64,000 nt of DNA, from the NCBI GenBank assembly GCA_965283675.1, contig CBDIPQ010000005.1, positions 91,196-155,195 on the forward strand, written 5' to 3'. A program made the position numbers and the translations under genes. The notes under the pieces are model-generated. The model made no database searches. It had not been told where the DNA came from and was given only the letters and a program-made list of their open reading frames with translations. How positions within the stretch are numbered: the stretch's first letter is position 1; the number at the start of each line of letters is the position of its first letter. The stretch comes from Caulobacteraceae bacterium (GTDB lineage Bacteria > Pseudomonadota > Alphaproteobacteria > Caulobacterales > Caulobacteraceae). Positions 1 through 64,000 of the stretch are shown here, piece after piece.

Positions 1-1080
1 GCCGAGGCCCGTGTCCGTCAGGCGCGGGTGCGGCCCAACCCCGTCCTCGGCTTCGATGTCGAGAACGCCTACGGCTCAGGTCCCTATTCAGGCCTGAACA
101 ACGCGGACATGACCTTGGCGCTGAGCCAGGATCTCGAGCTGTGGGGGCGTCGTTCGACGCGTATCGCCGCCGCCCGCGCCGAGGCCGGTGCGGTCGGGCT
201 GCAGCGGGATCTCGCCGTGGTCGACGCCGCCGGCCGTCTCGCCCTCGTCTACGCCGAGGCGGAAGCGGCGCAGAGGCGCGCGACCCTCGCCGAGGAAACC
301 CTGACCCTCACGGTCGCGGACGCCCGCGCCGCCCTGACGCTGGTGGAGGAGGGACGCGAGCCCCTGCTGCGCGGCATCCAGGGCGAGGCCGAGGCCGCCT
401 CGGCCCGCGCTACGCGGGATGAGGCCGTCGCTGAGCGCGACGCCGCCTACGCGCGCCTGACCGCGGTCGCCATGACCCCGGTCGCCGTGACCCGGATCGA
501 CGACAGTCTCCTGGACGAGACGCCCGCGACGATCGGCTCCGTGATCGATGACGCTCCTACGGTCCGCGTGGCCGAGGCGCAGCGGTCCGCAGCCGAACGG
601 CGCATCGATGTTCAACGGGTTCAGGCCCGCCCGGACATCAACGCCAGCATCGGCATCCGCCGCTTCGAGGCGGAGGACGCGACGGCCCTGACCTTCGGGA
701 TCAGCATGCCGTTGCCGCTGTTCGACCGGAACCGGGGGAACATCGAGGCGGCCCAGGCCGAATTTCGCGCGGCCGACGCCCGGCTGATGAGCGCACGGCA
801 GGAGGCCCAGGCGGATCGCGCCGCTGCGGTCGCCCGCCTCGCGGCCTCCGTCAGCCGCGTCAACGCCGCCGACGCCGGCGTCACCGCCGCCGAGGAAGCC
901 TACCGCCTGTCGCGGATCGGCTTCGAGTCCGGCCGGATCTCCCAGGTCGAACTGCGGGTCACCCGCACAGCCCTCGTCAACGCCCGGTCCGCCGCCGTGG
1001 ACGCGCGTCTCGCGCGTGTCCGCGCCGAGATCGATCTCGCGCGCCTCAACGGCCGCGCCCCCTTCGAAGGAGCCCAGTGA
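1..1080 (+). CDS. czcC: TolC-family outer membrane factor of heavy-metal RND system (5' end outside window)
   Basis: Frame open from base 1 (AEARVRQARVRPNP...); OEP-type repeats and LSMPLPLFDRNRGNI motif; GTGA overlap with the adaptor gene. Confidence 0.9.
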   Translation, partial: AEARVRQARVRPNPVLGFDVENAYGSGPYSGLNNADMTLALSQDLELWGRRSTRIAAARAEAGAVGLQRDLAVVDAAGRLALVYAEAEAAQRRATLAEETLTLTVADARAALTLVEEGREPLLRGIQGEAEAASARATRDEAVAERDAAYARLTAVAMTPVAVTRIDDSLLDETPATIGSVIDDAPTVRVAEAQRSAAERRIDVQRVQARPDINASIGIRRFEAEDATALTFGISMPLPLFDRNRGNIEAAQAEFRAADARLMSARQEAQADRAAAVARLAASVSRVNAADAGVTAAEEAYRLSRIGFESGRISQVELRVTRTALVNARSAAVDARLARVRAEIDLARLNGRAPFEGAQ

Positions 1081-2282
1081 TGCGCAAAGGCACATCCAAC
1101 AAGACACTGCTGATCGGCGGCGTCGCCGCCTTGGTCGTACTCGGAGGCGGCGGCCTCTGGTTCGCTACCCGGTCCGCCGAACCGGCTGCGCCGCCGGCCG
1201 CTGAAGGCGAGGCCGGCCATGCCGAAGAGGAGGGCGGACATACCGAGGGCGAGGCCGCCGAGACCGAGACCGAGGGGCGGGTCGAACTGACCGCCGCAGA
1301 AATCCAGGCAGCGGGCATCACGATCGTCGGCGTTGGCGGCGGTGGCGGGGGCGAAACCCGTCTGGCCGGTCGCGTCGAGCCGATGGTCGATTCCCGCGCC
1401 GCCGTCGCCGCTGCCGTCGGCGGGCGCGTCGAGCGGGTCCTCGTCGCCCCGGGCCAGTCGGTCCGGGCGGGCCAGCCGCTCGTCAGCCTCGTCAGCGGCG
1501 AGGCGGCGACCTTCCGCGCCGAGGCCGATGCAGCCGGAGCTTCCGCCGAGGCGGCCCGTCAGGCCTATGAGCGCAATCGCAGCCTGTCGGATCAGGGCAT
1601 CGTCGCGCGTCAGGAAGTCGAAGCGTCACGCGCCCAGTTCCTGAGTGCAGAGGCGCAGACCCGCGCCGCCCGCGCCCGTTCCGCGGCCGCAGGATCGCCG
1701 AACGCCTCGGGACGGCTGAGCGTGACCAGCCCGATCTCCGGTGTGGTCAGCAGCGTTCAGGTCGGACCGGGCGGCTTCGTCGCCCAGGGCGGCGTGGTGG
1801 CTGAGGTCAGCAACCCGGCCCGGGTCGAAATGGTCTTCAACGCGCCGCCGGCCCTGGCGGCCAATGTCCGCGCGGGCTCGCCCATGCGCGTCACCGGCCC
1901 GAACGGGGAGTTCGACGCCGTCGTCACCGGTGTCGCGGCCGACGCCGGTCTCAGCGAGAGCGGTGCGACCGTGATCCGCGCCCGGCCTTCCGGCGCGACC
2001 CTGCCGCCGGCCGGGTCGGCCGTCACCGGCGCGGTCGTGACCGGCCAGGCTGCCGGCGGGATGACCGTTCCCACGGAGGCGGTTCAAACGGTCGACGGGA
2101 ACACCGTCGTCTTCGTTCAGGTCGAGGGCGGCTTCCAGGCCGTGCAGGTACTGGCGGGCCGTCAGGCCGCAGGCCGCACCGAGATCCTGCGGGGACTGAC
2201 CGGCTCCGAACGCGTCGCCTCCGCCAACGCCTTCCTGCTCAAGGCCGAGATGGCCAAGGGCGAAGCCGAGCACGGGCACTAG
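1077..2282 (+). CDS. czcB: Periplasmic adaptor (MFP) of heavy-metal RND efflux system
   Basis: N-terminal TM anchor, His/Glu linker, lipoyl-like VERVLVAPGQSVRAGQPL and SPISGVV motifs, ends GEAEHGH; lies between TolC and RND genes. Confidence 0.92.
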   Translation: MMRKGTSNKTLLIGGVAALVVLGGGGLWFATRSAEPAAPPAAEGEAGHAEEEGGHTEGEAAETETEGRVELTAAEIQAAGITIVGVGGGGGGETRLAGRVEPMVDSRAAVAAAVGGRVERVLVAPGQSVRAGQPLVSLVSGEAATFRAEADAAGASAEAARQAYERNRSLSDQGIVARQEVEASRAQFLSAEAQTRAARARSAAAGSPNASGRLSVTSPISGVVSSVQVGPGGFVAQGGVVAEVSNPARVEMVFNAPPALAANVRAGSPMRVTGPNGEFDAVVTGVAADAGLSESGATVIRARPSGATLPPAGSAVTGAVVTGQAAGGMTVPTEAVQTVDGNTVVFVQVEGGFQAVQVLAGRQAAGRTEILRGLTGSERVASANAFLLKAEMAKGEAEHGH

Positions 2283-2291
2283 GGGGGCGTC

Positions 2292-5200
2292 ATGTTCAAA
2301 GCGATTATCGAAGCCTCGGTTCGCTTCCGATGGTTCGTGGTCCTGGCGACGGCGATTGTCGCCGCCTTCGGCCTCTACAACCTGACGCAGCTACCCATCG
2401 ACGCCGTCCCGGACATCACCAACCGGCAGGTCCAGATCAATACCATCGCCCCGGCGCTCGCGCCCGAGCAGATGGAACGCCAGGTCACCTATCCCCTCGA
2501 AACCGCCATGGCGGGCATTCCGGGGATCCAGACCACCCGGTCGCTGAGCCGAAACGGCTTCAGCCAGGTCACGGTCATCTTCTCCGACAGCACGGACATC
2601 TACTTCGCCCGCCAGCAGGTGGCCGAACGGATGGCCCAGGCGCGCGAGCGACTGCCCGAGGGTGTGGAGCCGGCGCTTGCGCCGATCACCACCGGCCTCG
2701 GCGAAGTCCTCATGTGGACGGTCGACTTCAAGCCGTTCAACAGCGCCAATCTCGCCAAACCGGGTGAGCCCGGCTGGCAGGCCGGCGGCGCCTATCTGAC
2801 GCCCGAAGGCGAACTGCTGACCACGCCACAGGCCCGCGCGACCTATCTCCGCACGGTCCAGGACTGGATCATCGCCCCGCGCATGCGGACCGCGAAGGGC
2901 CTGGCCGGCGTCGATGTGAACGGCGGCTATGTGAAGGAGTATGCGGTTCGGCCCGACGCTGCGCGTCTGGCGGGATACGGCCTGAGCCTCAACGACCTCA
3001 TCGTCGCTCTGGAGCGGGCCAACACCCAGGCCGGTGCGGGCTATGTTCAGCGGTCCGGTGAAGCCCTGACCGTCCGAACCGACGCCCTGGCGCAGACCAT
3101 TCCGGATCTCGCCCAGGCCCCCGTGGTCAACCGCAACGGACTGGTCGTGCGGGTCGCCGATGTCGCCACCGTCGAAATCGGCCAGGCGCCGCGTCTCGGC
3201 GGCGCCAGCCGCGACGGCCACGAAGCGGTCGTCGGTACGGCGCTGATGCTGGCCGGCGGCAACAGCCGGACGGTGGCCCAGGCCGCCGCCGAACGTCTGG
3301 AGGAAGTCTCCGCGAGCCTGCCGCCGAGCGTCGTCGCCGAACCGGTCCTGAACCGGAGTTCGCTCGTCAACAAGACCATCTCGACGGTCGCCAAGAACCT
3401 GATCGAAGGCGCCCTGCTGGTGATCGTGGTTCTGTTCCTGCTCCTGGGCAACATCCGGGCGGCCTCGATTACCGCCCTGATGATCCCGATCAGCTTCCTG
3501 TTCGCGGTCATCGGCATGAACCGCTTCGGCATCAGCGGAAACCTGATGAGCCTCGGCGCGCTGGACTTCGGCCTTCTGGTCGACGGCGCGGTCGTGGTGG
3601 TCGAGAACACCCTGCTGATGCTCAGCCAGAAGCGGGCCGAGGCCGGCCGGATGCTGACGCGTCGGGAACGTCTGGCGGTCGCCGGAGCCGCGGCGCGTCA
3701 GATGGTCAAGCCGGCCGCCTTCGGCCAGCTCATCATCCTGCTGGTCTTCACGCCCCTGCTCATGCTCGAGGGCGTGGAGGGCAAGACCTTCATCCCGATG
3801 GGCGCGACGGTCATGCTGGCCCTGGTCGGCGCCTTCATCTTCTCCTTCACCTTCGTGCCGGCGATGACGGCCCTGCTGGTGCGGGATCCGAAGAAGGTGG
3901 AGGTCGACGAGCACGGCCACGCGCACGAGCACGAGACCTTCATCCTCCGCTATGCGCGCCGATGGATCGAACCGGCCATCCGCGCGGCCGTCGATCGTCC
4001 GAAGATCGTCCTGGCGTCCGCGCTCGGCGCTCTCGTCATCGGCGGCATCGCCTTCAGCACCCTGGGGCGTGAGTTCATCCCGACCCTGGACGAAGGCGAC
4101 ATCGCCATGCAGGCGCTTCGCGTGCCGTCAGCATCGCTGGAGCAATCCCTGGCGATGCAAATGGCGCTCGAGCGCGTCATCAAGGCCCAGCCCGAGGTGA
4201 AGACCATCTTCGCCCGGACCGGGACGGCCGAGGCGGCTGTGGACCCGATGCCGCCGAACATCTCCGATGCGGTCATTGTCCTGAAGGACCGCAAGGAATG
4301 GCCCGATCCGAACCTCCCCAAGGAGGAACTGATCGCGCGCTTCGAAGAGCTCGCCGCCGGCCAGCTCGGCAACAGCTTCGAGTTCAGCCAGCCCATCGAA
4401 CTGCGCTTCAATGAGCTGATCTCCGGCGTCCGGACTGACCTCGCGGTCATGGTCTACGGCGATGACTTCACCCAGCTGCAGGCCACGGCGGACCGGGTCG
4501 CCAACGCCCTTCGCGCGACGCCCGGGTCTGCGGACGTTCGCGTCGAGCAGGCGTCGGGGCTCCCAACCCTGACTGTCAGCGTGGATCGCTTCGCGGCCGC
4601 CAACTACGGCCTGTCCGCCGCCGATGTCTCCGAAGCGGTTTCGGCCGCGGTCGGGGGCGCCGAGGCCGGGCAGATCTTCGAGGGCGATCGCCGCTTCAGC
4701 GTCGTCGTTCGTCTCGCGGATGAAGCCCGGAACGATCCGGCGGCACTCGCGGCCCTGCCGATCACCACCGCTACGGGCGTGACGGTTCCGCTCTCCTCCG
4801 TCGCCCGCATCCAGGTGGCCGAGGGGCAGAACCAGATCAGCCGCAATGACGGCAGCCGGCGGATGGTGGTTCAAGCCAACGTTCGCGGGCGCGATCTGGG
4901 CGGCTTTGTCACCGAGGCCCAGGCGAAGGTGCAGTCTGAGGTCGATCTCCCCACCGGCTACTCCCTGACCTGGGGTGGGCAGTTCGAGAACCTGAAACGG
5001 GCCGAACAGCGTCTGGGCCTGGTCATTCCCATCGTCTTCATCCTGATCGGCGTCCTGCTGTTCATGGCGTTGGGATCCTTCGCGGAGGCGGGACTGGTGT
5101 TCGCCTGCGTGCCTCTGGCCCTGATCGGCGGCGCCTTGGCGCTCGTCCTCAGGGGGATGCCCTTCTCGGTTTCGGCGGCGGTCGGCTTCATCGCCGTATC

Positions 5201-5516
5201 CGGTGTCGCGACCCTGAACGGGCTGGTGCTGATGCAGGCCATTCGGGAACGCCTGACAGGCGGCGCCGACCCACGCCTCGCCGCCATCGAAGGGGCGACG
5301 AGCCGGCTGCGCGCCGTCCTGACCACGGCCCTGGTCGCCATCGTCGGCTTCATTCCGATGGCGTTCGCCCACGGTGCCGGGGCGGAGGTGCAGAAGCCTC
5401 TGGCCACCGTCGTAATCGGCGGCCTGCTGACGGCGACGGCCTTGACCCTGCTGGTCCTGCCGACCTTCGCGGCCAAGGCCGTGAAGCACCGCAAGGCTGA
5501 AGGGCTCGAGGAATGA
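2292..5516 (+). CDS. czcA: CzcA/CusA-family heavy-metal efflux RND permease
   Basis: 1074 aa; LPIDAVPDIT N-terminus, ALDFGLLVDGAVVVVEN TM4 motif, [16 protein letters not shown]-terminus. Confidence 0.95.
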   Translation: MFKAIIEASVRFRWFVVLATAIVAAFGLYNLTQLPIDAVPDITNRQVQINTIAPALAPEQMERQVTYPLETAMAGIPGIQTTRSLSRNGFSQVTVIFSDSTDIYFARQQVAERMAQARERLPEGVEPALAPITTGLGEVLMWTVDFKPFNSANLAKPGEPGWQAGGAYLTPEGELLTTPQARATYLRTVQDWIIAPRMRTAKGLAGVDVNGGYVKEYAVRPDAARLAGYGLSLNDLIVALERANTQAGAGYVQRSGEALTVRTDALAQTIPDLAQAPVVNRNGLVVRVADVATVEIGQAPRLGGASRDGHEAVVGTALMLAGGNSRTVAQAAAERLEEVSASLPPSVVAEPVLNRSSLVNKTISTVAKNLIEGALLVIVVLFLLLGNIRAASITALMIPISFLFAVIGMNRFGISGNLMSLGALDFGLLVDGAVVVVENTLLMLSQKRAEAGRMLTRRERLAVAGAAARQMVKPAAFGQLIILLVFTPLLMLEGVEGKTFIPMGATVMLALVGAFIFSFTFVPAMTALLVRDPKKVEVDEHGHAHEHETFILRYARRWIEPAIRAAVDRPKIVLASALGALVIGGIAFSTLGREFIPTLDEGDIAMQALRVPSASLEQSLAMQMALERVIKAQPEVKTIFARTGTAEAAVDPMPPNISDAVIVLKDRKEWPDPNLPKEELIARFEELAAGQLGNSFEFSQPIELRFNELISGVRTDLAVMVYGDDFTQLQATADRVANALRATPGSADVRVEQASGLPTLTVSVDRFAAANYGLSAADVSEAVSAAVGGAEAGQIFEGDRRFSVVVRLADEARNDPAALAALPITTATGVTVPLSSVARIQVAEGQNQISRNDGSRRMVVQANVRGRDLGGFVTEAQAKVQSEVDLPTGYSLTWGGQFENLKRAEQRLGLVIPIVFILIGVLLFMALGSFAEAGLVFACVPLALIGGALALVLRGMPFSVSAAVGFIAVSGVATLNGLVLMQAIRERLTGGADPRLAAIEGATSRLRAVLTTALVAIVGFIPMAFAHGAGAEVQKPLATVVIGGLLTATALTLLVLPTFAAKAVKHRKAEGLEE

Positions 5517-6112
5517 GCGAGGCCCACGCAACGGAGCAGGTCCAGCGCCGCACCCTCCTCACGGTGCTGGTCCTGAACGCCCTGTTGTTCGTGGGCCTGG
5601 GAGTCGGCGGCATCGCCGCCGACTCCAGCGCCCTGCTGGCCAATGCGGTCGACAACGGTTCGGACGCGGCGGTCTATCTGATCAGCTTCCTGGCGGTCGG
5701 ACGCGCCCTGGTCTGGAAGACGGGGGCGGCGCGAGCCTCAGGCGTCATGCTCCTGATTTTCGCCGTCCTCGTCCTGCTCGACGCGCTGCGGCGGACCCTC
5801 ACCGCGACCGAGCCAGTCGGCCCGACCATGATGGTCCTCGCGGTTGTGGCCGCCGTCATCAACCTCGTCTGCCTGCTGCTGATCCGTCGGCAGCACAGCG
5901 GCGACGTCAACATGAAGGCCGCCGAGACCTTCAGTCTCAACGACTTCGCGTCCAACGGCGGCATCCTCGTCGCGGGCGGTCTCGTCATGTGGCTCGACCA
6001 GTCGTGGCCGGACCTTCTCGTCGGCGTTCTGGTCGCCGCAATCGCCGCCAAGGGCGGCATCGACATCCTGCGCGATGCGCGCAAGGCCTCTGACACAGGA
6101 GCGGCCCAGTGA
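5513..6112 (+). CDS. Short cation diffusion facilitator (CDF) transporter lacking the cytosolic C-terminal domain
   Basis: DSSALLANAVDNGSD and NDFASNGGILVAG motifs, WPDLLVG; ATGA overlap with czcA. Confidence 0.85.
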   Translation: MSEAHATEQVQRRTLLTVLVLNALLFVGLGVGGIAADSSALLANAVDNGSDAAVYLISFLAVGRALVWKTGAARASGVMLLIFAVLVLLDALRRTLTATEPVGPTMMVLAVVAAVINLVCLLLIRRQHSGDVNMKAAETFSLNDFASNGGILVAGGLVMWLDQSWPDLLVGVLVAAIAAKGGIDILRDARKASDTGAAQ

Positions 6113-6753
6113 GCCCGTTGCTGCCTCACGATCTCCACCCCGGTGGAGCCTCAGCTCCCGACCTCGCACGGGTCCAGCGCTGGCGGAAACTCTTCATCCT
6201 CGTCGGCCTGTTCGCCCTCATCACCTGGACGGCGCTGGTCGAACCCACGCCCGTTCTCGAACATCCGGTGGAGCATCTCGGTCTGATCGCCATCATGCTG
6301 TGCGTGATCGGGCGAGCCTGGTGCTCCCTCTATATCGGCGGCCGAAAGAAGCAGGAGATCGTTTCGGCGGGACCCTACTCCCTGTGCCGGAACCCCCTCT
6401 ACCTGTTCAGCTTCATCGGGGCGTTCGGGATCGGCGCCCAGACAGGCAGCGCCACGGTCGGACTGGGCTTCGCCCTGGCCTGCTGGATCGTGTTCCGCAC
6501 CGTCGTCGGGCGCGAAGAAGCCTATCTGAGCGAGACCTTCGGGGAGGTCTATGACGACTATCGCCGTCGTACGCCGCGCTTCTGGCCCGACCTGCGAGCC
6601 TGGCGCGACGAGCCCGAGCTCTCGGTGCGACCCGCCTTCTTCCTGCGCACCGTCCGCGACGGCCTCGTCTTCCTGCTGGCGATGCCGGTGTTCGAGTCCC
6701 TCGAGCGCCTGCAGCAGATCGGCTGGTTCGACGCCGTCCTGCGCCTGCCCTGA
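6109..6753 (+). CDS. Isoprenylcysteine carboxylmethyltransferase / PEMT-family membrane methyltransferase
   Basis: GPYSLCRNPLY and EEAYL...FGEVYDDY...TPRFWP motifs; GTGA overlap with CDF gene. Confidence 0.88.
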   Translation: MSPLLPHDLHPGGASAPDLARVQRWRKLFILVGLFALITWTALVEPTPVLEHPVEHLGLIAIMLCVIGRAWCSLYIGGRKKQEIVSAGPYSLCRNPLYLFSFIGAFGIGAQTGSATVGLGFALACWIVFRTVVGREEAYLSETFGEVYDDYRRRTPRFWPDLRAWRDEPELSVRPAFFLRTVRDGLVFLLAMPVFESLERLQQIGWFDAVLRLP

Positions 6754-6927
6754 CCGGAGGGCTTCGGATGACCCGCAAACGTCTCGTGACGCTCCTTTCG
6801 GCCGGCTTGGCAGCCGCAGCCTTCGCCGCCGGGGCGGCGGCGCGCCTCGCCTGGACGGGGCCGGAACCGCGTCGCCCGACCGAAGCCCCGCAACGCCCAT
6901 CGCCTTCCGCTCCTGTGGAGTTCGACC

Positions 6928-9431
6928 ATGCCTAAGACCGTCAAACTGGATCTGCCCGTTCTCCTTCCGGGTGCGCCCGACGCCTCCGACGCCTGTGTCG
7001 GCAGACTGATCAGTCTGTTGCGCATCACCGACGGAGTCGAAAAGGCGCACGTCGAGGAAACGGATGACGGACCGAAACTGTGTATCCACTACGATCCGGA
7101 GCGGCTTTCCCTCGCCCAGGTTCGCCGTGCGGCCACACAGGCCGGGGGATCGGTCAGCGATCGCTACGATCACCTGACCGGCTGGGTCGAAGGGGTGCGC
7201 CACGCGCGGCATGCGAGGACGCTGGAGGCGGCGCTGGCCGCAGAGCCCGGCGTGCTGCAGGCGGCGCTCGACGCTTCAGGAGCTATCCGGGTCGAGTTCG
7301 ACCGGCAGAAACTGGAGCGCACAGACCTCGAGGCGCGGCTTCGGGGCCATGGTCTGCAACTCTCGGCGAAGCCCCAAGCCACGGTCTCCGTGGACAGCGG
7401 CCACGGTCAGGACGGCAAAGCCGGCGAGGCGGGGCATGAAGGGCACAATCACGCGGCCGGGGACAGGCACGACCATGCCCATGGTGGTTTGCTGGGGCCG
7501 AACACCGAGCTGTATTTCGCTCTCGCCAGCGGCGGCGCTCTCGCCGTCGGCTATCTGATCGAACGGTTCGCGCCCGGTGTTCCCGGGTGGGCTCCACTGG
7601 TCCTCTTCCTTGCGGCCTATCTGTTCGGAGGCTTCTTCACCGTCCGCGAGGCGGTCGAGAACCTGAAGCGACGCCGCTTCGAGATCGACACCCTCATGCT
7701 GGTCGCGGCGGCGGGTGCGGCCGCCTTGGGCGCATGGGCCGAGGGGGCCTTGCTGCTCTTCCTGTTCAGCTTGGGTCACGCTTTGGAGCATTACGCGCTC
7801 GGGCGGGCGAAGCGGGCGATCGAGGCGCTGGCCGCCCTGGCGCCTCGCACCGCGCATGTGCGTCGCGGCGAAGAGGTCGTGGAGCTTCCGGTCGAGGACC
7901 TGGAGATCGGCGATGTCGTCGTGGTGCGCCCGAACGAGCGCCTGCCGGCCGACGGCTTCGTGGTCGTCGGGACGACCAGCATCAATCAGGCCCCGGTCAC
8001 CGGCGAAAGCATGCCGGTGGACAAGCAGCCTGTGTCGAACGCGGAAGAGGCGAGGGCGCGTCCAGCGGGCGTCATCGCCGCCTCGGTCGTGTTCGCGGGG
8101 ACCATAAATGGCGCGGGCGCCATCGAGATCGAGACGACCAAACGATCGAGCGACACCACCCTCGCCAAGGTGGTGCGGATGGTCAGCGAAGCGGAGACGC
8201 AGAAGTCGCCGACGCAGAGGTTCACCGACCGGTTCGAAAAATCTTCGTACCCCTCGTGCTGGCCCTGGCCTTCGTCCTGCTGTTCGCCTGGGTCGTCGTC
8301 GACGAGCCTTTCCGCGACAGCTTCTACCGGGCCATGGCCGTGCTCGTGGCGGCCAGCCCCTGTGCCCTGGCCATCGCAACGCCCAGCGCGGTTCTGTCGG
8401 GTGTCGCCCGCGCGGCCCGCGCCGGCGTGCTCATCAAGGGCGGCGCGCCGTTGGAGAATCTGGGTGCGCTCGACGCCATCGCCTTCGACAAGACCGGCAC
8501 CCTGACCGAGGGGCGACCCCGGATCACCGACGTTGTTCCGCTCGGACGGACCTCGCAAACCGATCTCCTGACGGTCGCCGTCGCCGTCGAGCGGCTCAGT
8601 GACCATCCCCTCGCGGAGGCGATCGTCCGCGACGGGAGCCAGCGCCTGATCGCGGCTCCTGTGCAGACCGCGACGGATCTCCGCAGCCTGACGGGAAAGG
8701 GCGTCACCGCGACACTGAACGGCGAGACGATCTGGATCGGCAAGCCGGAGATGTTCGGGGCGGATGGCGTCGCGCCGCTGGGTCCCGACGCCGAGATCGC
8801 CGTCGCGGCCCTGCGCAACCAGGGCCGCACCCTCATGGTGGTTCGCCAGGGCTCACACGACTTGGGCGTGATCGGCCTGCTCGACACACCGCGTAAGAGG
8901 GCGCGCGAAACGCTCACGGCTCTGAGGGCCCTCGGCATCCGTCGGATGATCATGATCTCGGGCGACCATCAGAGGGCTGCCCAGGCCGTCGCCGGACAGG
9001 TCGGCTTGACCGAGGCTTGGGGCGACCTCCTGCCGGAAGACAAGGTCGAGGCGATCAGGAAGCTTCGGGCCGAAGCCCAGGTGGCCATGGTGGGAGATGG
9101 CGTCAACGACGCCCCCGCCATGGCCACGGCGACCGTCGGCGTCGCCATGGGAGCGGCGGGGTCGGACGTCGCGCTGGAAACGGCGGACGTGGCCCTGATG
9201 GCGGACGATCTGTCCAAGCTGCCCTTCACGGTCGGCCTCAGTCGGCAGACCCGCCGGATCATCCGCCAGAACCTCTTCGTCAGCCTCGGCGTCGTCGCCT
9301 TCCTCGTCCCGGCCACCATTCTCGGTCTCGGGATCGGGCCGGCCGTCGCCCTGCACGAAGGCTCGACGCTCCTCGTCGTCTTCAACGCCCTGCGGCTGCT
9401 GGCCTGGCGCGATCCGCGCGCAGAGCCCTGA
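6928..9431 (+). CDS. Heavy-metal translocating P1B-type ATPase (SPC/HEGS, P1B-4-like); one frameshift at about 8237-8241
   Basis: [33 protein letters not shown] and HEGSTLLV motifs; adding one A to the A5 run joins ORF 6928.. (FTDRFEK) to ORF ..9431 (IFVPLV). Confidence 0.92.
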
Positions 9432-9459
9432 CCCTCAAATCCCAGAAAAGGAGACTTCC

Positions 9460-9900
9460 ATGAAACGGTCCGGATGGGTCGGCGTGATTGCGCTGTTTCT
9501 TCTCATATCGGCCTTCGGCTTCGGGATGCTGTCCCGCCAGAACGCGACCCGACCTCAGGCGGGCACGCCCGTCGATGCGCGTCCGATCGACGCCCATGCG
9601 GGTCATGCCGACGCCGCGGCGGACAGTCCGGCCACCCGCTCCTTCAAGGAGGCCAACGAGCGCATGCACCTGGCCATGGAGATCGACTACAGCGGCGACG
9701 CCGATGTCGACTTCATGCGCGGGATGATCGCCCACCATGAGGGAGCGGTCGCGATGGCCCGGATCGCCCTGGAGCACGGGAAGGACGCCGAGGTTCGCGG
9801 GCTCGCCGAAGAGGTGATCCGCACCCAGGAAGCAGAGATCGTCCGCATGCGTGTGTGGCTCGCCAACCGCGCCGGGCGTCCCGTCGAGCCGGCGGTCTAG
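9460..9900 (+). CDS. DUF305 (CopM-like) metal-binding exported protein
   Basis: AGGAG RBS; N-terminal hydrophobic segment; [19 protein letters not shown] motif. Confidence 0.88.
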
Positions 9901-9903
9901 ATC

Positions 9904-10320
9904 ATGGGCGGAAAACGCTCCCCGATCCGTAGTCACGCCCCCCGATGGCGGCCAGGCCGGTATCGCCCTCGGGGGCGGACACAACGTCGGGTTCGGCCGT
10001 TCGATCCCGTTCCAGATACCCTGATCGCCCTCGCCGGCAGCCTCGTCGCAGGCCTGGTCGTCTGCGTCATCGCCGTGCCGCTCGCATCGCTCTACCGGAT
10101 ACCGATGTATCTCCCCTACGGGGCGCTGATGCTTTTGTTGACCTTCATGACCTACCGTGTCGCCGGACGAGACAAGGCGGGACGGGTTATGGCGGGGGTG
10201 ATGGCGGTGGTCTGCGTTCTTGGGTCGGCTGCGCTCTTCCTCGGGCGCGACCAGATTGTCCTCGGGTCCCGTCACCACCACGATACCCCCGGCCCGGTCG
10301 CCGCAACGCGCGCGGACTGA
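9904..10320 (+). CDS. Small hypothetical membrane protein (about 3 TM, HHH tail); start uncertain
   Basis: Fills the gap between DUF305 and acyltransferase on the same strand; hydrophobic segments. Confidence 0.55.
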   Translation: MGGKRSPIRSHAPRWRPGRYRPRGRTQRRVRPFDPVPDTLIALAGSLVAGLVVCVIAVPLASLYRIPMYLPYGALMLLLTFMTYRVAGRDKAGRVMAGVMAVVCVLGSAALFLGRDQIVLGSRHHHDTPGPVAATRAD

Positions 10321-10322
10321 CG

Positions 10323-11444
10323 TTGGTCGAGGTCGCAGAACCCCGCAGGCCGGCCCGGATCGCGCGCGGCGGCTGGCTCGACGTTCTCCGGTTCGTCGCC
10401 GGCGCCCTGATCATCCTGTATCATTTTCGCGAGGCGGCTCCGACGCCGCTGGGCGAACTCCACCCGGTGTTTGACCGGGGGTTCCTGCTGACCAACTTCT
10501 TCATCATCGATTCCGGGTACATTCTGGCCCGGATCTATGGCGACGGCTTCGCCGCCCGCTCGCTCAACATCCTGGACTATATCCGCCAGCGCGTCCTCAG
10601 GGTCGTCCCGTCTCATCTCGTCGTGATCGGCGTACTTGCCGCAATGGTCGCCGTCGCCGCCGCGGTCGGCATTCGCCCGAGCAATCCCCAGTGGTTCGAC
10701 TGGGCGCAGCTCCCGGCGCAGGCGGCTCTGCTTCAGGCCTATGGCGTTCCGGGGGGACAGGGCTGGAACGCGCCGACCTGGACGCTCTCGGCCCTGCTCG
10801 GATGTTATCTCCTGTTGCCGTGGATATGCCGACTGATCTGGCGTAGGCGGCCCTGGCTGATCGTGGCGGGCGCCGTAGGGCTTCTGATCCTCGCGGACTG
10901 CGCCAGCCGCGCCTGGCTCGGCGATCCGATCTATCGCCTGCCTTTCAGCCACGGCTTTCTGCGAGCCCTGCCTCTGTTCCTGCTCGGTGTTGCGGCGGCG
11001 CTGTTCGGGGCGCGCGTCTATATCCCGCCGAGGCTCGCCGCGATGGCGGGGATCGTCGCCCTCGGCGTCCTCGTTTGCGCGCAGGTGATCGGGACCACCG
11101 CCTTGCTCTCGCTTCTGTTGCTGACCGTGATGATCTGGGCTGCGGGCGCGACGCCGGTCGCGAGACCCTCACGCCTGATCGAGCATCTCGGCCTGATGTC
11201 GTTCGCGATCTTCCTGACCAATGAAGTGGTCCGGATCCTCTGGTTCGGGGTCTTCGATGCGATCGGACAGGCAGGCTGGTCCTCAGATGTTCGCTGGGCG
11301 ATCTGGACTGCGGGTCTGGCGAGCGCCTTCATCGGAGCTGCAATCTTCCGGTACGCCTTCGACCGCCCTGTTCAGGCCCGTCTCAATCCGCCGCGAAGAC
11401 CACCGCAGGCGCCCGGCGTCAGCGCCGAGCGGCCCATCGCCTGA
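10323..11444 (+). CDS. Acyltransferase-3 (OafA/YrhL-like) membrane acyltransferase
   Basis: LDVLRFVAGALIILYHF, FFIIDSGYIL, RVLRVVP and WNAPTWTLS motifs; TTG start chosen, ORF-track start 9945 overlaps the upstream gene. Confidence 0.85.
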   Translation: MVEVAEPRRPARIARGGWLDVLRFVAGALIILYHFREAAPTPLGELHPVFDRGFLLTNFFIIDSGYILARIYGDGFAARSLNILDYIRQRVLRVVPSHLVVIGVLAAMVAVAAAVGIRPSNPQWFDWAQLPAQAALLQAYGVPGGQGWNAPTWTLSALLGCYLLLPWICRLIWRRRPWLIVAGAVGLLILADCASRAWLGDPIYRLPFSHGFLRALPLFLLGVAAALFGARVYIPPRLAAMAGIVALGVLVCAQVIGTTALLSLLLLTVMIWAAGATPVARPSRLIEHLGLMSFAIFLTNEVVRILWFGVFDAIGQAGWSSDVRWAIWTAGLASAFIGAAIFRYAFDRPVQARLNPPRRPPQAPGVSAERPIA

Positions 11445-11468
11445 GGGGCTCTCCCGGAAGGGTCGCCG

Positions 11469-11866
11469 TCAGGCGGGTTGGGGCGTTCTTGCGCGCTTGA
11501 GCCGGACAACATTGAGGAGGTGCGCGAGGACGAACTCAACCCGCCGACGATGGTGGCGATCGGAGCGGTCTCCACCGTCGGGCGTTCGGCCGCGCCCGCC
11601 ACAAGCGCCAGAATGGCGGCGATCGCGAGGCCCCGAAGCATCATGGGTGCGCCCACGCGAGGTGTGACGAGCGCGATCCAGGCCGCACAGGCCGCGACGC
11701 CGGCAAGCGTCCAGTGGAGCCACTCGCCGCCGGCGAGCCCCGCCAGGGGCAGAAGGCCAAGCACCCCCGCGCTCGACACACAATGGACGACGCAGAACAC
11801 GGAAAGACCGGCGCCGAACAGGTCGATTGGCCGGGAACGACCGGTGTCTGTGGGGGCGGGAGGCAT
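11469..11866 (-). CDS. MerC-domain membrane protein; frameshift at about 11533
   Basis: DLFGAGLSVFCVVHC and EWLHW motifs; one extra T joins ...VGGLS to FVLAHLLN..., the typical MerC-family C-terminal AH..N. Confidence 0.75.
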
Positions 11867-11871
11867 GTTGA

Positions 11872-11890
11872 GAATGTTATTGTGTAACGC
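11872..11890. promoter_or_regulatory. Candidate Zur/Fur-family box just upstream of the MerC-like gene
   Basis: GAATGTTAT-TGT-GTAACGC, an imperfect TGTTAT-N3-ATAACA inverted repeat in otherwise GC-rich DNA. Confidence 0.45.
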
Positions 11891-11969
11891 GCCGTTGATC
11901 CAGTGAATTGTGGTCGCGGACGCGCCTCGGCGATGATGATTTCGTGACGACCCGCGGATTGGTTTGCGG

Positions 11970-11983
11970 TACTATGGGGAGTA
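11970..11983. promoter_or_regulatory. Candidate RcnR/CsoR-family operator upstream of the MFS gene
   Basis: TACT-ATGGGG-AGTA, about 20 bp before the ATG at 12005; resembles the site at 23824. Confidence 0.6.
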
Positions 11984-12004
11984 TCTTTCCGATCGGGTCC
12001 GCAG

Positions 12005-13339
12005 ATGTTTTCTCCGCTGTCCAATCCCGCCTACCGCAGGCTCTTCATCGCCCAGGTGTCGGCTCTGCTCGGTACGGGCATGGCGACCGTCGCCCTCGGC
12101 CTGCTTGCCCATGATCTGGCCGGCGCCAACGCCGGAGAAATTCTCGGCGCAGCGCTCTCGATCAAGATGGTGGCCTATATCGCCGTCGCGCCGTTCGCGA
12201 GCGCCATCGCCGCGCGCTTGCCGCGCAAGACCCTCCTCGTGTCGCTGGACGTCGTCAGGGCGGGCGTCGCCATCACCCTGCCGTTCGTGGGCGCCGCCTG
12301 GCAAGTCTATGCCCTGATGGCCGTGCTCTACACGGCCTCCGCCGCCTTCACCCCGGCGTTCCAGGCCATGATCCCGGACCTTCTGGAGGACGAGGGGGAG
12401 TATACCAAGGCGCTCTCGCTCTCCCGCCTCGCGGCGGACCTCGAAAGCGTGGCCAGTCCGGTGGTCGCCGCCGTTCTGCTGGCCTTCATCAGCTACAACA
12501 ATCTGTTCGTGGGGACAGCTCTCGGCTTCGCGCTCTCGGCGGTCTTTGTCGTCCGGGCGATCCTGCCCCGGTCCGCCGGCGCAGCGCCCTTGCCCTTCAT
12601 ACGCCGGCTGACGGCTGGCGCCCGGCTGTTCGCCCTGACCCCGAGGCTGAGAGGCCTTCTGGCGGTCAGCCTGGCGACCGCCGCAGGCGGCGCGATGGTG
12701 TTCGTGAACACCGTCGTGCTTGTGCAGAGCAGCTTTGGCCTCTCTCAACAGGCGACGGCCTGGGCGCTCGCGGCCTTCGGCGCGGGGTCGATGACCGCCG
12801 CCCTGCTACTGCCGCGCGTCCTTCAAAGGATCCCCGACCGCTCCGCCATGATCGCGGGCGCTGGCGTCATGACGGGCGTGCTTCTGCTCGGCGCCTTTGT
12901 GGCGACGTCCTACCCCATCCTTTTGGGGCTCTGGATCGTCATGGGCTTCGGCTATTCGCTGACCATCACGCCGGCCGGTCGGGCGCTTCGACGGTCCTCG
13001 ACCTCGCAAGACCGCCCCTCGCTGTTCGCCGCCCAGTTCGCCCTGTCCCACGCCTGCTGGCTGATCGCCTATCCGGTCGCGGGGCTCGTCTCCGCCGAGG
13101 CGGATCCCCGCGCGGCCTTCCTTGTGCTCGCGGGCCTCTGCGCGGTGGGTGTGGTTCTCGCGCTCGTGGTCTGGCCCCGCTACGACCCGGCCAATCTCGC
13201 GCACTCGCACTCGGACCTGGACGCCGATGACCCCCACCTGTCCGAAGGCGAGCGTCCGGACCGGCAGTCCAGTTGGCACGCCCATCCGGTCGTGATCGAC
13301 GAGGCGCATCCGCGCTGGCCGCGACCGGACGAGAAATGA
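12005..13339 (+). CDS. MFS transporter (NreB-like, metal-island type) with His/Asp-rich C-terminal tail
   Basis: 12-TM MFS pattern, RLPRKTLLVSLDVVRA loop motif, tail HSHSDLDADDPHL...HAHPVVIDEAHPRWP. Confidence 0.85.
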   Translation: MFSPLSNPAYRRLFIAQVSALLGTGMATVALGLLAHDLAGANAGEILGAALSIKMVAYIAVAPFASAIAARLPRKTLLVSLDVVRAGVAITLPFVGAAWQVYALMAVLYTASAAFTPAFQAMIPDLLEDEGEYTKALSLSRLAADLESVASPVVAAVLLAFISYNNLFVGTALGFALSAVFVVRAILPRSAGAAPLPFIRRLTAGARLFALTPRLRGLLAVSLATAAGGAMVFVNTVVLVQSSFGLSQQATAWALAAFGAGSMTAALLLPRVLQRIPDRSAMIAGAGVMTGVLLLGAFVATSYPILLGLWIVMGFGYSLTITPAGRALRRSSTSQDRPSLFAAQFALSHACWLIAYPVAGLVSAEADPRAAFLVLAGLCAVGVVLALVVWPRYDPANLAHSHSDLDADDPHLSEGERPDRQSSWHAHPVVIDEAHPRWPRPDEK

Positions 13340-13377
13340 TGGCGGGGCGCGTCAGGGGGTTCCAGCGCCCCGCCATC
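13338..13377. terminator. Hairpin between convergent genes (possible bidirectional terminator)
   Basis: Perfect 13-bp stem GATGGCGGGGCGC / GCGCCCCGCCATC with 14-nt loop; no clear U-tract. Confidence 0.55.
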
Positions 13378-13414
13378 CGGTCGGCCGACTGGCGGCGGCC
13401 GACCCACAAGCGGG

Positions 13415-14083
13415 TCAGACCACCCGCTTGATCTCGGTGTAGGCGCCTTCGGTTTCGACCGTGATCGTCACGGTCTCTCCGGTCCGGTTGCGCCAGAACC
13501 AGCCATGGCTTCCGTCGAAGGCCGCCGTCAGCTCACCGGACTGCTGCAGATCGGTGCCCTTTCCGTAGCCGTGATAGCGGACGCCGGGGCGGTCAGCGTG
13601 GGTGTCGAAATTCACCGCACCTCCGCTGCTCCTCCAGGTGAAGCGGACCTTGGCGCCTTCGGCCATGTCCATCTTCAGCTCTGCGCCCTGGTTGGGGGCC
13701 AGTTCGATCACAGTCTCGTCCGAGCGGATGCCGGCTGCGGCGGCTTCAGCCGTGACCGGCCGGGCTGACGGCGCCACCGGACCGGTGGCTGCGGCCGGTG
13801 CTGCGGCAGGCGTCGGCGTGGAGGCGACGCCCGAGGTCTGGCCGGCGGCGGCGGCGTCCGCCGCAGCGTCAGCCTCGGCTTCCAGCGCGAGCTGGCGTTT
13901 CAGCTGGCCCATTTCCGTCAGGCCGAAGACCGAGCCGATACGCGTGGGATCGACGCCATATTCGGCTGGAAGGACCACAGTGACGAGGATCGCGCCGGCG
14001 ACGACGGCGGCGATGCCGGTGGATTTCAGCAACTCCTGCGTGGTGGGCAGTTCGGAGCGGGCGGGGCGGTTTGCGTTAAACAT
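13415..14083 (-). CDS. Conserved hypothetical membrane-anchored protein with periplasmic beta-rich domain
   Basis: TM plus LPAEYGVDPT motif, Ala/Pro linker, FDTHAD...YHGY and HGWFWRNR motifs; follows HupE/UreJ gene. Confidence 0.8.
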   Translation of the reverse strand: MFNANRPARSELPTTQELLKSTGIAAVVAGAILVTVVLPAEYGVDPTRIGSVFGLTEMGQLKRQLALEAEADAAADAAAAGQTSGVASTPTPAAAPAAATGPVAPSARPVTAEAAAAGIRSDETVIELAPNQGAELKMDMAEGAKVRFTWRSSGGAVNFDTHADRPGVRYHGYGKGTDLQQSGELTAAFDGSHGWFWRNRTGETVTITVETEGAYTEIKRVV

Positions 14084-14098
14084 GGAGGGGGGCTCCGA

Positions 14099-14830
14099 TC
14101 ACATGACGAAGAAGCCGACGAGCTGGTAGCCCGTCAGAATGAAGCCGAGGCACATGACCACGGCGTTGGTCAGGAAGGCGTGGTTCCAGAAGCTGTTCGA
14201 GCGGCGCCAGAAGCCCATCAGGATAAGGATGCCGCCGAGCGCCAGCAGCTGGCCGGCCTCGACGCCGATGTTGAAGGCGATCAGGTTGCCGATCAGGCCG
14301 TCCGGCGACATCTGGAAGTCCTGCAGCTTGGTCGCGAGACCGAAGCCGTGGAACAGACCGAAGATCAGGGTCGCCGCCTTGGTGGAGGGCTGGAAGCCGA
14401 ACCAGCGCTGGAAGGCGCCCATGTTGTCCAGGGATTTGTAGACGACGGACAGGCCGATGATGGCGTCCACGATGTAGCTGGAGACGCTGATGTCGGTCAG
14501 CACGCCCAGCAGCAGGGTTGAGGAGTGGCCGATGGCGAACAGCGTCACATAGATGCTGATGTCCTTCATCCTGTAGAGGAAGAAGATCACGCCGAAGAGG
14601 AACAGCAGGTGGTCGTATCCGGTGACCATGTGCTTGGCGCCCAGATAGACGAAAGGCCAGAACAGGAAGCCGGTGGTCTCCTGGATGTAGCCCTTGTCGC
14701 CCTCGGCGACGCCGTGGGCGAGGGCCTGACTGAGGGCGCCGTCCAGAAGCATGAAACTGAGGATCAGCAGAAGCGCCGTCCAGGGCGATCGGAGCCACGA
14801 CCAGGAGTCGCGGCGCAATGCAGAAGTCAT
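14099..14830 (-). CDS. HupE/UreJ-family membrane protein
   Basis: AHGV after signal-like segment; LGAKHMVTGYDHLLFL, FAIGHS, GLFHGFG and AFNIGVEAGQ motifs. Confidence 0.9.
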   Translation of the reverse strand: MTSALRRDSWSWLRSPWTALLLILSFMLLDGALSQALAHGVAEGDKGYIQETTGFLFWPFVYLGAKHMVTGYDHLLFLFGVIFFLYRMKDISIYVTLFAIGHSSTLLLGVLTDISVSSYIVDAIIGLSVVYKSLDNMGAFQRWFGFQPSTKAATLIFGLFHGFGLATKLQDFQMSPDGLIGNLIAFNIGVEAGQLLALGGILILMGFWRRSNSFWNHAFLTNAVVMCLGFILTGYQLVGFFVM

Positions 14831-15995
14831 GATTGACCTTTCGCGGAGTTGGGGGAGGGGGTGAGGAAAAGGCTGCGCACCAGGGTGCGGGCGGGCCGCT
14901 CCCAGAAGGCGTGCAGTGCGAAGGCGCTGGCCAAAGTCACGACCAGCAACAGAGCCGCTTCGGAAGCGGACATCCGGTAGGTGCTGTCGATGCCGCCCAG
15001 CATCGCCATCCCGTTCTTCCAGATGATCAGAAGCGGGAGATGGACGAGGTAGAGGGCATAGGAGGCTTCGCCCGCCTCCAGCAGCAGCGGATGGTTGAAG
15101 ACGCTGTCATCCTCGGCGCGGTCCCAGAGGGCCAGCGCGAGGACGACGACGCCGGAGGCCGCCACGATCAGGCGCTCGTCGGCGCTGATCGCCATCAGGC
15201 AAATCAGGGCGAAAAGCGATCCGATGGCGGCGAGCGTCGCCGTCCGGCGACCGCAACGGATGCGGCAACCGAGCTGGTAAAGGCCGATCCCGAACAGGAA
15301 TTCGGGAATGATCCTCAGCACGCCGAGCACGAGCTCGGCATGGGTGAGCTGGTCCTTGAAGATCCAGCGGTAGAGGCCGTCGATCACCAGGAACAGGCCC
15401 ACCGACAGACCGATCACCATCCAGGGGCGGCGGCCCGACCTGAGCCCGATGAAGGCGAACACAGGGAAGGCCAGATAGGCGGCCCATTCCGCGGACAGGG
15501 ACCAGGACGGGCCGTTCCACTCATTGGGAACGGTAGCCGGGAACCAGGCGTGGGTGAGGGCGAGGGCGGACGCGAACCCCGGCAGCGAGTAACTGTCGGC
15601 CGCGAACGGCTGACCCAGGGCGATAGCCGCCAGGACGATGAACGCCATCAGCACCATCATGGCGAGATGAGCCGGATAGATCCGGGCCAGCCGCGCGATG
15701 AGGAAGCGCTTGTGGTTGTAGGTCCCGTTCCGGATCTGACGCCCGTAGACGTGCGCCAGGATGAAACCCGACAGAATGAAGAAGAAATCGACCGCGAGGC
15801 GTGCGCGCTCGATCAGGGCGAGCCCCGTCCCGCCCTCGGGCGTCATGTTCAGCTGGTAGTGGAAGAGCACGACGCCGAGGGCGAGCCAGAACCGAATGCC
15901 GGTCAGGGCCGGCAAACGGTCCGGGAAGCCCGGCGCCGACGCGTTGGGGACCGCCTCGGCGCCGCCCCCGCTCTTCCTGCGAAGAGCGGAGTTCA

Positions 15996-15996
<1 letters not shown>
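14827..15996 (-). CDS. Acyltransferase-3 (OafA/YrhL-like) membrane acyltransferase
   Basis: LTGIRFWLALGVVLFHY, AVDFFFILSGFIL, RLARIYP, WNGPSWSLSAEW and GEASYALYLVH motifs; overlaps czcA stop (TGATG) and hupE start (ATGA). Confidence 0.9.
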
Positions 15997-19195
<3,199 letters not shown>

Positions 19196-20461
19196 CTAGT
19201 GGTCGTGGCTCGCGCCGGACTTGTCGATGTCCGCGCGAATGAGGAAGGCGCCGTCCACGACATAGGTCGTGTTTGGATCGATACCGCCCAGGACTTCGGT
19301 CCACTCGTCCGTCCGACGCCCAAGCTCGAGCATGCGGACCTCATAGGTGTTACCCACCTTGGCGTAGACGACGGTGAAGTCCCGGAAGGGCTGAAGCGCA
19401 CGGGTGCGGACCGCGAGCGGCACTTCCCCGGTTCCGACCTGGACCGTCCCGTCGACGCCCAGGCCCGGGCGCCAGACGCCGCCTTGGGCCGGCAGGGCGA
19501 CGTGGGCGACGAGCGTCTGACTGAGCACGTCATCAGCCGGGAGGATCGCCTCGATGGTGCCGGTGGTGGTGTTCTCGCCGGCGGTGCTGCGCACCTGGAC
19601 GCGCTGGCCGACCCGCACCCGTTCGGCGTCACGCGGATAGAGGAAGAACTCCGCATGCAGACGGGTCGGATCGCCGATCATCAGCATGGGCGTCCCGTTG
19701 CCCGTGATGGCGCCCGGATTGATGTTCTTGGCGGTGATGACGCCCGAGATCGGGGCGGTGACCGAATAGGTCTGCAGGCTTTCGCTCGACTCCACCCGGG
19801 CGACGACCTGGCCGCGGGACACCCGTTGACCGAGCTGGACGTTCAGCGAGACCACACGGCCGGGGTAGCGGGCGTGGACCTCGGCTTGGGCTTCCGGAGC
19901 CAGCTCCACCCGGCCGGTAAGGGGCAGGGCTTCCGCCAGCGTGGCCGGCCCGACCTGTTCGGTCGTGACCCCGCCCGCCCGTGCGGCCTCCGCCGTGATC
20001 TGCGTACGGCCCTCGTAGGACTGGTAGGTCCACCTCGAGGTCTTTCCGCCCCGCACCGCGTTCACCGCGACGTCGAACGAGTGGGGCTCGGTGACGACGC
20101 CGGGGCTGGCGAGGTAGGCGCCCTCGGGGGTGAAGGTGAACCGATCAACCTGTGGCCCCAGACGCGTCAGCGCCATGGTGAGCTGAACCTGCCGGGGATC
20201 GAGCGGCTTGTCGTTCAGATACGGATAGATCCGGAAGAGGGGCTCAGGGCCTTCTTCGTAGATGGTGACTTCCAGCGAGAAGTCGCCGTCGCGGAGGAGG
20301 CGGCCATTGTTCGGGCCACGCTCGTAGTCCCCGGCGGCCGCCGCTTCGGCGCCCTCGGCCTTCTCGGCGCGCTCACCGCCGCCGCCGCAGGCGGCGAGCA
20401 CCAGAGCAAGGCTGGTCAACGCCGCGCCGGAGGCGAGGCGCAGTGCATGTGTACGGGTCAT
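19196..20461 (-). CDS. czcB: Periplasmic adaptor (MFP) of second heavy-metal RND system
   Basis: Lipoprotein-like LAAC, GPNNGRLL, APISGVI motifs, ends KSGASHDH. Confidence 0.9.
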   Translation of the reverse strand: MTRTHALRLASGAALTSLALVLAACGGGGERAEKAEGAEAAAAGDYERGPNNGRLLRDGDFSLEVTIYEEGPEPLFRIYPYLNDKPLDPRQVQLTMALTRLGPQVDRFTFTPEGAYLASPGVVTEPHSFDVAVNAVRGGKTSRWTYQSYEGRTQITAEAARAGGVTTEQVGPATLAEALPLTGRVELAPEAQAEVHARYPGRVVSLNVQLGQRVSRGQVVARVESSESLQTYSVTAPISGVITAKNINPGAITGNGTPMLMIGDPTRLHAEFFLYPRDAERVRVGQRVQVRSTAGENTTTGTIEAILPADDVLSQTLVAHVALPAQGGVWRPGLGVDGTVQVGTGEVPLAVRTRALQPFRDFTVVYAKVGNTYEVRMLELGRRTDEWTEVLGGIDPNTTYVVDGAFLIRADIDKSGASHDH

Positions 20462-21777
20462 GGTTGGGTCTCCAGGCCGAGCAGGTCGGCATGCGCGCCT
20501 GTCAGACGGTCCAGTCTGGCGCGGTCGGTGTGGAAGGCTTGCAGGATGGACACGCGCCTCGCCCGGGCCTGCAGCAAGGCTGTCTGCGCGGACATCACGT
20601 CGTTGTAGGTGAAGCCGCCGCGCCCGAAGCCCTCGCGGACAAGGGTGACGGCACGCTCCGCCTGAGGCAGGGTCTCCTCGGCGATGCGGCGCGCTTCGCT
20701 GGCCTTGGCGGCCAGCTGCACCTGAAGCCTGAGGATTTCGCGCTCGCGCTCGATCTCGAAAGCGCGGCGATCGGCCTGGGCGGCTACGCCCTCGGCCTGG
20801 GCGCGGGCGATTGCGCCTTCATTGCGGTCGTAGCGTTGAAGCGGCATCGATCCGCCGAACACCAGGGCAACTTCGTTGTCCCAGATGTGGCGGACGCCGA
20901 GGCTCACCGTCGGGTCGGGCACGGCGCGCGCCTGTTCGACCCGCACCTGGGCGTCGGCGATCAGACGGCGGGCATCGAAAGCCGCGAGATCGATCTGCGC
21001 CACCGGACCGGCTTCCCGGCGAGAGGCGCTCGTGTCCTCGAAGGCATCAGCCCCGAGGGTGAACTCTGATCTGCCGAACCAGAATTTGGCGAGGTTGACC
21101 CGCGCCATACGCGCGCCGACCTCGGCCTGGTCGAAGTCGATCTGCGCCTGGGCGAGCTCGGCCTCCGCCCGGGCCCCTGCGAACAGGGGATCTCGTGCGG
21201 CGTTGACCCGTCGGGAGACTTCACTCTGGAAGGCCTCGGCCAGATTGAGCCGCTCCCTGGCGATTTCGAGCAAGGCCTCCGAAGCGAGCGCTTCGGCCCA
21301 CGCCGTCTGGACCAGCTCGAGCCGGTCGAGCTGCGCGGCCCTGGCGTCGGCGAGAAGCAGATCTCCCTCGGCCCGGGCGAGCGCCGTGCGGGCCGGACGA
21401 TCGCCGCCCCGTTCCAGACGTTGCTCGTACGTCAGCGTGGTCTCGGTTCGCCCGAGAATATCGCCGCCGCCGAGCGTCGGCAGGTTCTCGACCATCAGTC
21501 CGACGTTCGGATTGGGTCGGACATCGGCCTGCCGCACGCCGGCTCCAGCGGCGCGACGACGAGCTTCGACACCGGCGAGCGCCGGGTCTGACGCGGCGGA
21601 AAGACTGAGGGCTTCGCGCAAGCTGAGTTGCGGGTAGCCGTTCACGTCGGCGGGGACCGGCGCCGCTTGGGCGAACACCGGGGCAGGGGCGAGCGACGCC
21701 CCAAGGGCGAGCGCGAGCGCAGACACGGCTGCGGCGCGCACCCGCCATCCGGCAGCGCCGGATGCAGGTAGTTTCAA
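20458..21777 (-). CDS. czcC: TolC-family outer membrane factor of second heavy-metal RND system
   Basis: Signal peptide ending VFAQ, VRQADVRPNP, MPLQRYDRNEG motifs; TTG start approximate. Confidence 0.88.
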   Translation of the reverse strand: MKLPASGAAGWRVRAAAVSALALALGASLAPAPVFAQAAPVPADVNGYPQLSLREALSLSAASDPALAGVEARRRAAGAGVRQADVRPNPNVGLMVENLPTLGGGDILGRTETTLTYEQRLERGGDRPARTALARAEGDLLLADARAAQLDRLELVQTAWAEALASEALLEIARERLNLAEAFQSEVSRRVNAARDPLFAGARAEAELAQAQIDFDQAEVGARMARVNLAKFWFGRSEFTLGADAFEDTSASRREAGPVAQIDLAAFDARRLIADAQVRVEQARAVPDPTVSLGVRHIWDNEVALVFGGSMPLQRYDRNEGAIARAQAEGVAAQADRRAFEIEREREILRLQVQLAAKASEARRIAEETLPQAERAVTLVREGFGRGGFTYNDVMSAQTALLQARARRVSILQAFHTDRARLDRLTGAHADLLGLETQP

Positions 21778-21838
21778 GGAATTTCTCCAACAGGACGCGC
21801 ACGGCCCGGAGGCCGCGCAGGATCAGCTTTTCAGGCGA

Positions 21839-22312
21839 TCAGGCGTTCTGTTTAGGAGGGTCGAGCGGGCTTTCCGGACGCGTTCCCGCCAAAGGCGGAG
21901 TCCGGGCCGGGTTGAGCGCGGGCGCAAGTCCGCTGGAGGGGGAGTTCGGCTGAGGCAGGCCTGCGAGCGCGATGTGCACGTCACCGCCGCCGCCATGGTG
22001 ATGGTGCGGCAGCACCGGCATTTCGCTTTGGTCGGCGGTGTCGATCGCCGTGTCTGCGGCGGCAGAGGCTTCAGCGTCGACCTCGTGGGCGTGATCGTGC
22101 CCGTCGTCGTGATGATCATGGTCAGCCGCGGAATCGCTGAAAGCGACGCCGGGGAACTGGAGAGCATGTTCTATTCGATGTTGACCGTCACGTACCGCAA
22201 AGCCTTGCAGCGTGACCATAAGGGTCACGGCCAAGCCGATGCAGATCTGGCGGACAAGTCGCGACAGAGAGTACCCCGTACTCCCCGGACTATCTCGACA
22301 CCCCTGATTCAA
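21839..22312 (-). CDS. His-rich small protein upstream of czcC (CzcI/DUF2946-like architecture); start uncertain
   Basis: Hydrophobic N-terminal segment, DHDHHDDGHDHAH and HHHH tracts, Pro-rich end PLDPPK. Confidence 0.65.
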   Translation of the reverse strand: MNQGCRDSPGSTGYSLSRLVRQICIGLAVTLMVTLQGFAVRDGQHRIEHALQFPGVAFSDSAADHDHHDDGHDHAHEVDAEASAAADTAIDTADQSEMPVLPHHHHGGGGDVHIALAGLPQPNSPSSGLAPALNPARTPPLAGTRPESPLDPPKQNA

Positions 22313-22334
22313 GCAACATCAAAAGTGTCGCAGT

Positions 22335-23279
22335 TCAGGCGGGGAGAGGCTCGGAGGGTTCGATTTCGATAGTGATATGCTTGAGCTCGTGCACCGGGAC
22401 CAGCCGCGCTCGAAGCGCCTCCAAGGTCGCGCTGGAGGTCGCGACACTGATGATGGCGGCGTGAGCGTCCGGCCCAACCCGCCAGATGTGCAGATCGCGG
22501 ATACGGGCATCGCCTGGCGTCTCGATCGCCTCGCGGGTTTCATCGGCGACGTGGGTGTCGGTTCGGTCCAGCAGGACGGCAGCCGTATCGCGCAGGAGAC
22601 CCCATGACCATTTCGCGATTACCGCTGCGCCGACCAGGCCCATGATCGGGTCCAGCCATGTCCATCCGAGATAGTGACCTGACAGGAGCGCGACGATCGC
22701 AAGGACCGATGTCAGGGCATCGGCTAGGACATGGAGATACGCGGAACGCAGATTGTTGTCGCCGCCGTGCCCGTGGTCGTGGTGGCCATGATCGTGATGA
22801 TCATGCTGGTGGCTGTGGTGATGCCCTCCCGAGAGCAGAAGAGCGCTCACGACATTCACGACAAGGCCGATGACGGCGACAATCGCCGCTTCGCCGAACA
22901 AGACCGTAGTCGGCTCGAACAGACGTCGGATGGATTCCACGCCGATGCCAATGGCGAAAAGGCCCAGAACGAGCGCGGATGCAAACCCTGCCAGATCGCC
23001 GACCTTGCCGGTGCCGAAGCTGTATCGGGGGTCGTTCGCGTGACGGCGTGCGTAGCTGTAGGCTGCGGCCGCGACCCCAAGGGCTCCGGCGTGGGTGAGC
23101 ATATGTATGCCGTCCGCCAGCAAGGCCATTGATCCCGTCAGCACGCCGGCGACGATCTCTCCGACCATCATCACTGCGGTCAGGACGACCACGATCAATG
23201 TGCGGCGGGCGTTCTCGTCATGATTGGCGGCCAGAAAGACATGATCATGGGCCGGTGAAGCGGCAGGCTGGATGGTCAT
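22335..23279 (-). CDS. dmeF: CDF-family Co/Ni efflux transporter DmeF
   Basis: HDHVFL...ENARRT, GSMALLADGIHM, His-rich loop, NLRSAYLHVLADALTS. Confidence 0.9.
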   Translation of the reverse strand: MTIQPAASPAHDHVFLAANHDENARRTLIVVVLTAVMMVGEIVAGVLTGSMALLADGIHMLTHAGALGVAAAAYSYARRHANDPRYSFGTGKVGDLAGFASALVLGLFAIGIGVESIRRLFEPTTVLFGEAAIVAVIGLVVNVVSALLLSGGHHHSHQHDHHDHGHHDHGHGGDNNLRSAYLHVLADALTSVLAIVALLSGHYLGWTWLDPIMGLVGAAVIAKWSWGLLRDTAAVLLDRTDTHVADETREAIETPGDARIRDLHIWRVGPDAHAAIISVATSSATLEALRARLVPVHELKHITIEIEPSEPLPA

Positions 23280-23548
23280 TTATAGCGTCCGATAATGGAT
23301 ATGAGCTCGTCGGCGCCCTTGCGACGCGCGGCTTCATCAAGATGAGGCGCAGCGACATGGTGCTCGAGATGCTGAAGGATCAGCGCTTCGACCAGGCCGC
23401 CAAGAGCGCCGCGCACGGCGGCGGCCTGCTGGAGGACGGCGATGCAATCGACATCATCATTGATGGCGCGCTCGAGAGCGCTGACCTGCCCATTGATGCG
23501 GCGGACCCTGGCCATAAGTTTGGGCTTGTCAGCGGCGATATGGGCCAT
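23276..23548 (-). CDS. rcnR: RcnR/FrmR/CsoR-family metal-sensing repressor (DmeR-like)
   Basis: MAH...KLMARVRRINGQV, DCIAVLQQAAAVRGAL, HLEHH; ATGA-coupled to dmeF. Confidence 0.88.
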   Translation of the reverse strand: MAHIAADKPKLMARVRRINGQVSALERAINDDVDCIAVLQQAAAVRGALGGLVEALILQHLEHHVAAPHLDEAARRKGADELISIIGRYK

Positions 23549-23583
23549 GGTGGAATCCTTCTGAGACGACGTGTTGGGTCTCA

Positions 23584-23784
23584 TTAGTCACTCGCCCCGG
23601 CCTTCGCACCCAAGGCGGTCATTCGCCGGGGGAGCTCCCGCTCGATGGCCTTGCGGCGGAAGGGCGACAGCTTGCACCATTGAGCCACTTCCGGACGCGT
23701 TCGGCCGCACCCCACGCACCAGCCGGTCGCGGAATTGAAGATGCAGATGTCTATGCAGGGTGTCTTCACCGATCGGCCCGTCAC
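23584..23784 (-). CDS. DUF1289-family small Cys-rich protein
   Basis: TPCIDIC...GWCVGCGRTRPEVAQW motif; start GTG 23784 (TTG 23799 possible). Confidence 0.85.
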   Translation of the reverse strand: MTGRSVKTPCIDICIFNSATGWCVGCGRTRPEVAQWCKLSPFRRKAIERELPRRMTALGAKAGASD

Positions 23785-23823
23785 CGAGCCGTGGCGCAAG
23801 CCGTCACGAACCGGTTGGGCTGA

Positions 23824-23842
23824 TATACTCCCTACCAGTATA
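23824..23842. promoter_or_regulatory. Candidate RcnR-type operator heading the DUF1289-rcnR-dmeF-czcCBA operon
   Basis: Palindrome TATACT-N7-AGTATA; minus strand reads TACT-GGTAGGG-AGTA, close to the known RcnR site TACT-G6-N-AGTA. Confidence 0.7.
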
Positions 23843-23932
23843 ACATCAAGGTTTGCGTGAGTGATGTCGCTGTGCCGCCATCGCTGGCGGCGTCGTGCCT
23901 TCAGAGGGGGAAAGGCTGGGTTTCGAGCCGCA

Positions 23933-25291
23933 TCAATCCTCGTCGCCCGCGACCGCCAGGACGGGCTGAACCCATCCGTCGTCTCCGAAGGCCGCGAGAA
24001 CGCCCTCGAAGTGGTTCAGGTGGCGGACCTCGTTCAGCCCGTGAACGAAACGGTTTCGGGCGTCGATCGACGGTTGGCGCCCGGCGTTTCGAAGAAGACT
24101 GAGTAGCAACCCGCTTGTCGCCGCGGCGGCATAATTCTGACCGTTGCCGACTATGGCGTCGAGCACCTGATCGAGCTCGGCCTGCGTCAGAGAACCGGTG
24201 TAGGGAGCGATGAAGTCACTGAAGTTGGCTTCCGAGCCCCTGAAGCTGCCCGAGCCCGCATAGCGCGCGACAGCGGCCGGCCACAGGTCAGCAAGCGGAG
24301 TGGCAGCGATCGTGCGGGCGAAGGTCTCGCGGTCCAGTCGCGGTATCGCGGCAAGGAGCGGCCCGGAACCGCTCGAATGTGATCCCCATCATGATCCGGA
24401 CATCGGCGACATTTGCGGGGTCGAGGTTGTTGACGGTCTCCTGCAGGGCGGTCTGCGTCGCCTCCTGGATCAGCGGCCAGAAGTTCGGGAAGGCGGCGAT
24501 GAAGGCGATGGCCCGCGGCCGATCAAGGGCGCCAGATTGTCGAGGAGCTGCACAATGGAAGGTGCGAGTTCGGGCCACGCCGCAGGGGTCCGCTCGCGGA
24601 CCGCCACGAGGGCCGAAACGATTTTGCCGCGCACCCCGTCGAGATGAGGGGGAATGCCTTTGAGCAACGACTTGGCGAGAACAGTGCCGAAGTTGCGGAT
24701 GTTCTGGGACCGGACGCGGGCGAGGTAGCGCTGCTCGACGTAGTCGAGAATCCTGGCGTGATCGCTCGGGAATCCGGGCGACTGAACATCGACATCGAAG
24801 ACCTCGAAGATCGCTCGGCCCTGAAGAGGTTCCTGGGCCAGCACGAGATCGACGGCGTTGACCAGATGCATTCGCACCAGTTCTGGCGTGGGCTCGAACA
24901 GCAGGGCTTCGGCCGAGAAGGCAGGATGGGCGCACAGATGGCGGTCCTCGCGCAGTCTCTCCAGCTGTCGCCGGGCGATCTGGCTGATAGCCTGGGTGTT
25001 GTCCGCGGCGTCCTCGATGATCCGGCCCTCCAGCTGGAGGAGCTGGCGAATGTCACTGATCGCGGTCGCATTATCCCAGGATTGAAGGAAGGTCGTCGCG
25101 GCGGCATCGCCCATCGCGCCTAGCTCCCGGTACTTTGCGATCAGATCATAGGCGAGCGCGACCCATGCCGCCGTCAGCGATGCGCGAAGGGCAGCTTTGT
25201 AGGCCTTCACCGCGTCGAGGAAGTAGATGCGTGACTGGGCGTTGCGCACCTTGGTCAGCAGGATGTCGAGATCTACGAAGCTGGAGTCCAC
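23933..25291 (-). CDS. Hypothetical protein of about 450 aa with HEPN-like Rx4H motif; two apparent frameshifts (about 24527 and 24360)
   Basis: Three consecutive protein-like segments (ORFs 24470-25357, 24288-24935, and the frame ending 23933) join into one helical protein; EDRHLCAHP motif. Confidence 0.65.
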
Positions 25292-25367
25292 AGGGCGTAC
25301 CGAGGAAATGAGTGGGGGGGGCGAAGGTCGGGCAGGCGACGTGGCCCGTCCATCCAACCGTGAGGGT

Positions 25368-26429
25368 CTACTCGTAGGGGAGCTCTCCGAAGAGGCCTAT
25401 CATGAGATCTCCCTTCAGCTCGCGGAAAGGAATCTCGACAAAATGGTCGGGGTGTCTGGGCTTGGCCCGGCCATCCCCAGGACCGTTCTTTGTGTGGCCG
25501 CGAACCTGCTCGCCGCTTTCCTTGACATAGGGAAGGACAACGAGCCTACCGTGGTTGGTCGAGAGGATCGTGCCCTCGCGCCATAGCGTCGACCCATCCT
25601 CACCCTTGTCGCTGGTGGTCGCCTTGACCGTCCAGCCGAGTTGACCGTCCGGCTCGTACCAGAACACGATCCCATTGCTGACCAGAACATGCTCGCCACG
25701 GGCCAGAGCCTCGGCGAGGAGGCGTTGAACGCTGGCGAGCTGAAGAAGCTGATTGGCCCGCGGCAGCAGTTCGGCACGGATTTTGGCCTTCACCTGACCC
25801 CAGTGCTGATCGTGGTGAAACTTGAAGCCGTTGGCGATCCGGGCGCGCATGGCTTTCTCCGCCGATTTCTCGCCGGCGGGATAGGGTTTGCTCCAGACGT
25901 CGTCAGCGTTGCGATACAGAACGACCTGCCGTCCGCGGCCATCGAGAAGAGCCATCCAGAGATAGGGGTAGGTTTGTAGCTCTTGCGCCAACGCTTCCCG
26001 ATAGGGCTCGGCCTCAGTGTGCAGCTTGATTTGATCGATCGGGATCCGGGGCGTGTCGGCGTGGCGTCGGATCGCCTCGGAAAGCATCAGGGCTTCCTCA
26101 TCCGCCAGACGTTGCCGCGACTGAAGCGCCTTGCGGACCTTCAGGGTGAGAGAGGTCTTCTCTGTTGCGTCCATCTGCCTCGCCGCGAGCGCCGCCGCCA
26201 GCGAGGGATTCAAAGCCTCGGCTGCGGATACTGCGGCCTTCCGATCCGGATGGACGTCCATTCTGACCCATCCCTCCTCGGACGGGATTCGTCGGTCTCG
26301 CCAGCGAACGCCGCCGTCCTCGGTCTCGACCAGCTCCACCATGAACCAGCGCTCATGCAACGGGCGATAGCTCGGCCATATCGCGAGGATAGGATCATGA
26401 TCCCTCCGACTGTCTCCCCACTTGATCAT
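25368..26429 (-). CDS. Hypothetical protein (353 aa)
   Basis: GGAGG RBS before ATG 26429; protein-like composition; C-terminal PYVKESGEQVRGHTKNGP motif. Confidence 0.75.
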   Translation of the reverse strand: MIKWGDSRRDHDPILAIWPSYRPLHERWFMVELVETEDGGVRWRDRRIPSEEGWVRMDVHPDRKAAVSAAEALNPSLAAALAARQMDATEKTSLTLKVRKALQSRQRLADEEALMLSEAIRRHADTPRIPIDQIKLHTEAEPYREALAQELQTYPYLWMALLDGRGRQVVLYRNADDVWSKPYPAGEKSAEKAMRARIANGFKFHHDQHWGQVKAKIRAELLPRANQLLQLASVQRLLAEALARGEHVLVSNGIVFWYEPDGQLGWTVKATTSDKGEDGSTLWREGTILSTNHGRLVVLPYVKESGEQVRGHTKNGPGDGRAKPRHPDHFVEIPFRELKGDLMIGLFGELPYE

Positions 26430-26596
26430 GCATGCCTCCCGACTCGGAGCTGATCTGATCGACAGGCGCATATTGACGCAATGCCTGATTGAAGCCTGGC
26501 TGTGCGCAACAAAACTTGAGATGGCGCCGCGTGGCACTGGCATGGGGCGAGGGGACTTCCCGAACTCAACATCCCCAATCGATGGAGCGTGAGATC

Positions 26597-27073
26597 ATGG
26601 TGAAGGTTGTCGGGTTTCCTGCCCCCGTAGATATCTCCGGCCTGAAGCCCGGGTCAGCGTTCCAGGTCGGTGATACAGTTCCGCCGCTCTATGGGATCAC
26701 GGTGAAGGCGGGTGACCTGGTGACGGCCATCCTTCTGGGTCAGGTGAAGGGCCAGGCGGCTTCCCCTGGCTATCTGCAGAATCAGCACCTCCCCGGCGAG
26801 TGCTACGCCGTCGACGCCGAGCTCGTGATCGGCAGAACCGCGAAGACGGAGCGTCGCGAAGCGCTGACGCATGGCGCGCTCGTCTTCGACGGCGAGAACA
26901 AGCCGTTCCTCGTCATCGAGCAAGCCGATCCCTTCCCACGCCTGTACCTGTCGATGGAGACAGGCGAGGCAAAGACGGACGGACCAGCGGGCATGCTCCA
27001 AATCTACGGCAACTGGGTGCTGAGGCTTGAGGGGGAAGGGAAGACGCTGACCGAGCTCACACTCAATGGCTAG
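26597..27073 (+). CDS. Hypothetical protein (158 aa, beta-rich)
   Basis: ATG 26597 after GGAG; stop TAG formed from the TA target plus first IS base. Confidence 0.7.
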   Translation: MVKVVGFPAPVDISGLKPGSAFQVGDTVPPLYGITVKAGDLVTAILLGQVKGQAASPGYLQNQHLPGECYAVDAELVIGRTAKTERREALTHGALVFDGENKPFLVIEQADPFPRLYLSMETGEAKTDGPAGMLQIYGNWVLRLEGEGKTLTELTLNG

Positions 27074-27900
27074 GCTCAGGACCCATTGATGTGAGGCGTT
27101 CGGTCTGATTCAGGCTCCTGAGGAGTCTGGATATGAGCGACCTGTATTGGCTGACGGACGAGCAGATGGCTCGGCTGGAGCCCTTCTTCCCAAAGAGCCA
27201 CGGCAAGCCGCGCGTTGACGACCGCCGGGTGTTGAGCGGGATCATCTTCGTCAACCGCAACGGCCTCCGCTGGCGAGATGCGCCGGCGGCCTACGGGCCG
27301 CACAAGACCCTCTACAACCGCTGGAAGCGATGGAGTGAGGCTGGCGTCTTCATCCGGATGATGGAGGGCCTCTCCGGGGCTCAGACCGAACGCCGCACGG
27401 TCATGATCGACGCGACCTATCTCAAGGCGCACCGCACGGCTTCGAGCCTGCGGGTAAAAAAGGGGGTCTCGGGCGACTGATCGGACGCACGAAAGGCGGC
27501 ATGAACACCAAGCTGCACGCCGTGACCGATGCGAACGGGCGGCCCATCAGCCTCTTCATGACAGCGGGTCAGGTCAGCGACTACATCGGCGCTGCCGCTC
27601 TCCTGGACAGCCTGCCACGCGCCCAGTGGTTGTTGGGCGACAGGGGCTACGACGCCGACTGGTTCCGGGACGCCTTGCAGGCCAAGGGGATCACGCCGTG
27701 CATCCCAGGCCGCAAAACCCGCACCGAACCCATCCGCTACGACAAGCGACGCTACAAGCGGCGAAACCGGATCGAAATCATGTTTGGACGCCTGAAAGAC
27801 TGGCGCCGGGTCGCCACCCGCTACGATCGCTGTCCGACGGTCTTCCTGTCCGCCATCGCCCTCGCCGCGACCGTCCTGTTCTGGCTATAAGTCCTGAGCC
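27073..27900 (+). mobile_element. IS5-family (IS427-group) insertion sequence, 828 bp
   Basis: Perfect 10-bp TIRs GGCTCAGGAC / GTCCTGAGCC, TA direct repeats at 27071-27072 and 27901-27902, split DDE transposase. Confidence 0.95.
27133..27890 (+). CDS. IS5-family transposase, orfA 27133-27480 plus orfB joined by programmed -1 frameshift
   Basis: GKPRVDDRRVLSGI, WRDAP..YGPHKT, IDATYLKAHR, DRGYDAD, RYDRC motifs; slippery A AAA AAG at 27456-27462. Confidence 0.93.
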
Positions 27901-28509
27901 TAAGAAGGTCTACACGCCCTCCGAGGATCTACTGGACGGCCTCAAACAGGATGTCCTCTACCTGTTGCTCACGATCCTGGCGCATCGCGAGAAGCAACGC
28001 CTCCCGAACCTGGGAAAGATGTCTGGGAAGACCTCGTGCTTGAGCTCGCCCTGTTGGAAAGCGGGACGAGGGATATCATCGCGCGACTTACAGCGCTGGA
28101 CGACGACGGTTCCGGGTCACGGTCGTTCCCGAATGCTCTCGCTGCCATGAATCGCGAGGGACTAGCGGCCAGGAAGGCAGAAGAACTGAAGGCCCACGTC
28201 AAGGCGTACCGGGCGGCGATCAACGATCTCAAGGTCAACCATCGCAACAGCTACATCAGCCATGTGCAGGAGTTCGCCGAAGTTCTCCCGCGCGTCCTTG
28301 ATAAGCCCGTGCGTTTCGAGATGGCAGCGAGCCTCTCCGTCAATGTTCTCGACGCCTTGATGGGGCGACAGGTGGAGTATCGGTTCCGGGTCGGCTCTCA
28401 GGAACCCGAGCTTGATCTGCGCGCGCGTCTTTCCGGTCCGTAGCCTAACCACGAAGTCTTGGGTCCTGACGTACAGTGCGATGCCAAGCCTTCCTGCGGA
28501 GGCTGCGAC

Positions 28510-28529
28510 CTTACACAAATGCTTACACA
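28510..28529. repeat. Direct repeat CTTACACA x2 near the att site (candidate integrase arm-type sites)
   Basis: CTTACACA at 28510-28517 and 28522-28529, about 60 bp inside the tRNA-derived core. Confidence 0.45.
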
Positions 28530-28587
28530 GTCGGCTGGCTTGTGGTAGATTCTCACGAAGTATCAGTGGTTTGATGCTGGCGTGTGT

Positions 28588-28641
28588 GACTTAAAATCCG
28601 GGTCCTCTGGAGTGTCGGTTCGAGTCCGACCGCCCGCACCA
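28588..28641 (+). tRNA. 3' half only of tRNA-Leu(TAA), not an intact gene; probable att core
   Basis: Anticodon loop CT-TAA-AA, long variable arm, T-arm GTCGG-TTCGAGT-CCGAC, acceptor strand CGCCCGC-A-CCA; no complementary GCGGGCG or D-arm upstream. Confidence 0.88.
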
Positions 28642-28649
28642 GCTCCCGG

Positions 28650-29615
28650 TCAGCCGACCAGCGCTTGCCGGTCGCGTTCCAGAAAGGCGACGATGTCGGC
28701 CGGCGTCGCTCTCGGCGTGCGGGTGTGCGGATAGGCGTGCGCGGTGCGCGGCTTCCGGTCGAACCACAGTTCATCGACCACCTCCGACGGACGGGTCGCG
28801 GCCAGCCAGTCGATGGTGTCGGCGCCCTCGTCGTCGTTGCGCAGGATCGGAGCCAGGATCTTGCGGAATTTGGGCAGGGAGGTCTTCACCCCCGCCGTGT
28901 CGGCCCAGCCCGGATGGACCGCGTAGGTCCTGGCCCCAATGTCGGCGAAGGCCGCGCGCCAGTGCTCGGTCAGCGCCACCTGGGCCCGCTTGTGGGCCGC
29001 GTAGGCGGCGAAGCCGTTGAACTTCTCTTCCGGGATGTTCAGCATCGATTTGGTCAGCGGCAGATTGTAGAGGCCGCCCGAGACCACATTGATGATCGCC
29101 GCTTCCGAGGCCAACAGGCCCTCGGCGTGCATCTGTTCCGTCAGGATGTAGTGACCCAGCAGATTGGTCGCGTAGGAGGTCTCCACCCCCTCGGCCGTCG
29201 CCTGGTAGGACCGCATCAGCAGGCCGACATTGTTGACCAGAACGTCGAACTTCAGGGCGGCGATCTCCGGCCGGCGGGCCAGGTCGGACACCGCCCGCAT
29301 GGATGACAGGTCGCAGACGACCGGAACGATCCGTCCGGACGCCCCCGCCGCCGCGGCCTGAAGCGCATCCAGCGCGGCGACATTGCGCCCGACCGCGTAC
29401 ACCGTGGCCCCTTTGCGCACGGCGCGCAGCGCCGCCGCCCGCCCCAGCCCGCCGGTCGCGCCGGTGACCAGCCAGGTCTGTCCGGAATAGTCCGCGCGAA
29501 CCGGCTTGAACGGCAGGCCGCGGGCGATGTAGCCGACGCGGGTGAATGACGGCGCGAAGCGTGCGTAGAAATTCACAGACTTCATAAGGGCTTGCAGGAA
29601 GGGCAGCTCAGCCAT
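28650..29615 (-). CDS. SDR-family oxidoreductase (DHRS12-like)
   Basis: TGATGGLG, NNVG, YAAHK, VHPGWADT motifs. Confidence 0.9.
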   Translation of the reverse strand: MAELPFLQALMKSVNFYARFAPSFTRVGYIARGLPFKPVRADYSGQTWLVTGATGGLGRAAALRAVRKGATVYAVGRNVAALDALQAAAAGASGRIVPVVCDLSSMRAVSDLARRPEIAALKFDVLVNNVGLLMRSYQATAEGVETSYATNLLGHYILTEQMHAEGLLASEAAIINVVSGGLYNLPLTKSMLNIPEEKFNGFAAYAAHKRAQVALTEHWRAAFADIGARTYAVHPGWADTAGVKTSLPKFRKILAPILRNDDEGADTIDWLAATRPSEVVDELWFDRKPRTAHAYPHTRTPRATPADIVAFLERDRQALVG

Positions 29616-29641
29616 CGGATATCCTCCAAAGCGCGTACGTC

Positions 29642-29663
29642 GTCGCTTTCGTAAACATACTAA
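29642..29663 (+). promoter_or_regulatory. Cluster-wide operator motif copy
   Basis: GTCGCTTTC GTAAAC ATACTAA in the divergent intergenic region. Confidence 0.7.
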
Positions 29664-29713
29664 TCAAGCGGGACGGCTTGGCAACCGGCTTGCGTTTCTG
29701 GACTGATGGCGTA

Positions 29714-29735
29714 TCGGTTCGGAATCGCAAGTCAC
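29714..29735 (-). promoter_or_regulatory. Cluster-wide operator motif copy (weaker)
   Basis: GTGACTTGC GATTCC GAACCGA, 15 bp before ATG 29750. Confidence 0.45.
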
Positions 29736-29749
29736 AGGATCCGCTTCGA

Positions 29750-30772
29750 ATGACCAGACCGATCCGCGTGATCCAGTGGGCGACCGGCTCCATGGGGCGG
29801 GCCTGCCTGCGCGCCGTGATCGACGATCCGCGCTTCGAACTGGTCGGTCTGTTCGTCTATGGAGCGGCCAAGGCCGGGCGGGACGCCGGGGACATCGCGC
29901 GGCGCGATCCGACCGGGGTGATCGCCACCCGCGCCATCGAGGACATCCTGGCGCTGGACGCCGACGTGGTGCTGCACTGCCCGATGTTGCCGGATCCCTA
30001 TGACGGGCATGACGCCGACGTCCGGCGTCTGCTGGAGGCAGGCAAGAACGTCATCTCGATCAACAACTACTTCGAGCCCGCCGCGCTCGGCGCCGACTAT
30101 GCGGCGACCCTGTCGCAGAGCGCGCTGAAGGGCGGCGCGACCCTGGCCGGGACGGGGGTGAATCCCGGCTGGGTGGCGGAGCGGATGGCGGCCAACGCCG
30201 TCAGCCTGTGCCTGTCCCACCGCAACGTCGCGACCCGCGAAATCATTGACTGCGCGACGGTTCCCAACCCCGACTATGTCTTCGGCGCGCTCGGCTTCGG
30301 GGCGGATCCGGCGTCGATCGACCTGGTGGACGGCCCGCTGGCGCGAACCTTCGACCGCATGTTCGCCCAGAGTGTCGAGGGGCTGGCGCAACGCATCGGT
30401 CTGAAGCTGGACGGCTATGAGTCCGACCACGAACTGCGCACCGCCGAGCTCGACCTCATCGTCGCGGCGGGCATCATCCCTCGGGGCACGGTGGCGGCGA
30501 CGACCTGGCGGGTGCACGGCCTCGCCGACGGCGTCCGCCGCATCACCCACGAGGTCAACTGGATCATGGACCCGGCCGACCCGGCCTTCGCCGGCAAGCC
30601 GCACTGGAGGATCGAGGTCGACGGCCTGCCCGGGCTGAAGATCGCCATGGACCTGGTCGACACCGCGCCGGCGGGCGTGCGCACCAAGCCTGAGCAGTTC
30701 GCGGTCGCCGGCATGGTCCTGGACGCCATCCCGCGCGTGGTCGCGGCGCCGCCGGGCCTCCTTCGCCTCTGA
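29750..30772 (+). CDS. DapB-like NAD(P)H-dependent oxidoreductase (amine dehydrogenase / diaminopentanoate dehydrogenase-like)
   Basis: RVIQWATGSMG Rossmann motif, GRDAGD, GTGVNPGW. Confidence 0.8.
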   Translation: MTRPIRVIQWATGSMGRACLRAVIDDPRFELVGLFVYGAAKAGRDAGDIARRDPTGVIATRAIEDILALDADVVLHCPMLPDPYDGHDADVRRLLEAGKNVISINNYFEPAALGADYAATLSQSALKGGATLAGTGVNPGWVAERMAANAVSLCLSHRNVATREIIDCATVPNPDYVFGALGFGADPASIDLVDGPLARTFDRMFAQSVEGLAQRIGLKLDGYESDHELRTAELDLIVAAGIIPRGTVAATTWRVHGLADGVRRITHEVNWIMDPADPAFAGKPHWRIEVDGLPGLKIAMDLVDTAPAGVRTKPEQFAVAGMVLDAIPRVVAAPPGLLRL

Positions 30773-30803
30773 TGTCAGCGGGTTGCCCGCTAACAAAAGT
30801 CAT

Positions 30804-30825
30804 GTCACTTTCATTCAAAGACTAA
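30804..30825 (+). promoter_or_regulatory. Cluster-wide operator motif copy
   Basis: GTCACTTTC ATTCAA AGACTAA, 24 bp before ATG 30849. Confidence 0.72.
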
Positions 30826-30848
30826 AAGAACGAACCGAGGAAACGACC

Positions 30849-31379
30849 ATGGCCGACCGTGATCCCGAGGTGCAGGCGCTTCTCGACAAGAAGGCGATCG
30901 AGGAGACCCTGCTGCTGTTCCTGCGCGGCTGCGACCGCGCCGATGCGGACCTGGTCGAGCGCGCCTACTGGCCCGACGGTTGGGAGGACCACGGCGGCAC
31001 CTTCAACGGCCCGGCGTCCGAATGGGTCGCCGTCGTCAAGGAGCGCCTGCCCAAGGCCGGGCTGATGAACCACCTGGCCATGAACCTGGTCATCGAGCTG
31101 AAGAGCCCGACCACGGCGACGGCCGAATGCTACATCCTCACCGCCTCGCGCCTGAAGGTGAAAGGGGAGCTGTTCGACACCCGCACCCTGGCCCGCTGCG
31201 TGGACCAGATGGAGAAGCGTGGGAACGAATGGCGGATCCTGCGCCGCACCATGTGCTGGGAGTGGAACGAGGAACACGAGATCTCGGAGACCTGGGCGCG
31301 CGGGGCTATCACCAACGATCCGACCCAGCTGCGCCGCGGCGCCAAGAAGCCCGACGACATCATCTACACCGCCGCCTGA
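30849..31379 (+). CDS. NTF2-like / SnoaL-like protein (BaiE/LinA-like dehydratase fold)
   Basis: GAGG RBS; RGCDRAD...YWPDG..DHG, HLAMNLVIE, EWRILRR motifs. Confidence 0.85.
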   Translation: MADRDPEVQALLDKKAIEETLLLFLRGCDRADADLVERAYWPDGWEDHGGTFNGPASEWVAVVKERLPKAGLMNHLAMNLVIELKSPTTATAECYILTASRLKVKGELFDTRTLARCVDQMEKRGNEWRILRRTMCWEWNEEHEISETWARGAITNDPTQLRRGAKKPDDIIYTAA

Positions 31380-31388
31380 GGTCCGATC

Positions 31389-32147
31389 ATGGAAGTCCAG
31401 GGCTGTGTCGCCATCGTCACCGGCGCCAATCGCGGGATCGGCGAGGCCTTCGTCCGCGTGCTGATGCAGGAAGGGGCGGCCAGGGTCTACGCTGGCGCCC
31501 GCGATCCCGCCTCGGCGAAACATCTCGAGGATGAGTTTCCCGATCGCGTCGTGGCCGTGCGCCTCGACGTGTCGAAGCCGGAGCAGATCACGGCCGCGGC
31601 GGCCGCCTGTCCCGACGTCTCGGTCGTGGTCAACAACGCCGGCGCCTTCGACAACCAGCTGCTGATCGGCGCCGACGACCTGTCGGCCGCGCGCGAGGAG
31701 ATGGAGGTCAACTATTTCGGCCCCGTCGCCATGGCCCGCGCCTTCGCGCCCATCCTGAAGGCCAACGGCGGCGGCGCCATCCTGAACGTCCTCTCGGTCG
31801 GCGGCATCCTCGCCGCGCCGAACATGGGGGGCTACAGCCCGTCCAAATTCGCCATGCGCGCCGCCGGGACGTGCATCCGCGCCGAGCTGGCCGGGCAGGG
31901 CACGACCGTCACCTCGCTGATCGTCGGCTCGGTCGACACGCGCATGGCCGCGCATGTGAAGGGGGCCAAGGAGGCGCCTGAGGACGTCGCCCGGGCCGCC
32001 ATGCGCGGCATCACCCGGGGCACGGACGAGATCGACACAGACCGCTTCGCCATCGAGATGCGCGCCGCCAAGGCGCGCGATCCCAAGGGGTTGGAGCGGC
32101 AGATGGCCAAGGCCGTCTTCGTCAAGGAACCGTCGACCGGCCGCTAG
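31389..32147 (+). CDS. SDR-family oxidoreductase
   Basis: TGANRGIG, NNAG, YSPSK. Confidence 0.92.
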   Translation: MEVQGCVAIVTGANRGIGEAFVRVLMQEGAARVYAGARDPASAKHLEDEFPDRVVAVRLDVSKPEQITAAAAACPDVSVVVNNAGAFDNQLLIGADDLSAAREEMEVNYFGPVAMARAFAPILKANGGGAILNVLSVGGILAAPNMGGYSPSKFAMRAAGTCIRAELAGQGTTVTSLIVGSVDTRMAAHVKGAKEAPEDVARAAMRGITRGTDEIDTDRFAIEMRAAKARDPKGLERQMAKAVFVKEPSTGR

Positions 32148-32176
32148 CGCCGGCGCCACAAGGGGAGGGAAGTCCA

Positions 32177-33004
32177 ATGCCTGCTGTTCAGGAGATCGCC
32201 ACGATCCTGGGGATCAACCTCGGGATCTGTATCGCGTCCTTCGTCATCCTCTGGGCCATCGGCTGCGCGCTGAAGGACGTCACCTTCGTCGACGCCTGGT
32301 GGGCGCTGGGCCTGGCCTTCATGGCGGTGACCACCTTCTTCCAGGCCGACGGCGCCGATGCGCGGATGCAGCTCCTGCTCGCGCTCGCCTGCGTCTGGGG
32401 CCTGCGCTTGGGCCTCTACATCCTGTGGCGCTGGCGCTCCCACGGACCCGACCGCCGCTACGTGAAGATGCTCAGCCGCGCGCAGGAGACCAAGGGCTGG
32501 AGCTTCCCCGTCGCCTCCTGGCGGCTGGTCTTCATGTTCCAGGCCCCGATCCTGTGGGTGGTCAGCATGCCGGTCCAGCTGGGCCAGCTGTCGGCCACGC
32601 CCGCGGCCATCGGCACGCTGGGCTGGATCGGCGCCGGCCTGGTCGTCTTCGGCATCCTGTTCGAGAGCCTGGCCGACTTCCAGCTGGTCCGCTTCAAGGC
32701 GAACAAGGCCAATGAGGGCAAGGTGCTGGACGCCGGCCTGTGGCGCTACACCCGCCATCCCAACTACTTCGGAGACCTGTGCGTCTGGTTCGGCCTTTGG
32801 GCCATCGCGGCGGAGACCGGCCTGATCGGCGTCGCCTCCATTGTCGGGCCGCTGCTTCTGCTGCTGATGTTCGTGAAATACAGCGGCGGGCCGTCCTACG
32901 AGAAGCGGCTGACCTATCAGCGCCCCGGCTATGCCGAGTATATCGCCCGCACAAGTTCCCTCATCCCCTGGCCGCCGAAGAAGGCCGCTCCGGAGGTCGT
33001 GTGA
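32177..33004 (+). CDS. DUF1295 / steroid 5-alpha-reductase-like membrane protein
   Basis: VDAWWALG, DRRY, ADFQL..FK, GLWRYTRHPNYFGD. Confidence 0.9.
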   Translation: MPAVQEIATILGINLGICIASFVILWAIGCALKDVTFVDAWWALGLAFMAVTTFFQADGADARMQLLLALACVWGLRLGLYILWRWRSHGPDRRYVKMLSRAQETKGWSFPVASWRLVFMFQAPILWVVSMPVQLGQLSATPAAIGTLGWIGAGLVVFGILFESLADFQLVRFKANKANEGKVLDAGLWRYTRHPNYFGDLCVWFGLWAIAAETGLIGVASIVGPLLLLLMFVKYSGGPSYEKRLTYQRPGYAEYIARTSSLIPWPPKKAAPEVV

Positions 33005-34497
33005 AGCGCCCGTCCACCCCACGCGTCATGTCCACCCCCGGGATCGGCGAGATGTCGCCCCGGGGCATGGGCGCCCTTCTGGACATCCATGCGGCCCGCG
33101 ATCCGGACCGCCCGGCCCTGTCCTTCGAAGGCGAGACCCTGACCCGCGCCGCGCTGGCGTCGCGGGTCAATCGCCGCGCCCGGACCCTGGCGCGGCTGGG
33201 CGTGGAGGCGGGAGACTTCGTCGCCATCGCCCTGCCCAACACCCCGGCCTTCCTCGAACTGGCCTTCGCCGTCTGGGCCCTGGGCGCGCGCCCGCGCCCC
33301 TGTCGCACAAGCTGCCGGCGGCGGAGCTGGAGGGCGTCCTCGACCTGCTCAAGCCCCGGCTTGTGGTGATCAACGACGCGGCCAAGGCCGGCGGCTGGCC
33401 CGCCTTCGCGGAGGCGGACACCTTCGATGCGGCGGCCGATGACAGCCCCCTGCCGGAGAAGATCGCCCCGCACCTGAAGGCCATCGCCTCGGGCGGCAGC
33501 ACGGGCCGGCCCAAGGTCATCGTCGACATGTCGCCGGGCGTCGCCGATCCGGACAAGCCCCTGCTGGGCATGCTGCCGGACGACGACGTGCTGATGATCC
33601 CGGCCGCTGTACCACGCGGCCCCCTTCGGCATGACCTGCTTCGCCCTGGGCTGGGGCCTGCACGTGGTGCTGATGCCGCGCTTCGACGCCGAGGAAGCCC
33701 TGCGCCTGATCGAGCGCTACAGGGTGCGCTGGCTGTTCCAGGTGCCGACCATGATGCACCGCATCTGGGCCCTGCCGGAGGCGGTGAAGGCCCGCTACGA
33801 CATCTCGTCCTTGGACGCCGTCATGCACATCGCCGCGCCGTGTCCGCCGTGGCTCAAGCAGGCCTGGATCGACTGGGTCGGCCCCGAGACGGTGTGGGAG
33901 CTCTACACCGGCACCGAGGCCATGGGCGGCACCGGCATCAACGGCCTGCAGTGGCTTGAGAAGCCCGGCTCGGTCGGCCGGGTCCTGCCCGGCTACGAGA
34001 TGCAGGTGCTGCGTCCGGACGGCTCGGCCTGCGACGTGGACGAGGTCGGCGAGATATTCTTCCGGCCGCTGCGAGGGCAGGGGACCACCTATCGCTACCT
34101 GGGCGCCGAGCCCAAGGCGGTGGGCGAGTTCGAGACCCTGGGCGACATGGGCCGGCTGGACGCCGACGGCTATCTCTTCCTCGCCGACCGGCGCGTGGAC
34201 ATGATCCTGTCGGGCGGCGCCAACGTCTATCCGGCCGAGGTCGAGGCGGCGATCGACGCCTTCCCCGGCGTCCAGTGCAGCGTGGTCATCGGCCTGCCGG
34301 ACAACGACCTGGGCCAGCGCGTCCACGCCATCGTTGAGACGGCGGACGGGCGGCTGGACGCCGCGGCGCTGACCGCCTTCCTCGCCGAGCGCATCGCCCG
34401 CTACAAACAGCCGCGCACCTTCGAGGCCACCGCTGAACGGCTGCGCGACGACGCCGGCAAGGTGCGTCGGGGCCAGCTTCGGGCGGAGCGGATCTGA
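33001..34497 (+). CDS. Acyl-CoA synthetase (bile-acid-CoA-ligase-like subfamily); frameshifts at about 33288 and 33600
   Basis: Three ORF pieces give SGGSTGRPK, PGPLYHAAPF, LYTGTE, TLGDMG, ILSGGANVYPAEVE. Confidence 0.85.
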
Positions 34498-34500
34498 CGT

Positions 34501-34620
34501 TTCTCCCTCCCTCTTGTGGGGAGGGATGTCGGCGCGCAGCGACGACAGGGTGGGGGCTGTGCGGCTGCTCCCCACCCGTCTCGCTTCGCGAGCCACCCTC
34601 CCCACAAGGGGGAGGGAGAA
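34501..34620. repeat. 120-bp palindromic intergenic element (Caulobacter CIR/REP-like) between convergent genes
   Basis: 25-bp terminal inverted repeat TTCTCCCTCCCTCTTGTGGGGAGGG / CCCTCCCCACAAGGGGGAGGGAGAA (1 mismatch) plus inner GGGTGGGG / CCCCACCC pair. Confidence 0.8.
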
Positions 34621-34621
34621 C

Positions 34622-34996
34622 TCACCCCGTCGCGGCCGGGTCCTTCATCTGGAAATAGTCGCGCCAGGCGGTGATCTTCCCGTCCGGCCCGAACTCGATG
34701 ATGCCCATATAGGGGTGGGACACCTTCACGCCGTCGGCGTTGACGTAGTCCTCGCGGCCCTCGGTCAGGACCTGGGTTTCGTTCTGCGCCCAACTGGACA
34801 GGACCCACTCGGTTTCGGAGTGGTTGGCCCAGTACCGGGTGATGAATTTGTCGACCCATTCCACCCCGATCAGGGGGCGGGTGCCGACGTGATAGTGGTA
34901 CTCGATCGCGGGGTCGAAGAAGGTCAGGAACGCCGCCTTGTCGCGACGCCCCGAGACCTCCATCAGCGCCCGCAGGCGCTCGATCGGCGTGCTCAC
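34622..34996 (-). CDS. NTF2-like protein, limonene-1,2-epoxide-hydrolase-like
   Basis: IEYHYH, VLTEGREDY, ITAWRDYF; GTGA overlap with upstream paralogue. Confidence 0.82.
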   Translation of the reverse strand: MSTPIERLRALMEVSGRRDKAAFLTFFDPAIEYHYHVGTRPLIGVEWVDKFITRYWANHSETEWVLSSWAQNETQVLTEGREDYVNADGVKVSHPYMGIIEFGPDGKITAWRDYFQMKDPAATG

Positions 34997-35394
34997 GCCG
35001 AGGCCTTGGCGGCGTCCGGCTTGGCCGGGGCGTGCACCTGCGAGGTGTCATAATAGTCCCGCATGCGGCGGATCAGGCCGTCGCGGACCTCGAAGACCTG
35101 GACGAAAGGATTGTCCATCTTCACCCCGGTCGAGCGGTCAACGAGGACTTCCATCCCTTCCACGAACAGCACCTCTCCGGCCTCGGCCGAGTGCACGATC
35201 CGCCATTCCTGCTGGTCGAAGCCCTGTTCGTAGTTGGCCAGGAATTTGCGCATCTTGTCCTTGCCGATGGCGGGACGTTTGGTGGGGTGCCAGTGGTACT
35301 CGATGTCGTCGGACAGGGTGGCGATGAAGCCCTCCACGTCGCGCTTCTTCCACGCGGCCATCATGGCCTCGACCACCTTCATATGCTCGCCCAT
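34993..35394 (-). CDS. NTF2-like protein, limonene-1,2-epoxide-hydrolase-like
   Basis: GGGAG RBS before ATG 35394; IEYHWH, LFVEGMEVL, FEVRDGLIRRMRDYYD. Confidence 0.82.
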   Translation of the reverse strand: MGEHMKVVEAMMAAWKKRDVEGFIATLSDDIEYHWHPTKRPAIGKDKMRKFLANYEQGFDQQEWRIVHSAEAGEVLFVEGMEVLVDRSTGVKMDNPFVQVFEVRDGLIRRMRDYYDTSQVHAPAKPDAAKASA

Positions 35395-35436
35395 GGCGTC
35401 TCTCCCGTTCTTGTCGTTCGGCAAACGCTAGGACGG

Positions 35437-35458
35437 TAAGTTTGTTTATGCAAGTGAC
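35437..35458 (-). promoter_or_regulatory. Cluster-wide operator motif copy overlapping a candidate -35
   Basis: GTCACTTGC ATAAAC AAACTTA; contains TTGCAT, followed 17 bp later by TAGCGT (35430-35425) pointing at the NTF2 pair. Confidence 0.72.
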
Positions 35459-35510
35459 ATGGCCGCACTTTCAAACGTGGACTTTCACGTCCTCGCGAGC
35501 GCGTTCGGGA

Positions 35511-36452
35511 TCAGGCGATCGTGTGCCCCTTGCCGGGCTTCAGCAGCACGTCGGCCATCTTCAGCCGGCCCTTGCAGCAGCTGCAGTCTACCTCGCTGCT
35601 CAGGGCGGCGCCGCACTCGTGCCGGATGCGGACGGGCGGTCCCGCCTTGTCCCTCAGCCAGGCGTCGGCCCAGGTCAGCATGGTCAGGGCGTGGGGATAC
35701 AGGTCCAGCCCCTTCTTGGTCAGCCGGTACTCGTACCGGGGCGGGGTGATCTCATAGAGCCGCCGCTCGAAGATGCCCGCGTTCTCCAGCGTGCGCAGCC
35801 GGTCGGTCAGGATGTTGGACGCGATGCCCAGCATGTTCTGCATCTCGTCGAAGCGGTGGATGCCGAAATACTGGACGCTGACCACCAGGCCGGTCCAGCG
35901 GTCGCCCAGCAGGTCGACCAGCTCCAGCACCGGCGTCGTGTCGGTCGGCTGACGCTTGCGGTGCATGCGTTGGACCGGCAGCTTCTCCATCCCCTGGCCG
36001 GGACCAGGGACGAAGCTGCAGCTGCGCAGGGTCAGCAGTTCGCCGCAGGCGGTGCAGCGCACCTCGGGCAGCATGGGCTTGCCGCACACCTCGTGGATGA
36101 AGACCGTCGGCGCGCGGCGGCCGGCCACGCCCCAGCGCACGCCCCAGCCCCACATCAGGATCATGCTGTCGAACAGGTCCAGCCCGCGCGGCGTCAGATG
36201 GTAGGCCATTCGCGCGCCCTCGTCCCGGTGCGGGCGCTTCTCGAGAATGTCGTGCCGCTCCAGCGCCTGCAGCCGGCTGGACAGGGTGCTGCGGGCGCCG
36301 CCCAGCCGTTCGTGGAACTCCTCGAACCGCGTGGCGCCGAGGAAGGCTTCCTGAACGATCAGCAGGCTCCATCTATCGCCGAGCGCGTTCAGCGCCCGGT
36401 TCAGGGAACTCTTTGGAACCAGCCGGGTCTTCGTCGCGCCTTGGGAAACCAT
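35511..36452 (-). CDS. Transcriptional regulator with two tandem HxlR-type wHTH domains
   Basis: Two GDRW...RF.E...LG...L..RL..L...YxLTxxGxDL units. Confidence 0.9.
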   Translation of the reverse strand: MVSQGATKTRLVPKSSLNRALNALGDRWSLLIVQEAFLGATRFEEFHERLGGARSTLSSRLQALERHDILEKRPHRDEGARMAYHLTPRGLDLFDSMILMWGWGVRWGVAGRRAPTVFIHEVCGKPMLPEVRCTACGELLTLRSCSFVPGPGQGMEKLPVQRMHRKRQPTDTTPVLELVDLLGDRWTGLVVSVQYFGIHRFDEMQNMLGIASNILTDRLRTLENAGIFERRLYEITPPRYEYRLTKKGLDLYPHALTMLTWADAWLRDKAGPPVRIRHECGAALSSEVDCSCCKGRLKMADVLLKPGKGHTIA

Positions 36453-36483
36453 GGCTTGTCTTAGCGGTCTCGTTGAACGGGAT

Positions 36484-38110
36484 TCAAGCGGTTGAGAGTT
36501 TCTGACGACGAACGGTCAGGCCGGCGGCCTCCCGGTCGAAGGTCTCCGCCGTGATTCCCTCCGCCCTCAGGCCGGTCTTCTGGATCTTGTTGGTGGGGGT
36601 CTTGGGCAGCTCCGCCTCGATCCGCACATAGCGCGGCACCATGAAGTGGGTCATGCGCGGGATCAGATATTCGACCAGCTCCCTCGGATCGATCGTCGCG
36701 CCCGCAACCGGGGCGACGGCGACCATCACCTCCTGTTCCCCGCCCGGCAGGTCGACGCCATAGGCCGCCGCCTCGCGCACGGCGGGGTGGCCGCAGACCT
36801 CGATCTCGATCTCCAGCGACGACATGTTCTCGCCCCGCCGGCGGATCGCGTCCTTCTTGCGGTCGATGAAGAAGAAGCAGCCCTCGGCGTCGCGGCGCAT
36901 CAGGTCGCCGGTGTGGAACCAGCCGTTGCGCCAGGCCTCCGCCGTCGCCTCCGGATCGCCCAGATAGCCGTGGCTCAGGGTCCAGGGGCTGTCCGCGCGG
37001 ATCACCAGTTCGCCGGGCTCGCCGTGCGGAACCTCGTTGTCGAAGGCGTCTACGATGCGGCACTCCATGCCCTCGCGCGCCCGGCCGCAACTGCGCATCA
37101 CCGTCTCGTTGACCGCGCAGATCAGCGGCCCCGAAACCTCGGTCATGTTGAAGCCCGAGATGTAGTCGAAGCCGAACCGCTCGGCGAGCGCGACCGTGTC
37201 CTCGGTGATGGGGGCGAGCGTCACCATGCGCAGCGGATTGTCCCGGTCGTCCGGTCGGGGCGGCTCCTTCATCAGGAAGGCCGTCAGGGCGCCGATCAGG
37301 CCGCTGCACACGGTCAATTCCGTCTCGCGGATCACGTCCCAGAAGCGCCGGGTGTCGAAAGCCTCGAACAGGGCCACGGAACCGCCGCAGGCCACCGCCG
37401 CCGTGATCGCGGCGATGCCGCCGACATGGAACATCGGCAGGTTGACCAGCATCCGGTCGCCGCCGTGCATGTAGCCGTAGGTGACCTTCCCGGTCGTCCA
37501 CTCCTGCACATAGGAGGTCAGCACCGCCTTGGACGGCCCCGTGGTGCCGGAGGTGAAGATGATCACCGGGCTGTCCCACGGATCGGACTCCACCCGCGCA
37601 TAGGCCGCCGCGTCGCCGGCCAGGGCCGTGGCGGGTTCGACCGCGACGCCCAGGTTGACTTGCCCGGTCGCTTCGCCCGTCAGGATCAGTCCGTCGACGG
37701 CGCCCAGCGACAGGCCTTCCAGCCGCCCGACCAGATCGGGGTGCACGATCAGCAGTCGGGCTCCGGTCTTGCCGATCGCATGCTCCAGCAGCTTGCCGCG
37801 GAAGCTGGTGTTGATCGGGGCCAGGGCCGCGCCCGCATAGTTCGCGCCGAACCACGAGCGCACCAGCGCCGCCGAATGGCGTCCAGGCGGCGACGATGTC
37901 GCCCTTCTTCACCCCGCGCGCCTGCAGGGCGGCGGCGGTCTCAAGCGCCTTTCGCCGGGTCTCGGCCCAGGTCCAGGTCTCGCCGGTCTCATAGCGGATG
38001 AACACCTTGTCGGGCGTCTCGGCGGCGTAGCGGTCCAGCAGGCGCGGGATCACGCACTCGTCCGCCGTGGGCGGCGTCGGGTCGAACCAGGGCAGCTTCA
38101 ACCCGCTCAC
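36484..38110 (-). CDS. Acyl-CoA synthetase (CaiC/DitJ-like subfamily); frameshift at about 37877
   Basis: FTSGTTGPSK, GFNMTE, WFHTGD, DRKKDAIRRRGEN; GTGA overlap with the MFS stop. Confidence 0.88.
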
Positions 38111-39489
38111 GAGGCGTCCCTCTGCCATTCCTCCGCCTCATCCACGCTGGCGCGGAAATGGGGCAGGGTCTTGATCAGGATGGCCGAGGCGACGGTGATG
38201 CAGACGCCGCTGACGATGGCCAGGGACACGCCGATATGCTTCGGGCCGCCCAGCAGGCCGTCGCTGATCGCCGCGACGATGGTCGGTCCCCCGGCCAGCG
38301 AGATCAGGTTGCCGATCAGGAAGTAGATGGCCGTGACCTGCGCCCGGAACTGGTTGGGCGACACCGATTGCAGCGAGGTCGCCGGCAGGCTGTTCATCAG
38401 GCCCGCGAAGAAGCTGAAGCCGGCCAGCGAGGCGATGGCCCAGTTCGCGTCAGGCATGAGGGGCGTGGCGATGGCGAAGGGGATGCTGCACACCAGACCG
38501 AAGATGGCGGCGACAAGCGGCGCGTCCTTGCGGCCGCGCGCGGCCAGGAAGTCGCTCAGCCATCCGCCGACCAGGACGCCCGGCGTCGCCGCCAGCAGAA
38601 GCACGGCCCCGTAGGCGAAGCCGACCTGCGAGGCGTTCCAGCCGTGCGTGCGGATCAGCACCGCCGGGATCCACGCCAGGTAGGAGATGCCGGCGATGCC
38701 GAAGATCGAGAAGCCGATGATCATGGCGTAGAAGGTCTTCTTGCGCGCCCACATGAACTTCAGCACGCCGGCGTTCCGGTCGGCCTTGACCAGCCCGTGC
38801 CGGGGCGGCTCGCGCACGATCAAGAACAGGGCGGCGATCAGAAGGCCGGGCAGGCCGACCAGGACGAAGGTCTGCTGCCACGGGGCCAGCGTCCCCAGCA
38901 GCGGCAACTCCATCGTCCCGTGACGGGCGATCATGTCGATCGCGCCGCCGCCGATCATCAGGGCCAGTCCGGCCCCGATGTACGGGCCCATCGAATAGAC
39001 CGCGAGCGCGCGCGCCCGCATGCGCGGCGGGAAATAGTCCGAGATCATCGAATAGGCGGCGGGCGACAGGGCGGCCTCCCCGATGCCGACGCCGACGCGT
39101 GCGGCGAACAGGGCCCAGAAGCTGTTGGCCAGGCCGCAGCCGACGGTCATCACGCTCCAGATGACGATGCCGAAGAAGATGATCCAGCGGCGGCTTCCCC
39201 GGTCGGCCAGCCGGGCCAGGGGCACGCCCATCAGGGTGTAGAACAGCGAGAAGGCCAGACCCGCCAGCAGGCTGAACTGGGTGTCCGAGATGTTCAGGTC
39301 GGCGCGGATCGGCTCGACCAGAAGGCTCAGGATCTGCCGGTCGATGAAGCTGGAGGTATAGGCCACCATCAGGGCCGCGACCGCGAACCAGCCCCACCCG
39401 GGATGGGGCCAGATCCGGGGCTTGGGCGTAGTCGCCGCGACGGGTGTTTCAGGGGACGTCGTACTGGTCATCGGCGAGGTCCGGTCCAT
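38107..39489 (-). CDS. MFS transporter (spinster/aromatic-acid-like)
   Basis: FIDRQILSLL, LADRGSRR, RVGVGIGEAALSPAAYSMISDYFP. Confidence 0.92.
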   Translation of the reverse strand: MDRTSPMTSTTSPETPVAATTPKPRIWPHPGWGWFAVAALMVAYTSSFIDRQILSLLVEPIRADLNISDTQFSLLAGLAFSLFYTLMGVPLARLADRGSRRWIIFFGIVIWSVMTVGCGLANSFWALFAARVGVGIGEAALSPAAYSMISDYFPPRMRARALAVYSMGPYIGAGLALMIGGGAIDMIARHGTMELPLLGTLAPWQQTFVLVGLPGLLIAALFLIVREPPRHGLVKADRNAGVLKFMWARKKTFYAMIIGFSIFGIAGISYLAWIPAVLIRTHGWNASQVGFAYGAVLLLAATPGVLVGGWLSDFLAARGRKDAPLVAAIFGLVCSIPFAIATPLMPDANWAIASLAGFSFFAGLMNSLPATSLQSVSPNQFRAQVTAIYFLIGNLISLAGGPTIVAAISDGLLGGPKHIGVSLAIVSGVCITVASAILIKTLPHFRASVDEAEEWQRDAS

Positions 39490-39492
39490 CAA

Positions 39493-39514
39493 TCAATCTA
39501 AAGATGAAAGTGAC
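39493..39514 (-). promoter_or_regulatory. Cluster-wide operator motif copy
   Basis: GTCACTTTC ATCTTT AGATTGA immediately before the MFS start. Confidence 0.68.
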
Positions 39515-39772
39515 TTGCCGATCCGATCCCGGCGCGCGGGTGGATTTCGGCAAGGGATTTCGCGGTCCGCGGAAACGGGCCGGGCTGTTCGCTGTGACGT
39601 GTGACCGATGTCTCCACGGGTCCGTCTCAACTCCCTGTTATACCGCCGGTTTTCCGGTCTGGTTGGTGTCGTTGGGGCCGCGGATTTCCGTTCTTCCAAA
39701 CGGGTCTGCGGGCCCTGTGACAGCCTTAACCCAATCAAGCACAGATGTTGGTCTGATTACAAAAGCTATTTG

Positions 39773-39794
39773 ACAGTCTCGTTCTGCAAGTTAC
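39773..39794 (-). promoter_or_regulatory. Cluster-wide operator motif copy overlapping TTGACA (39770-39775)
   Basis: GTAACTTGC AGAACG AGACTGT, about 50 bp upstream of the TonB-dependent receptor. Confidence 0.7.
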
Positions 39795-39845
39795 ACCTAG
39801 CACTGAAGCACCTCGGCTAAACGGGGGCTCATGGGAGGATAGGGC

Positions 39846-42177
39846 GTGACCATTCGAGGTTCCATCAGCGTATCCGCATTGCTTCTGGCCGCATCTCTGG
39901 CGCATCGCCGGCATGGGCCCAGACCGCTCCGCAAACACCGTCGCAGGACACCGCGACCCAGATCGACGACGTCATCGTCACCGCGACCAAGCGGGAAGAG
40001 CGGCTCATCGATGTGCCCGTGGCCGTCACCGCCATCGGCGCGCAGCAGCTTCAGAACTCCGGCGTCTCGGACATCCGCGAACTGACCGGCCTGGCGCCGA
40101 GCGTGCAGTTCCAGACCCCGGGCGGCGGCGCCAACTCGTCGATCCGCATCCGCGGCATCGGCACCACCTCCACCAACCCGGGCCTGGAGTCCTCGGTCGG
40201 CGTGGTGATCGACGGGGTGACCCGCGCCCGCACCGGCGTGGCCCTGTCCGAGCTCGGCGACCTGGAACGGATCGAGGTCCTGCGCGGACCGCAGGGCACC
40301 CTGTTCGGCCGCAACACCTCCTCGGGCCTGATCAACATCGTCACCCGGACGCCCAGCTTCACCGGCGTCGAGGGCCGCCTTGAAGGCACCTACGGCGACT
40401 TCTCCAACATGCGCGTGGCCGGGGCCGTCAATCTGCCCTGTCGGACAACGCCGCCCTGCGGGTGGAGGCCAGTTCGGAAACCCGCGACGGCTTCTATCCG
40501 GACGCCAACAGCCAGGAGACCCTGGACAACCTGGATCGCCAGTTCATCCGCGCCAAGCTGCGCTACGAGCCGACCGACACCCTGCGCTGGATGTTCAGCG
40601 CCGACTACACCAACCGCGAAGAGAACTGCTGCGTCGCGGTGCTGGCCATCGCCGGCCCGACCTACGGCCTGGTGAACAGCCTGTCCGCCGCGCGGGGCCA
40701 GATCGGCTACACCAGCACCAACCCCTTCGACCGGCAGGCGTCCAAGACCGCCGGGCGCGTGAACTCCGAGAACATCGTCGACTGGGGCCTGTCGGCCCAG
40801 GCCGACTGGGACCTCGGCTGGGCCAACCTGACCTCGGTCACGGCCTACCGCAGCTGGGAAGCCTCGCGCTCGCAGGACTTCGACCACTCGGGCGCCGACC
40901 TGGGCTTCTTCGCCCCGGACGGCCTGCACCAGAACTTCGACGTCTTCACCCAGGAACTGCGCCTGCAGGGCACGGCCGGCATGGTCGACTGGCTGGTCGG
41001 GGCCTATTATTCGGATGAGGATGTCCGCAACAACTCCGCCTACCGGATGGGCGCCGACTATCCGCTGATCTACGGCGGCGCGGCCACCTTCCAGGCCACG
41101 ACCCTGGCCGCCTTCACGCCCGGCGACGGCGCGCGGGGCGTGGGCGAGCAGAACGGCCGGGACATCTCGGTCTTCACGCACAACATCTTCAACATCACCG
41201 ACCAGCTCAGCGTCACCGCCGGCCTGCGCTACACCAACAACAAGAAGTCGATCGACTTCTGGGGCCAGAACTTCAACCCCGCCTGCGACAGCGCCGTGGC
41301 GACCGGCGATGCGCCCGGCATCACCCGCTTCTGCGCCCCCTTCTGGGACACGCGGATGAACCCGGCGGGCGACACGGACTCGCGCAGCGAGGACGCCGTC
41401 ACCGGCACCTTCAACGTGGCCTATGAGTTCGCTCCGAACGTGAACGGCTATGTCTCCTATTCGCGGGGCTACAAGTCGGGCGGCTACAATTTCGACCGCG
41501 CCGGCTTCACTACTCCGGCGACGCCGAACGCGCGCGACCTGGCCTTCTCGGAAGAGACGGTGGACGCCTATGAGGTCGGCCTGAAGACCGAGTTCTTCGA
41601 CCGCCGCCTGATCGCCAACATGGCGGTCTTCCACCAGACCTTCTCGGGCTTCCAGCTGATCGAGTACACGGGCGTCAACTTCGTCGTCCGCAGCCTGGAA
41701 GAGGCGGTGTCCAAGGGCGCCGAGATCGAGGTGACCTGGCGGCCGATGGACGGCCTGACGATCACCAACGGCCTCAGCTACACGGACGCCTACTATCCGG
41801 TCAGCCCCGGCAACTCGACCTATTCGGGCCGGGAGATGGAGCAGTCGCCGGACTGGGTGAACGTGACCTCGGTCACCTACGAGTTCCCGATCTCGGGCGA
41901 CCTGACCGGCGTGGCCTATATGGACAACCGCTACAGCTCCGAGTTCTTCACCGGCGGCTTCGATCCGAACCGGGTGCAGGAAGCCTTCTCGGTGGCCAAC
42001 GCCCGCTTCTCGCTGCGGCATGAGGGCGGCGACTGGGCGGTGGACCTGTGGGCCCGCAACGTCTTCGACAAGGATTATTATCGCCGCATCATTCCGGCCA
42101 CGTTCCAGGCCGGTTCGTACTCGGCCTTCCTCGGCGATCCCCGCACCTACGGGATCACCCTGCGCCGGAACTTCTGA
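39846..42177 (+). CDS. TonB-dependent receptor; frameshifts at about 39900 and 40437
   Basis: Signal peptide (SLGASPAWAQ after one G is restored), DDVIVTATKRE, ERIEVLRGPQGTLFGRN, terminal F (YGITLRRNF). Confidence 0.92.
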
Positions 42178-42211
42178 GACTTCCGAAGCGACTGCGTTTT
42201 CCTGAAAACTG

Positions 42212-42247
42212 GGCCCCGCCGATCCGTCGGCGGGGCCTCTTCTTGTT
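42212..42247. terminator. Intrinsic terminator between convergent receptor and acyl-CoA dehydrogenase genes
   Basis: 11-bp stem GGCCCCGCCGA-TCCG-TCGGCGGGGCC followed by TCTTCTTGTT. Confidence 0.8.
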
Positions 42248-43434
42248 CAGAACCCCATCTGTTTGGCGGCGAGGTCGCGCAGGATCTCCTCGGAGCCGCC
42301 GCCGATGACGAAGATGCGGGCCTCGCGGTAGATGCGCTCGACGCGGTTGTCGCCGGTGTAGGCGCGGCCGCCGAGGACCTGCAGGCTCTCGCGGGCGCAA
42401 TGCTCCAGGGTGGTGGTGGCCTGGACCTTCAGCAGGGCCAGGTCGGCCACCGGCGCCTCGCCGCGCTGGAAGCGCCAGACCAGGATGTCGAGGAAGGCGT
42501 AGGCGGCCTTCAGACGCTGGATCATCTCCACGATCTTGTGGCGCATGGACTGGTGGTCGATCAGCCGCTTGCCGAAGGTCTGGCGCTCGCGGGCGAAGGC
42601 GATGGCTTCGGCGATGCAGGTGCGGGCCATCGCGAGGGTGGCCGAGATGCCGCTGAAGCGCTCGATGTTGAACTGGCTCGCCAGGCCGGCGAAGCCCCGG
42701 TTCTCGACGCCGATCAGGTTGCTGACCGGGACCTCGACGTTCTCGAACTGAAGCCAGCCGTTGTTCTTGTTGTACCACTGCAGGCCGGGGACCGGGCCGC
42801 GGGTCACGCCCGGCCGGTCGGTCTCGATCAGCAGCATGGACAGGCCGCCCATGCCGGGGCCGCCGGTGCGCACGGCGGTCAGCAGGAAGTCGGCCTTCAT
42901 GGCGCCCGAGATCAGGGTCTTGCCGCCGTTGACGACGAAGACGTCGCCGCGGCGTTCGGCCGTGGTGGTGAAGCCCGAGACGTCGGAGCCGCCGCCGGGC
43001 TCGGTGACCGCGAAGGCGATCTTCTTCTGACCTGCCAGCACCGGCCGGGCGACGCGGTCCAGCATCTCGGGCGTTCCGCCGTTGATGATCGGCGGCAGGG
43101 CGATCCAGGGGGTGGCGAGATCGGCGAAGACGACGCCGGAGCCGAGCCGGAAGAACTCCTCGGCGTAGATGATGCGGTGGTAGAGGTCGACGTCCTCGCC
43201 GGTCCCGCCCAGATCCTCGCGGAAGCCCATGCCGGAGATGCCGGCCCTGGCCGCCTCGACATAGAGGCTGTCGGGGAAGTCGGAGGCGGCGTCCCAGTCC
43301 TTCAGGTGGGGCGCGATATGGCTGTCCACGAAGCCGCGCAGCTGGGCCCGCCAGGCGTCGTGCTCGGGCGTCAGGAAGGGGCTGGGCGGCCGCAGGCCGT
43401 CAAAGTCCAGCGCTGGAAACACGTGATCCGCCAT
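42247..43434 (-). CDS. Acyl-CoA dehydrogenase
   Basis: AFAVTEPGGGSD, VNGGKTLISG, RQTFGKRL, IGGGSEEI. Confidence 0.95.
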   Translation of the reverse strand: MADHVFPALDFDGLRPPSPFLTPEHDAWRAQLRGFVDSHIAPHLKDWDAASDFPDSLYVEAARAGISGMGFREDLGGTGEDVDLYHRIIYAEEFFRLGSGVVFADLATPWIALPPIINGGTPEMLDRVARPVLAGQKKIAFAVTEPGGGSDVSGFTTTAERRGDVFVVNGGKTLISGAMKADFLLTAVRTGGPGMGGLSMLLIETDRPGVTRGPVPGLQWYNKNNGWLQFENVEVPVSNLIGVENRGFAGLASQFNIERFSGISATLAMARTCIAEAIAFARERQTFGKRLIDHQSMRHKIVEMIQRLKAAYAFLDILVWRFQRGEAPVADLALLKVQATTTLEHCARESLQVLGGRAYTGDNRVERIYREARIFVIGGGSEEILRDLAAKQMGF

Positions 43435-43467
43435 AGTCCTGTTCTCCCTGTCCGCGCCATTCGCGGC

Positions 43468-43489
43468 GTCGCTTTCGAATTGATACTAA
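43468..43489 (+). promoter_or_regulatory. Cluster-wide operator motif copy
   Basis: GTCGCTTTC GAATTG ATACTAA; 18 of 22 positions identical to the copy at 29642. Confidence 0.75.
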
Positions 43490-43569
43490 AAGCCCTCGCC
43501 AACGACGACAAGGATGGTATTCTAACGCAACCCACTATGTTCCGGGCGAGCGCCCGCAAGGAGTGATCG

Positions 43570-45033
43570 ATGGGCTTTGAACCGTTCAAGGCGACGCTGC
43601 AGCCGAACGAGCATCCCTACATGACCGGCGCCTGGACGCCGCAGCATGAGGAGTTCACGGCCGAGGACATGCCGGTGATCGGGACCATCCCCACCGACAT
43701 CGACGGCGTCTATGTGCGCAACACCGAGAACCCGGTGCATGACCCGATCGGCCGCTATCACCCGTTCGACGGCGACGGGATGATCCACACCATGGTGCTG
43801 CGGGACGGCAAGGCCGCCTATCGCAACCGCTTCGTGCGCACCAAGGGCTTCCTGGCCGAACAGGCGGCGGGACGGGCGCTGTGGGCCGGACTGGCCGAGC
43901 ATCCGTCGCTGTCGGAATTGCCGGGCTGGGGCGCCCGGGGGGCTGAGGATTCGTCCTCGACCGACGTGATCATTCACGCCGGGGCGATCCTTTCGACCTT
44001 CTACCAGTGCGGCGAGGGTTATCGCCTTGATCCCTATACGATGGAGCAGCTGCCCAGCGCCGACTGGTGTCCGCCCGAGGGCATTTCGGCCCACCCCAAG
44101 GTGGACGAGAAGACCGGCGAGCTGCTGTTCTTCAACTACTCCAAGGCCGCGCCGCACATGCACTACGGCGTGGTCGGGCCGGACAACAAGCTGAAGCATT
44201 TCACGCCCGTGCCGCTGCCGGGCGCGCGCCTGCCGCACGACATGGCGTTCACGACCAACTATTCGATCCTCAACGACTTCCCGCTGTTCTGGGAAGAGGA
44301 CCTGCTGCCCAAGGGCATCCACGCGGCGCGGTTCCACGCCGACATGAAGTCGCGCTTCGGCATCATTCCGCGCTTCGGCGGGGCCGAGGACGTGCGCTGG
44401 TTCGAGGCCGACGCGACCTATGTGCTGCACTTCCTGAACGCCTGGGAAGACGGCGACGAGATCGTCATGGACGGCTATTTCCAGGACAATCCGGTGCCGA
44501 AAACCAGCCCGGACGCCTGGCCGGGTCATGAGCGGATCATGACCTTCCTGGACCAGAACATGCTGCAGCCGAAACTGCACCGCTGGCGCTTCAACCTGAA
44601 GACCGGCGCGACGACCGAGCAGCGGCTGGACGACCGGGTGCTGGAGTTCGGCGTCATCAACAACCAGTTCGCCGGCGTGAAGTACAAATACGCCTACAGC
44701 GCCGTGTCCAAGCCCGGCTGGTTCCTGTTCACCGGCCTGGTGAAGCACGACATGGACACGGGCGAGAGCTGGACCGTCGATTTCGGCCCGGAGCGCTACG
44801 GCTCGGAGCCCGGCTTCGCCCCGCGCATCGGCGCGACGGAAGAGGACGACGGCTATCTGATCACCTATGTCACCGACATGATCGAGAACCGGTCGGAGTG
44901 CGTGATCTATGATGCGCGCAAGCCGGCCGAGGGGCCGGTGGCGCGGATCATGCTGCCCGGCCGGATGTCCAGCGGGACCCACGCGACCTGGTCGCAGGGC
45001 GAAACCATCCGCGCCTCTCAGGCGGCGGCGTAA
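43570..45033 (+). CDS. Carotenoid-cleavage-oxygenase (RPE65/CCO) family dioxygenase 1
   Basis: RNTENP, HPFDGDGM, YRNRFV; four iron-ligand His motifs SAHPK, PHDM, VLHF, GTHATW. Confidence 0.93.
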   Translation: MGFEPFKATLQPNEHPYMTGAWTPQHEEFTAEDMPVIGTIPTDIDGVYVRNTENPVHDPIGRYHPFDGDGMIHTMVLRDGKAAYRNRFVRTKGFLAEQAAGRALWAGLAEHPSLSELPGWGARGAEDSSSTDVIIHAGAILSTFYQCGEGYRLDPYTMEQLPSADWCPPEGISAHPKVDEKTGELLFFNYSKAAPHMHYGVVGPDNKLKHFTPVPLPGARLPHDMAFTTNYSILNDFPLFWEEDLLPKGIHAARFHADMKSRFGIIPRFGGAEDVRWFEADATYVLHFLNAWEDGDEIVMDGYFQDNPVPKTSPDAWPGHERIMTFLDQNMLQPKLHRWRFNLKTGATTEQRLDDRVLEFGVINNQFAGVKYKYAYSAVSKPGWFLFTGLVKHDMDTGESWTVDFGPERYGSEPGFAPRIGATEEDDGYLITYVTDMIENRSECVIYDARKPAEGPVARIMLPGRMSSGTHATWSQGETIRASQAAA

Positions 45034-45045
45034 GGGAGCGAAGCC

Positions 45046-46263
45046 ATGACCTACATCCTGGGCGGCTGGCAGTCGGACTTCGCGCGCAACTACGCCCGCG
45101 AGGGACTGGAGATCGGCGACGGCTTCGCGGAGGCCGTGCACGGCGCCCTGGCGGAGACGGGACTGGATCCGGAGGACATCGAGGTCGGCCACGTCGGCAA
45201 TTTCGTCGGCGACCTGTTCACGGGCCAGGGCATGCTGGGCGGCTTCTTCGCCATGGCGGACGAGCGGTTCACCGGCATGCCCGCGTCGCGCCATGAAGCG
45301 GCCTGCGCCTCGGGCAGCCTGGCCGTGCTGGCCGCCGCCGCCGACATCGAGGCGGGCCGCTACGGCACGGCGATGGTGCTGGGCATGGAGATGATGCGGA
45401 ATGTGCCGGGCGTGACGGCGGCCGAGCACCTGGGCGCCGCCGCCTGGGCCGGGCACGAGTATCTGGACGCGACCTATCCGTGGCCGCGCGCCTTCTCGGA
45501 CCTGACCGAGGAATACGATCGCCGCTACGGCATCGACGAACAGCATCTGCGCCGGATCGCGCAGGTCAATTTCGCCAACGCCAAGAACAACAAAAACGCC
45601 CAAACCAGAAAATACGAATTCACCGCCGCCAGCTTCAGCAATGATGACGAGGCCAATCCGGTGATCGAGGGGCGGGTGCGCAAGACCGACTGCGGTCAGG
45701 TGACGGACGGCGCCGCCGCCATCATCCTGGCCTCGCCGGAACGGGCCGCCGAATATGCGAAGGCGCGGGGCGTTCCGCTGGAGAGCCTGCCGCGCATCAA
45801 GGGCTGGGGCCACCGCTGCGCGCCGATCGACTATGGCCGCAAGATCAAGGCCAGCGAGGGGCAGCCCTATGTCTTCCCGCAGGTGAAGCGGGCCATCGAC
45901 GACGCCCGCGCCCGGGCCGGTCTGGACCTGTCGGGCATCGATGCGGTGGAGACCCACGACTGCTTCTCGATGACCGAGTACATGGCCATCGACCATCTGG
46001 GCCTGACCGCGCCGGGCGAGAGCTGGAAGGCGATCGAGGCGGGCGACATCGAGATGGGCGGCCGGCTGCCGATCAACCCGTCCGGCGGCCTGATCGGCTG
46101 CGGTCACCCGGTCGGGGCGACCGGGGTGCGAATGGCGCTGGACGCCTTCAAGCAGACGACCGGAACCGCGGGCGACATGCAGGTCGAGGGCGCGCGCAAT
46201 GTGCAGACGCTGAACATCGGCGGCTCGACCACGACGACGGTGAGCCTGGTGATCGGGACCTGA
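45046..46263 (+). CDS. SCP2-type thiolase / acetyl-CoA acetyltransferase
   Basis: RHEAACASG, VETHDCF, NPSGGLIGCGHPVGATG, NIGGS. Confidence 0.9.
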   Translation: MTYILGGWQSDFARNYAREGLEIGDGFAEAVHGALAETGLDPEDIEVGHVGNFVGDLFTGQGMLGGFFAMADERFTGMPASRHEAACASGSLAVLAAAADIEAGRYGTAMVLGMEMMRNVPGVTAAEHLGAAAWAGHEYLDATYPWPRAFSDLTEEYDRRYGIDEQHLRRIAQVNFANAKNNKNAQTRKYEFTAASFSNDDEANPVIEGRVRKTDCGQVTDGAAAIILASPERAAEYAKARGVPLESLPRIKGWGHRCAPIDYGRKIKASEGQPYVFPQVKRAIDDARARAGLDLSGIDAVETHDCFSMTEYMAIDHLGLTAPGESWKAIEAGDIEMGGRLPINPSGGLIGCGHPVGATGVRMALDAFKQTTGTAGDMQVEGARNVQTLNIGGSTTTTVSLVIGT

Positions 46264-46267
46264 CGGC

Positions 46268-46308
46268 CGGACGGTCGTAAACACCGTCCGAAGCGTCCGA
46301 AGCGTCCG
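46268..46308. repeat. Hairpin plus short tandem repeat after the thiolase
   Basis: CGGACGGT-N7-ACCGTCCG, then GTCCGAAGC x2.5. Confidence 0.5.
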
Positions 46309-46388
46309 GATAGAGCTGCGCGTCGGGATGAGCATCGGCGCATCCTGGCACGCGCCTGCGTCAGGAACGGACGGATGGCTCGACTACG

Positions 46389-47347
46389 TCAAAATCGTCC
46401 TGGTCTGCCAGCAGACGGCGGCAAAGGACGCCTGATGCTGCTGCTCAGGCCCAGCAGTCCCGACGTCGGAGCCGCCCCGACGATCACGAGAGGAACGCCG
46501 CCGAGGTCCATCACCGTCTCACCGATCTCGGCGCTTGGCGGATAAAGAACGGACGGTCCCACGATCCACGGAGAATGGGCCACATCCATCACCATGTCGC
46601 GCGTGGCCGTCCTAATCCGCACGGCATGGGGCCGGGCCGGCAGGAAACGGCATGTCGCCGGGCCGAGATCGGGACGGGGCAATACCACGCTGAGCAGGTT
46701 CTCGCCGACGCTGGGAACGCACATCGCCGTCTCGCGGATCGTTTCGGCAAAGCGCGTTTCGACCTCTTCGATGGTGCAGTTCAAGCCTCCCTCGCCGCGC
46801 AATGACGCGAAGCGCGCACGGAACGCCTCGGTCGAGAGGCGCGCCCCAATGCTGTGAAGCCGGAACTCCTGTCCCTTGGCCGGGCGGCGAGGCGAACGCC
46901 GCACCGTCGTGACGCCTTCCCGACGTTCGATCTCCATGACGATAGGCCGTGCGCCATGTCGCTGCCCCTGCCATCCGGCGAGGGTGAGGTATAGGCCGTG
47001 CTTATCGACCGCCGCGGAAGCCAACCCCTTGATCGCGTGTTCAAGATGGGCCGCGGCCTGGCCGATATCGCGAAGAACAGGCGCCGGGCCGAAACTCTTC
47101 GCGGGCCGCTTCCCGTCGGGGCCGCGAGGTATGGGGCCGCCCCATAAGTCCCGGCGATCCAGTCATCCATCGGCACATCACCGACATAGGCGACGCCGGA
47201 ATAGCCGATCGACACCAGCGCATCCCTGGCGCGGTAGACGATGGTCTTGTTGGACATGACGTCGTGGGGGGCAGGCCCCACCGTAACGAGACGGTCGCTG
47301 ACCTGGACTACATAGATCGGGCACATGGCCGTGAGGACAAGCGTCAT
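46389..47347 (-). CDS. Orphan protein with proteasome-beta/Ntn-hydrolase-like N-terminus; frameshift at about 47150-47152
   Basis: MTLVL...SDRL...NK gives T1/D17/K33 after Met removal; one extra G joins ORF 46781-47347 to the frame of ORF 46389-47024. Confidence 0.6.
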
Positions 47348-47492
47348 GGCGTTCGCCCCTTCAGCGACGACAGCGTCTCACTCCAGATAGTCACCCCGAT
47401 GACGCTCCGCCTCCCCAGCCATGGGAATAGACGCCTGTCTTGATTTTGGCGGCGCAATCAGCGCCCACGCGCGCGGCGCCGTCATAGGACGA

Positions 47493-47975
47493 TCAGCGGG
47501 GAGAGCGGATCGACACCCCGACCGTGCCTTGCGCGATGACGAGGCCGTCGGGGGTGCTGATGGTCGCCTCGACCACGGCCTTGCGGGCGTCGTGGAAGGT
47601 CACCCGGCCGACCGTCTCCAGCCGGGCGCAGTCCATCGGGGCGGCGTTGAGGAAGCGCATCGACAGGTCGGTGGTCAGCAGGGTCTGGCCGGGCTCGAGA
47701 ATGGTCATGACGGCGCTGCCGCCCGCGACGTCCACCAGCGAGGCCAGGACCCCGCCGTGAACCAGACCCACGAAATTGGCGTGGCCGGGATCGAGATCGC
47801 AGACGATGCGGACCAGCCCTTCTTCGAACTCGACCGGCCAGGCGCCGAGCCGCTGCGGATAGCCGCCGACCGTGTCCGCCTTGCGCGCCCAGCGGCGCAG
47901 CAGTTCGAGGCCGGAAACGGTCGGGTCGAGCTCGAAGTCGACAGGCGCGACAACTCTGGCCGGAGCGGAGGTCAC
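47493..47975 (-). CDS. PaaI-family thioesterase (hotdog fold)
   Basis: HANFVGLVHGGVLASLVDVAGG, LTTDLSMRFL. Confidence 0.92.
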   Translation of the reverse strand: MTSAPARVVAPVDFELDPTVSGLELLRRWARKADTVGGYPQRLGAWPVEFEEGLVRIVCDLDPGHANFVGLVHGGVLASLVDVAGGSAVMTILEPGQTLLTTDLSMRFLNAAPMDCARLETVGRVTFHDARKAVVEATISTPDGLVIAQGTVGVSIRSPR

Positions 47976-48925
47976 GCCGCGGCCCCTTGTATCCGGCGGG
48001 CGCCCGTGCGGGTCTGGAAGCGGGCGATGGCGGCGTCGTATTCGCCGGACAGCTGGTCGACGATCTTGCTGACCGGCTCGACGGCGCGGACGGCCTCAAG
48101 CCCCTGGCCGGCGGCCCAGATATCGCGCCAGCGCTTGGTCGAGCCGCCCGAGGTGTAGTTGCGGTCCGGGGCGGCGCCGAGGTTGTCGGGATCCTGGCCG
48201 GCGGCCAGCAGGCTGGGGCGCAGCCACGAGGCCGGGGTGCCGGTGACCGAGGCGGAGACGACCAGATCGTCGGGACCCGCGTCCACGACCATCTGCTTGT
48301 ACTCCGGCTGGGCCATGCTCTCTTCGGAGGCCAGGAAGCGCGTCCCCATGTAGACGAAGTCCGCGCCCGCCGCGACGGCGCCGGCCACGCCCGCCCCATC
48401 GCCGATCCCGCCGCCGACCGCGATATAGCCGTCGAAGAAGTCGCGCACCGCCGAGATGAAGGCGAAGGGCGACAGGTGGCCGGTGTGGCCGCCGGCGCCG
48501 GCGCTGACGCAGGCCAGGCCGTCAACGCCCGCCTCGGCCGCCTTCTTCGCCAGCTTCATCGAGACGACGTCGGCGAAGACCAGGCCGCCGTAGCCCTTGA
48601 CCGTCTCCATGACCGGCTTCGGAGATCCGAGGGCGGTGATCACGACCGGCGGCTTGTATTCGGCGATCAGGCGCAGGTCCTCAGGGAGCCGGGCGTTGGT
48701 CGAGTGGGTGATCATGTTGGCGATCCACGGGGCGTCGCCCGGCTTCAGCGCGTCGGTGATCGTGCCCATCCACGCATCCAGGTCCTCGACCGTGCGGCAG
48801 TTGGGGGTGGGGAAGGCCCCGCCCACGCCGGCCCTGCAGGCGGCGATGACCAGTTCCGGCCCGCTGATCAGGAACATGGGCGCCGCGAATACGGGCAGGC
48901 GCAGGGTGTCGAAGGGGGAGGTCAT
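47972..48925 (-). CDS. Nitronate monooxygenase / FabK-like FMN oxidoreductase
   Basis: AAPMFLISG, AGAGGHTG, GGIGDG, YMGTRF; ATGA overlap fixes the start at 48925. Confidence 0.9.
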   Translation of the reverse strand: MTSPFDTLRLPVFAAPMFLISGPELVIAACRAGVGGAFPTPNCRTVEDLDAWMGTITDALKPGDAPWIANMITHSTNARLPEDLRLIAEYKPPVVITALGSPKPVMETVKGYGGLVFADVVSMKLAKKAAEAGVDGLACVSAGAGGHTGHLSPFAFISAVRDFFDGYIAVGGGIGDGAGVAGAVAAGADFVYMGTRFLASEESMAQPEYKQMVVDAGPDDLVVSASVTGTPASWLRPSLLAAGQDPDNLGAAPDRNYTSGGSTKRWRDIWAAGQGLEAVRAVEPVSKIVDQLSGEYDAAIARFQTRTGARRIQGAAA

Positions 48926-50640
48926 GCGGACAGGGTCTCGGTGGTGACGCGTTGGCGCAGATCCCGCTTGAGGATCTTGCCGACTGGATTGCGGGGGAGG
49001 GCCTCGATGGTCTCGAGGCGTTCGATCTGCTTGTAGACGGCGACCTGGCGGTCGCCGGTCAGGAAGGCGTTGATCTCGGCCAGGGTCGCTTGCTGGCCGG
49101 GACGGAAGACGACGAAGGCCGCGAGCCGCTCGCCCAGATTGGGATCCGGTGCGCCGACGACGGCGGCCTCGGCGACGGCGGGGTGGGCCATCAGGTGGTT
49201 CTCGATCTCCTCGGAGGAGATGTTCATGCCGCCGCGGATGATGATGTCCTTCAGCCGGCCGACGAATTTCAGGTGCTGCCTGCGGTCGCCGGCCAGCTCG
49301 AACAGGTCGCCGGTGCGGAACCAGCCGTCGGCGTCGAAGGCGCGGGCGTTGATCTCGGGCGCGCGCCAGTAGCCGGAGAAGATGGTGGCGCCCTTGACCC
49401 GCAGCTCGCCGGGCAGGCCGGCGTCGGTGATCTCCTGTTCGGTCTCGGGATCGACCAGGCGGGTGAAGATGCGGTCGTGCAGCTTGCAGGCCCATGTGAA
49501 GCCCTCGCCGAGGCGGGGGAACAGGCTGGCGCGGTCGGCGGCCTCGGGCAGGTCCTTCAGCGCCGACGGGAAGGAGGCCCCCTCGTTGGAGCCGAAATAG
49601 TTGACGATCTGGACCCCGTATTTTTCGTGGAAGGTCCGCACCATCCACTCCGACAGGGGCGCTGAGCCCGAGCCGATGGACTTCAGCCGCTTGAAGTCGA
49701 TGCCCTCCAGCAGGGCTTCGTTCTGGAGGAGCAGGTTCAGCACGGCGGGCGGGGCGACGGTGTAGTCGATCCTCTCGTCGCGCATCTGTTTGAGCAGGAC
49801 CTGCAGGTCGAACGGATGGTGCTGGATCAGCACCCCGCCGAGCAGCAGCCAGCCGATGAAGGCGGTGGAGATGCCGCCCATGTTGACCATCGGGAAGGGG
49901 TTCAGCAGGCGCGCGCCGGGGGCCAGGTCGGCGGCGTCGATGACGCCGTCGCCCATGATGATCCATTCGTTGTGGCTGCGCGGCACGCCCTTGGGCTGGG
50001 CCTCGGTGCCGGAGGTCCAGCAGATGGTGACGATGTCATCGGCGGTGATGGCCGCAGCCTTCGCCGCCTTCTGCGCGGCCTTGTGCTGGTCGCGGGTGAC
50101 GCCGTCCATCAAGGGCTCGAGGTCGAGACCGCCCTCGGGGCAGGTCTGGCCCAGGACGAAGACGGTCTTCAGGGTCGGGCAGGTCGCCTTGAGGCCGACG
50201 ATCATCTCGCCGTGCATCTGCTTGCCGATGCGGTCGTTGGTGATGGCGGCGACGGCGTCGGTCTGGCCGATGATGTAGCCCAGCTCGTGCTCGCGGTACT
50301 GGACCGGGGCGGGGCTGACGATGATCCCCAGCCGCAGGCAGGCCAGGTAGCTGATGGTCAGCTCGGCGATGTTGGGCAGCTGGACCACGACCACGTCGTC
50401 CTTGCGGATTCCATGGGCGGTCAGGACGGCGCAGAGGCGATCGACCGCGTCGGCGGTCTGGCGCCAGGTCAGGCGCTCGGCGGTCCCGCCGACGAAGTCC
50501 GGGGCGTTGAACGGATCGACCAGGGCCTCGGCGTCCGGATGGGCCTTCACATGCTTCTGGAACAGGTCGTCCAGGGTGACGTCGCCCCACCAGCCACGGG
50601 CCTTCATCTCGCGGATGCGGTGTTCGGGAATGACGATCAT
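48922..50640 (-). CDS. Acyl-CoA synthetase (cyclohexanecarboxylate/2,3-DHB-ligase-like)
   Basis: WTSGTEAQPKG, FGSNEG, WFRTGD, GRLKDIIIRGGMNI. Confidence 0.92.
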   Translation of the reverse strand: MIVIPEHRIREMKARGWWGDVTLDDLFQKHVKAHPDAEALVDPFNAPDFVGGTAERLTWRQTADAVDRLCAVLTAHGIRKDDVVVVQLPNIAELTISYLACLRLGIIVSPAPVQYREHELGYIIGQTDAVAAITNDRIGKQMHGEMIVGLKATCPTLKTVFVLGQTCPEGGLDLEPLMDGVTRDQHKAAQKAAKAAAITADDIVTICWTSGTEAQPKGVPRSHNEWIIMGDGVIDAADLAPGARLLNPFPMVNMGGISTAFIGWLLLGGVLIQHHPFDLQVLLKQMRDERIDYTVAPPAVLNLLLQNEALLEGIDFKRLKSIGSGSAPLSEWMVRTFHEKYGVQIVNYFGSNEGASFPSALKDLPEAADRASLFPRLGEGFTWACKLHDRIFTRLVDPETEQEITDAGLPGELRVKGATIFSGYWRAPEINARAFDADGWFRTGDLFELAGDRRQHLKFVGRLKDIIIRGGMNISSEEIENHLMAHPAVAEAAVVGAPDPNLGERLAAFVVFRPGQQATLAEINAFLTGDRQVAVYKQIERLETIEALPRNPVGKILKRDLRQRVTTETLSA

Positions 50641-52127
50641 GGGCGGACCTCCACGGCGAGATTGGCGTCGGGATAGAGCAGGCTGCGGACCTCGCCGCGC
50701 ACCACCTTGCCGACCGGGTTGCGGGGCAGGGCGGGCATGAGGTGCAGGCGTTTGGGCGTGCGGACGGGGCCGATGGCCTCGCGCACGAAGGCGCGGATGG
50801 CGGCGTCGTCAACGAAGCGGGCGTCGACGGCCACGGCGGCCTCCAGGCGCTCACCCCAGACGTCGTCGGGCAGGCCGAAGGCGCAGGCCTCGCGCACCGC
50901 CGGGTGGGCGTTCAGGGCGGCCTCGACCTCGCCGGGATAGACGTTGTAGCCGCCGGTGATGATCAGCTCCTTGGAACGGCCGATCAGGGTCAGGCGGCCG
51001 TCGGGGCCGATACGGCCGATGTCGCCGGTCTTCAGCCAGCCGTCGTGCCGGGTCGCCGCGGTCAGCTCGGGCGCGTCCAGGTATTCGGTGCGGGCCAGGT
51101 CGCCGCCGACCACCACCTCGCCTTCGCCGCGTGACAGCACCTGGCCCTCGCGGGTCAGCAGGCCGACGGGCGTGCCGGGGAAGGGACGGCCGACGGAGCC
51201 GCGCAGGTCAGGGTCAGCCATGTCGGCGGGGTTCTGGCCGGTGATGGCCATCGGCGCTTCGGTCTGGCCGTAGAGGGCCGACAGCACCGGGCCGAAGCGG
51301 CAGACCGCCTGGGCGATGCGGCCCGGCGACATGGGGGCGGCGGAATAGGTCAGGTGGCGCAGGCGCGGGAAGTCTTCGGGCCGGAAGTCGGTCTCGCCCA
51401 TCATCAGGGCGATCAGGGTGGGCGGCATGAAGACGACGGTGGTCCGGCGCTTCAGCTCATCGAGGATGGCGGCGCGGTCGGGCGTGGCCAGCAGGACGTG
51501 CGATCCGCCCGCCGCCAGCACCGGCAGGATGTAGTGGGACGAGCCGTGGGTCAGGGGCGCGACGGCCAGGTTCACGTCGTCGGCGGTGAAGTCGTAGAAG
51601 CCCTGCAGCGAGCGGAGGGCCGCCGCGCCGCTGGCCTGGGACTGGACCACGCCCTTGGGCACGCCGGTGGAGCCGCCGGTGAACTTCAGCGCGAAGGGGG
51701 CGGCCGGGTCGTCGAGGATCGCGGGCGGGGCGGCGTCGGGCAGGCTGTCCAGCCAGGCCTCGAGCGGCAGGGGGCGGGCGGTGGAGCCCAGCGCGCCGAC
51801 CGAGCCGACATCATGCAGGGTGAGAGCCAGGCTCGCGCGGCGCTGGAAGTCGCCATTCAGGCCTGCGCCGTTGCGGGGATTGAGCGGCGTCCACACCGCG
51901 TTGGCGCGCAGGATGGCGAGGTAGGCGACGACGTGGCGCCAGCTGTTGGCGGCGCACAGGCCGACGCGGTCGCCGGGCTGGATCCCGCGCGCGGTCAGGT
52001 CGGCGGCGGCGCGCTCGACCAGGGGGATCAGTTCGCCGTGGGTCAGGACCGTGTCGCCGTCGAACACGGCGGAGCGACCGGCCTTGGCGGCGGCGTTCTC
52101 GTAGAGGGCGCGGATCGGATGGGTCAT
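50637..52127 (-). CDS. Acyl-CoA synthetase (fatty-acid-CoA-ligase-like)
   Basis: FTGGSTGVPKG, YGQTE, WLKTGD, GRSKELIITGGYNVYP; ATGA overlap gives start 52127. Confidence 0.92.
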   Translation of the reverse strand: MTHPIRALYENAAAKAGRSAVFDGDTVLTHGELIPLVERAAADLTARGIQPGDRVGLCAANSWRHVVAYLAILRANAVWTPLNPRNGAGLNGDFQRRASLALTLHDVGSVGALGSTARPLPLEAWLDSLPDAAPPAILDDPAAPFALKFTGGSTGVPKGVVQSQASGAAALRSLQGFYDFTADDVNLAVAPLTHGSSHYILPVLAAGGSHVLLATPDRAAILDELKRRTTVVFMPPTLIALMMGETDFRPEDFPRLRHLTYSAAPMSPGRIAQAVCRFGPVLSALYGQTEAPMAITGQNPADMADPDLRGSVGRPFPGTPVGLLTREGQVLSRGEGEVVVGGDLARTEYLDAPELTAATRHDGWLKTGDIGRIGPDGRLTLIGRSKELIITGGYNVYPGEVEAALNAHPAVREACAFGLPDDVWGERLEAAVAVDARFVDDAAIRAFVREAIGPVRTPKRLHLMPALPRNPVGKVVRGEVRSLLYPDANLAVEVRP

Positions 52128-53353
52128 GCGGCCCGGCCTTCCAGGACGGTGACGACGGTGGCCGCCTCCTCGACGCCGAGGAAGCCGCCGCCGTTCTCGG
52201 CCACGGCGATGCGGGCGTCTCCGACCTGCCGCGCTCCGGCCTCGCCGCGCAGCTGGGTGGTCAGTTCGAACAACTGGGCGAGGCCCGTGGCGCCGACGGG
52301 ATGGCCCTTGGCGACGAGACCGCCGGAGGGGTTCACGGGTGTTCTGCCGCCCAGCGCGAAGTCGCCGGCCGCCGCGCGGGCGCCGACGGTTCCGGGTTCG
52401 GCGAGGCCCAGGTTCTCGATCTGCTGGAGCTCGGCGTAGCTGGTGGCGTCGTGGACCTCGGCCAGATCGATGTCCTGGGGGGCGACGCCCGCCTGTTCGT
52501 AGGCCGCCAGGGCGGCGCGGCGACCGATGTGGTTGTCGAAGTCGCGGGCGTCGCGAGCCCCGGCGCCGGCCAGGACGCAGCCCCGAATACGGACCGCGCG
52601 GGCCTCGCCGCCCAGCCGCTTGAGACCGCGCGCGGAGCAGACGACGGCGGCGGCGGCGCCGTCGCTGACCGGGGCGCACATGGCGCGGGTGAAGGGGAAC
52701 ACGATGGGCTTGTCGGCCAGCACCTGCTCCGCCGTCATCGGCGTGCGGTACTGGGAGCGGGGATTGTGCTGCGCCGCCGTGTGGTTCTTGGCCGCCAGCT
52801 GGGCGAGGTCGAGCTGGGTCGAGCCGAAGCGAGCCATGTGGGCGCGGGCCTGGGCGGCGTACAGGTCCATGAACAGGCTGCGGCCGTCCTCGGGAGCGTC
52901 TCCGCCCATGGCGCGGATGTAGTCGAGCACGCCCGCGCGATCGTGGATGTCCGTACCGCCGGCGAAAGCGGCCGCGACGCGGTCCGGGCGGTCGGGGAAG
53001 ACCATCTTCTCGACCCCGACGACGAGGGCGATGTCGCCCGCCCCGGCGCGGAGCCAGTGGACGGCCTGGAGCAGGGCGGTCGAGCCGGAGGCGCAGGCGT
53101 TCTCGACGTTGACGACGGGGACGCCGGTCAGACCGAGCGGACGCAGGGCGATCTGGCCGCGCACCGTGTTCTGACCCTCCAGCATGGGCTGGCGGGTGTT
53201 GGAGAACCAGGCCGCCTCGATGTCGGCGACGGTCGCGCCCGCGTCGGTCAGGGCCTCGGCGACGGCCTCGGCGGTCAGCGACTTGACGCTGTCGTCCGGC
53301 CGCTTGCCGAAGGCGGTCATGGAGACACCGGCGAGGAAGACGTCGTCGCTCAT
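52124..53353 (-). CDS. SCP2-type thiolase family protein
   Basis: NVENACASG, EVHDA, NPSGGLVAKGHPVGATG, ENGGG; ATGA overlap gives start 53353. Confidence 0.9.
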   Translation of the reverse strand: MSDDVFLAGVSMTAFGKRPDDSVKSLTAEAVAEALTDAGATVADIEAAWFSNTRQPMLEGQNTVRGQIALRPLGLTGVPVVNVENACASGSTALLQAVHWLRAGAGDIALVVGVEKMVFPDRPDRVAAAFAGGTDIHDRAGVLDYIRAMGGDAPEDGRSLFMDLYAAQARAHMARFGSTQLDLAQLAAKNHTAAQHNPRSQYRTPMTAEQVLADKPIVFPFTRAMCAPVSDGAAAAVVCSARGLKRLGGEARAVRIRGCVLAGAGARDARDFDNHIGRRAALAAYEQAGVAPQDIDLAEVHDATSYAELQQIENLGLAEPGTVGARAAAGDFALGGRTPVNPSGGLVAKGHPVGATGLAQLFELTTQLRGEAGARQVGDARIAVAENGGGFLGVEEAATVVTVLEGRAA

Positions 53354-55044
53354 GCGATCGGCCGCCGTCGCTGGACGATGCGGAAGCGCGAGGCGACGAA
53401 GGCCAGGTCGGCCAGGCAGGCGTTGCCCGCAGGGTTCAGGCCGGTGACGTGATAGTCGCTGTAGGCGGCGGCGAAATTGATCCACATCGCGCCGGTCAGA
53501 TTGATCGACAGATTGGCCCCGGCGGCCTCGTAGGCGGGGACGGCGCGGTCGATGAAGGCCTCGTCGGTCGAGTAGAGATAGGAGCTGATCGAGCCCCTGG
53601 TCCTGGCCAGCCAGGTCGCCTCCATCACCGCCTCGTCGGCGGGGCGGGAGACGAGGAAGAGGACCGGGCCGAAGCGTTCCTCGGCGTAGATCTCGGGATC
53701 GCCCGCGCCTTCGACCGCGATGACCAGCGGGGTCAGGGTGCGGGCGTCGGGGAACTGAGGGTGGGTGTAAGCGCCGGCCTCGCGCAGGACGCGGGCGCCC
53801 GGCGTGGCGTCGGCGGCGCGGCGGGCCTCGGCGACCACGTCGAGGCTGACCTGCCCCTGGATGGCGCCCATGATCCCGGCGGCCTGGGCCGGGTCGGCGG
53901 CGATGGCGTCAATCTGATCCACGATGGCCGAAGACATGGCCTCGAACAGGTCGGGCGCGATGTAGATCACCTGCGGGCTGGTGCACATCTGGGCCGAGAA
54001 CAGGCTGGAGGAGCGGGCGACGGCGCGGGCGACGGCGCCCAGGCCTGCTTGATTTTGGGGGACGCTGTCGATGACGACGGTGTTGACGCCCGCGGTCTCG
54101 GTGAACAGCAGCTTGCCGGTCACCGTCCGCTCCAGATGGCCGCCGTATCGGGGGCTTCCGGTGAAGTCGATGATCTGGACGTCCGGGTGGTCGATGAAGC
54201 GGCCCGCGACGGGCTCGGCCAGCGCATCCACGGCCAGGGTCACCAGGTTCGGATCGAAGCCGAAATCGGCCAGGACCTGACGGCAGGTCTCGACCACCAG
54301 GGCCATGGGCAGGACGGCGATGGGGTGCGGCTTGACGATGACCGGATTGCCCGTGGCCAGGCTGGCGAACATGGCCGGATAGGCGTTCCAGGTCGGGAAG
54401 GAGGCGCAGCAGATGACCAGGCCGACGCCGCGCGGGACCAGGGTGTAGGTCTTCCTCAGCGCCACCTGATCGGCGCCGAAGGGGCGGTGGTAGTCGGCGG
54501 TCGGCGTCACGTCGCGCATGGCCTTGGCGGCGTAGGCCAGCGCCTCGACGCCGCGGTCGAGCGCATTGGGGCCCGAGCCGCTGAAGGCCTGGGTGTAGCT
54601 TTGACCCGCCACATGCATGACCGCGTGGGCCATCTCGAAATTGCGGTCGTAGAGCCGCTGCGCCATCTCCAGGCACAGGGCGAGGCGGAGCTCGAAATCG
54701 ACCTCGCGCCACTGCGCCATGGCGGTGATGGCGGACGCCACCAGCGCGTCCGGGTCGCTGACCGGATAGCGGATGTCGAGGGGCTGCTGCGTATAGGGCG
54801 AGACCTCCTCGCCGACCGTGGCGCCGGTCGCGCCGGGCTGATCCAGGTCGAAGGTCGTTCCCAGCCGGGACTCGAAGGCGGCCTTGCCGGCGGGCGGCTT
54901 GTCCGGGCCGTGGATCTTCGTCGAGGGCAAGTCGCTGAACGGGCTCCAGGCCTGACGCGTGCGCACGGCCTGGATGGCGGCGTCCAGCGTCGCGGCGTGG
55001 CGCGCGATCAGTTCGGCGTGACGATCAAGCGGGCCCCCGTCCAT
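53350..55044 (-). CDS. paaN: PaaN-like aldehyde dehydrogenase
   Basis: QAFSGSGPNALDRGVEA, CASFPTWNAYP, FTETAGVN, catalytic QMCTSPQ, NFAAAYSDYHVTGLNPAGNA. Confidence 0.88.
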   Translation of the reverse strand: MDGGPLDRHAELIARHAATLDAAIQAVRTRQAWSPFSDLPSTKIHGPDKPPAGKAAFESRLGTTFDLDQPGATGATVGEEVSPYTQQPLDIRYPVSDPDALVASAITAMAQWREVDFELRLALCLEMAQRLYDRNFEMAHAVMHVAGQSYTQAFSGSGPNALDRGVEALAYAAKAMRDVTPTADYHRPFGADQVALRKTYTLVPRGVGLVICCASFPTWNAYPAMFASLATGNPVIVKPHPIAVLPMALVVETCRQVLADFGFDPNLVTLAVDALAEPVAGRFIDHPDVQIIDFTGSPRYGGHLERTVTGKLLFTETAGVNTVVIDSVPQNQAGLGAVARAVARSSSLFSAQMCTSPQVIYIAPDLFEAMSSAIVDQIDAIAADPAQAAGIMGAIQGQVSLDVVAEARRAADATPGARVLREAGAYTHPQFPDARTLTPLVIAVEGAGDPEIYAEERFGPVLFLVSRPADEAVMEATWLARTRGSISSYLYSTDEAFIDRAVPAYEAAGANLSINLTGAMWINFAAAYSDYHVTGLNPAGNACLADLAFVASRFRIVQRRRPIA

Positions 55045-55046
55045 GG

Positions 55047-56195
55047 TCAGCCGATCCGTTCGACGATCATGGCCGCGCCGACGCCCTGGGCGCCCGCCGC
55101 GACGACCAGGCCGTAGCGGCCCTCGGCGACGTCCAGCGCATCGAGCAGGGACGACAGCAGGATGGCGCCGGTCGCGCCCATCGGGTGCCCCTTGGCGAGG
55201 TGGCCGCCGCCGACGTTGACCCGGTCGACGTCCACGTCCCGCTCGCGCAGGAATTTCACGATGGTGACGGCGAAGGCCTCCATGAACTCGATGCGGTCCA
55301 TGTCGCCCAGCGTCAGTCCGGCCTTGGCGAGGGCCCGGTCCATGGCGGTGAAGCCGGCGGTCAGCGAGGCCTCGGGATCGCCCCCGGCCTCGGCGTAGGC
55401 GACGATCCGCGCGCGCGCGCCGTCGGCGGCGGCGCTGACCAGGGCCAGGCCGGCGCCGTCGCACATGGGCGGGGCGTGGGCGACGGTGTGGCGGTGGTCG
55501 ATGGTCCGGCCGCCCAGGGCCTCGGCGTACTGTTCGCCCAGCGGGGCGAAGGCGGCGGGCATGGCCGCAAGGCTTTCGGCTGTGGTCGAGGCGCGGGCGG
55601 GCTCTTCCCTGTCGAGACCGTTCAGGGGAATGCGCGACTTGGTCAGGGCCGTGCCCTCGGCGGCGGCGGTGCGCTGCTGCGAGCGCAGGGCGGCGTCGTC
55701 CATCTCCTGACGCGACACGCCGATGTCCTCGGCCAGGCGGTCGGCGGCGACCACGACGGGGATGTAACGGGTGCGCAGGGGGAAGCTGGCGTCCTCATAG
55801 TAGTCGGCCTTGTCGCCCATGAAGGGGACGCGGCTCATCATCTCGACCCCGCCCGCCAGCGCGGTCTTCGCATCCCCGGCGGCGATCATGTTGGCGGCCT
55901 GTCCGATCGCGGTCAGGCCCGAGACGCAGTAGTTGTTCAGGCTGAAGGCATAGGCGTCGTCGGGCAGGCCCGCGTGCATCTTGGTCACGAGGGCGACGTT
56001 GGCGCCCTGGGCCCCGACCTGGCCCACGGCGCCCAGGATCAGGGCGTCGGCCCTGTGCGCCGCGCCGCCGTTACGGGCGTCGAGCGCATCGATCAGACCG
56101 GCGACCAGTTCATGCGGCTTGAGGGACGCGAGGCCGCCGTCGGGGCGGGCCTTGGCGCGGGGCGTACGGACGGCGTCGACGATGTAAGCAGTCAT
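55047..56195 (-). CDS. Acetyl-CoA C-acyltransferase (thiolase)
   Basis: AYIVDAVRTP, NNYCVSG, NVGGGHLAKGHPMGATG; the C-terminal CxG cysteine is absent. Confidence 0.88.
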   Translation of the reverse strand: MTAYIVDAVRTPRAKARPDGGLASLKPHELVAGLIDALDARNGGAAHRADALILGAVGQVGAQGANVALVTKMHAGLPDDAYAFSLNNYCVSGLTAIGQAANMIAAGDAKTALAGGVEMMSRVPFMGDKADYYEDASFPLRTRYIPVVVAADRLAEDIGVSRQEMDDAALRSQQRTAAAEGTALTKSRIPLNGLDREEPARASTTAESLAAMPAAFAPLGEQYAEALGGRTIDHRHTVAHAPPMCDGAGLALVSAAADGARARIVAYAEAGGDPEASLTAGFTAMDRALAKAGLTLGDMDRIEFMEAFAVTIVKFLRERDVDVDRVNVGGGHLAKGHPMGATGAILLSSLLDALDVAEGRYGLVVAAGAQGVGAAMIVERIG

Positions 56196-56203
56196 ACTGA
56201 TCC

Positions 56204-57673
56204 TCAGGCGGCGACTTGTGCGCCGGGCGCCCAGGTCCCGTGGAAGCCGGCGGGCACGCGGGCGGGCAAGGGAATGCGGGCGATAGGGCCGGCCTCGAAA
56301 TCCTTGGCCGCGATGACCTGGACCTCGGAGGCGCCCGTGGCCTCGTCGGTGGTGAAGACGATGACGTAGCCGTCGTCTTCGTCGACCGCGCCGACGCGGG
56401 GGGCGAAGGCGGGCTCCGAGCCGCCGACGCCGGGCGCGAAGTCATGCGTCTTCGCCGCGCCGGTGTTGAGGTCGTACTTGATCAGGCCCGAGAAGCGCTG
56501 CAGTTCCTGCTTCGCCATCGAGACATGGTAGGACCAGTTCGTCTTGCGGCCGGTGTAGTCGAGGTTGACCACCGGGAACTCGCCGATGCGGTCGTCCAGC
56601 CGGCGCTTCTTCACCTCGCCCGTGACCATGTTCATGCGCCACTCGACCGGCACGGCGTTCAGCGCCAGCACATTGACCATCGAGGCGTAGGGGCCATAGG
56701 CCGGGTTCGGCGGATAGCCGTTCGGCGTCATCATGCAGGCGGTCATGACGACCTCGTCGCCGTCCTCCCAGGCGTTGACGACGTGGTAGATGTAGCAGGT
56801 CTCGGTTTCGAACCAGCGGACCTGATCGCCCTTGCCGTTCTTGGGGACGACGCCGAAGCGGGCGGGCTGGTCGGCCACCTTGATCTGCCACATCGAGTTG
56901 CGCAGTCCGGCCTCGGTGAAGACCACCGGGAGGTCGTGCAGGATGATGTAGTTCTCGGTCAGGCCCATGTCGTGCGGCAGGCGCGGTCCGGGCAGGTCGA
57001 CCTTCTGGAAATTGGTCAGGTTGTTCTGGGCATCGACCACGCCGAAGGTCATCCACGGCTCGTAGAGCGAATAGTCGAAGAAGCAGAACTCGCCGGTCTT
57101 GGGATCGACCTTGCCGTGGGCCGAGACGTGGCGGGGCAGGGCGCCGCCGAAGGTCTCGTTGCCGATCGTCTCCAGGGTGTTGGCGTGGACCCGCACCGGC
57201 TTGCCCGAGATGTACCAGAGCGCCATCAGCGAGCCGTTGTGGAAGACCAGATCGGTGTTGGCCGTGTCCTTGTAGACGAGGTCGCCGCGCTGCGACCCCG
57301 GACGGGTCCGCGCCGAGGGGGCCATGACCCCGCCCGCGTGGATGTCGAGCCCGGCCTTTTCGGCGCGGTAGTCGTCGGTTCCGACATAGCGGTTGCGGTA
57401 TTCGGCCTTGCCGTTCTCGAACCAGATGGCGTGGACCATGCCGTCGCCGTCGAACCAGTGATGCAGGCCCGCCGGCGCCTGGGCCGGGTTGGGACCATTG
57501 CGCACGAAGGCGCCGTACAGGTCTTTGGGAATCTCGCCGATGACGGGCAGGTCCAGCGCCGTCGTCTCGGTCGCCACAGGCTCGTAGAGGCCCTGCAGAT
57601 AGGGGTTCAACTGGTTCAGCGGGGTGAGTTCACCGGTCTCGATCCGGCGCGCCGCGGTCGCGTCATCGGCCAT
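56204..57673 (-). CDS. Carotenoid-cleavage-oxygenase (RPE65/CCO) family dioxygenase 2
   Basis: RNGPNP, HWFDGDGM, YRNRYV; His motifs SAHGK, PHDM, IYHV, GFHGTW. Confidence 0.93.
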   Translation of the reverse strand: MADDATAARRIETGELTPLNQLNPYLQGLYEPVATETTALDLPVIGEIPKDLYGAFVRNGPNPAQAPAGLHHWFDGDGMVHAIWFENGKAEYRNRYVGTDDYRAEKAGLDIHAGGVMAPSARTRPGSQRGDLVYKDTANTDLVFHNGSLMALWYISGKPVRVHANTLETIGNETFGGALPRHVSAHGKVDPKTGEFCFFDYSLYEPWMTFGVVDAQNNLTNFQKVDLPGPRLPHDMGLTENYIILHDLPVVFTEAGLRNSMWQIKVADQPARFGVVPKNGKGDQVRWFETETCYIYHVVNAWEDGDEVVMTACMMTPNGYPPNPAYGPYASMVNVLALNAVPVEWRMNMVTGEVKKRRLDDRIGEFPVVNLDYTGRKTNWSYHVSMAKQELQRFSGLIKYDLNTGAAKTHDFAPGVGGSEPAFAPRVGAVDEDDGYVIVFTTDEATGASEVQVIAAKDFEAGPIARIPLPARVPAGFHGTWAPGAQVAA

Positions 57674-57712
57674 GGTTCGGCTCCTTGGGTCTTGAAATGC
57701 AATCTGCTCTTG

Positions 57713-57734
57713 CCGGTCCGTTTGTGCAAGTCAT
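57713..57734 (-). promoter_or_regulatory. Cluster-wide operator motif copy
   Basis: ATGACTTGC ACAAAC GGACCGG, 40 bp upstream of dioxygenase 2. Confidence 0.62.
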
Positions 57735-58645
57735 GATAGGCGCACGGCGGTCGCCGGACGGGCCTTCAGGAAGGCCTCGAAGGCGGCGTTTCCGTCGGTC
57801 GGCAGGGTCCAGTCCTCGAGCGACATCAGCGGGCCCATGGCCGCGGTCAGGTCGTCAGGAGAGACTTCGCCCGGCGGATCGAACTGGACGCCGGGACCCT
57901 CGATCCGGACGGCGCGGCGGACCTTGCCGGCGCCCGCCACCAGGGTCTCGCCGTTCAGCGGGCAGGCCGCGGTCATCAGCCAGCTGACCACCGGGGCGAC
58001 GTATTCGGGCGGCATGGCCTGGCCGACCTCGTCGGTGACATAGGCCTCGGTCATGCCGGTCAGGGCGTAGGGGGCGACGGCGTTGGCGTGCACGCCCCTG
58101 GAGGCGCCTTCCAGGGCGATGACCCGCATCAGGCCGATCAGCGCCGCCTTGGACGAGGAATAGGCGGCCATGCCGTGCACCCCGTGCAGGCCGGCCGCGG
58201 AGGTGGTGATGGCGATCCGCCCCGCGCCCTGGTCGCGCATGTGGCGGTAGATCGGCAGGGTGGCGCTGACCGTGCCGAAGAAGTTGATGTCGAAGACGGC
58301 CCGCAGCTCGGCCAGGGTCTGTTTGTGCAGGCTTCTGGCTTCGGGAGCGCCGGCGTTGTTCACCAGCCCGTCGATGCGGCCGAAGGCGGCGAGGGCGGCC
58401 TCCAGCAGGCGGTCTCCGGCGTCATCCTGTTCGACCCCGAGCGCGCAGGCGACGGCTTCGCCGCCGGCGGCCCGGATTCGCTCGACCACGGCCTCGGCCG
58501 AGGCCGGCTGGCCCGACGGGCGGGGCCGGGTGTTGACCACCACCTTCGCCCCGCGGGACGCCAGATCCAGCGCATAGGCCAGGCCCAGGCCGCGCCCGGC
58601 GCCCGTGACCACGATGACCCGGTCCTTCAACGACCGCTGTTCCAT
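57731..58645 (-). CDS. SDR-family oxidoreductase (MFE-2 3-hydroxyacyl-CoA-dehydrogenase-like)
   Basis: TGAGRGLG, NNAG, GLHG...YSSSK; GGAGGG RBS favours start 58645. Confidence 0.9.
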   Translation of the reverse strand: MEQRSLKDRVIVVTGAGRGLGLAYALDLASRGAKVVVNTRPRPSGQPASAEAVVERIRAAGGEAVACALGVEQDDAGDRLLEAALAAFGRIDGLVNNAGAPEARSLHKQTLAELRAVFDINFFGTVSATLPIYRHMRDQGAGRIAITTSAAGLHGVHGMAAYSSSKAALIGLMRVIALEGASRGVHANAVAPYALTGMTEAYVTDEVGQAMPPEYVAPVVSWLMTAACPLNGETLVAGAGKVRRAVRIEGPGVQFDPPGEVSPDDLTAAMGPLMSLEDWTLPTDGNAAFEAFLKARPATAVRLS

Positions 58646-58654
58646 CCGCCCCTC

Positions 58655-58676
58655 CATGCTTGCGTAAAAAGACTTG
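58655..58676 (+). promoter_or_regulatory. Cluster-wide operator motif copy
   Basis: CATGCTTGC GTAAAA AGACTTG in the divergent SDR/receptor gap. Confidence 0.55.
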
Positions 58677-58681
58677 CAAAC

Positions 58682-58703
58682 TTGGTCCGTTGGCGCAAGT
58701 TAC
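58682..58703 (-). promoter_or_regulatory. Cluster-wide operator motif copy
   Basis: GTAACTTGC GCCAAC GGACCAA, inverted relative to the copy at 58655. Confidence 0.65.
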
Positions 58704-58759
58704 TATTCCTGTCGAGCTTTCGATCAACGAGAGCCGCTGCCCTGGGGAGGGAAACGCCA

Positions 58760-60958
58760 ATGAAGTTCGTTCACGCCACAACCGCCTCCGTCGCCGCCCT
58801 GATGCTGGGGGCCGCGCTCGCCGCGCCCGCCGCCGCGCAGGAGGCGCCGCCGCAGGACGCCGCCACCCTCGACGAGGTGATCGTCACGGCGCAGCGCCGC
58901 GAGCAGAGCCTGCAGGACGTGCCGATCGCCATCACCGCCTTCAACGCCGAGACGCTGGAGCGCACGGCGGCGACAGGCATCCAGGACATCGCGGCCAAGG
59001 CGCCGGGCGTGACCCTGACCCAGTTCAACATCGGCGAGCCGCAGCTCTACATCCGCGGCGTCGGGTCCTCGAGCAACTCGGCGGCCAGCGATCCCTCGAT
59101 CGGCGTCTCCATCGACGAGGTGTCGATCGGCCGGTCGGGCGCCAGCGCCCTGGCCTTCCTCGACATCGAACGGGTCGAGGTCCTGCGCGGGCCGCAGGGG
59201 ACGCTGTACGGCCGTAACGCCTCAGGCGGGGCGCTGAACATCTACACCCGCAAGCCGGTCTTCCAGAACACCGGCAGCCTGACGGCCCGGATCGGCAGCT
59301 TCGACGAGTACGGGCTCGAAGGGGTGGTGAACCGCCAGCTGGACGACGAGACCGCGATCCGCTTCGCCGCCCGCTACAACACCAACGACGGCTATGCCGA
59401 GAACGTCCCGACCGGCCGGGGGCTGGAGGGCGGAACGTCCTTGGGCGCGCGCGTGTCGGTGCTGAAGGAGGCGGGCGAATGGAGCCTCCTGCTGAGCGGC
59501 GACTATTCGAAGGACGACATGGACGGGCACGCCCGCATCCCGGTCACGACCTCGGCCACCGCGCCGGCCTTCGTCACCCTGATCAATACCCTGCGGACGG
59601 GCCTGGACCGGCGGCAGAGCTTCTCGTCGCCGGACAACTATCAGGACCGCACCAATTTCGGCGTGACGGCGCGGGTCGAGCATTCCGGCCAGGCGTTCGA
59701 CTTCGTCTCCCTGACCTCGTTCCGGGACAACGACTACAGCTGGCGGGACAATCTGGGCGGCCTGCCGTTCCCGGCCTTCCCGCTGGAGGTGGACGACCGG
59801 GCCTCGGAGAAGGCGCGCCAGTTCAGCCAGGAGTTCCGGCTGGCGTCCAAGCCGGGATCCGACATCAACTGGGTCGCCGGCGCCTATGTGTTCCAGGAAG
59901 ACATCCTGCGGAGCGAGCGCTTCATCGTGAACACGGCGCTGCCCATCGCGCCGCCGTCGTTCGGCGGCGACACCACCTTCATCCAGGATGCGACCAACCG
60001 CAGCTTCGCCGTCTTCGGCCAGGCCAACATCCCGTTCGCGGACATCTGGGAGCTGACGCTGGGCGCCCGGTGGACGCATGACAAGCGCGAGATCCACCAG
60101 ATCGCGATCGACAACGAGGGCGGCGCCAATCCGCCTCCGGGCATTCCGCTGGGGCCGGGCGGCGCGCCCTACAACGTCAGCGGCGACGAGAGCTTCAGCG
60201 AGCCGAGCTGGAAGATCGCCCTGGCGGTCGAGCCGGTCGACAACGTGCGCCTCTACGCCAGCTATGACCGGGGCTACAAGGCGGGGGCCTTCCCGTCGAC
60301 GGCCCAGTCCGGCGCCCAGGCGCTGACGCCGCTCGCGTCGGAACTGCTCGACAACTACGAGATCGGGGTGAAGTCGACCCTGATGGGCCGGCTGCGCTTC
60401 AACGCGGCGGCGTTCAAGCTCGAGTACACCGACCTGCAGGTCTATGAGCTGCTGGGACTGGCGCTGGTCACCTCCAACGCCCAGGCCGAGGTGGACGGGT
60501 TCGAGATCGAGACCGCCCTGGCGATCACCAACAACCTGACCATCGGCGGCTCGTACACCAGCCTGGATGCGAAGTTCACGTCGAACGCCGCATCGGGCGC
60601 GCTGGTCCTGCCCTACAACGGCAACACCCTGCCGCGGTCGCCGGACAGCCAGTACACCCTGTACATCGACAGCGAATGGGACGTGGCCGGCGGCGTGCTG
60701 GCGGCGCGGGCCGACTATCAGTGGACCGACGCCTTCTACTTCGATCCGTCGAACAACCCCGAGGTCCTGTCGCCGGAGCACGAGCTGGTCAGCGCCTTCC
60801 TGTCGTGGGAGTCGCCGTCGGGCCTGAAGATCTCGGCCTACGGCAAGAACCTGACGGACACCGAGTACCAGACCCACATCATCAAGAACGTGGGCGTGGG
60901 CTTCAGCGTCTTCGGGGCGCCGCGCTCTTTCGGCGTGGCCCTGAGCCAAAGCTTCTAG
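58760..60958 (+). CDS. TonB-dependent receptor
   Basis: GGGGAGG RBS, signal peptide, DEVIVTAQRRE, ERVEVLRGPQGTLYGRN, terminal F. Confidence 0.95.
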   Translation: MKFVHATTASVAALMLGAALAAPAAAQEAPPQDAATLDEVIVTAQRREQSLQDVPIAITAFNAETLERTAATGIQDIAAKAPGVTLTQFNIGEPQLYIRGVGSSSNSAASDPSIGVSIDEVSIGRSGASALAFLDIERVEVLRGPQGTLYGRNASGGALNIYTRKPVFQNTGSLTARIGSFDEYGLEGVVNRQLDDETAIRFAARYNTNDGYAENVPTGRGLEGGTSLGARVSVLKEAGEWSLLLSGDYSKDDMDGHARIPVTTSATAPAFVTLINTLRTGLDRRQSFSSPDNYQDRTNFGVTARVEHSGQAFDFVSLTSFRDNDYSWRDNLGGLPFPAFPLEVDDRASEKARQFSQEFRLASKPGSDINWVAGAYVFQEDILRSERFIVNTALPIAPPSFGGDTTFIQDATNRSFAVFGQANIPFADIWELTLGARWTHDKREIHQIAIDNEGGANPPPGIPLGPGGAPYNVSGDESFSEPSWKIALAVEPVDNVRLYASYDRGYKAGAFPSTAQSGAQALTPLASELLDNYEIGVKSTLMGRLRFNAAAFKLEYTDLQVYELLGLALVTSNAQAEVDGFEIETALAITNNLTIGGSYTSLDAKFTSNAASGALVLPYNGNTLPRSPDSQYTLYIDSEWDVAGGVLAARADYQWTDAFYFDPSNNPEVLSPEHELVSAFLSWESPSGLKISAYGKNLTDTEYQTHIIKNVGVGFSVFGAPRSFGVALSQSF

Positions 60959-61920
60959 GGAAGAGGCTGGGCGGCGTCGGGAGTTCCCGGCGCCGCCTCG
61001 ACTTCCCAGCGGATGTTGCGCGGGTCCAGCAGGCGGCCCGTCGCCAGGTCGCAGACGACCGGATGGATCGCCTCGCCGGTGCGGGTGTCGACCAGTTTCA
61101 GCGGCGGCCCGTCGGGGCAGAGCCAGCGCTCGCTCCAGCCGTGCATGGCCATGATCATCGGGAACAGGTCCAGGCCGGCCTGGGTCAGCCGGTATTCGAA
61201 GCGCGGCGGCGCCTTCTGGTAGAGCTTCTTCTCAAGCACCCCGTGCAGGACCATGCGGTTCAAGCGGTCGGCCAGGATGTTGGTGGCGACGCCCAGCGCC
61301 TCGTGGATTTCGTCGAACCGGCGCATGCGGAAGAAGGCGGCGGCCAGCACCGCCCAGCTCCAGTAATCGCCCATGATGTCGGTCGAGCGGTCGATGATCG
61401 CCCGGTCCGTCTCCATCGGCTGGGTCCGGCGCCGGCGCGACGTCGGGGGCGCGATCGGGACCAGCCCCTCGCCCACCTCACCGCGGACGAAGTGCGGATC
61501 GACCGGCTGACCGCCTTCATGATTGAAGATGGCCGGGGTCACCGGCTCGCCGGTGTGGCGGTCGTAGAAGGCGAGGGCGTAGCGCTCCTGCAGGGGCGAG
61601 CGCGCCCACTTCCGCTCCCACTGGCCCTGCATGACGGCGGTGCCGAACATGTCGAGCCCCATTTCCGTCAGCCGGTACTCCAGGCGCGTCGGCAACTCCT
61701 TCGCCGGGCGCTGCTCGAACAGGCCGGCGGCGACGAGGCGGTTGAGCCGGTCGGTCAGGACGCTGCGCGGCATGCCGAGCCGGTCGCGCCACTGCGAGAA
61801 CCGCCGCGCGCCGTAGAAGGCCTCGCGCAGGATCAGTTGCGTCCAGGCGTCGCCCGTCACCGCGAACGCGCGGGCGACGGGGTTCCCCATGATCAGATCG
61901 CGTGTGGAAATCTGGTCCAC
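60955..61920 (-). CDS. Transcriptional regulator with two tandem HxlR-type wHTH domains
   Basis: GDAWT...RRFSQW...LEYRLTEMG and GDYWS...RRFDEI...FEYRLTQAG units; GAGGG RBS before GTG 61920. Confidence 0.9.
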   Translation of the reverse strand: MDQISTRDLIMGNPVARAFAVTGDAWTQLILREAFYGARRFSQWRDRLGMPRSVLTDRLNRLVAAGLFEQRPAKELPTRLEYRLTEMGLDMFGTAVMQGQWERKWARSPLQERYALAFYDRHTGEPVTPAIFNHEGGQPVDPHFVRGEVGEGLVPIAPPTSRRRRTQPMETDRAIIDRSTDIMGDYWSWAVLAAAFFRMRRFDEIHEALGVATNILADRLNRMVLHGVLEKKLYQKAPPRFEYRLTQAGLDLFPMIMAMHGWSERWLCPDGPPLKLVDTRTGEAIHPVVCDLATGRLLDPRNIRWEVEAAPGTPDAAQPLP

Positions 61921-62010
61921 GAGCCCTCGTTTCAATCCTGCTTCGGACCCTGTCTAGCACTCCGGACACTAAATCGCAGGTCCGGTGACGCAAGGGCGTG
62001 ATCAGGGCGA

Positions 62011-62032
62011 TAAATCCTGTTTTGCAAGTCAG
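62011..62032 (-). promoter_or_regulatory. Cluster-wide operator motif copy
   Basis: CTGACTTGC AAAACA GGATTTA in the divergent regulator/ligase gap. Confidence 0.62.
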
Positions 62033-62089
62033 TCCGGACCGCTAGGATGAAGGCCGATCCGGAATACCGGACGTGTATGGGAGAGTGGC

Positions 62090-63898
62090 GTGCTGGATCT
62101 GGTCGAAGACTTCCATCGGGCGCCGTGCCGGCCCATCCGCTTCGGCGACGTGGGGCTGGAGATCGAGCGCCGGGACGACGGAACCCTGATCCTGTCGGCC
62201 CGCGCGCCGCTGGCGCCGTATGAGCGGAATCTGCTGCGCCGGTTCTGGTCGCACGGCGAGACGCAGGCGCAGAAGACCTGGATCGCCGAGCGGGACGGCG
62301 AGGGCTGGCGGCGGCTCTCCTACGGCCAGGCGCGAACCGACGTTTCGGCCGTGGCGACCTGGCTGAAGGCGCAGGGCGTTGCGCCTGGCCGCTCGATCCT
62401 GGTCCTGTCCGGCAACACCCTGGCCCATGCCTTGTGGATGTTCGGGGCCATGGCCGCGGGCGTGCCGATCTGTTCGGTCAGCACCAACTATTCCCTGCTG
62501 AGCGCCGACTTCGAGCGGCTGCGGCATGTGGTCGATCTGGTGAAGCCGGCGGTGATCTTCGCCGAGACCGCCGACTATGCGCGCGCCGCCGAGGCCATCG
62601 CGCCGGACGATGCGATCATCGTCACCGGCGCCCCCGACGCCTTCGCGGGCGAAGCGGTCGATATGGCCGAGGTGCTGTGGGCGCCGGACGTGGCGGGCGT
62701 CGGCCGGGCCGTCGAGGCGCTGGATCCGACGGCGCCCGCCCGCTACCTGCTGACCTCCGGCTCGACCGGGCGGCCCAAGGCGGTGATCCACACCCAGGCC
62801 ATGATGACCGGCAATACGGCCAGCGGGGCGCAGGCCATGGGCGACGCCTTCGACTGGGGCGGGGTCATGCTGGACTGGCTGCCGTGGAGCCACATCGCCG
62901 GCTCGTCCCTGCTGACCAACATCACCTGGCTGGGCGGGACGCTGCACATCGACGACGGCCGTCCGACGCCGGCGCAGTTCGCGGCGACGCTGAGGAACCT
63001 GCGCGAGGTCCCGGTGCGCTTCTACGGCACCATGCCTTCGGGCTACGCCATGCTGGCCGATGCGCTGGAGGCGGACGAGGCGCTGCGCCGGACCTTCTTC
63101 AGCGAGCTGAGGGTCATGCTGTTCGGCGGGGCGGGGCTGCCCCAGCCCCTGCACGACCGGCTGCAGCGGCTGGCGGTCGCCACGACGGGGCAGCGGTTCA
63201 TGTTCGTGTCCGGCTACGGCTCGACCGAGACCGGCTCCGCGATCAGCTACACCTGGTGGGAGAGCACCCGCGTCGGCATCGGCCTGCCGGTGCCGGGGGC
63301 GTCGCTGAAGCTGGTGCCGGCCGACGGCGCCTATGAGGTGCGGGTCAAGGCGCCCAGCGTGACGCCCGGCTATTTCGGCGACGACGACCGGACGCGCGAG
63401 GTCTTCGACGAGGACGGCTTCCTGCGCATGGACGACATGGCCGACTTCCACGACCGGGACGACCCCGAGCTGGGCCTGTTCTTCGCCGGGCGGCGGGTGG
63501 AGCAGTTCAAGCTGGCCAACGGCACCTTCGTGGCGGCGGGCCGGCTGCGCGGTGATCTGCTGGAGGCCCTGCCGGGCGTGTTCCGTGACGTGGTGATCTG
63601 CGGCGAGGGGCAGACGGCGTTGAAGGTCCTGGCCTGGGCCGATCCGGAGGGCGTGCGCCGGCTGGGAGATGCCGCCGCCGTGCGCGCCGCCGTGGCCGAG
63701 GGCCTGCGCCGCTACAATGCGACCCACACCGGCCAGAGCGAGCGGCTGGCCGGCCTGCTGTTCCTCGACACGCCGCCGGACGTGGAAGGCCACGAGGTCT
63801 CGGACAAGGGGTCGATCAATCGCAACATGGTCCTGCGCAACCGCGCCGGGGATGTGGCGCGGCTGTATGCCGACGATGCTGAGGTGATCGTTCCCTAA
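62090..63898 (+). CDS. Feruloyl-CoA-synthase-like acyl-CoA synthetase
   Basis: LTSGSTGRPK, DWLPWSH, GYGSTET, KAPSVTPGY, FKLANGTFV, EVSDKGSINR. Confidence 0.88.
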   Translation: MLDLVEDFHRAPCRPIRFGDVGLEIERRDDGTLILSARAPLAPYERNLLRRFWSHGETQAQKTWIAERDGEGWRRLSYGQARTDVSAVATWLKAQGVAPGRSILVLSGNTLAHALWMFGAMAAGVPICSVSTNYSLLSADFERLRHVVDLVKPAVIFAETADYARAAEAIAPDDAIIVTGAPDAFAGEAVDMAEVLWAPDVAGVGRAVEALDPTAPARYLLTSGSTGRPKAVIHTQAMMTGNTASGAQAMGDAFDWGGVMLDWLPWSHIAGSSLLTNITWLGGTLHIDDGRPTPAQFAATLRNLREVPVRFYGTMPSGYAMLADALEADEALRRTFFSELRVMLFGGAGLPQPLHDRLQRLAVATTGQRFMFVSGYGSTETGSAISYTWWESTRVGIGLPVPGASLKLVPADGAYEVRVKAPSVTPGYFGDDDRTREVFDEDGFLRMDDMADFHDRDDPELGLFFAGRRVEQFKLANGTFVAAGRLRGDLLEALPGVFRDVVICGEGQTALKVLAWADPEGVRRLGDAAAVRAAVAEGLRRYNATHTGQSERLAGLLFLDTPPDVEGHEVSDKGSINRNMVLRNRAGDVARLYADDAEVIVP

Positions 63899-64000
63899 CG
63901 CGCGCGTTGCGCCTGTTCCCACGCCAGCCGCGCCAGTTCGGGGAACTCGTCCGCGCGCTTGCGGGCCTTGGGCGAGACGGCGTTGCCGCGTATCACCCGG
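63895..64000 (-). CDS. 3' end of a convergent gene, possibly a phosphotransferase-family protein
   Basis: Reads RVIRGNAVSPKARKRADEFPELARLAWEQAQRAR-stop; its stop overlaps the ligase stop. Confidence 0.4.
   Translation of the reverse strand, partial: RVIRGNAVSPKARKRADEFPELARLAWEQAQRAR

Follow-up and report, generated by a model that had tools for sequence, protein, structure and literature searches.

Insertion sequences (IS) are known to knock out toxin and defence genes or change their control, or to give rise to hybrid promoters and ORFs. The locus analysed here, contained in a stretch of 64,000 nucleotides from the genome of a Caulobacteraceae bacterium (hereafter, the window), resembles such cases in that an IS lies at the 5' end of a presumably costly gene and the insertion is polymorphic in the population. 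It differs from them in that an IS of the type found in the window donates an in-frame start codon and a potential ATGA coupling to its own transposase, an arrangement of which no description for this IS was found in the literature searched. As an element, the IS is ordinary for the IS5 family: like other members with a programmed -1 frameshift, it is about 0.83 kb long, has perfect 10-nt inverted repeats, duplicates TA in a CTAR context and contains DUF4096 and DDE ORFs with an A6G slippery site, and its ISKpn12-like relatives show about 78% DNA identity to it. The notable part is the last 14 nt, with an outward-facing ATG that overlaps the transposase stop.

The gene affected by the insertion is compared most readily with AbiU2, a branch of the HEPN superfamily (Anantharaman et al. 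2013, PMC3710099). It shares with HEPN_AbiU2 (PF18734) a small product of about 180 aa, all-alpha in a structural model, in which an R-x5-H pair is the sole invariant feature, as well as a defence-island setting, beside a DARNA homologue here and beside SIR2-HerA and an FRG-domain gene in a related locus (L012); it differs in that the proteins of the window clade score under the Pfam gathering cut-off and in that the partner is a 158-aa ORFan, whereas AbiU2 is listed with Sel1-repeat or R-M genes. In HEPN-MNT (HepT-MntA) type II/VII toxin-antitoxin systems, a small HEPN gene likewise lies directly downstream of, and overlaps, a small partner gene, but the 158-aa partner carries no MNT signature or other known antitoxin domain and is missing next to the more distant HEPN homologues P0009 and P0010 (52–54% identity). 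The remaining described relative is that of a neighbouring gene, PD-T7-3 (Vassallo et al. 2022, PMC9519451) or DARNA, an ssDNA-activated HEPN tRNA anticodon nuclease (bioRxiv 10.64898/2026.02.22.705581). The 454-aa neighbour has a similar length and an Rx4H motif at residues 118–123, against 117–122 in DARNA; however, the IS did not land in this neighbour, which comes after a conserved 353-aa gene, in contrast to PD-T7-3, for which one gene suffices, and the indels in its window copy are probably errors.

The IS sits in the ATGGCTAA stop/start overlap of the 158-aa gene and the HEPN gene (Table 1). A previous, sequence-only reading of this DNA had reconstructed the empty site, and the reconstruction holds: with the IS and one TA removed, the upstream gene ends in ...AAT GGC TAA, overlapping a downstream gene that begins with ATG GCT AAG AAG GTC TAC. 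The MAKKVY start proposed in the same reading is borne out by the IS-free relatives checked (L001, L002, L003 and L008), in which the two genes share an 8-nt overlap, ATGNCTAA, and the downstream protein, of 181/182 aa, starts at M(A/P/S)KK. The IS-free pair is also present in the same chromosomal context as in the window (L031–L036), and alleles with and without the IS are both present in the population, at >99% identity and in different samples. The upstream gene is preserved, as had been claimed; the insertion changes its stop from TAA to TAG, composed of the target TA and the first base of the IS, and leaves the 158-aa protein unaltered. From the HEPN gene, the insertion takes away its own ATG and its predicted coupling to the 158-aa gene. 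The 158-aa protein has close homologues only, with 75–94% identity, and produced no match in Pfam, NCBIfam, PADLOC or a PDB profile search with the 158-aa family (E up to 10). Its AF2 model is beta-rich, with low confidence (pLDDT 42.8), and was dropped as too poor a query for structure searches.

Table 1. Features of the locus, in coordinates of the window.
Feature	Position	Strand	Remarks
PD-T7-3/DARNA-type HEPN RNase homologue, 454 aa in relatives	23936..25291	-	interrupted in window
353-aa conserved neighbour	25371..26429	-	divergent from 158-aa gene, upstream of DARNA homologue
158-aa ORFan gene, upstream of HEPN gene	26597..27073	+	stop TAG 27071–73
Duplicated TA target	left copy 27071..27072; right copy 27901–27902		
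IS5-family insertion sequence, intact, 828 bp	27073..27900	+	IRL 27073–27082, IRR 27891–27900
IS orfA, DUF4096, 115 aa	27133..27480	+	
IS orfB frame, DDE domain	27462..27890	+	ATG-delimited ORF 27501–27890
IS-borne outward start codon, in frame with HEPN ORF	27887..27889	+	ATA in window, ATG elsewhere
HEPN_AbiU2-like ORF, native codons 3–43 (KKVYTPSED...GKMS)	27902..28024	+	
Window-only 1-nt deletion, inner C of CTCGGG (CYCGRG site)	28024..28025	+	frameshifts codon 44
HEPN_AbiU2-like ORF, codons 44–182, shifted frame	28025..28443	+	stop 28441–43

A full-length DDE transposase, terminal inverted repeats and the TA duplication place the IS in the IS5 family. The repeats, GGCTCAGGAC and GTCCTGAGCC, are perfect over 10 nt, or over 12 nt counting the flanking TA. 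TA flanks all other copies of this IS examined as well, mostly in a CTA|R context, and the same ends with TA flanks were found at five other insertion sites; the window contains a single copy, which differs from the copies in L015, L020 and L009 at one base, 27889. Within orfA, there is an A6G slippery heptamer (AAAAAAG, 27456–27462) at which a -1 shift would fuse ...RVKK to GGLGRLIGRTKGGMNTKLH..., and the resulting conceptual orfA-orfB fusion matches the NCBIfam profile transpos_IS5_3 (NF033580) with an E-value of 2.6e-83 over profile positions 3–258 of 258; matches to DUF4096 and DDE_Tnp_1 were obtained for the IS ORFs too. The heptamer and the layout of the frames fit programmed -1 frameshifting of the transposase. 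The stop codon of orfB is TAA in the window (27888–90) and TGA in all other copies. A megablast search of positions 23800–28650 against the PLSDB plasmids yielded IS5-family matches only (77–82% identity), with no annotated copy of the 158-aa/HEPN gene pair.

All 10 other copies of the IS examined, 7 of them at five unrelated sites, end in ...CTATGAGTCCTGAGCC, that is, with ATG where the window has ATA; the native right end reads ...CTG GCT ATG AGT CCT GAG CC, followed by TA. This ATG shares ATGA with the transposase stop and is in the reading frame of the HEPN ORF, so that a predicted hybrid of 185 aa (P0143, MSPEPKKVY...) is encoded by the insertion allele, with MSPEP in place of MA. The claim that the insertion beheads the HEPN gene is correct as far as the native start and the coupling are concerned, but the IS supplies an in-frame ATG, and 17 or more contigs, in three or more right-flank contexts, encode the intact hybrid, so the predicted start of the HEPN gene is swapped, not simply lost. 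Gene calling gives the hybrid, with a 4-nt orfB overlap, in L015, L020, L037, L038, L040 and L041; on the L009 contig, the NCBI pipeline called a shorter product of 159 aa. The IS-bearing HEPN ORFs are all identical. Given that all other copies of the IS have G at 27889, the A in the window is the derived or erroneous state. For a time, the G in L009 was considered as a rescue mutation creating a start, a possibility that was rejected given the G in all other copies. Reading the sequence upstream of the native and the IS-borne ATG revealed no Shine-Dalgarno (SD) motif of the GGAG/AGGA type, no plus-strand intrinsic terminator was found in 26300–28700, and a sigma-70 promoter scan, not tuned to Caulobacterales promoters, detected nothing.

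By homology, the gene that received the IS is assigned to a divergent branch of HEPN_AbiU2, 182 aa in its native form, in which the only conserved residues are the Rx5H pair. This motif, pointed out in the sequence-only reading, is RNSYISH (residues 117–123, window 28243–28263); in an alignment of 74 sequences, H123 is the sole invariant column and R117 the sole other column conserved at ≥90%. PF18734 matches, at E ≤0.01 (best E 6.4e-10), 53 of the 74 members of this family, which was gathered by profile search. Scores against PF18734 are 15.4 bits for the window fragment and 14.7 bits for P0001 (E 0.013 and 0.022, respectively), below the cut-off of 26.8, so that the membership of the window protein in HEPN_AbiU2 rests on transitive homology. 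RNase activity and an abortive-infection role are putative for the window clade. The AF2 model of the HEPN protein is all-alpha (pLDDT 73.6, pTM 0.72), with the motif region 120–136 below 50; a Foldseek search of the model against PDB returned generic helical bundles only, with no HEPN entry and no match at E <0.5, and a PDB profile search with the HEPN family gave no match at E up to 10. Initiation further inside the ORF, at the conserved M42 (28019–21), was considered and rejected; it would drop helix 1, and in the window the deletion comes directly after this codon.

The gene pair belongs to a Brevundimonas/Caulobacterales defence island that, judging by profile and motif, includes the DARNA (PD-T7-3) homologue. 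The PADLOC profile PDLC04108 (PD-T7-3) matches the orthologues in L008 and L003 with E-values of 7.8e-35 and 6.4e-34, respectively, and the N-terminal HEPN Rx4H motif is present as RHLCAH. The window copy is interrupted by three indels (24360, 24526 and 25191), each of them at a GGCGCC site. The 353-aa protein gave no Pfam, NCBIfam or PADLOC match. With ARAGORN, neither the window nor any of six related loci yielded a tRNA, and the only Rfam match was a sub-threshold one to tRNA at 28576–28638.

The sequence-only reading was silent on two features, namely, the 28024/28025 deletion and the in-frame IS-borne start at 27887–89. We counted window-only differences over 22 kb against references with 99.85% identity and obtained about 20 events, 13 of which involve an indel (12 deletions and 1 insertion). 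Of the 20 events, 14 map to GANTC, GGCGCC or CYCGRG, against 4% expected (3e-15). GANTC, with 31 sites that make up 0.7% of the bases, accounts for 8 events (binomial 7e-13), and in 6 of these the first G is changed to A, including 27889, the first G of the site at 27889–27893; there are 6 events at or adjoining GGCGCC and 3 at CYCGRG, with an inner-C deletion identical to that in the HEPN gene at the CTCGAG site at 23562. Another window-only change inside a GANTC site affects Q133 of the 158-aa protein (A at 27000). The czcA and acyl-CoA synthetase genes are frameshifted in the window as well, some motif-linked changes lie in intergenic DNA, and window-only differences are denser at 22–28 kb than at 12–22 kb. 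For Nanopore assemblies, an accumulation of errors has been reported at GANTC in Alphaproteobacteria and at short palindromes resembling R-M sites (PMC12710330, PMC12392509). The ATA at 27889 and the 28024/28025 deletion are probably methylation-linked long-read consensus errors, and because of this, the window cannot demonstrate further decay either; the frameshifts in the HEPN gene and the DARNA homologue, initially taken as evidence of decay, were downgraded after the motif analysis. The apparent extra decay and the frameshifts in the DARNA homologue, czcA and acyl-CoA synthetase follow methylation motifs, and accurate reads are needed before pseudogene calls from the source genome can be relied upon.

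The account that we favour, with moderate confidence, combines insertion into the overlap, a start swap yielding the hybrid, and window-only lesions that are errors. A TA-targeting element of the IS5 family, which usually enters CTAR, entered the TA of the overlap, such that the HEPN gene is deprived of its own ATG along with the predicted termination-reinitiation coupling, and the 158-aa protein stays untouched. Since the IS runs in the same direction as the two genes and the search for an intrinsic terminator gave nothing, the hybrid is likely to be still co-transcribed. Its translation would hang on those few ribosomes that reach the end of the frameshifted transposase, or on leaky initiation without an SD, which would leave the predicted RNase re-wired and probably much reduced in output rather than deleted. 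The two additional window-only changes most likely represent consensus errors at methylated motifs (GANTC and CYCGRG), and the widespread hybrid allele is probably what the genome really contains.

If the sequence is right as given, the lineage would have lost the IS start (ATG to ATA) and gained the frameshift at codon 44, the DARNA homologue would have decayed, and the costly HEPN RNases would have been irreversibly inactivated, step by step, with the non-toxic neighbours kept. Both lesions are present in the sequence, the change from ATG to ATA is silent for the transposase (TGA to TAA), and the damage affects two HEPN-type genes, while the 158-aa and 353-aa genes stay open. Moreover, relatives carry independent, real lesions, a Q18* mutation (CAG to TAG) in the HEPN gene of L025 and L028 and, in L029, an IS3 element within the 353-aa gene, and the local density of window-only changes could reflect relaxed selection on the module. 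Nevertheless, we consider such decay rather unlikely because window-only changes elsewhere share the motif signature of these lesions (first G of GANTC to A, inner-C loss at CTCGRG, indels at GGCGCC), and the excess of indel events over pure substitutions, with deletions making up 12 of the 13 indels, is atypical for real divergence at this level of identity. A possible but doubtful interpretation is that the hybrid ORF is open only through the recency of the insertion, with the IS-borne ATG unused and the allele a plain null carried along by the success of its island. The lack of an SD ahead of this ATG, the dependence of ribosomes on a -1 frameshift for reaching the orfB stop, the shorter product called on the L009 contig, and the identity of the IS-bearing HEPN copies, which leaves no time signal for purifying selection, are all compatible with a null; conversely, the allele has stayed intact on 17 or more contigs and in three or more flank contexts, the native gene also has no SD and relies on coupling, and the ATGA overlap is a classic reinitiation arrangement.

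The sequence-only reading had cast the IS as a reversible off-switch for a toxic RNase, with the partner spared and with precise excision restoring the ATGGCTAA junction. Due to the TA duplication, precise excision would indeed regenerate the native junction, and IS-free and IS-bearing alleles do coexist, the IS-free ones being found also in the window's own context. However, the IS and the junction are identical across the contigs with several different flanks, so that a single insertion, spread later on, accounts for the coexisting alleles; the alleles come from consensus assemblies of different samples, and their coexistence does not demonstrate excision. In addition, the in-frame ATG provided by the IS leaves the off state not established, and for the sequence as given, excision fails to restore the gene, given that the 28024/28025 deletion would remain. 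Elements of the IS5 family seldom excise precisely, and when they do, the transposase is not involved. We give the switch hardly any probability; the insertion is an ordinary though neat variant, not a proven on/off switch.

A further step beyond the start swap would be that the ATGA junction is functional, with the predicted HEPN RNase translationally slaved to the transposase and made only when the frameshifted orfAB is completed. We view this as very unlikely. The dosage of the toxin would then be linked to transposase expression, a link that could make the IS-bearing island addictive or more stable, or could act as a brake by penalising cells in which transposase synthesis is high, and the persistence of one insertion allele, intact, on many contigs in several contexts would be explained.

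Under the favoured account, the locus would be a clear natural example of an IS that breaks the coupling of an overlapping gene pair and at the same time brings in a new start codon. The three-allele series (intact, Q18* and IS-hybrid) could be used for testing the cost and function of a HEPN_AbiU2-like gene beside a DARNA homologue. The locus also illustrates how a TA-targeting IS in a genome with 68% GC ends up on a stop codon; there are only 42 CTAR sites in the 64 kb of the window. The chance of the IS-borne ATG falling in frame by coincidence is one in three.

The case is, in kind, a polymorphic IS5-family insertion within a defence island. The insertion sequence (IS) lies at the junction between the 158-aa ORF and the downstream HEPN_AbiU2-like ORF (the HEPN gene), is present in one copy in the window and is bounded by perfect 10-nt terminal inverted repeats, GGCTCAGGAC and GTCCTGAGCC, with copies of the duplicated TA target at 27071-72 and 27901-02 (table). 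An AAAAAAG slippery site separates its two ORFs, and a conceptual -1 shift yields a 252-aa protein matching NCBIfam transpos_IS5_3 end to end (E 2.6e-83). Removal of the IS with one TA reconstructs the same empty site as in the sequence-only reading, ...AAT GGC TAA overlapping ATG GCT AAG AAG GTC TAC, and the upstream ORF (26597-27073) now stops at TAG with its protein unchanged by the insertion, as that reading had held. All IS copies compared are flanked by TA, in most cases in the context CTA|R. Because the C-TAA stop codon is among the few available targets (only 42 CTAR sites in the 68% GC window, both strands counted), the position of the IS needs no special explanation; the prior for an in-frame outcome is one in three. 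Within the IS, the 5' leader can pair with part of orfA through an 18-nt inverted repeat (27091-27108/27381-27398, 94% complementary), which may be coincidental or may form a regulatory structure.

Coordinates of features in the window
Feature	Position	Strand	Remarks
PD-T7-3/DARNA homologue, 454 aa	23936-25291	-	PADLOC PD-T7-3 E 8e-35 (orthologues)
IS	27073-27900		828 bp; sharp boundaries, real element
IS DUF4096 ORF	27133-27480
IS DDE domain ORF	27501-27890
Further window-only difference sites	16984, 17881, 22265, 22282, 23736, 26563

The native start of the HEPN gene at MAKK is borne out by homologues of the conceptual repaired protein, which was used as the query: full-length matches are 178-191 aa long, the closest one (P0001) covers 100% of the query at 98% identity, those with 75-98% identity begin with M(A/P/S)KK, and a start further downstream was not found. 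In four related loci (L001, L002, L003 and L008), the 158-aa gene overlaps the 181/182-aa gene by 8 nt, as ATGNCTAA. Six more loci, L031-L036, carry the IS-free pair in the setting of the window, bounded by the same SDR gene and by the 353-aa and 454-aa genes; the right flank of L031 matches the window at 99.9% identity, so these are true empty-site alleles.

The same IS occupies the same junction in L015, L020 and L009, and in L037-L041, which come from contigs retrieved with the hybrid protein described here. Compared with the window, the IS of L009, L015 and L020 each shows a single difference, G instead of A at 27889, and the equivalent G is found in IS copies at five unrelated sites (L016/L024, L018, L019, L022 and L023); because all compared copies other than the window's have G, it is ancestral, and the native IS end reads ...CTG GCT ATG AGT CCT GAG CC. 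The IS-borne ATG overlaps the transposase stop as ATGA and is in frame here, ATG AGT CCT GAG CCT AAG AAG GTC TAC, encoding MSPEPKKVY. The HEPN start is thus swapped: gene callers predict a 185-aa hybrid with a 4-nt overlap with orfB, and this protein (P0143) is found on 17 contigs (JGI, ENA, NCBI, Logan), among which the right flank takes at least three forms, with additional contigs ending inside the IS (P0145, P0146). The sequence-only reading was right that the insertion removes the native start and the coupling and leaves the upstream protein intact, but a gene beheaded or silenced is not established, because the IS supplies an in-frame ATG. No Shine-Dalgarno sequence is recognisable before the native or the IS-borne ATG, so that both depend on coupling, and a search for a plus-strand terminator between the genes found none. 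The hybrid would be co-transcribed and translated only at a low level, by ribosomes completing the frameshifted transposase, and HEPN expression is probably turned down by the insertion. The one feature that merits experimental work is the start codon donated by the IS, with its ATGA coupling. In L009 (5253-8000, a Caulobacteraceae MAG), the HEPN gene lies to the right of the same IS, and the place of the 158-aa gene on the left is taken by a 5'-truncated S_4TM effector gene (PF18159, E 7e-80, profile positions 27-290), which reflects either recombination between two copies of the IS or a chimeric assembly at this repeat.

The window alone has ATA at 27887-89, and alone lacks a C between 28024 and 28025 (ATGTCT-C-GGGAAG), which shifts the frame at codon 44 of the HEPN gene. 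These lesions could be genuine decay or consensus errors. We compared 22 kb of the window (12338-34545) with the 99.85%-identical references L025-L031, adding L015 for the IS, and counted differences where all references agree against the window. There are about 20 such events, 13 of which involve an indel (12 of them deletions), with frameshifts also in czcA (16171) and an acyl-CoA synthetase gene (33286, 33597-601). GANTC is the CcrM methylation site in Alphaproteobacteria. Eight events fall in 31 GANTC sites, that is, 0.7% of bases (binomial 7e-13), and six of these eight change the first G to A, 27889 and 27000 among them. Six events are in or adjoin GGCGCC, all lesions of the DARNA homologue among them, and three are at CYCGRG, where 23562 (intergenic) and 28024 lose the same inner C of CTCGRG. 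Altogether, 14 of the 20 events map to these three motifs, against an expected 4% (3e-15). Nanopore assembly errors have been reported to concentrate at GANTC and short palindromes resembling restriction-modification sites (PMC12710330, PMC12392509). Given this clustering and the reported errors, the ATA and the codon-44 frameshift are, judging from sequence, quite likely consensus artefacts; the window-specific signs of decay are probably artefactual, and the overall pattern looks like methylation-linked long-read consensus error. If so, the real genome would carry the common hybrid allele. Pseudogene calls in this genome need caution. The proposal that precise excision could restore the gene is not established: the deletion at 28024/28025, if real, would not be repaired by excision.

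Among near-identical islands, the HEPN gene occurs in at least three states: intact (P0140 on 35 contigs, P0139 on 42), nonsense (Q18*, CAG to TAG, in the IS-free gene of L025 and L028) and IS-hybrid (at least 17 contigs). In the 2.1-Mb contig L029 (5578-7904), the 353-aa gene is split by an IS3-family (rve) element; the lesions in L025, L028 and L029 are independent. The coexisting states and the L029 split agree with a dispensable or costly module, but do not demonstrate that the IS acts as a reversible switch of the HEPN gene.

Matches of the HEPN gene to Pfam HEPN_AbiU2 are weak and below the cut-off (E 0.013 for the window fragment, 0.022 for P0001). A profile search of 1.84 billion representatives gave about 120 relatives, 160-210 aa in length; when 74 of them are aligned, H123 is the sole invariant column and R117 the only other one at or above 90%, with the consensus RNxxIAH (Rx5H), and 53 of these sequences hit HEPN_AbiU2 (best E 6.4e-10). 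AF2 predicts an all-alpha fold (pLDDT 73.6), and Foldseek with this model did not find a HEPN structure. By transitive sequence homology and the catalytic motif, the gene is assigned to a divergent branch of HEPN_AbiU2, a new, uncharacterised clade, with putative RNase activity. The 158-aa protein is an ORFan with close homologues only, without a match in Pfam, NCBIfam, PADLOC or PDB, and with a beta-rich but poor predicted structure. It is absent beside HEPN homologues at 52-54% identity: the P0010 gene has an FRG-domain gene upstream and SIR2-HerA genes downstream, and the P0009 gene has no upstream partner on its own strand. These results leave an antitoxin role for it unsupported. L012 (2366-8886) is a further defence-island context for the family: its 52%-identical HEPN_AbiU2-like gene is preceded by an unrelated 353-aa gene and an FRG-domain gene and followed by SIR2 and HerA (DUF87) genes.

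The pair belongs to a conserved four-gene block. The DARNA homologue, divergent to the pair, has RHLCAH at residues 118-123. Three deletions seen only in the window interrupt it, of 2 nt at 24360, 1 nt at 24526 and 3 nt at 25191. The PD-T7-3 system is described in recent work as DARNA, a HEPN tRNA anticodon nuclease that is activated by ssDNA and carries R117x4H122 (bioRxiv 10.64898/2026.02.22.705581). A HEPN family "in operon with AbiU2" was listed by Anantharaman et al. 2013 (PMC3710099). Between the 353-aa gene and the DARNA start, a plus-strand poly-G (~25306-25313) is 8 nt long in the window, 9 in L025, L026, L028 and L030, and 10 in L027 and L015; a tract of 9 brings an upstream ATG into frame, and the predicted homologue then has 475 aa in place of 454 aa. 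The length differences could reflect phase variation of the tract or homopolymer noise. The block in L032-L036 is only 90.4% identical to window 23986-27072, compared with 95-99% for the flanking chromosomal DNA, so the defence locus has either diverged faster or undergone allelic exchange. The 12.5-kb segment ~11441-23985, with a czc-type metal-efflux cluster (OEP, CzcB, CzcA, a CzcD-like cation-efflux gene and an RcnR/FrmR-like repressor), represents an insertion/deletion polymorphism: it is missing from L033-L035, where the block directly adjoins the acyltransferase gene. At 28576-28641, there is a tRNA-like 3' half (T-arm, acceptor, CCA) preceded by CTTAAAA, read as a Leu-UAA-type anticodon loop; its Rfam tRNA score (22.6 bits) is below threshold, and ARAGORN calls no tRNA gene there. 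Beyond about 28598, the right flanks diverge in L001, L009, L015 and L025-L031, and different tRNA-like 3' halves are present in L009 and L015, which suggests that an integrative island ends here, at a tRNA gene.

Follow-up and report, generated by a model that had tools for sequence, protein, structure and literature searches.

A stretch of 54 nt in a Brevundimonas genome, at positions 28588-28641 of the 64-kb window (the whole stretch of DNA that we analysed), is the 3′ half of a chromosomal tRNA-Leu(UAA) gene, and it very probably owes its position to a 65.8-kb element that was inserted by a tyrosine integrase into the anticodon loop of this gene, splitting it and bringing along an intron-bearing spare gene for the same tRNA. 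The window corresponds to positions 91196-155195 of contig C5 (window coordinate = C5 coordinate minus 91195), and the source genome is a 91% complete assembly of 3.6 Mb with 69% GC. In the proposed mechanism, the integrase would recombine the attP of the element with the anticodon loop of the chromosomal tRNA-Leu(UAA), and because attP and attB share only about 9-12 nt, the gene would be cut in two and rebuilt at neither junction. The 5′ half would stay behind the peptidase gene, at attL beside the integrase gene, and the 3′ half would move to attR, 65.8 kb away. The loss would be offset by a complete tRNA-Leu(UAA) gene of the element itself, equipped with promoter-like sequence, from which a 211-nt intron would have to splice itself out to give a normal tRNA. 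The element and the parts around attR are as follows (window coordinates unless C5 is given).

C5:54024-119791: integrative element, 65,768 bp, counting one copy of the core
1..28587: right-hand 28.6 kb of the element (the left 37 kb lies off the window)
28508..28587, plus strand: arm of attR on the element side (P arm of the deduced attP), conserved next to the 3′ half in 12 genomes
28510..28529, plus strand: direct pair of CTTACACA octamers at a distance of 12 nt, putative integrase sites of the arm type
28588..28596, plus strand: common core GACTTAAAA of attL and attR, 9 nt, in the anticodon loop
28588..28641, plus strand: displaced 3′ half of the chromosomal tRNA-Leu(UAA) gene, with stems that pair perfectly with the 5′ half at C5:53986-54023
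28650..29615, minus strand: short-chain dehydrogenase (SDR) gene, Pfam adh_short, the first gene outside the element

The 54-nt piece, GACTTAAAATCCGGGTCCTCTGGAGTGTCGGTTCGAGTCCGACCGCCCGCACCA, opens with the last 2 nt of the 5′ strand of the anticodon stem and continues with the loop CTTAAAA (anticodon TAA), the 3′ stem strand TCCGG and a long variable arm, followed by a T arm with a perfect stem of 5 bp (GTCGG/CCGAC), the acceptor 3′ strand CGCCCGC, the discriminator A and CCA. It shares 93% identity with the same part of the intact tRNA-Leu(TAA) in the congener G058, and when it was joined to the 5′ half from C5:53986-54023, ARAGORN folded the resulting 83 nt into a canonical tRNA-Leu(taa) in which every stem is paired. 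The resemblance is far above chance, and the piece is a true tRNA-Leu(UAA) 3′ half, as an earlier note on this DNA, which described a 3′ half of tRNA-Leu(TAA) without its 5′ half, had correctly read from the structure.

No whole tRNA was found in the 64-kb window by ARAGORN, or by Rfam at the gathering score. At a relaxed threshold, RF00005 matched positions 28576-28638 (22.6 bits, E = 0.033), with GCTGGCG at 28576-28582 standing in for the 5′ acceptor strand. Such an end-to-end match, with GCTGGCG and CGCCCGC pairing in 6/7 positions, is in line with a pseudogene that decayed locally through an internal deletion of about 20 nt (the D arm and the 5′ strand of the anticodon stem), leaving as its 5′ remnant GCTGGCGTG, which agrees with the 5′ end of a Leu tRNA in 8/9 positions. 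We nevertheless regard local decay as extremely improbable. The GCTGGCGTGTGT stretch is part of a constant arm that travels with the element, whereas the 3′ half varies with the host, and a real 5′ half with perfectly matching stems lies beside the integrase gene, 65.8 kb away.

This 5′ half, GCGGGCGTGGCGAAATGGTAGACGCACCGGACTTAAAA, is co-oriented with the 3′ half and lies to its left; an M28-type peptidase gene ends 14 nt ahead of it, and the integrase gene starts about 100 nt after it. It is fused to non-tRNA sequence bearing a second CTTACACA pair. The two junctions read ...CCGGACTTAAAACCCACT... (attL) and ...GTGTGACTTAAAATCCGGG... (attR), and the direct repeat that they share is the 9-nt GACTTAAAA, which extends to 12 nt with one mismatch (GACTTAAAA[Y]CC). 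The location of this core inside the anticodon loop supports the proposal of the earlier note that a tyrosine integrase crossed over near that loop, with the piece as the scar at attR. The note had also predicted an intact tRNA-Leu to the left of the window and, as a check, a search for a second co-oriented copy of the piece. Neither materialized: ARAGORN found no intact tRNA at attL or attR, attL holding the 5′ half only, and neither BLAST nor a 13-mer scan found a second copy in the genome. Since the true repeat is 9 nt, the sole match to the 54-nt piece in these searches was the tRNA-Leu(CAA) on contig C1. The note would have given up its island if a co-oriented intact copy were missing upstream; that copy is indeed missing, but the island reading stands on better evidence.

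In classical tRNA islands and prophages (P4-like and L5-like integrases), attP carries a 3′ segment of the tRNA, and the gene is rebuilt. Sublocation classes of tRNA-targeting integration were reportedly defined by Williams in 2002. The element resembles classical islands in that the integrase adjoins the tRNA junction, the crossover lies in the anticodon loop and a displaced fragment is found at the far end; unlike theirs, its deduced attP carries no tRNA 3′ segment. A classical island whose attP brought the 54-nt 3′ part, rebuilding an intact tRNA-Leu and leaving long repeats, would fit the orientation of the piece, the drop in GC and an integrase gene that lies to the left. However, this explanation has next to no chance of being correct: it is refuted by the sequence of attL, which consists of the 5′ half and non-tRNA sequence and in which ARAGORN called no tRNA in any of 9 genomes, and it is contradicted by the shared core of only 9 nt and by the lack of a second copy of the piece or of any shared 13-mer on C5.

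The element side of the junction could be recognized from its conservation in other species. The attR arm (~80 nt) contains two copies of CTTACACA, then a hairpin, GTATCA-N6-TGATGC, and then GCTGGCGTGTGT, and it is kept in 12 Brevundimonas genomes, each time adjoining a tRNA-Leu(UAA) 3′ half. These 3′ halves fall into three host-like types, and their right flanks are unrelated. Because the arm is constant, the 3′ half is of host type and the right flank is variable, the left side belongs to the element and the crossover lies at GACTTAAAA. On the other side, nine aligned attL sites share the order of host 5′ half, conserved arm and integrase gene with an identical junction, and ARAGORN called no tRNA in any of the nine. 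A strict attL pattern is present in 16/271 Brevundimonas species genomes, and both ends were found on one contig in G044 (~84 kb apart) and in G057 (~81 kb apart). Carriers include cultured strains, such as Brevundimonas huaxiensis 090558 and B. balnearis NCAIM B.02621. Two copies of CTTACACA were observed in the 64-kb window, against 0.15 expected, and the attL arm has another such pair, in the same orientation, immediately ahead of the integrase gene (locus L157 276-294), so that the two arms together account for 4 of the 7 copies found genome-wide. The pairs are candidate arm-type integrase sites, and the attP that can be deduced from both junctions is predicted to have the order arm ...GCTGGCGTGTGT-GACTTAAAA-CCCACTACCG..., followed by the integrase gene. 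As a side observation, the GCTGGCGTG stretch (28576-28584) lies within the element arm and is kept in all aligned arms; its likeness to the first 9 nt of a Leu tRNA (8/9 positions) and its pairing with the 3′ acceptor strand (6/7 positions) may be due to chance, or may be a relic of a former attP that carried a 5′ half.

These junctions also bear on the idea that position 28588 is no integrase junction at all, and that the 3′ half reached its place through an unrelated rearrangement (an inversion, a translocation or an IS-mediated event) or was imported with foreign DNA from a former host. The right flank is found beside tRNA-Leu in no congener, and IS110- and IS5-family elements occur inside the region, both of which are compatible with such an origin. 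We consider it very unlikely all the same: the two junctions coincide with one 9-nt core inside the anticodon loop, each end has a conserved arm with a CTTACACA pair, the junction pair recurs in many genomes, and the two halves are co-oriented and complementary.

Integration into an intact tRNA-Leu(UAA), our preferred explanation, is further illustrated by the left flank. More than 100 congeners have a whole, uninterrupted tRNA contiguous with the peptidase gene (positions 1-433 of a joined-flank query), and in G058 the order is peptidase, tRNA, modABC. On the right, homology to the congeners G017, G004, and G009 (77-83% at the nucleotide level) starts at about window position 28646, right after CCA. 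The left neighbour of the SDR block differs among these three genomes, and the right flank is a synteny breakpoint, because the SDR gene sits elsewhere in every congener that has it. The downstream side of the tRNA-Leu(UAA) is, as judged from these alignments, a recurrent and general synteny breakpoint in the genus. In the comparison with island-free relatives that the earlier note had suggested, a complete empty site was not found via the right flank, via G058, or with the joined flanks over the whole genus; conservation is limited to the left flank together with the whole tRNA. The block at 28642-31200 (SDR, DapB-like, SnoaL, SDR) lies beside tRNA-Leu in 0 of 270 congeners.

The integrase and the spare tRNA gene lie off the window, close to attL.

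C5:54121-55425, co-oriented with the tRNA halves: tyrosine integrase, 434 aa, PF00589 at 24.9-27.1 bits
C5:55471-55767: spare tRNA-Leu(UAA) gene, with exon 1 at 55471-55505, the intron at 55506-55716 and exon 2 at 55717-55767

That an integrase gene would be found to the left of the window had been anticipated in the earlier note, and a PF00589 scan of C5 located it 37 kb before the window start, at a dip in GC. The PF00589 score lies at or below the curated cut-off, and phmmer against PDB sequences and an NCBIfam search gave no match for this protein. An alignment of 22 homologues shows no variation at R272, K304, R368, or Y400. With an AlphaFold model (mean pLDDT 75.6) as the query, the top 48 PDB matches of Foldseek were all tyrosine recombinases, with E-values down to 3.5e-8, and the fold matches include Tn1549 Int, XerA, lambda Int, Cre, and XerH. 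The identity of the integrase was settled by this fold search. The N-terminal beta domain of the model would be compatible with arm-site binding.

The same integrase family was found once in each of the other carrier genomes, and in contigs representing one genome per species we found at least 576 relatives, which come from Caulobacterales, Sphingomonadales, some Gammaproteobacteria, and MAGs labelled Planctomycetes and Armatimonadota. Among the best 80 of these at least 576 loci, 69 have a tRNA-Leu 5′ half about 100-150 nt before the integrase gene, 22 of them of the UAA type and 47 of the CAA type. CAA-type loci have an intact tRNA-Leu(CAA) downstream of the integrase gene, at a distance of about 90-100 nt, and in six of the seven cases compared, this spare has the loop ATTCAAAA (U32), as opposed to ACTCAAAA (C32) in the host target. 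In the spare of elements that target tRNA-Leu(UAA), the crossover core is interrupted by the intron, between CTT and AAAA. It is conceivable, though we think it unlikely, that a difference in DNA sequence between spare and target is maintained because it stops the element's own integrase and sister integrases from using the spare as attB. If this were true, species that already have an intron in their chromosomal tRNA-Leu(UAA) would be immune to this element family.

Several relatives deserve mention in their own right. In Sphingomonadales relatives (L106 1341-1405 and 2840-2924; likewise L095, L113, L124, L128, and L101), the host tRNA-Leu(CAA) is split, and the spare tRNA-Leu(CAA) is nearly identical between elements of different genera. 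The integrase homologue in a Nevskia MAG (L142 1501-2766) has an in-frame stop, and the neighbouring intron-bearing spare looks intact.

The spare tRNA-Leu(UAA) gene begins 45 nt after the integrase stop codon, is preceded by the promoter-like sequence TTGGCG-17-TATAGA, and consists of GCGGGCGTGGCGAAACTGGTAGACGCAACGGACTT, then 211 nt, then AAAATCCGTCGGGCTTTGCCCATGCCGGTTCGACCCCGGCCGCCCGCACCA. With introns allowed, ARAGORN identified it as a tRNA-Leu(taa) gene with a 211-nt intron after U34, and the spliced form, which folds canonically, is predicted to be an 86-nt tRNA-Leu(UAA) with the variable arm GGGCTTTGCCC. At its 5′ side the intron junction lies between CTT and AAGC, and at its 3′ side between TATG and AAAATCC. 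RF00028 (Intron_gpI) aligned over its full model with 38.4 bits (E = 1.1e-7), the gathering score being 50, and reached 32-40 bits at the matching place in eight further elements. For comparison, scores of 18-20 bits were used together with exon context by Williams (2020; bioRxiv 10.1101/2020.01.27.920355), and the intron described here scores above these. We compared 21 copies of the intron from Brevundimonas, Phenylobacterium, the Nevskia MAG, and another alphaproteobacterial MAG. All 21 have a U.G at the 5′ splice site, a terminal G is present in all aligned copies, and compensatory changes were seen in 28 of the 86 predicted pairs. Together, these features suggest that the insert is a group I-type intron, with a position and characteristics matching class Leu.3Ug. 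It is predicted to splice.

Introns of class Leu.3Ug lie between U34 and A35, have a U.G in P1 and a terminal G, possess an IC3-like core, are ~200 nt long and contain no ORF (Williams, 2020; bioRxiv 10.1101/2020.01.27.920355). The intron of the spare likewise lies between U34 and A35, with a U.G at the 5′ splice site, a terminal G, a similar length and no ORF, and its core appears to be IC3-like. What sets it apart is its location in an element-borne spare whose partner integrase acts on the very loop that the intron interrupts, a context that is not covered in that preprint. In our literature search, we came across no report of an integrase that occurs together with an intron-split spare tRNA-Leu(UAA).

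Across the genus, an uninterrupted tRNA-Leu(TAA) is present in 224 of 271 Brevundimonas genomes and an intron-bearing tRNA-Leu(UAA) gene in 34 of 271, counts that refer to species genomes and not to independent events. No uninterrupted tRNA-Leu(TAA) was found in 31 of the 34 intron genomes. Among the 16 genomes with attL, the intron gene lies 1.5-5.1 kb from attL in 15, 13 are without an uninterrupted gene, and none is without both kinds. At least 13 Brevundimonas species have the intron-split copy of the element as the only tRNA-Leu(UAA) gene found, and to read the rare codon UUA they would require a mobile element as well as RNA self-splicing. As standard tRNA finders miss the halves as well as the spare, such genomes seem to be without tRNA-Leu(UAA), and such islands without a partner repeat.

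The source genome is a case in point, where ARAGORN identified 50 tRNAs and no tRNA-Leu(TAA). We had considered that the UUA decoder was lost from this high-GC genome, an idea that was dropped once the intron-split gene was found. The TTA codon has a frequency of 0.19 per 1000 codons, and it still occurs in about 170 of 2821 confident ORFs (~6%); therefore, a UUA decoder is still needed, a role for which the spare may be required. The tRNA set appears to be incomplete for assembly reasons, because tRNA-Val(TAC) is also missing from the source assembly, and absences need to be read with care; with this gene absent and the assembly 91% complete, the source strain may have a further uninterrupted tRNA-Leu(UAA).

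Some Brevundimonas species depart from the common arrangement. In G219, G169, G214, and G230 (L079, L082), the spare lies 5.1 kb and not 1.5 kb from attL, and a protein-coding insert of ~3.6 kb is found between the integrase gene and the spare. About 19 species possess an intron-bearing tRNA-Leu(UAA) without the attL pattern (L161-L166, L168, L169), including G019, where the intron gene (L160 2921-3217, corresponding to G019:C1 ~1,966,620-1,966,916) occupies the native locus, downstream of the peptidase gene and separated from it by 245 nt as compared with 14 nt; it has the same upstream cassette, TTGGCG-17-TATAxA, as the element-borne copy. No integrase, arms, or halves were found in the neighbourhood of the G019 intron gene, and the idea that such native-locus intron genes are element fossils was rejected as unsupported, given that arms and halves are missing there. 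The G057 element contains a second tRNA-Leu(TAA)-like gene (L063 15519-15601, minus strand; G057:C1 ~37819-37901), 5.4 kb from attR, which is probably decaying, with mismatches in the anticodon and T stems. We also considered, and rejected, the 5.4-kb interval as a small complete element, because it has no integrase, the tRNA stems are mismatched, and the true attL is 81 kb away.

Two known systems come close to the proposed mode of integration. [quoted passage not shown] The element shares with these phages (PMC10865867) the short core in a tRNA gene, the lack of rebuilding and the element-borne tRNA of the same isotype. Unlike them, it is not a phage: alongside a relaxase, MobC, ArdC, and a ParB-like protein, it has cargo genes for metal resistance and defence. 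It differs further in its alphaproteobacterial host, its target, tRNA-Leu(UAA), and its spare, which follows right after the integrase gene and bears a group I-type intron. Disrupt-and-replace integration, shown experimentally for actinophages in 2024, would also occur in large non-phage islands of Alphaproteobacteria.

The second system comprises ICEPmu1 and ICEMh1 of Pasteurellaceae, large resistance-carrying elements that insert into tRNA-Leu(CAA), with a direct repeat of 11-13 bp that corresponds to the anticodon loop (GATTCAAAATC) and with one disrupted and one full-length tRNA-Leu copy at their borders (PMC6861422). Resistance cargo, insertion into the anticodon loop of a tRNA-Leu, a short repeat, and the combination of a disrupted and a full-length copy are thus common to these elements and the one described here. 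By contrast, ICEPmu1 and ICEMh1 are conjugative and have XerCD-like recombinases and no reported intron, whereas the present element targets tRNA-Leu(UAA), showed no T4SS and has its full-length copy in the interior, in the form of an intron-split gene.

The element accounts for all metal-resistance genes of the window, which would be cargo of a single element that bears an integrase and a relaxase. The earlier note had proposed that the whole metal-resistance region was mobile, and window positions 1-28587, including both czcCBA clusters, do lie within C5:54024-119791. The metal cargo of the element consists of two RND efflux clusters, three CDF transporters, and a truncated P-type ATPase. 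The main features in the window part of the element are given below.

28..5516, plus strand: metal-efflux RND cluster 1 (OMF, MFP, RND pump), with OEP, HlyD_D23, and ACR_tran at 914.9 bits
5513-6753: CDF transporter and methyltransferase after RND cluster 1, Pfam Cation_efflux
16112..21777, minus strand: metal-efflux RND cluster 2 (RND pump, MFP, OMF), with ACR_tran at 1006.1 bits, HlyD_D23, and OEP
22335..23799, minus strand: CDF transporter, RcnR/CsoR-type repressor, and DUF1289 protein, with Cation_efflux, Trns_repr_metal, and DUF1289
27133..27890, plus strand: IS4/IS5-family transposase in two ORFs, an IS inside the element, with DUF4096 and DDE_Tnp_1

The GC content is 62-63% in window positions 22000-29000, and the low-GC tail of the element starts at the genes at 22335..23799. 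Off the window, the element encodes a ParB-like protein, dnaE2/imuA, SRAP, DUF736, ArdC, MobC, a relaxase of the MobA/VirD2 type, Cap4-nuclease/AAA defence genes, and MerR; in addition, the Pfam and NCBIfam families DUF3800, HEPN/NTase, DUF305, and HupE/UreJ are present on the element. The relaxase scores 52.6 bits with PF03432 and 87.6 bits with a MobP1-like model whose cut-off is 200. No VirB4, T4CP, or other T4SS families were found among the scanned element ORFs, several of which match no family, and the Pfam and NCBIfam scans of ~50 element ORFs found no capsid, tail, terminase, or lysis families. With its integrase, relaxase, MobC, ArdC, and ParB-like protein, the element looks like an integrative mobilizable element, and its gene content suggests that it may still be able to excise and to be mobilised via the relaxase and MobC.

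A few minor observations concern individual genes of the element. The ORF at C5:59478-60650 reads, by eye, as an IS110-family transposase. At C5:72116-77731, dnaE2 and an imuA-like gene occur together with a gap of 724 nt where imuB would be expected, and this mutagenesis cassette may be incomplete. The P-type ATPase ORF (window 6928-8505) ends at 525 aa, matches only the E1-E2 domain and has a tail that resembles out-of-frame sequence, and it probably represents a frameshift or a pseudogene.

Follow-up and report, generated by a model that had tools for sequence, protein, structure and literature searches.

Gene content of the block

Within the window (the whole stretch of DNA that was analysed, 64,000 nucleotides), gene calling from a GC3 frame plot, combined with a domain scan against Pfam and NCBIfam, identified 28 genes between positions 28650 and 63898 (~35 kb).

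g01, 28650..29615, minus: SDR oxidoreductase, divergent from g02 (Pfam adh_short, E 8e-25)
g02, 29750..30772, plus: DapB_N/2,4-diaminopentanoate-dehydrogenase-like NAD(P) oxidoreductase (Pfam DapB_N, weak)
g03, 30849..31379, plus: NTF2-like SnoaL_4 protein (Pfam SnoaL_4, E 1.6e-18)
g04, 31389..32147, plus: SDR oxidoreductase (Pfam adh_short, E 1e-33; NF006118, 319 bits, over cut-off)
g05, 32177..33004, plus: DUF1295 (Pfam DUF1295, E 1e-64; Steroid_dh weak)
g06, ~33001..34497, plus: acyl-CoA ligase, interrupted (Pfam AMP-binding, C-terminal half only)
g07, 34622..34996, minus: NTF2-like SnoaL_2/LEH-like protein (Pfam)
g08, 34993..35394, minus: NTF2-like SnoaL_2/LEH-like protein (Pfam; PDB LEH, E 1e-6)
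g09, 35511..36452, minus: regulator with two HxlR winged-helix domains (Pfam HxlR, two stretches, E 1e-39)
g10, 36484..38128, minus: acyl-CoA ligase, interrupted (Pfam AMP-binding, split across two frames)
g11, 38107..39492, minus: MFS transporter (Pfam MFS_1, E 9e-49)
g12/g13, 39846..42177, plus: TonB-dependent receptor 1 (TBDR1), interrupted (barrel domain by Pfam, in one frame)
g14, 42247..43434, minus: acyl-CoA dehydrogenase (Pfam Acyl-CoA_dh N, M and C domains)
g15, 43570..45033, plus: CCO1 (Pfam RPE65, E 2e-121)
g16, 45046..46263, plus: SCP2-type thiolase, full catalytic set (NF004936, 643 bits, over cut-off; PDB 4bi9)
g17, 47493..47975, minus: hotdog-fold (PaaI/4HBT-type) thioesterase (Pfam 4HBT; TIGR00369, over cut-off)
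g18, 47972..48925, minus: FMN-dependent FabK/NMO-like enoyl reductase (Pfam NMO)
g19, 48922..50640, minus: acyl-CoA ligase (Pfam AMP-binding, E 2e-61)
g20, 50637..52127, minus: acyl-CoA ligase (Pfam; start from the L001 orthologue)
g21, 52124..53353, minus: SCP2-thiolase-like protein lacking the acid/base Cys (Pfam Thiolase_C_1)
g22, 53350..55044, minus: PaaN_2-like NAD-dependent aldehyde dehydrogenase (TIGR02288, 549 bits against a cut-off of 578.75; PDB 5uju, E 5e-136)
g23, 55047..56195, minus: thiolase (Pfam Thiolase_N and C; TIGR01930, over cut-off)
g24, 56204..57673, minus: CCO2 (Pfam RPE65, E 2e-125)
g25, 57731..58657, minus: SDR (Pfam adh_short, E 1e-45)
g26, 58760..60958, plus: TonB-dependent receptor 2 (TBDR2; Pfam Plug and barrel; ATG at 58760)
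g27, 60955..61935, minus: second regulator with two HxlR domains (Pfam HxlR, two stretches, E 2e-36)
g28, 62090..63898, plus: PRK12582-type acyl-CoA synthetase (Pfam AMP-binding; NF009232, 626 bits, under cut-off)

By family, these comprise two carotenoid-cleavage-type oxygenases (CCO/RPE65), two TonB-dependent receptors, one MFS transporter, five acyl-CoA ligases, three thiolase-family proteins, one acyl-CoA dehydrogenase (ACAD), one hotdog thioesterase, one PaaN-like aldehyde dehydrogenase (ALDH), three SDRs, three NTF2-like proteins and DUF1295. A preliminary description of this DNA had listed every one of these families, but not the two double-HxlR regulators, the FabK/NMO-like reductase or the DapB_N-type oxidoreductase. 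It had also stated that Rieske oxygenases, ring-cleavage dioxygenases and paaABCDE are absent, and none of these domains was detected in the block by the Pfam/NCBIfam scan. The ‘complete’ import-cleave-activate-shorten logic proposed there is an overstatement: an enoyl-CoA hydratase (crotonase or MaoC) is encoded neither in the block nor in a comparison of 40 CCO loci, and the acid/base Cys is missing from two members of the thiolase family, g21 and g23. Both points also count against the pathway proposed below.

The assembly has 1–2 bp deletions in TBDR1 and two ligases (g06 and g10) relative to intact orthologues, which are possibly assembly errors; as they stand, these frameshifts count against the pathway proposed below. 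TBDR1 lacks one base at ~39899 and another at ~40439 (intact orthologue, 777 aa), and its N-terminal part, in a different frame from the barrel, has no Pfam match and aligns solely to the intact orthologue. For g06, deletions of one base at ~33291 and two bases at ~33604 were placed by alignment with five relatives, and a tblastn comparison with the intact L164 orthologue switches between frames (1>3>1). Two bases are missing from g10 at ~37880 (intact orthologue in L001 and L164, 548 aa). The region is in flux: besides the frameshifts, it has an IS element and a 1.2-kb insertion.

Among the left-hand genes, g01 has a collinear orthologue in L164 (87% identical), which was also used to set the start codon of g02, itself matched by the NCBIfam Ord-like model (81 bits, under cut-off) and PDB 7xdu (E 1.5e-13). 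The membrane ene-reductase UsgR is described as resembling DUF1295 and the steroid 5-alpha reductase C-terminal domain (PMC8597850). When aligned to limonene epoxide hydrolase (LEH), g07 and g08 both keep Y53 and D132 and both carry R99>G and D101>E, with N55 replaced by Y in g07 and by W in g08; the full LEH catalytic set is absent from the NTF2-like proteins, which counts against the pathway proposed below.

On the right-hand side, g25–g17 form an apparent nine-gene minus-strand operon with g25 first, and this gene order is kept in L081, L084 and L100. Within it, the ATG of g21 (53353) overlaps the stop of g22, and g18 has FabK as its top PDB match (5gvj, E 9e-26; TIGR03151, 110 bits, under cut-off). 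Judged by the thiolase motifs CASG, HDCF and GHP (PMC12329534), only g16 has the full catalytic set, with HDCF kept in 72 of 74 orthologues. In g21, HDAT occupies the position where HDCF is expected (22 of 28 orthologues), and g23 keeps the nucleophile Cys and His, with MEAFA replacing NEAF and the C-terminal CxGGG Cys absent. The cluster may extend past g28, beyond the window end.

The two oxygenases

The top PDB match of both oxygenases was the plant enzyme CCD1 (9m6z, E 3e-65, for CCO1; E 6e-79 for CCO2), and alignment to CCD1 revealed that both retain the four iron-binding His. The same fold and four-His iron site are found in NACOX1 (Novosphingobium aromaticivorans), SaCCO (Sphingopyxis alaskensis) and MtCCO Rv0654, from which, as from CCD1, the block proteins differ by moderate identity: the top NCBIfam model, apo-carotenoid 13,14-dioxygenase (NACOX1), scored 238–297 bits against a cut-off of 675. 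The LSD models were second-best (196–250 bits against cut-offs of 650–800), and neither protein reached any NCBIfam equivalog cut-off. The three bacterial enzymes have been studied as isolated catalysts, with no catabolic operon or physiological pathway reported in a review (PMC5133782).

Tyr-101 and Lys-134, which are catalytic in the stilbene-cleaving LSDs (PMC8191317), are replaced in both CCO1 and CCO2, disfavouring the stilbenes and 4-hydroxyphenyl alkenes on the list of test substrates in the preliminary description. It is very improbable that the block is a cluster for lignin-derived stilbenes, diarylpropanes (beta-1, beta-5) or resveratrol-type compounds, with LSD activity for the CCOs and LdpA-like lyase activity for the NTF2-like proteins. 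Such a role is well characterised for alphaproteobacterial CCO-family enzymes (PMC8191317; PMC9942872), and in sphingomonad LSD pathways (LsdA/LSD4/NOV1, with the NTF2-like lyase LdpA) a CCO-family oxygenase likewise opens the catabolic route, accompanied by NTF2-like proteins, TonB receptors and aldehyde products that are then oxidised; the first two are also present in the block, as is the second-best LSD score. That score, however, is far under the cut-offs, no vanillate or aromatic ring-cleavage genes were found in the block, which has no downstream aromatic pathway, and the main partners are CoA ligases and thiolases, dispensable in stilbene pathways, along with ene-reductases.

Conservation and modularity

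Co-conservation in relatives had been set in advance as a point on which the proposal of a single system could fail, and the genes were found to be one co-conserved unit, with g01–g23 collinear in ~15 Brevundimonas genomes and modules of the block recurring in other Alpha- and Gammaproteobacteria. A minimal set of CCO, ligase, SCP2-thiolase and HxlR also occurs in Actinobacteria, Chloroflexota and Bacillota. The grouping of these genes is far beyond chance. There are two modules, each with its own TonB-dependent receptor, double-HxlR regulator and CCO, and they are found jointly or singly in other genomes. The CCO2 module (g16–g27) occurs alone in B. diminuta, B. bullata, Terricaulis, Stappia and Methylocella, and the CCO1 module occurs in Maricaulis and Kordiimonas with g02–g05, g07/08, g11, g25 and g28, the last of which is linked to a CCO1-type module in L053, L066 and L190. 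Elongatibacter sediminis has a similar set with two adjacent CCOs, lacking g02 and the MFS transporter. More compact arrangements include a sphingomonad operon (NMO-CCO-ligase-SCP2 thiolase-thiolase-PaaN) adjoining a TonB-dependent receptor and an HxlR2 gene, CCO-ligase-thiolase beside HxlR2 in Amycolatopsis and Nocardia, and NMO-CCO-ligase-thiolase in Sporosarcina.

Across 40 diverse CCO loci, the partners present were the SCP2-type thiolase family (g16/g21; n = 27), NMO (n = 26), ligase (n = 26, with g19 the commonest ligase beside CCO genes), g23 (n = 25), HxlR2 (n = 24) and PaaN (n = 17). The corresponding counts for 87 distant full-length CCO loci were 34 for the g16-type thiolase only (g21 not counted), 24 for NMO, 34 for the ligase, 29 for g23, 40 for HxlR2 and 20 for PaaN. 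None of the tested enzyme partners was present in 27 of these 87 loci, which counts against the catabolic explanation and in favour of a role in endogenous carotenoid turnover or signalling, with apocarotenoids being made or cleared, and not in the use of an external nutrient. Many of the hosts (Brevundimonas, sphingomonads, Nocardia, Sporosarcina) are carotenoid makers, which also counts in favour of that role. It is nevertheless an improbable one for the block, as two TonB-dependent receptors and an MFS transporter are conserved in the modules, a set of five ligases and three thiolases implies that carbon is harvested, and M. tuberculosis retains putative CCO genes without carotenogenic genes (PMC5133782).

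A shared promoter box

The 9-mer GCAAGTNAC occurs five times in the 64 kb, compared to 0.79 expected (at least five in 0 of 100 shuffles), and all five occurrences sit in promoter regions of the block, with none elsewhere in the 64 kb. The boxes and related features are as follows.

29727..29735, plus: GCAAGTCAC box, 15 nt upstream of g02
35450..35458, plus: GCAAGTGAC box between g09 and g08
39510..39518, minus: GCAAGTCAC box in the MFS/TBDR1 divergent region
39786..39794, plus: GCAAGTTAC box upstream of TBDR1, kept in L001, L164 and L179
58661..58703, no strand assigned: operator-like block in the g25/TBDR2 divergent region, CTTGCGTAAAAAGACTTGCAAA..TGGTC.GTTGGCGCAAG leading to a GCAAGTTAC box at 58695-58703
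62022..62029, plus: TTGCAAGT box between g27 and g28, kept in L100

The operator-like block is identical in L081 and L100, though coding identity is only about 75–85%. A common GCAAGT box is found in the promoter regions of most transcription units of both modules, and the 35-kb block is apparently co-regulated. The boxes suggest that the two modules may be one regulon, as proposed in the overall explanation given below.

That the block is not one system, and that unrelated lipid-metabolism genes were juxtaposed by chance, is already disfavoured and scarcely credible. The modules are separable in other genomes and the signs of flux would fit such an origin, but the collinearity in ~15 genomes, the same parts list in a gammaproteobacterium and the restriction of the shared promoter box to the block all argue against it.

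Proposed pathway and substrate

The explanation that best fits these observations, to which we give an even chance, is one two-module regulon that takes up and degrades a hydrophobic compound with a cleavable C=C bond. Going by family resemblance and context, the substrate would most probably be a methyl-branched polyene of the carotenoid/apocarotenoid type, perhaps bearing a cyclic end group. The receptors would import the substrate over the outer membrane, the MFS transporter would move substrate or product over the inner membrane, and CCO1 and/or CCO2 would cut the alkene bond with O2, yielding aldehydes or ketones. The PaaN-like dehydrogenase would convert the aldehyde end to a carboxylate, on a molecule that may already bear CoA, and the ligases would form CoA thioesters, their number perhaps reflecting activation of different fragments or both ends, or re-activation after each cycle. 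Known PaaN substrates are CoA-bound semialdehydes, so the order of these steps may differ from that proposed. Carotenoid 9,10/9',10' cleavage leaves a C14 dialdehyde that, once oxidised and CoA-activated, has methyls at the alpha positions, and 2-methyl-branched 3-oxoacyl-CoA is handled by SCPx/SCP2 thiolases. The double bonds could be adjusted by the FabK-like reductase, the ACAD and the DUF1295 ene-reductase, with SDR g25 as a putative hydroxyacyl-CoA dehydrogenase; the SCP2-type thiolase g16 would suit a 2-methyl-branched 3-ketoacyl-CoA and, together with the atypical g21 and g23, may release acetyl- and propionyl-CoA. Enoyl-CoA hydration would fall to housekeeping enzymes or to an unrecognised protein of the set. 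The left-hand SDRs, the three NTF2-like proteins, DUF1295 and the DapB-like oxidoreductase may remodel a ring or functionalised terminus, paralleling hydroxysteroid dehydrogenase, ketosteroid isomerase and 5-alpha-reductase chemistry.

Alkenes other than carotenoids are also cleaved by members of the CCO family, which counts against a carotenoid, and the same CCO-initiated catabolic regulon could, though we think it unlikely, act on such an alkene. Isoprenoid candidates are abscisic acid, other sesquiterpenoid acids and quinone or tocopherol side chains; others are fatty acids that are conjugated or oxidised, aryl-polyene pigments, and acids that are CoA-activated before the CCO cut. A carboxylic acid would fit the minimal conserved CCO, ligase and thiolase, PaaN_2, the family closest to the ALDH, has CoA-bound enal semialdehydes as its known substrates, and the lack of an equivalog match for either CCO leaves room for other alkenes. 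The closest solved and modelled relatives of the CCOs are nonetheless carotenoid or apocarotenoid enzymes, and we know of no CCO acting on a CoA ester, which counts against that form of substrate. Bacterial breakdown of abscisic acid is known chemically, with no genes for it named in the papers found; the bacterial metabolites reported there, dehydrovomifoliol and a ring-acetic acid, would by our reasoning need no alkene cleavage, which counts against abscisic acid.

Comparison with known systems

Several described pathways share components with the carotenoid-type pathway proposed here. In steroid/bile-acid side-chain and ring C/D catabolism, a partly cyclic isoprenoid with methyl branches is broken down in CoA-ester form by the same families (SCP2/Ltp-family thiolases and aldolases, CasG/FadD3-type ligases, ketosteroid isomerase and 5-alpha-reductase-type enzymes), with the NMO-family enoyl-CoA reductase IpdC as a comparison to the NMO-like reductase of the block, and g19 and g20 have weak NCBIfam matches to steroid-24-oyl-CoA synthetase. 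In contrast, the block lacks equivalents of KshAB, KstD, HsaC and IpdAB as well as hydratase partners of the DUF35 or MaoC type, its thiolase-like proteins do not carry the YDCx aldolase motif found in Sal/Ltp2, and entry is by alkene cleavage, not ring hydroxylation. Phenylacetate PaaN/PaaZ is approached by g22 on the PaaN_2 model, and a PaaI-type hotdog thioesterase is also in the block, but g22 is under the cut-off and the paaABCDE, paaG and paaJ context is missing. Acyclic terpene utilisation in Pseudomonas (Atu/Liu) has the same aim, with methyl-branched isoprenoid acids degraded as CoA esters, but there are no geranyl-CoA carboxylase or HMG-CoA-lyase-type genes in the block. The view that this is not a described cluster agrees with the literature searches, in which no characterised pathway mapping onto the gene set, and no described equivalent of the block, was found. 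The system is uncharacterised, and the 35-kb Brevundimonas gene block is a real breakdown system built around two carotenoid-cleavage-type oxygenases.

Gene content of the cluster

Because the DNA of the window is high in GC (about 68%), genes of the block were called from third-position GC and then scanned against Pfam and NCBIfam, which resulted in 28 genes (g01–g28, in order) between positions 28650 and 63898. A preliminary description of the sequence had listed two CCO-family oxygenases (CCO1, g15; CCO2, g24), two TonB receptors (receptor 1, g12/g13; receptor 2, g26), an MFS transporter (g11), a PaaN_2-like aldehyde dehydrogenase (ALDH; g22), and five ligases (g06, g10, g19, g20, and g28), together with three thiolase-family proteins (g16, g21, and g23), an acyl-CoA dehydrogenase (ACAD; g14), a hotdog thioesterase (g17), three SDRs (g01, g04, and g25), three NTF2-like proteins (g03, g07, and g08), and a DUF1295 protein (g05). 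All were recovered in place, and the same scan bore out the claim that Rieske, ring-cleavage, and paaABCDE domains are absent from the block. Four genes were added to this list, encoding two double-HxlR regulators (HxlR2; g09 and g27), a FabK-related FMN enzyme (g18), and a DapB_N-type oxidoreductase (g02).

The import-cleave-activate-shorten logic had also been described as complete, which overstates the inventory. The block encodes an ACAD, SDRs, and thiolases, but the beta-oxidation cycle lacks an enoyl-CoA hydratase, with no crotonase or MaoC domain in any of the called block genes and no crotonase/MaoC-type family emerging from a comparison of 40 CCO loci. An Rfam scan of the entire window returned no match, and the exact sequence of CCO1 had no record among public assemblies. 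The cluster may extend beyond the right end of the window, since in Brevundimonas sp. DC300-4 (locus L100, positions 1–3700) further genes lie beyond the orthologue of g28; judged by eye, their translations correspond to an unknown protein of 319 aa, a FabH/KAS-III-like protein, and a glyoxalase-like protein.

The two oxygenases

Both CCOs align over nearly the full RPE65 profile (PF03055; CCO1, positions 2–468 of 469, E = 2e-121; CCO2, positions 2–469, E = 2e-125) and retain the four iron-binding histidines, with AHPK/AHGK, PHDM, LH/YH..NAWE, and THA/FHG aligned to the His positions of CCD1 (9m6z). For both, the best solved relative was plant CCD1, a carotenoid 9,10-dioxygenase, ahead of the lignostilbene dioxygenases (LSD), NOV1, and the cyanobacterial apocarotenoid oxygenase. 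The best NCBIfam model was in each case the 8'-apo-carotenoid 13,14-cleaving dioxygenase (NACOX1 type, NF052295), at scores (CCO1, 238 bits; CCO2, 297 bits) far below its equivalog cut-off of 675; scores against the LSD models NF053778 (cut-off 800) and NF053780 (cut-off 650) were 196–250 bits, short of both cut-offs.

A lignostilbene-type (LSD/NOV1) assignment was considered and rejected. In LSD, the catalytic Tyr-101 and Lys-134 hold the 4-hydroxyl of the stilbene (PMC8191317). When aligned with the Pseudomonas brassicacearum enzyme, in which the Tyr/Lys spacing departs from the published numbering by no more than one residue, the LSD segments VYRN and LLALKED correspond to GLAEH and ILSTFYQ in CCO1 and to GGVMAP and LMALWYI in CCO2. 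As both catalytic residues are replaced in both proteins, stilbene-type substrates appear unlikely. Going by resemblance, the best guess would be a polyene of the carotenoid type.

Thiolases and other downstream enzymes

The motifs of SCP2 thiolases comprise a nucleophilic Cys, a Cys-bearing HDCF, and the GHP His (PMC12329534). All three occur in g16 (CASG-87, HDCF-304, and GHP-353), with HDCF present in 72 of 74 orthologues, and by these motifs g16 can be classed as a bona fide SCP2-type thiolase. The motif set is broken in g21 (52124–53353), where HDAT stands in place of HDCF and is conserved among orthologues. The third protein, g23 (55047–56195), was compared with the canonical CT/AB-type criteria (Cys nucleophile, NEAF Asn, GHP His, and the C-terminal CxGGG acid/base Cys); CVSG and GHP are kept, but MEAFA replaces NEAFA and AAGAQGVG occurs without the CxGGG Cys, as in most orthologues. 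Despite this, g23 passes the TIGR01930 subfamily cut-off. The earlier count of three thiolases thus holds at the level of family membership, while only g16 keeps the acid/base Cys, two of the three lacking this residue on account of HDAT in g21 and the missing CxGGG Cys in g23. The g21 and g23 types form two conserved thiolase-family clades without the acid/base cysteine (orthologues in related loci L001–L160) and may carry out new chemistry.

A role for the atypical thiolases as Sal/Ltp2-type retro-aldolases would, if right, account for the many ligases. Such retro-aldolases are marked by YDCx or YDHF with a catalytic Tyr, the nucleophilic Cys being absent (PMC12329534). The corresponding segments are HDCF in g16 and HDAT in g21, the CASG Cys is retained in both, and a DUF35 partner is absent; with the YDCx signature missing and the nucleophilic Cys kept, this role was not assigned to g21 or g23.

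The ALDH g22 scored 549 bits against the PaaN_2 model TIGR02288 (cut-off 578.75), below the cut-off, and the paa oxygenase genes are absent from the block. Known PaaN/PaaZ substrates are CoA-bound semialdehydes, so that oxidation and CoA activation could come in either order. FabK, an enoyl-ACP reductase, is the best solved relative of g18, which scored 110 bits on TIGR03151 against an equivalog cut-off of 453; on these scores g18 is placed within the NMO/FabK fold family only and is not assigned as a FabK. Limonene epoxide hydrolase (LEH), with its Asp101-Arg99-Asp132 triad and Tyr53 and Asn55, is the best PDB relative of g07 and g08. By alignment to the LEH residue numbers, Y53 and D132 are kept, while R99 is replaced by G, D101 by E, and N55 by Y or W; both proteins have the LEH fold but not the canonical catalytic set. 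A role for them in hydrolysing the 5,6-epoxy end groups of carotenoids was considered and dropped, Arg99 and Asn55 being missing. For the DUF1295 protein, a membrane ene-reductase, UsgR, has been described as similar to DUF1295 (PMC8597850).

Conservation and modular structure

Proteins 82–93% identical to CCO1 occur in Brevundimonas genomes, the closest in Brevundimonas sp. CPCC 101690. Nucleotide homology to this genome starts at position 28648, two bases from the left boundary proposed in the preliminary description, and collinearity reaches at least 55949. The order g01–g23 is kept in about 15 Brevundimonas genomes. In B. diminuta and B. bullata, the right-hand unit g16–g27 (thiolase, thioesterase, FabK-like, two ligases, thiolase-like, ALDH, thiolase, CCO2, SDR, receptor, and HxlR2) is found unaccompanied by CCO1 or the left-hand genes, and shortened forms of it occur in Terricaulis, Stappia, and Methylocella. 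In Maricaulis and Kordiimonas, genes of the CCO1 type adjoin DapB-like, SnoaL, SDR, DUF1295, MFS, and g28-type ligase genes. The block therefore combines two modules, each equipped with a separate receptor, regulator, and CCO, about an enzymatic core that they share.

At greater distance, nearly the full parts list recurs in the gammaproteobacterium Elongatibacter sediminis, with two CCOs side by side, and sphingomonads possess a tight operon (NMO-CCO-ligase-SCP2 thiolase-thiolase-PaaN) next to a receptor and an HxlR2 gene. Smaller arrangements were found in Amycolatopsis and Nocardia (HxlR2 and CCO-ligase-thiolase) and in Sporosarcina (NMO-CCO-ligase-thiolase), and the minimal CCO-ligase-thiolase-HxlR unit is thus present in Actinobacteria as well; M. 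tuberculosis Rv0913c/Rv0914c may be such a minimal-module pair. The tandem two-HxlR form (35511–36452 and 60955–61935 in the window) is kept adjoining CCO genes from Proteobacteria to Actinobacteria. Partner families were each present in 17–27 of 40 diverse CCO-anchored loci. Among 87 distant full-length CCO loci, a g16-type thiolase occurred in 34, a g19-type ligase in 34, and HxlR2 in 40, with 27 loci devoid of any enzyme partner tested. A lack of co-conservation had been named beforehand as evidence that would count against a common system; given this synteny and these partner counts in related and distant CCO loci, the genes are co-conserved, within the genus as an ordered set and across phyla as recurring modules. 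More than 6,600 CCO1 homologues were retrieved at E ≤ 1e-30, and source annotations of homologues go no further than “carotenoid oxygenase family protein”.

Most of the apparently new families in the 40-locus subset were antisense ORF artefacts, and the only real ones were Lipocalin_5, a beta-lactamase/esterase of class C, and an additional TonB receptor. The Lipocalin_5 protein lies beside the CCO core in sphingomonads and in some operon versions from elsewhere, and the class-C beta-lactamase/esterase in sphingomonads and, outside these, in one alphaproteobacterial MAG, L025 (loci with such companions: L048, L069, L072, L074, L080, L105–L107, and L125). It is speculation that the latter could de-esterify xanthophyll esters.

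Shared promoter box

Across the 64 kb of the window, five copies of the box GCAAGTNAC were counted, compared to 0.79 expected, and none of 100 shuffles reached five. Each copy falls in a promoter region of the block: upstream of g02, in the g09–g08 gap, twice in the gap between the MFS gene and receptor 1, and in the gap between g25 and receptor 2. Sites of the related TTGCAAGT occur in the g25/receptor 2 and g27/g28 regions. The receptor 1 site of GCAAGTNAC is kept in three relatives, and in the g25/receptor 2 region a block of roughly 40 nt with three half-sites is identical in two genomes at only about 75–85% coding identity. We infer that the shared box is a candidate operator of the HxlR-type regulators.

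Upstream region, frameshifts, and insertions

Positions 1–27000 of the window hold a metal-resistance island, and GC3 is lower at 22–28 kb. The features of this upstream region are as follows:

28–5516, + strand: OEP/HlyD/AcrB (Czc-like) RND efflux set
5513–6112 and 22335–23279: CDF transporters
16112–21777, − strand: OEP/HlyD/AcrB (Czc-like) RND efflux set
23276–23584: CsoR-type metal repressor
within 1–27000: P-type ATPase, DUF305, HupE/UreJ, and two Acyl_transf_3 genes
27133–27890: IS5-family insertion sequence (DUF4096 ORF and DDE_Tnp_1 ORF)

The IS5-family element sits just left of the point at which homology to the closest relative begins.

Relative to five intact Brevundimonas orthologues, ligase g06 carries a −1 deletion at ~33291 and a −2 deletion at ~33604, ligase g10 a −2 deletion at ~37880, and receptor 1 −1 deletions at ~39899 and ~40439. 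A 1.23-kb insertion between g16 and g17 (46264–47493), absent from all 189 related loci, contains one minus-strand ORF of roughly 320 aa, frameshifted at ~47100 and with no Pfam match. In the unrelated metal island, the P-type ATPase gene is divided over ORFs 6928–8505 and 7587–9431, with the break at GAAAAATC, an A-run at ~8235–8245 where one extra A restores the expected reading. All seven events are deletions, and two of them, in the ATPase A-run and the insertion ORF, fall outside the cluster ligases and receptor; the frameshifts were thus not taken as proof of pseudogenization, and we lean slightly towards assembly error rather than real decay. An additional palindromic insert of about 125 nt (34497–34621) separates the convergent g06 and g07, compared to a spacer of 3 nt in the related locus L164. 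It contains two inverted copies of the 25-nt unit TTCTCCCTCCCTCTTGTGGGGAGGG, each unit a hairpin, and looks like a REP or MITE-like element.

A proposed pathway

Beyond the gene families, catalytic motifs, synteny, modular recombination, and shared promoter box observed here, we infer a series of pathway steps. The substrate would be taken up via the two receptors and the MFS transporter, and one or both CCOs would cleave an alkene in an O2-dependent reaction. The PaaN-like enzyme would oxidize the aldehyde end and the ligases would provide CoA activation. Unsaturation would be adjusted by the FabK-like reductase, ACAD, and DUF1295 protein, and the chain shortened by the SCP2 thiolase, suited to 2-methyl-branched ketoacyl-CoA, with the atypical thiolases. 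The SDR, NTF2, DUF1295, and DapB-like set would remodel a cyclic or oxygenated end group. No gene in this scheme accounts for hydration.

We rate the block as a putative CCO-initiated, CoA-dependent catabolic regulon. A more specific reading, possible and advanced tentatively, is that Brevundimonas has here its form of an undescribed bacterial pathway, widespread across phyla, for assimilating carotenoid-derived polyenes. Its core would be a CCO, a ligase, and an SCP2-type thiolase under double-HxlR control, to which the PaaN-like ALDH, the FabK-like reductase, the atypical thiolases, and a set for ring processing would be added. A bolder variant of this reading would have a polyenoic acid activated with CoA before the CCO cuts it, the PaaN-like enzyme then oxidizing the resulting CoA-bound enal.

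Relation to known systems and significance

Carotenoids are among the most abundant lipids of plants, algae, and bacteria, and to our knowledge there is no known bacterial gene set for their breakdown; bacterial CCOs have otherwise been studied as isolated enzymes or within lignin-stilbene pathways. In agreement with the initial view that this is not a described cluster, the literature searched yielded no account of the gene combination or of a bacterial carotenoid catabolic cluster, the CCO work found being otherwise on plants, engineering, or lignin. A review of microbial CCOs handles the bacterial enzymes as isolated catalysts (PMC5133782). The block has in common with lignostilbene pathways the CCO entry step, with CoA-dependent steroid/isoprenoid degradation the SCP2 thiolase, ligases, NMO-type reductase, and pairs of NTF2 and ene-reductase, and with the phenylacetate pathway the PaaN-like ALDH and a PaaI-like thioesterase, but by the features that define membership it belongs to none of the three.

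As a candidate, the block is concrete and testable: its operons are defined, it has two receptors, and its two regulators come with a candidate operator. Strains that can be cultured also carry orthologous clusters (Brevundimonas kwangchunensis, B. staleyi, B. diminuta, Phenylobacterium, and Maricaulis), and among Brevundimonas the cluster is intact in, for example, Brevundimonas sp. CPCC 101690, B. kwangchunensis JCM 12928, and B. staleyi CCUG 57884. Given the number of CCO1 homologues and the reach of the minimal unit into Actinobacteria, assigning a function to the block would annotate thousands of genes, and, if the carotenoid-polyene reading is true, bacterial carotenoid mineralization would have its first genetic description.

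Follow-up and report, generated by a model that had tools for sequence, protein, structure and literature searches.

What binds a short motif that recurs throughout one bacterial gene cluster, and what does it do there? The question arises from a 64,000-nucleotide stretch of Caulobacteraceae DNA (the window), in which a sequence-only reading had noticed an asymmetric 22-bp motif, about 11 copies of it, in a catabolic cluster. All 11 listed 22-mers were found at their positions and on their strands, each exactly once. The core RCTTKCRNNNNNRDAY matched 14 times in the window, against 1.35 expected and at most 5 in 100 dinucleotide-preserving shuffles, and 13 of these matches were intergenic and within the cluster. 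When a matrix was built from the other 10 sites, every omitted site still ranked 1st to 13th of 127,958 window positions. A foreign matrix was built from 104 sites, all from non-Brevundimonas genomes. Its best 12 window matches were ten of the 11 listed sites plus 39769- and 43535-, and it placed the 11th listed site, 29735-, at rank 15. Above 12 bits it gave 11 matches in the window's intergenic DNA, compared with 0.05 (maximum 1) in 300 shuffles of that DNA. With 39769- and 43535- added, the 11 listed sites stand, but the total is better given as 12 strong and two to four weak sites (Table 1). The metal island was correctly described as free of the motif: the best match within positions 1-28,600 reached only 12 bits.

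Table 1. Putative operator sites, weaker candidates and regulator genes in the window. Sites are named by their 5' end and strand; scores are given in bits for the window matrix (w) and the foreign matrix (f).
Name	Feature	Coordinates	Strand	Sequence	Scores and orthologs	Placement
29642+	putative operator site	29642..29663	+	GTCGCTTTCGTAAACATACTAA	w 31.5, f 24.5; ortholog in L202	26 nt upstream of SDR(-) start 29615; 86 nt upstream of DapB-like(+) start 29750
29685+	weak candidate site	29685..29706	+	CCGGCTTGCGTTTCTGGACTGA	w 14.5, f 11.7; same place in L202 (15.2), none in L203	
29735-	putative operator site	29714..29735	-	GTGACTTGCGATTCCGAACCGA	f 10.8, rank 15; ortholog in L202 (24.3)	14 nt upstream of DapB-like(+) start 29750; 98 nt from SDR start
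30804+	putative operator site	30804..30825	+	listed 22-mer	orthologs in L202, L203	23 nt upstream of SnoaL_4 ATG 30849, ribosome-binding site between
35458-	putative operator site, best match	35437..35458	-	GTCACTTGCATAAACAAACTTA	w 34.5, f 32.3; orthologs in L202, L203	42 nt upstream of SnoaL_2/LEH-like gene pair; 52 nt downstream of HxlR1 stop
	weaker candidate site	35464-35485	+			
HxlR1	regulator, 313 aa, two HxlR winged-helix domains in single chain	35511..36452	-		Pfam PF01638 1.1e-39, two stretches	
39514-	putative operator site	39493..39514	-	listed 22-mer	orthologs in L202, L203	111 nt upstream of MFS transporter start 39381
39769-	putative operator site, added to list	39748..39769	-	ATAGCTTTTGTAATCAGACCAA	w 21.2, f 24.3; 22-mer identical in L202	about 75 nt upstream of TonB-dependent receptor start (about 39845)
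39794-	putative operator site	39773..39794	-	listed 22-mer	checked against orthologous loci	about 50 nt upstream of TonB-dependent receptor start
43468+	putative operator site	43468..43489	+	listed 22-mer	orthologs in L202, L203, L010	33 nt upstream of acyl-CoA dehydrogenase(-) start 43434; 80 nt upstream of RPE65-family dioxygenase(+) start 43570
43535-	putative operator site, added to list	43514..43535	-	GTGGGTTGCGTTAGAATACCAT	w 13.6, f 15.1; orthologous sites 20.4 (L202), 16.5 (L203)	34 nt upstream of dioxygenase ATG
57707-	weak candidate second site	57686..57707	-		w 10.3, f 12.3	5 nt downstream of 57734-; 12 nt upstream of dioxygenase ATG
57734-	putative operator site	57713..57734	-	listed 22-mer	orthologous sites in L001-L004	39 nt upstream of second RPE65-family dioxygenase start 57673
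58655+	putative operator site	58655..58676	+	listed 22-mer	conserved block in 9 aligned loci	9 nt upstream of SDR(-) start 58645; 83 nt upstream of TonB-dependent receptor ATG 58760
58703-	putative operator site	58682..58703	-	listed 22-mer	conserved block in 9 aligned loci	56 nt upstream of receptor ATG; 36 nt upstream of SDR start
HxlR2	regulator, tandem HxlR, 321-326 aa, probable start GTG 61920	60955..61935	-		Pfam PF01638 1.7e-36, two stretches	
62032-	putative operator site	62011..62032	-		w 27.4; L001-L003 share site upstream of orthologous regulator	HxlR2(-)/CoA-ligase(+) divergent gap; 57 nt from ligase start 62090, about 90 nt from HxlR2 start 61920

The motif had been placed at almost every promoter region of the cluster, and at least one site was in fact present in all eight promoter-bearing intergenic regions between 28.6 and 64 kb. 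The convergent or operon-internal gaps of the cluster held none. The intergenic location of all copies survives correction of the gene starts against orthologs (DapB-like 29750, SnoaL_4 30849, MFS 39381), and independently called starts are 25 nt away from the L202 ortholog of 30804+ and 15 nt away from that in L203. In the family-wide set, called genes contained none of 161 sites. Two of the sites head operons, 39514- that of the MFS transporter, CoA ligase and HxlR1, and 57734- a 10-kb minus-strand operon (57673-47493). In the window the closest start codon lies 9-42 nt from a site; family-wide, the lower quartile of this distance is 42 nt. Divergent gaps of 114-152 bp, in which two promoters must fit, hold two or three sites each, and the paired copies there face each other, not outward: 43535- faces 43468+, and 58703- faces 58655+ across a 5-bp gap. 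Another pair, 39769- and 39794-, is arranged in tandem 3 bp apart, with 39769- as the downstream member. A single sigma-70-like match, directed at the SDR gene, occurs in the region of 29642+, and this site overlaps its -10 (TAGTAT). The catabolic genes themselves are of the Brevundimonas type.

Two proteins encoded in the cluster, HxlR1 and HxlR2, are members of the HxlR/DUF24 family (PF01638), with YodB, HypR, HxlR and PA1607 among their PDB relatives. In place of the family's small subunits of about 100-130 aa, each is by its architecture a covalent pseudo-dimer, a single chain of 313-326 aa with two diverged HxlR domains in one polypeptide. The two are paralogs with 35% identity, and the N-half of HxlR1 aligns to the C-half of HxlR2, revealing an internal repeat. 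Each HxlR1 domain is followed by a short beta-rich extension, and the single-chain AlphaFold2 model of HxlR2 (pLDDT 90.5, pTM 0.88) has three strands after each wing. In Brevundimonas, HxlR1 has orthologs of 75-99% identity within a syntenic cluster, and HxlR2 is 84-91% identical to proteins of that genus. The same length and architecture recur in 902 representative clusters (about 900 at 50% identity). The recognition helices are conserved per domain and systematically different between domains (P-R-S-V-L versus A-T/P-N-I-L); those of HxlR1 and HxlR2 are near-identical, and the two proteins have one motif in common. The sensing cysteine (C-P-V motif at the start of helix alpha-1) is missing from both window proteins. 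At its position the N-domain has N18 (N in 53 of 63 proteins, C in 5 of 63) and the C-domain P/A. Because this conserved cysteine is absent, thiol or redox sensing of the YodB/HypR kind appears unlikely for either regulator.

The association between motif and regulator was followed beyond Brevundimonas, in 48 loci with a tandem HxlR that were gathered solely through the regulator gene and come from alpha-, beta-, gamma- and deltaproteobacteria and two actinobacteria. At 18 bits or more, the window matrix found 113 sites in these loci, compared with a mean of 4 (maximum 21) for column-permuted matrices, and at least one site was present in 45 of the 48. Control loci with a single-domain HxlR, 22 in number, gave 5 matches. 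Of all 58 tandem loci, 31 had a site no more than 400 bp from the regulator ORF, and in 27 the nearest site was more than 400 bp away or there was none. Three of the 58 had no site of at least 18 bits, two of them none even at 15 bits, and L204, where a 63%-identical HxlR1 homolog stands in a different gene context, had no site above 12 bits. The target genes vary with the taxon, and the motif and the tandem HxlR stay constant. Targets are XDH-type molybdoenzymes, a lactonase and an ABC transporter in rhizobia, an enoyl-CoA hydratase in actinobacteria, RPE65, DUF1295 and CoA ligase genes in Caulobacteraceae and a gammaproteobacterial MAG, and a periplasmic binding protein and an aldo-keto reductase in further tandem-HxlR loci. 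The regulator is therefore the common denominator, and its co-occurrence with the motif, as for a local operator, is independent of the target genes. In the reverse direction, 120 metagenome contigs with the exact consensus were collected, and a tandem HxlR was found on 19 within the short contig. Directly or through flank homology 88 of the 120 were linked, a figure limited by the short contigs and by single-linkage clustering, which may over-link; the 32 unlinked contigs were nearly all low-GC singletons.

All cluster-1 sites are retained in L202 and L203, the motif keeping its place in orthologous intergenic DNA that has otherwise diverged, and an alignment of the SDR/receptor gap from nine loci shows conservation in the 49-bp site pair and nowhere else. 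One conserved site in rhizobia lies at a convergent gene junction, which is unexpected for a promoter operator.

The family consensus, TnACTTGCATWAnnAGACTwA, shows how the site is built. The site is better described as a 21-bp asymmetric pseudo-dyad with diverged halves than as simply asymmetric. About position 12, only the pairs 2/22, 4/20, 6/18 and 11/13 are complementary. The pairs 5/19 (C/C), 7/17 (T/G) and 8/16 (G/A) are conserved and non-complementary, and at 9/15 and 10/14 conservation is confined to the left member (C9, A10). Information content is flat beyond positions 2-22, and no signal recurs at a fixed distance in the flanks. For single-domain relatives the sites are true palindromes of 21-23 bp (TnAGTTGC-N5-GCAACTnA) that precede the genes by 50-82 nt; the tandem site has an equal span and retains one part of this palindrome in each half. 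A classical two-fold symmetric operator was also considered and fails, the halves of the tandem site having diverged.

Taken as a whole, the motif probably serves as operator for a family of tandem HxlR proteins, each a single chain, two paralogs of which are encoded in the cluster. An operator tying the cluster into a regulon, with the HxlR proteins as binders, had already been suggested, and the evidence favours it, since the motif tracks tandem-HxlR genes across phyla. The sites may belong to one regulon common to both paralogs or to two, each specific to one paralog. The N-domain and the C-domain would each read one half-site. Bound in this way, the tandem HxlR would occlude promoters and repress them, and a pathway metabolite would release it, so that uptake and catabolism are switched on together. 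The genes under control would include two TonB-dependent receptors and one MFS transporter for uptake, two RPE65-family dioxygenases, CoA ligases, thiolases and dehydrogenases for catabolism, and the regulators' own operons; site 62032- makes autoregulation of HxlR2 probable. The orientation of the sites relative to genes is not fixed, and therefore we regard the motif as an operator and not a promoter. Site position points to repression by promoter occlusion: the sites come within 9-42 nt of start codons and occupy divergent gaps of 114-152 bp. In addition, with TTGCAT taken as the -35, TAnnnT occurs at the would-be -10 in 8 of 30 "toward-only" sites versus 0 of 19 "away-only" sites.

The same protein on the same site might instead be an activator or dual regulator that recruits RNA polymerase with effector bound, which we consider unlikely. 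The left half ACTTGCAT resembles the alphaproteobacterial -35 (CTTGAC, from the published rhizobial promoter consensus), and 12 nt past the motif there is a weak T peak, at the expected end of a -10. Canonical sigma-70-like promoters are nearly missing from the gaps, as would be expected of activator-dependent promoters, the scan consensus being that of E. coli and uninformative for Caulobacterales. Furthermore, B. subtilis HxlR, the family namesake, is an activator (of hxlAB; PMC7835342), so that repression cannot follow from family membership. On the other hand, sites 9-34 nt from start codons, between close divergent genes, leave no room for polymerase at several promoters, and activation fits poorly with an unfixed site orientation.

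It is improbable that another transcription factor, global or encoded elsewhere, binds the motif and that tandem-HxlR genes are nearby incidentally. Association differs from binding, and 27 of the 58 tandem loci have a distant site or none. Nevertheless, loci collected by the regulator only contain the motif in 45 of 48 distant cases whose other genes differ, single-domain HxlR loci have related palindromes, and the pseudo-dyad geometry fits a two-domain winged-helix protein. Still less credible is a reading of the motif as a promoter recognised by an alternative sigma factor, such as an ECF sigma controlling TonB-dependent receptors, even though the motif includes a TTGC element and all three co-directional copies in the window point to the downstream gene. 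Family-wide, co-directional copies point toward the gene in 28 cases and away in 18, copies in divergent gaps face one another, only some 12 bp separate the two conserved blocks, the flanks hold no fixed-distance partner element, and no sigma or anti-sigma gene was present among the cluster genes scanned. Finally, chance AT-rich similarity or a non-regulatory REP-like short dispersed repeat is effectively refuted: intergenic DNA is 35% AT versus 68% GC for the genome, which inflates matrix scores computed with the genome background, but shuffles of intergenic DNA only (0.05 matches versus 11) and column-permuted matrices both fail to reproduce the signal, conservation is confined to 21 bp with flat flanks, sites are kept at orthologous positions and across phyla, and an Rfam 15 scan of the whole window at the gathering threshold gave 0 matches.

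How does the putative tandem-HxlR operator compare with known systems? HxlR/DUF24 proteins bind sites of about 20 bp with recognition helices in successive major grooves, and in most of them an N-terminal cysteine serves to sense electrophiles, oxidants or formaldehyde. Those studied (B. subtilis HxlR, YodB, CatR and HypR; C. glutamicum QorR) have the winged-helix domain PF01638 in common with the proteins described here and likewise have local targets, in many cases an operon that is divergent from the regulator gene or adjacent to it. They differ in being homodimers of 100-130 aa subunits instead of two fused domains (313-326 aa) and in having the sensing cysteine where the tandem HxlR has N18; the tandem proteins are distinguished by catabolic and uptake operons as targets and by diverged site halves. 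In the HxlR-DNA complex the two recognition helices are 34.8 A apart (PMC7835342). The best sequence and fold matches of each HxlR2 half are PA1607 (PDB 2f2e) and PA1374 (PDB 4gcv) of Pseudomonas aeruginosa, with 32-38% identity in Foldseek alignments that include the beta-rich extension after the wing, and phmmer values of 5e-19 and 2e-18 over 112-137 residues, extension included. The TM-scores are 0.55-0.74 target-normalised and about 0.3 query-normalised, only half of the query being covered. The HxlR domain with a C-terminal beta-rich extension is thus found in the tandem proteins as well, but PA1607 and PA1374 are single-domain structural-genomics proteins of about 146-168 aa. We know of no published function or operator for either.

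MarA, SoxS and Rob offer a parallel from another fold, in which one chain with two helix-turn-helix modules reads the marbox, an asymmetric site of about 20 bp whose two halves are unlike, in either orientation and at many promoters of one regulon. However, theirs is an AraC-type HTH fold (the AraC Pfam match is absent here), they are mainly activators with site orientation tied to promoter distance, and they have neither a pseudo-dyad nor an internal gene duplication of a dimeric ancestor. In Sphingomonadales, PhcR and DesR of Sphingobium lignivorans SYK-6 are repressors of the MarR type that act on clusters for the catabolism of aromatic and lignin-derived compounds (PMC12447483). They resemble the mechanism proposed here as ligand-released winged-helix repressors that coordinate catabolic operons. 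They differ as homodimeric MarR proteins with palindromic, regulator-specific operators, whereas one operator consensus is common to tandem HxlR members that are only 30-40% identical and belong to different phyla.

More broadly, it seems reasonably likely that tandem HxlR proteins form a large uncharacterised family of natural single-chain pseudo-dimers, whose domains have specialised on unlike half-sites and whose 21-bp operator is nearly the same in Alphaproteobacteria and Actinobacteria, the regulated pathways having been exchanged. If so, a single matrix would suffice to reconstruct the regulons of hundreds of orphan clusters for catabolism and uptake, and the family would be a natural model for the joint evolution, following gene fusion, of a homodimer and its palindromic operator into an asymmetric pair. 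As a minor observation on the two paralogs, the neighbourhoods of HxlR1 and HxlR2 hint at slightly different site variants.

The asymmetric 22-bp motif described in the sequence-only reading was confirmed, and further copies were added: each of the 11 listed 22-mers occurs exactly once in the window, with correct coordinate and strand. The GC content of the window is 68%, and its intergenic DNA has an AT content of 35%. The proposed core, RCTTKCRNNNNNRDAY, matched 14 times, 13 of them intergenic and within the catabolic cluster, and dinucleotide-preserving shuffles gave an expectation of 1.35 matches and a maximum of 5. Since this core was derived from the sites themselves, we used two less circular tests. 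First, a leave-one-out procedure with 10-site matrices ranked every omitted site 1st to 13th among 127,958 positions. Second, we built a foreign matrix from 104 sites found exclusively in non-Brevundimonas genomes. Its top 12 hits in the window were 10 of the original sites plus two new ones, with site 29735- at rank 15. Above 12 bits, this matrix found 11 sites in the intergenic DNA of the window, versus 0.05 when the intergenic DNA alone was shuffled. The best score in the metal island, the first 28.6 kb, was not above 12 bits, in line with the reported lack of copies there. A third overlapping site within the 58655-58703 pair, 58669+, was rejected, with 9 bits and a mismatch at the invariant A18. 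Same-strand tandem copies occur at 39748-39794 and 57686-57734 (start-to-start spacing 25 and 27 bp), while divergent gaps instead hold face-to-face pairs with 5, 24 and 50 bp between the sites. These arrangements suggest cooperative or multi-copy occupancy.

When 18 kb of the cluster were compared with PLSDB by megablast, only short, weak matches to sphingomonad plasmids were returned. Genes were therefore called by GC3/GC2 statistics, with starts corrected against orthologs and families assigned by Pfam and NCBIfam scans; Rfam gave no match in the window. The metal island encodes two RND/MFP efflux sets, a P-type ATPase and a CDF transporter. The cluster of about 35 kb encodes two RPE65-family cleavage dioxygenases, six CoA ligases and thiolases, along with two TonB-dependent receptors and one MFS transporter as uptake genes, and consists of cluster 1 (28.6-46.3 kb) and cluster 2 (47.5-64 kb). 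The 10-kb operon of cluster 2 also contains thiolases, an aldehyde dehydrogenase, two CoA ligases, an NMO-type reductase and a hotdog thioesterase. Both dioxygenases match models of the apo-carotenoid as well as the lignostilbene dioxygenase type, with scores far short of the equivalog cut-offs. Judging from its CoA ligases, thiolases, dehydrogenases, SnoaL and DUF1295 genes, the pathway may degrade an isoprenoid or stilbenoid-like compound via CoA thioesters. Protein identities indicate that the window belongs to Brevundimonas: the regulator HxlR2 shares 84-91% identity with proteins of this genus, and its paralog HxlR1 shares 90-92% with named Brevundimonas proteins and 99% with a metagenome protein.

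Features of the window by position and strand
Feature	Position	Strand	Remark
New site	39748-39769	-	matrix scans
New site	43514-43535	-	matrix scans; stronger in orthologous loci
Weaker candidate site	29685	+	
Weaker candidate site	57707	-	
Weaker candidate site	35464	+	
Metal island, P-type ATPase	6928-9431	+	apparently split: overlapping frames 6928-8505 and 7587-9431 (C-terminal part alone scanned)
Cluster 1, SDR		-	
Cluster 1, DapB_N-like, SnoaL_4, SDR, DUF1295, CoA ligase		+	
Cluster 1, CoA ligase	33067-34494	+	two frameshifts
Cluster 1, two SnoaL_2/LEH-like genes		-	
Cluster 1, MFS / CoA-ligase / HxlR1 operon		-	
Cluster 1, HxlR1	35511-36452	-	
Cluster 1, second CoA ligase	36487-38110	-	one frameshift near 37865
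Cluster 1, TonB-dependent receptor	39845-42174	+	one frameshift near 40440
Cluster 1, acyl-CoA dehydrogenase		-	
Cluster 1, RPE65-family dioxygenase, thiolase-like gene		+	dioxygenase at 43570-45033
ORF near the stretch between sub-clusters	46389-47024	-	no Pfam or NCBIfam match
ORF near the stretch between sub-clusters	47421-48158	+	no Pfam or NCBIfam match
Cluster 2, 10-kb operon		-	starts with second RPE65-family dioxygenase (56204-57673)
Cluster 2, SDR		-	
Cluster 2, second TonB-dependent receptor		+	
Cluster 2, HxlR2	60955-61935	-	
Cluster 2, CoA ligase		+	

The motif had been said to mark almost every promoter region. Between 28.6 and 64 kb, all divergent gaps and all co-directional gaps longer than 50 bp before called gene starts contained at least one site (8/8). 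Sites were absent from the convergent gaps at 34.5 and 42.2 kb, from tight operon junctions and from the stretch 46264-47492. This stretch of about 1.2 kb between the sub-clusters has a low coding signal. A long G/C-rich inverted repeat, CTCCCTCCCTCTTGTGGGGAGGGA ... CCCTCCCCACAAGGGGGAGGGAG, lies in the convergent gap at 34498-34621 and is a REP-like element or a bidirectional terminator. Three cluster-1 genes are frameshifted (see table) and intact in the orthologous loci L202 and L203; the frameshifts are either assembly indel errors or genuine pseudogenes. Since the P-type ATPase of the metal island is also split, they may reflect a window-wide issue of sequence quality.

We collected 80 genomic loci via the regulator alone, 58 with tandem-HxlR genes (two HxlR domains in one chain, as in HxlR1 and HxlR2) and 22 with single-domain HxlR genes. 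With the matrix built from the window sites and a threshold of at least 18 bits, 55 of the 58 tandem-HxlR loci had at least one site. Without the ten Brevundimonas orthologs, 113 sites were found in 45 of 48 tandem-HxlR loci, compared with a mean of 4 and a maximum of 21 for column-permuted matrices. The 22 single-domain loci gave five hits with the window matrix. The taxa covered include alphaproteobacteria (among them Phenylobacterium, Xanthobacter, Bradyrhizobium, Ensifer/Sinorhizobium and Tistlia), beta-, gamma- and deltaproteobacterial genomes and two actinobacteria, and a site lies no more than 400 bp from the regulator ORF in 31 of the 58. On a Sinorhizobium plasmid the flanking genes encode an XDH-family molybdoenzyme, a lactonase, CoxG and a branched-chain-type ABC transporter; elsewhere they encode a periplasmic binding protein, aldo-keto reductase, enoyl-CoA hydratase, DUF1295, RPE65 and CoA ligase. 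As the flanking genes vary between loci, the regulator is the common denominator. A reverse search yielded 120 metagenome contigs with an exact consensus match. Tandem HxlR was present on 19 of these mostly short contigs, and 88 were linked to it directly or via homologous flanks; nearly all the others were low-GC singletons, as chance matches would be. This search is informative only in part, as contigs of 1-6 kb predominate and chance matches occur in AT-rich genomes, and we count it as supportive only since the flank-linkage step can over-merge.

Phylogenetic footprints were obtained from two loci orthologous to cluster 1 and reached via HxlR1 homologs, L202 (90% identity) and L203 (78%). 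In both, a site is kept at every cluster-1 position, including the tandem pair before the receptor, and the weak window site 43535- is kept and stronger. When the SDR/receptor gap was compared across nine Caulobacterales loci, conservation was confined to a single block, the 49-bp face-to-face site pair, and in some of these loci even the gene beside the gap is a different one. Overall, association and conservation provide good support for the motif as a putative operator of the cluster's HxlR regulators, as the sequence-only reading had proposed. The anonymous 35-kb cluster would thereby become a defined regulon with testable parts, and a DNA site is proposed for a regulator family hitherto without one in databases. 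Conserved as it is across phyla, the site can already serve to predict the targets of tandem-HxlR regulators on rhizobial plasmids and in marine gammaproteobacteria, Bradyrhizobium-like soil bacteria and actinomycetes. The chief use of the motif would be as a key to this widespread, unannotated family.

Could the motif instead be part of a promoter? None of 161 sites lies within a called gene. While 75 sites lie in divergent gaps, co-directional contexts have 28 pointing toward the downstream gene and 18 pointing away. The implicit rule that copies point at their gene applied to the three unambiguous cases in the window and failed as a general rule. If the motif is taken as a -35 element plus spacer, no -10 follows the window copies, and family-wide there is only a faint T peak. 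Read as an opposite-strand -10, the motif has the invariant A18 at a non-consensus position, and as a sigma-54 promoter it has no GG/GC pair at the correct spacing. Given the variable orientation, all three promoter readings were dropped. No fixed-distance element was found in the flanks in a profile of the 113 distant sites. An E. coli-type promoter scan, which is not informative for Caulobacterales, matched once in 14 kb of cluster 1 and nowhere in cluster 2; this sole sigma-70-like match has its -10 within site 29642+. From the end of the SnoaL_4 site to the ATG there are 23 nt, which include the ribosome-binding site, and its distance to independently called starts in the orthologs is 25 nt (L202) and 15 nt (L203). 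In the three divergent gaps with face-to-face pairs, the nearer start codon is 9-34 nt from each site and the farther one 79-98 nt; these gaps of only 114-152 bp must accommodate two promoters. Among family sites that could serve only the gene they point to, 8 of 30 have TAnnnT at the -10 position expected with TTGCAT as the -35, versus 0 of 19 among sites pointing away. Together, these observations favour an operator acting by promoter occlusion, i.e. a putative repressor site. HxlR, the family namesake, is an activator (PMC7835342).

In the profile of the 113 distant sites with flanks, information is confined to positions 2-22, with the consensus T n A C T T G/T C A T W A n n A G A C T w A. 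The site is complementary about position 12 at pairs 2/22, 4/20, 6/18 and 11/13. Pairs 5/19 (C/C), 7/17 (T/G) and 8/16 (G/A) are conserved yet non-complementary, and pairs 9/15 and 10/14 are conserved in the left member only (C9, A10). With this mixture of pairs, the site is a pseudo-dyad whose two halves are unlike. In the same data set, single-domain HxlR genes are preceded by true palindromes of the same span (e.g. TGAGTTGTTTCACGCAACTCA, TCAGTTGCACGACGCAACTGA and GTAGGTTTTGAATCAAAACTCAC). Palindromes of the form TnAGTTGC-N5-GCAACTnA, 21-23 bp long, precede single-domain PA1607-like HxlR genes by 50-82 nt (loci L059, at 9902-9924, L064, L075 and L078) and are probably the operators of this subfamily. 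Compared with the palindrome, the tandem-HxlR site keeps TTGC in the left half and the ACTnA end in the right half. This fits an origin in which the gene of a homodimer with a palindromic site was duplicated and fused, after which each domain would have diverged along with its half-site. A fused dimer with unlike half-sites would offer a clean natural case for the joint evolution of protein and operator asymmetry. In an HxlR-DNA complex the recognition helices are 34.8 Å apart (PMC7835342), a distance compatible with the spacing of about 12 bp between the conserved blocks.

HxlR1 and HxlR2 each carry two PF01638 domains in one chain of 313-326 residues and are 35% identical. The N-half of one paralog aligns with the C-half of the other (27% identity, E = 5e-16), indicating an internal duplication. 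An AlphaFold2 model of HxlR2, built from 63 homologs, shows one body with high confidence (pLDDT 90.5, pTM 0.88). Both halves are similar to PA1374 and PA1607, Pseudomonas proteins from structural genomics (HxlR domain plus beta-rich tail), and no PDB chain spanning both halves was found. To our knowledge, these best structural relatives have no known function. The recognition helices, P-R-S-V-L-x-D-R-L and A-T/P-N-I-L-x-D-R-L, are domain-specific and conserved within each domain. The domain content of HxlR1 and HxlR2 is that of the HxlR/DUF24 superfamily, whereas characterised members are homodimers of a small subunit with a sensing cysteine and the two paralogs have neither feature; the cysteine used by thiol-sensing HxlR proteins is replaced in both. 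MarR-type repressors of catabolic clusters are released by a ligand, and tandem HxlR is proposed to work alike. The reading of an asymmetric site by one chain, proposed here for tandem HxlR, resembles that of the marbox by MarA/SoxS/Rob, although their fold is different. A profile search of 1.84 billion representative proteins returned 902 clusters at E <= 1e-30, and most of the best 150 of these have 300-340 aa. NCBIfam has no model for tandem-HxlR proteins, and the database name is merely 'winged helix-turn-helix transcriptional regulator'. A full-text search outside the subscription literature found no relevant paper on tandem HxlR regulators, HxlR operators or the motif. In HxlR1, a conserved H-x2-C ... 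C-x2-C pattern (HEVCG...CTAC and HECG...CSCC, residues ~119-138 and ~281-297) comes after each HxlR domain and looks like a small zinc-binding module. The pattern also occurs in some distant family members, including P0115 and P0117, and its residues are lost in HxlR2 and its orthologs.

The recognition helices of HxlR1 and HxlR2 are nearly the same, and the motif is common to both. Near HxlR1, position 8 is T in 14 of 28 sites and position 16 is A in 21 of 28. Near HxlR2, position 8 is G in 29 of 30, and position 16 is G in 14 and A in 13 of 30. Since orthologous sites are not independent, these variants are only a hint of a possible partial specialisation, and no more than a hint for assigning the sites of cluster 1 to HxlR1 and those of cluster 2 to HxlR2.

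On the metagenome contig L204, a tandem HxlR 63% identical to HxlR1 lies in an unrelated context beside a glyoxalase gene, with no motif copy above 12 bits across 21 kb; not all family members thus use this operator or keep one nearby. On plasmid pB of Sinorhizobium chiapasense (L081), a strong, conserved copy at 16485-16506 lies at a convergent junction between the ends of a CoxG-like gene and an ABC permease operon, where a promoter is unexpected, and similar copies occur in L043, L050 and L052. Such copies may belong to an unannotated gene or RNA, or serve as a roadblock site.
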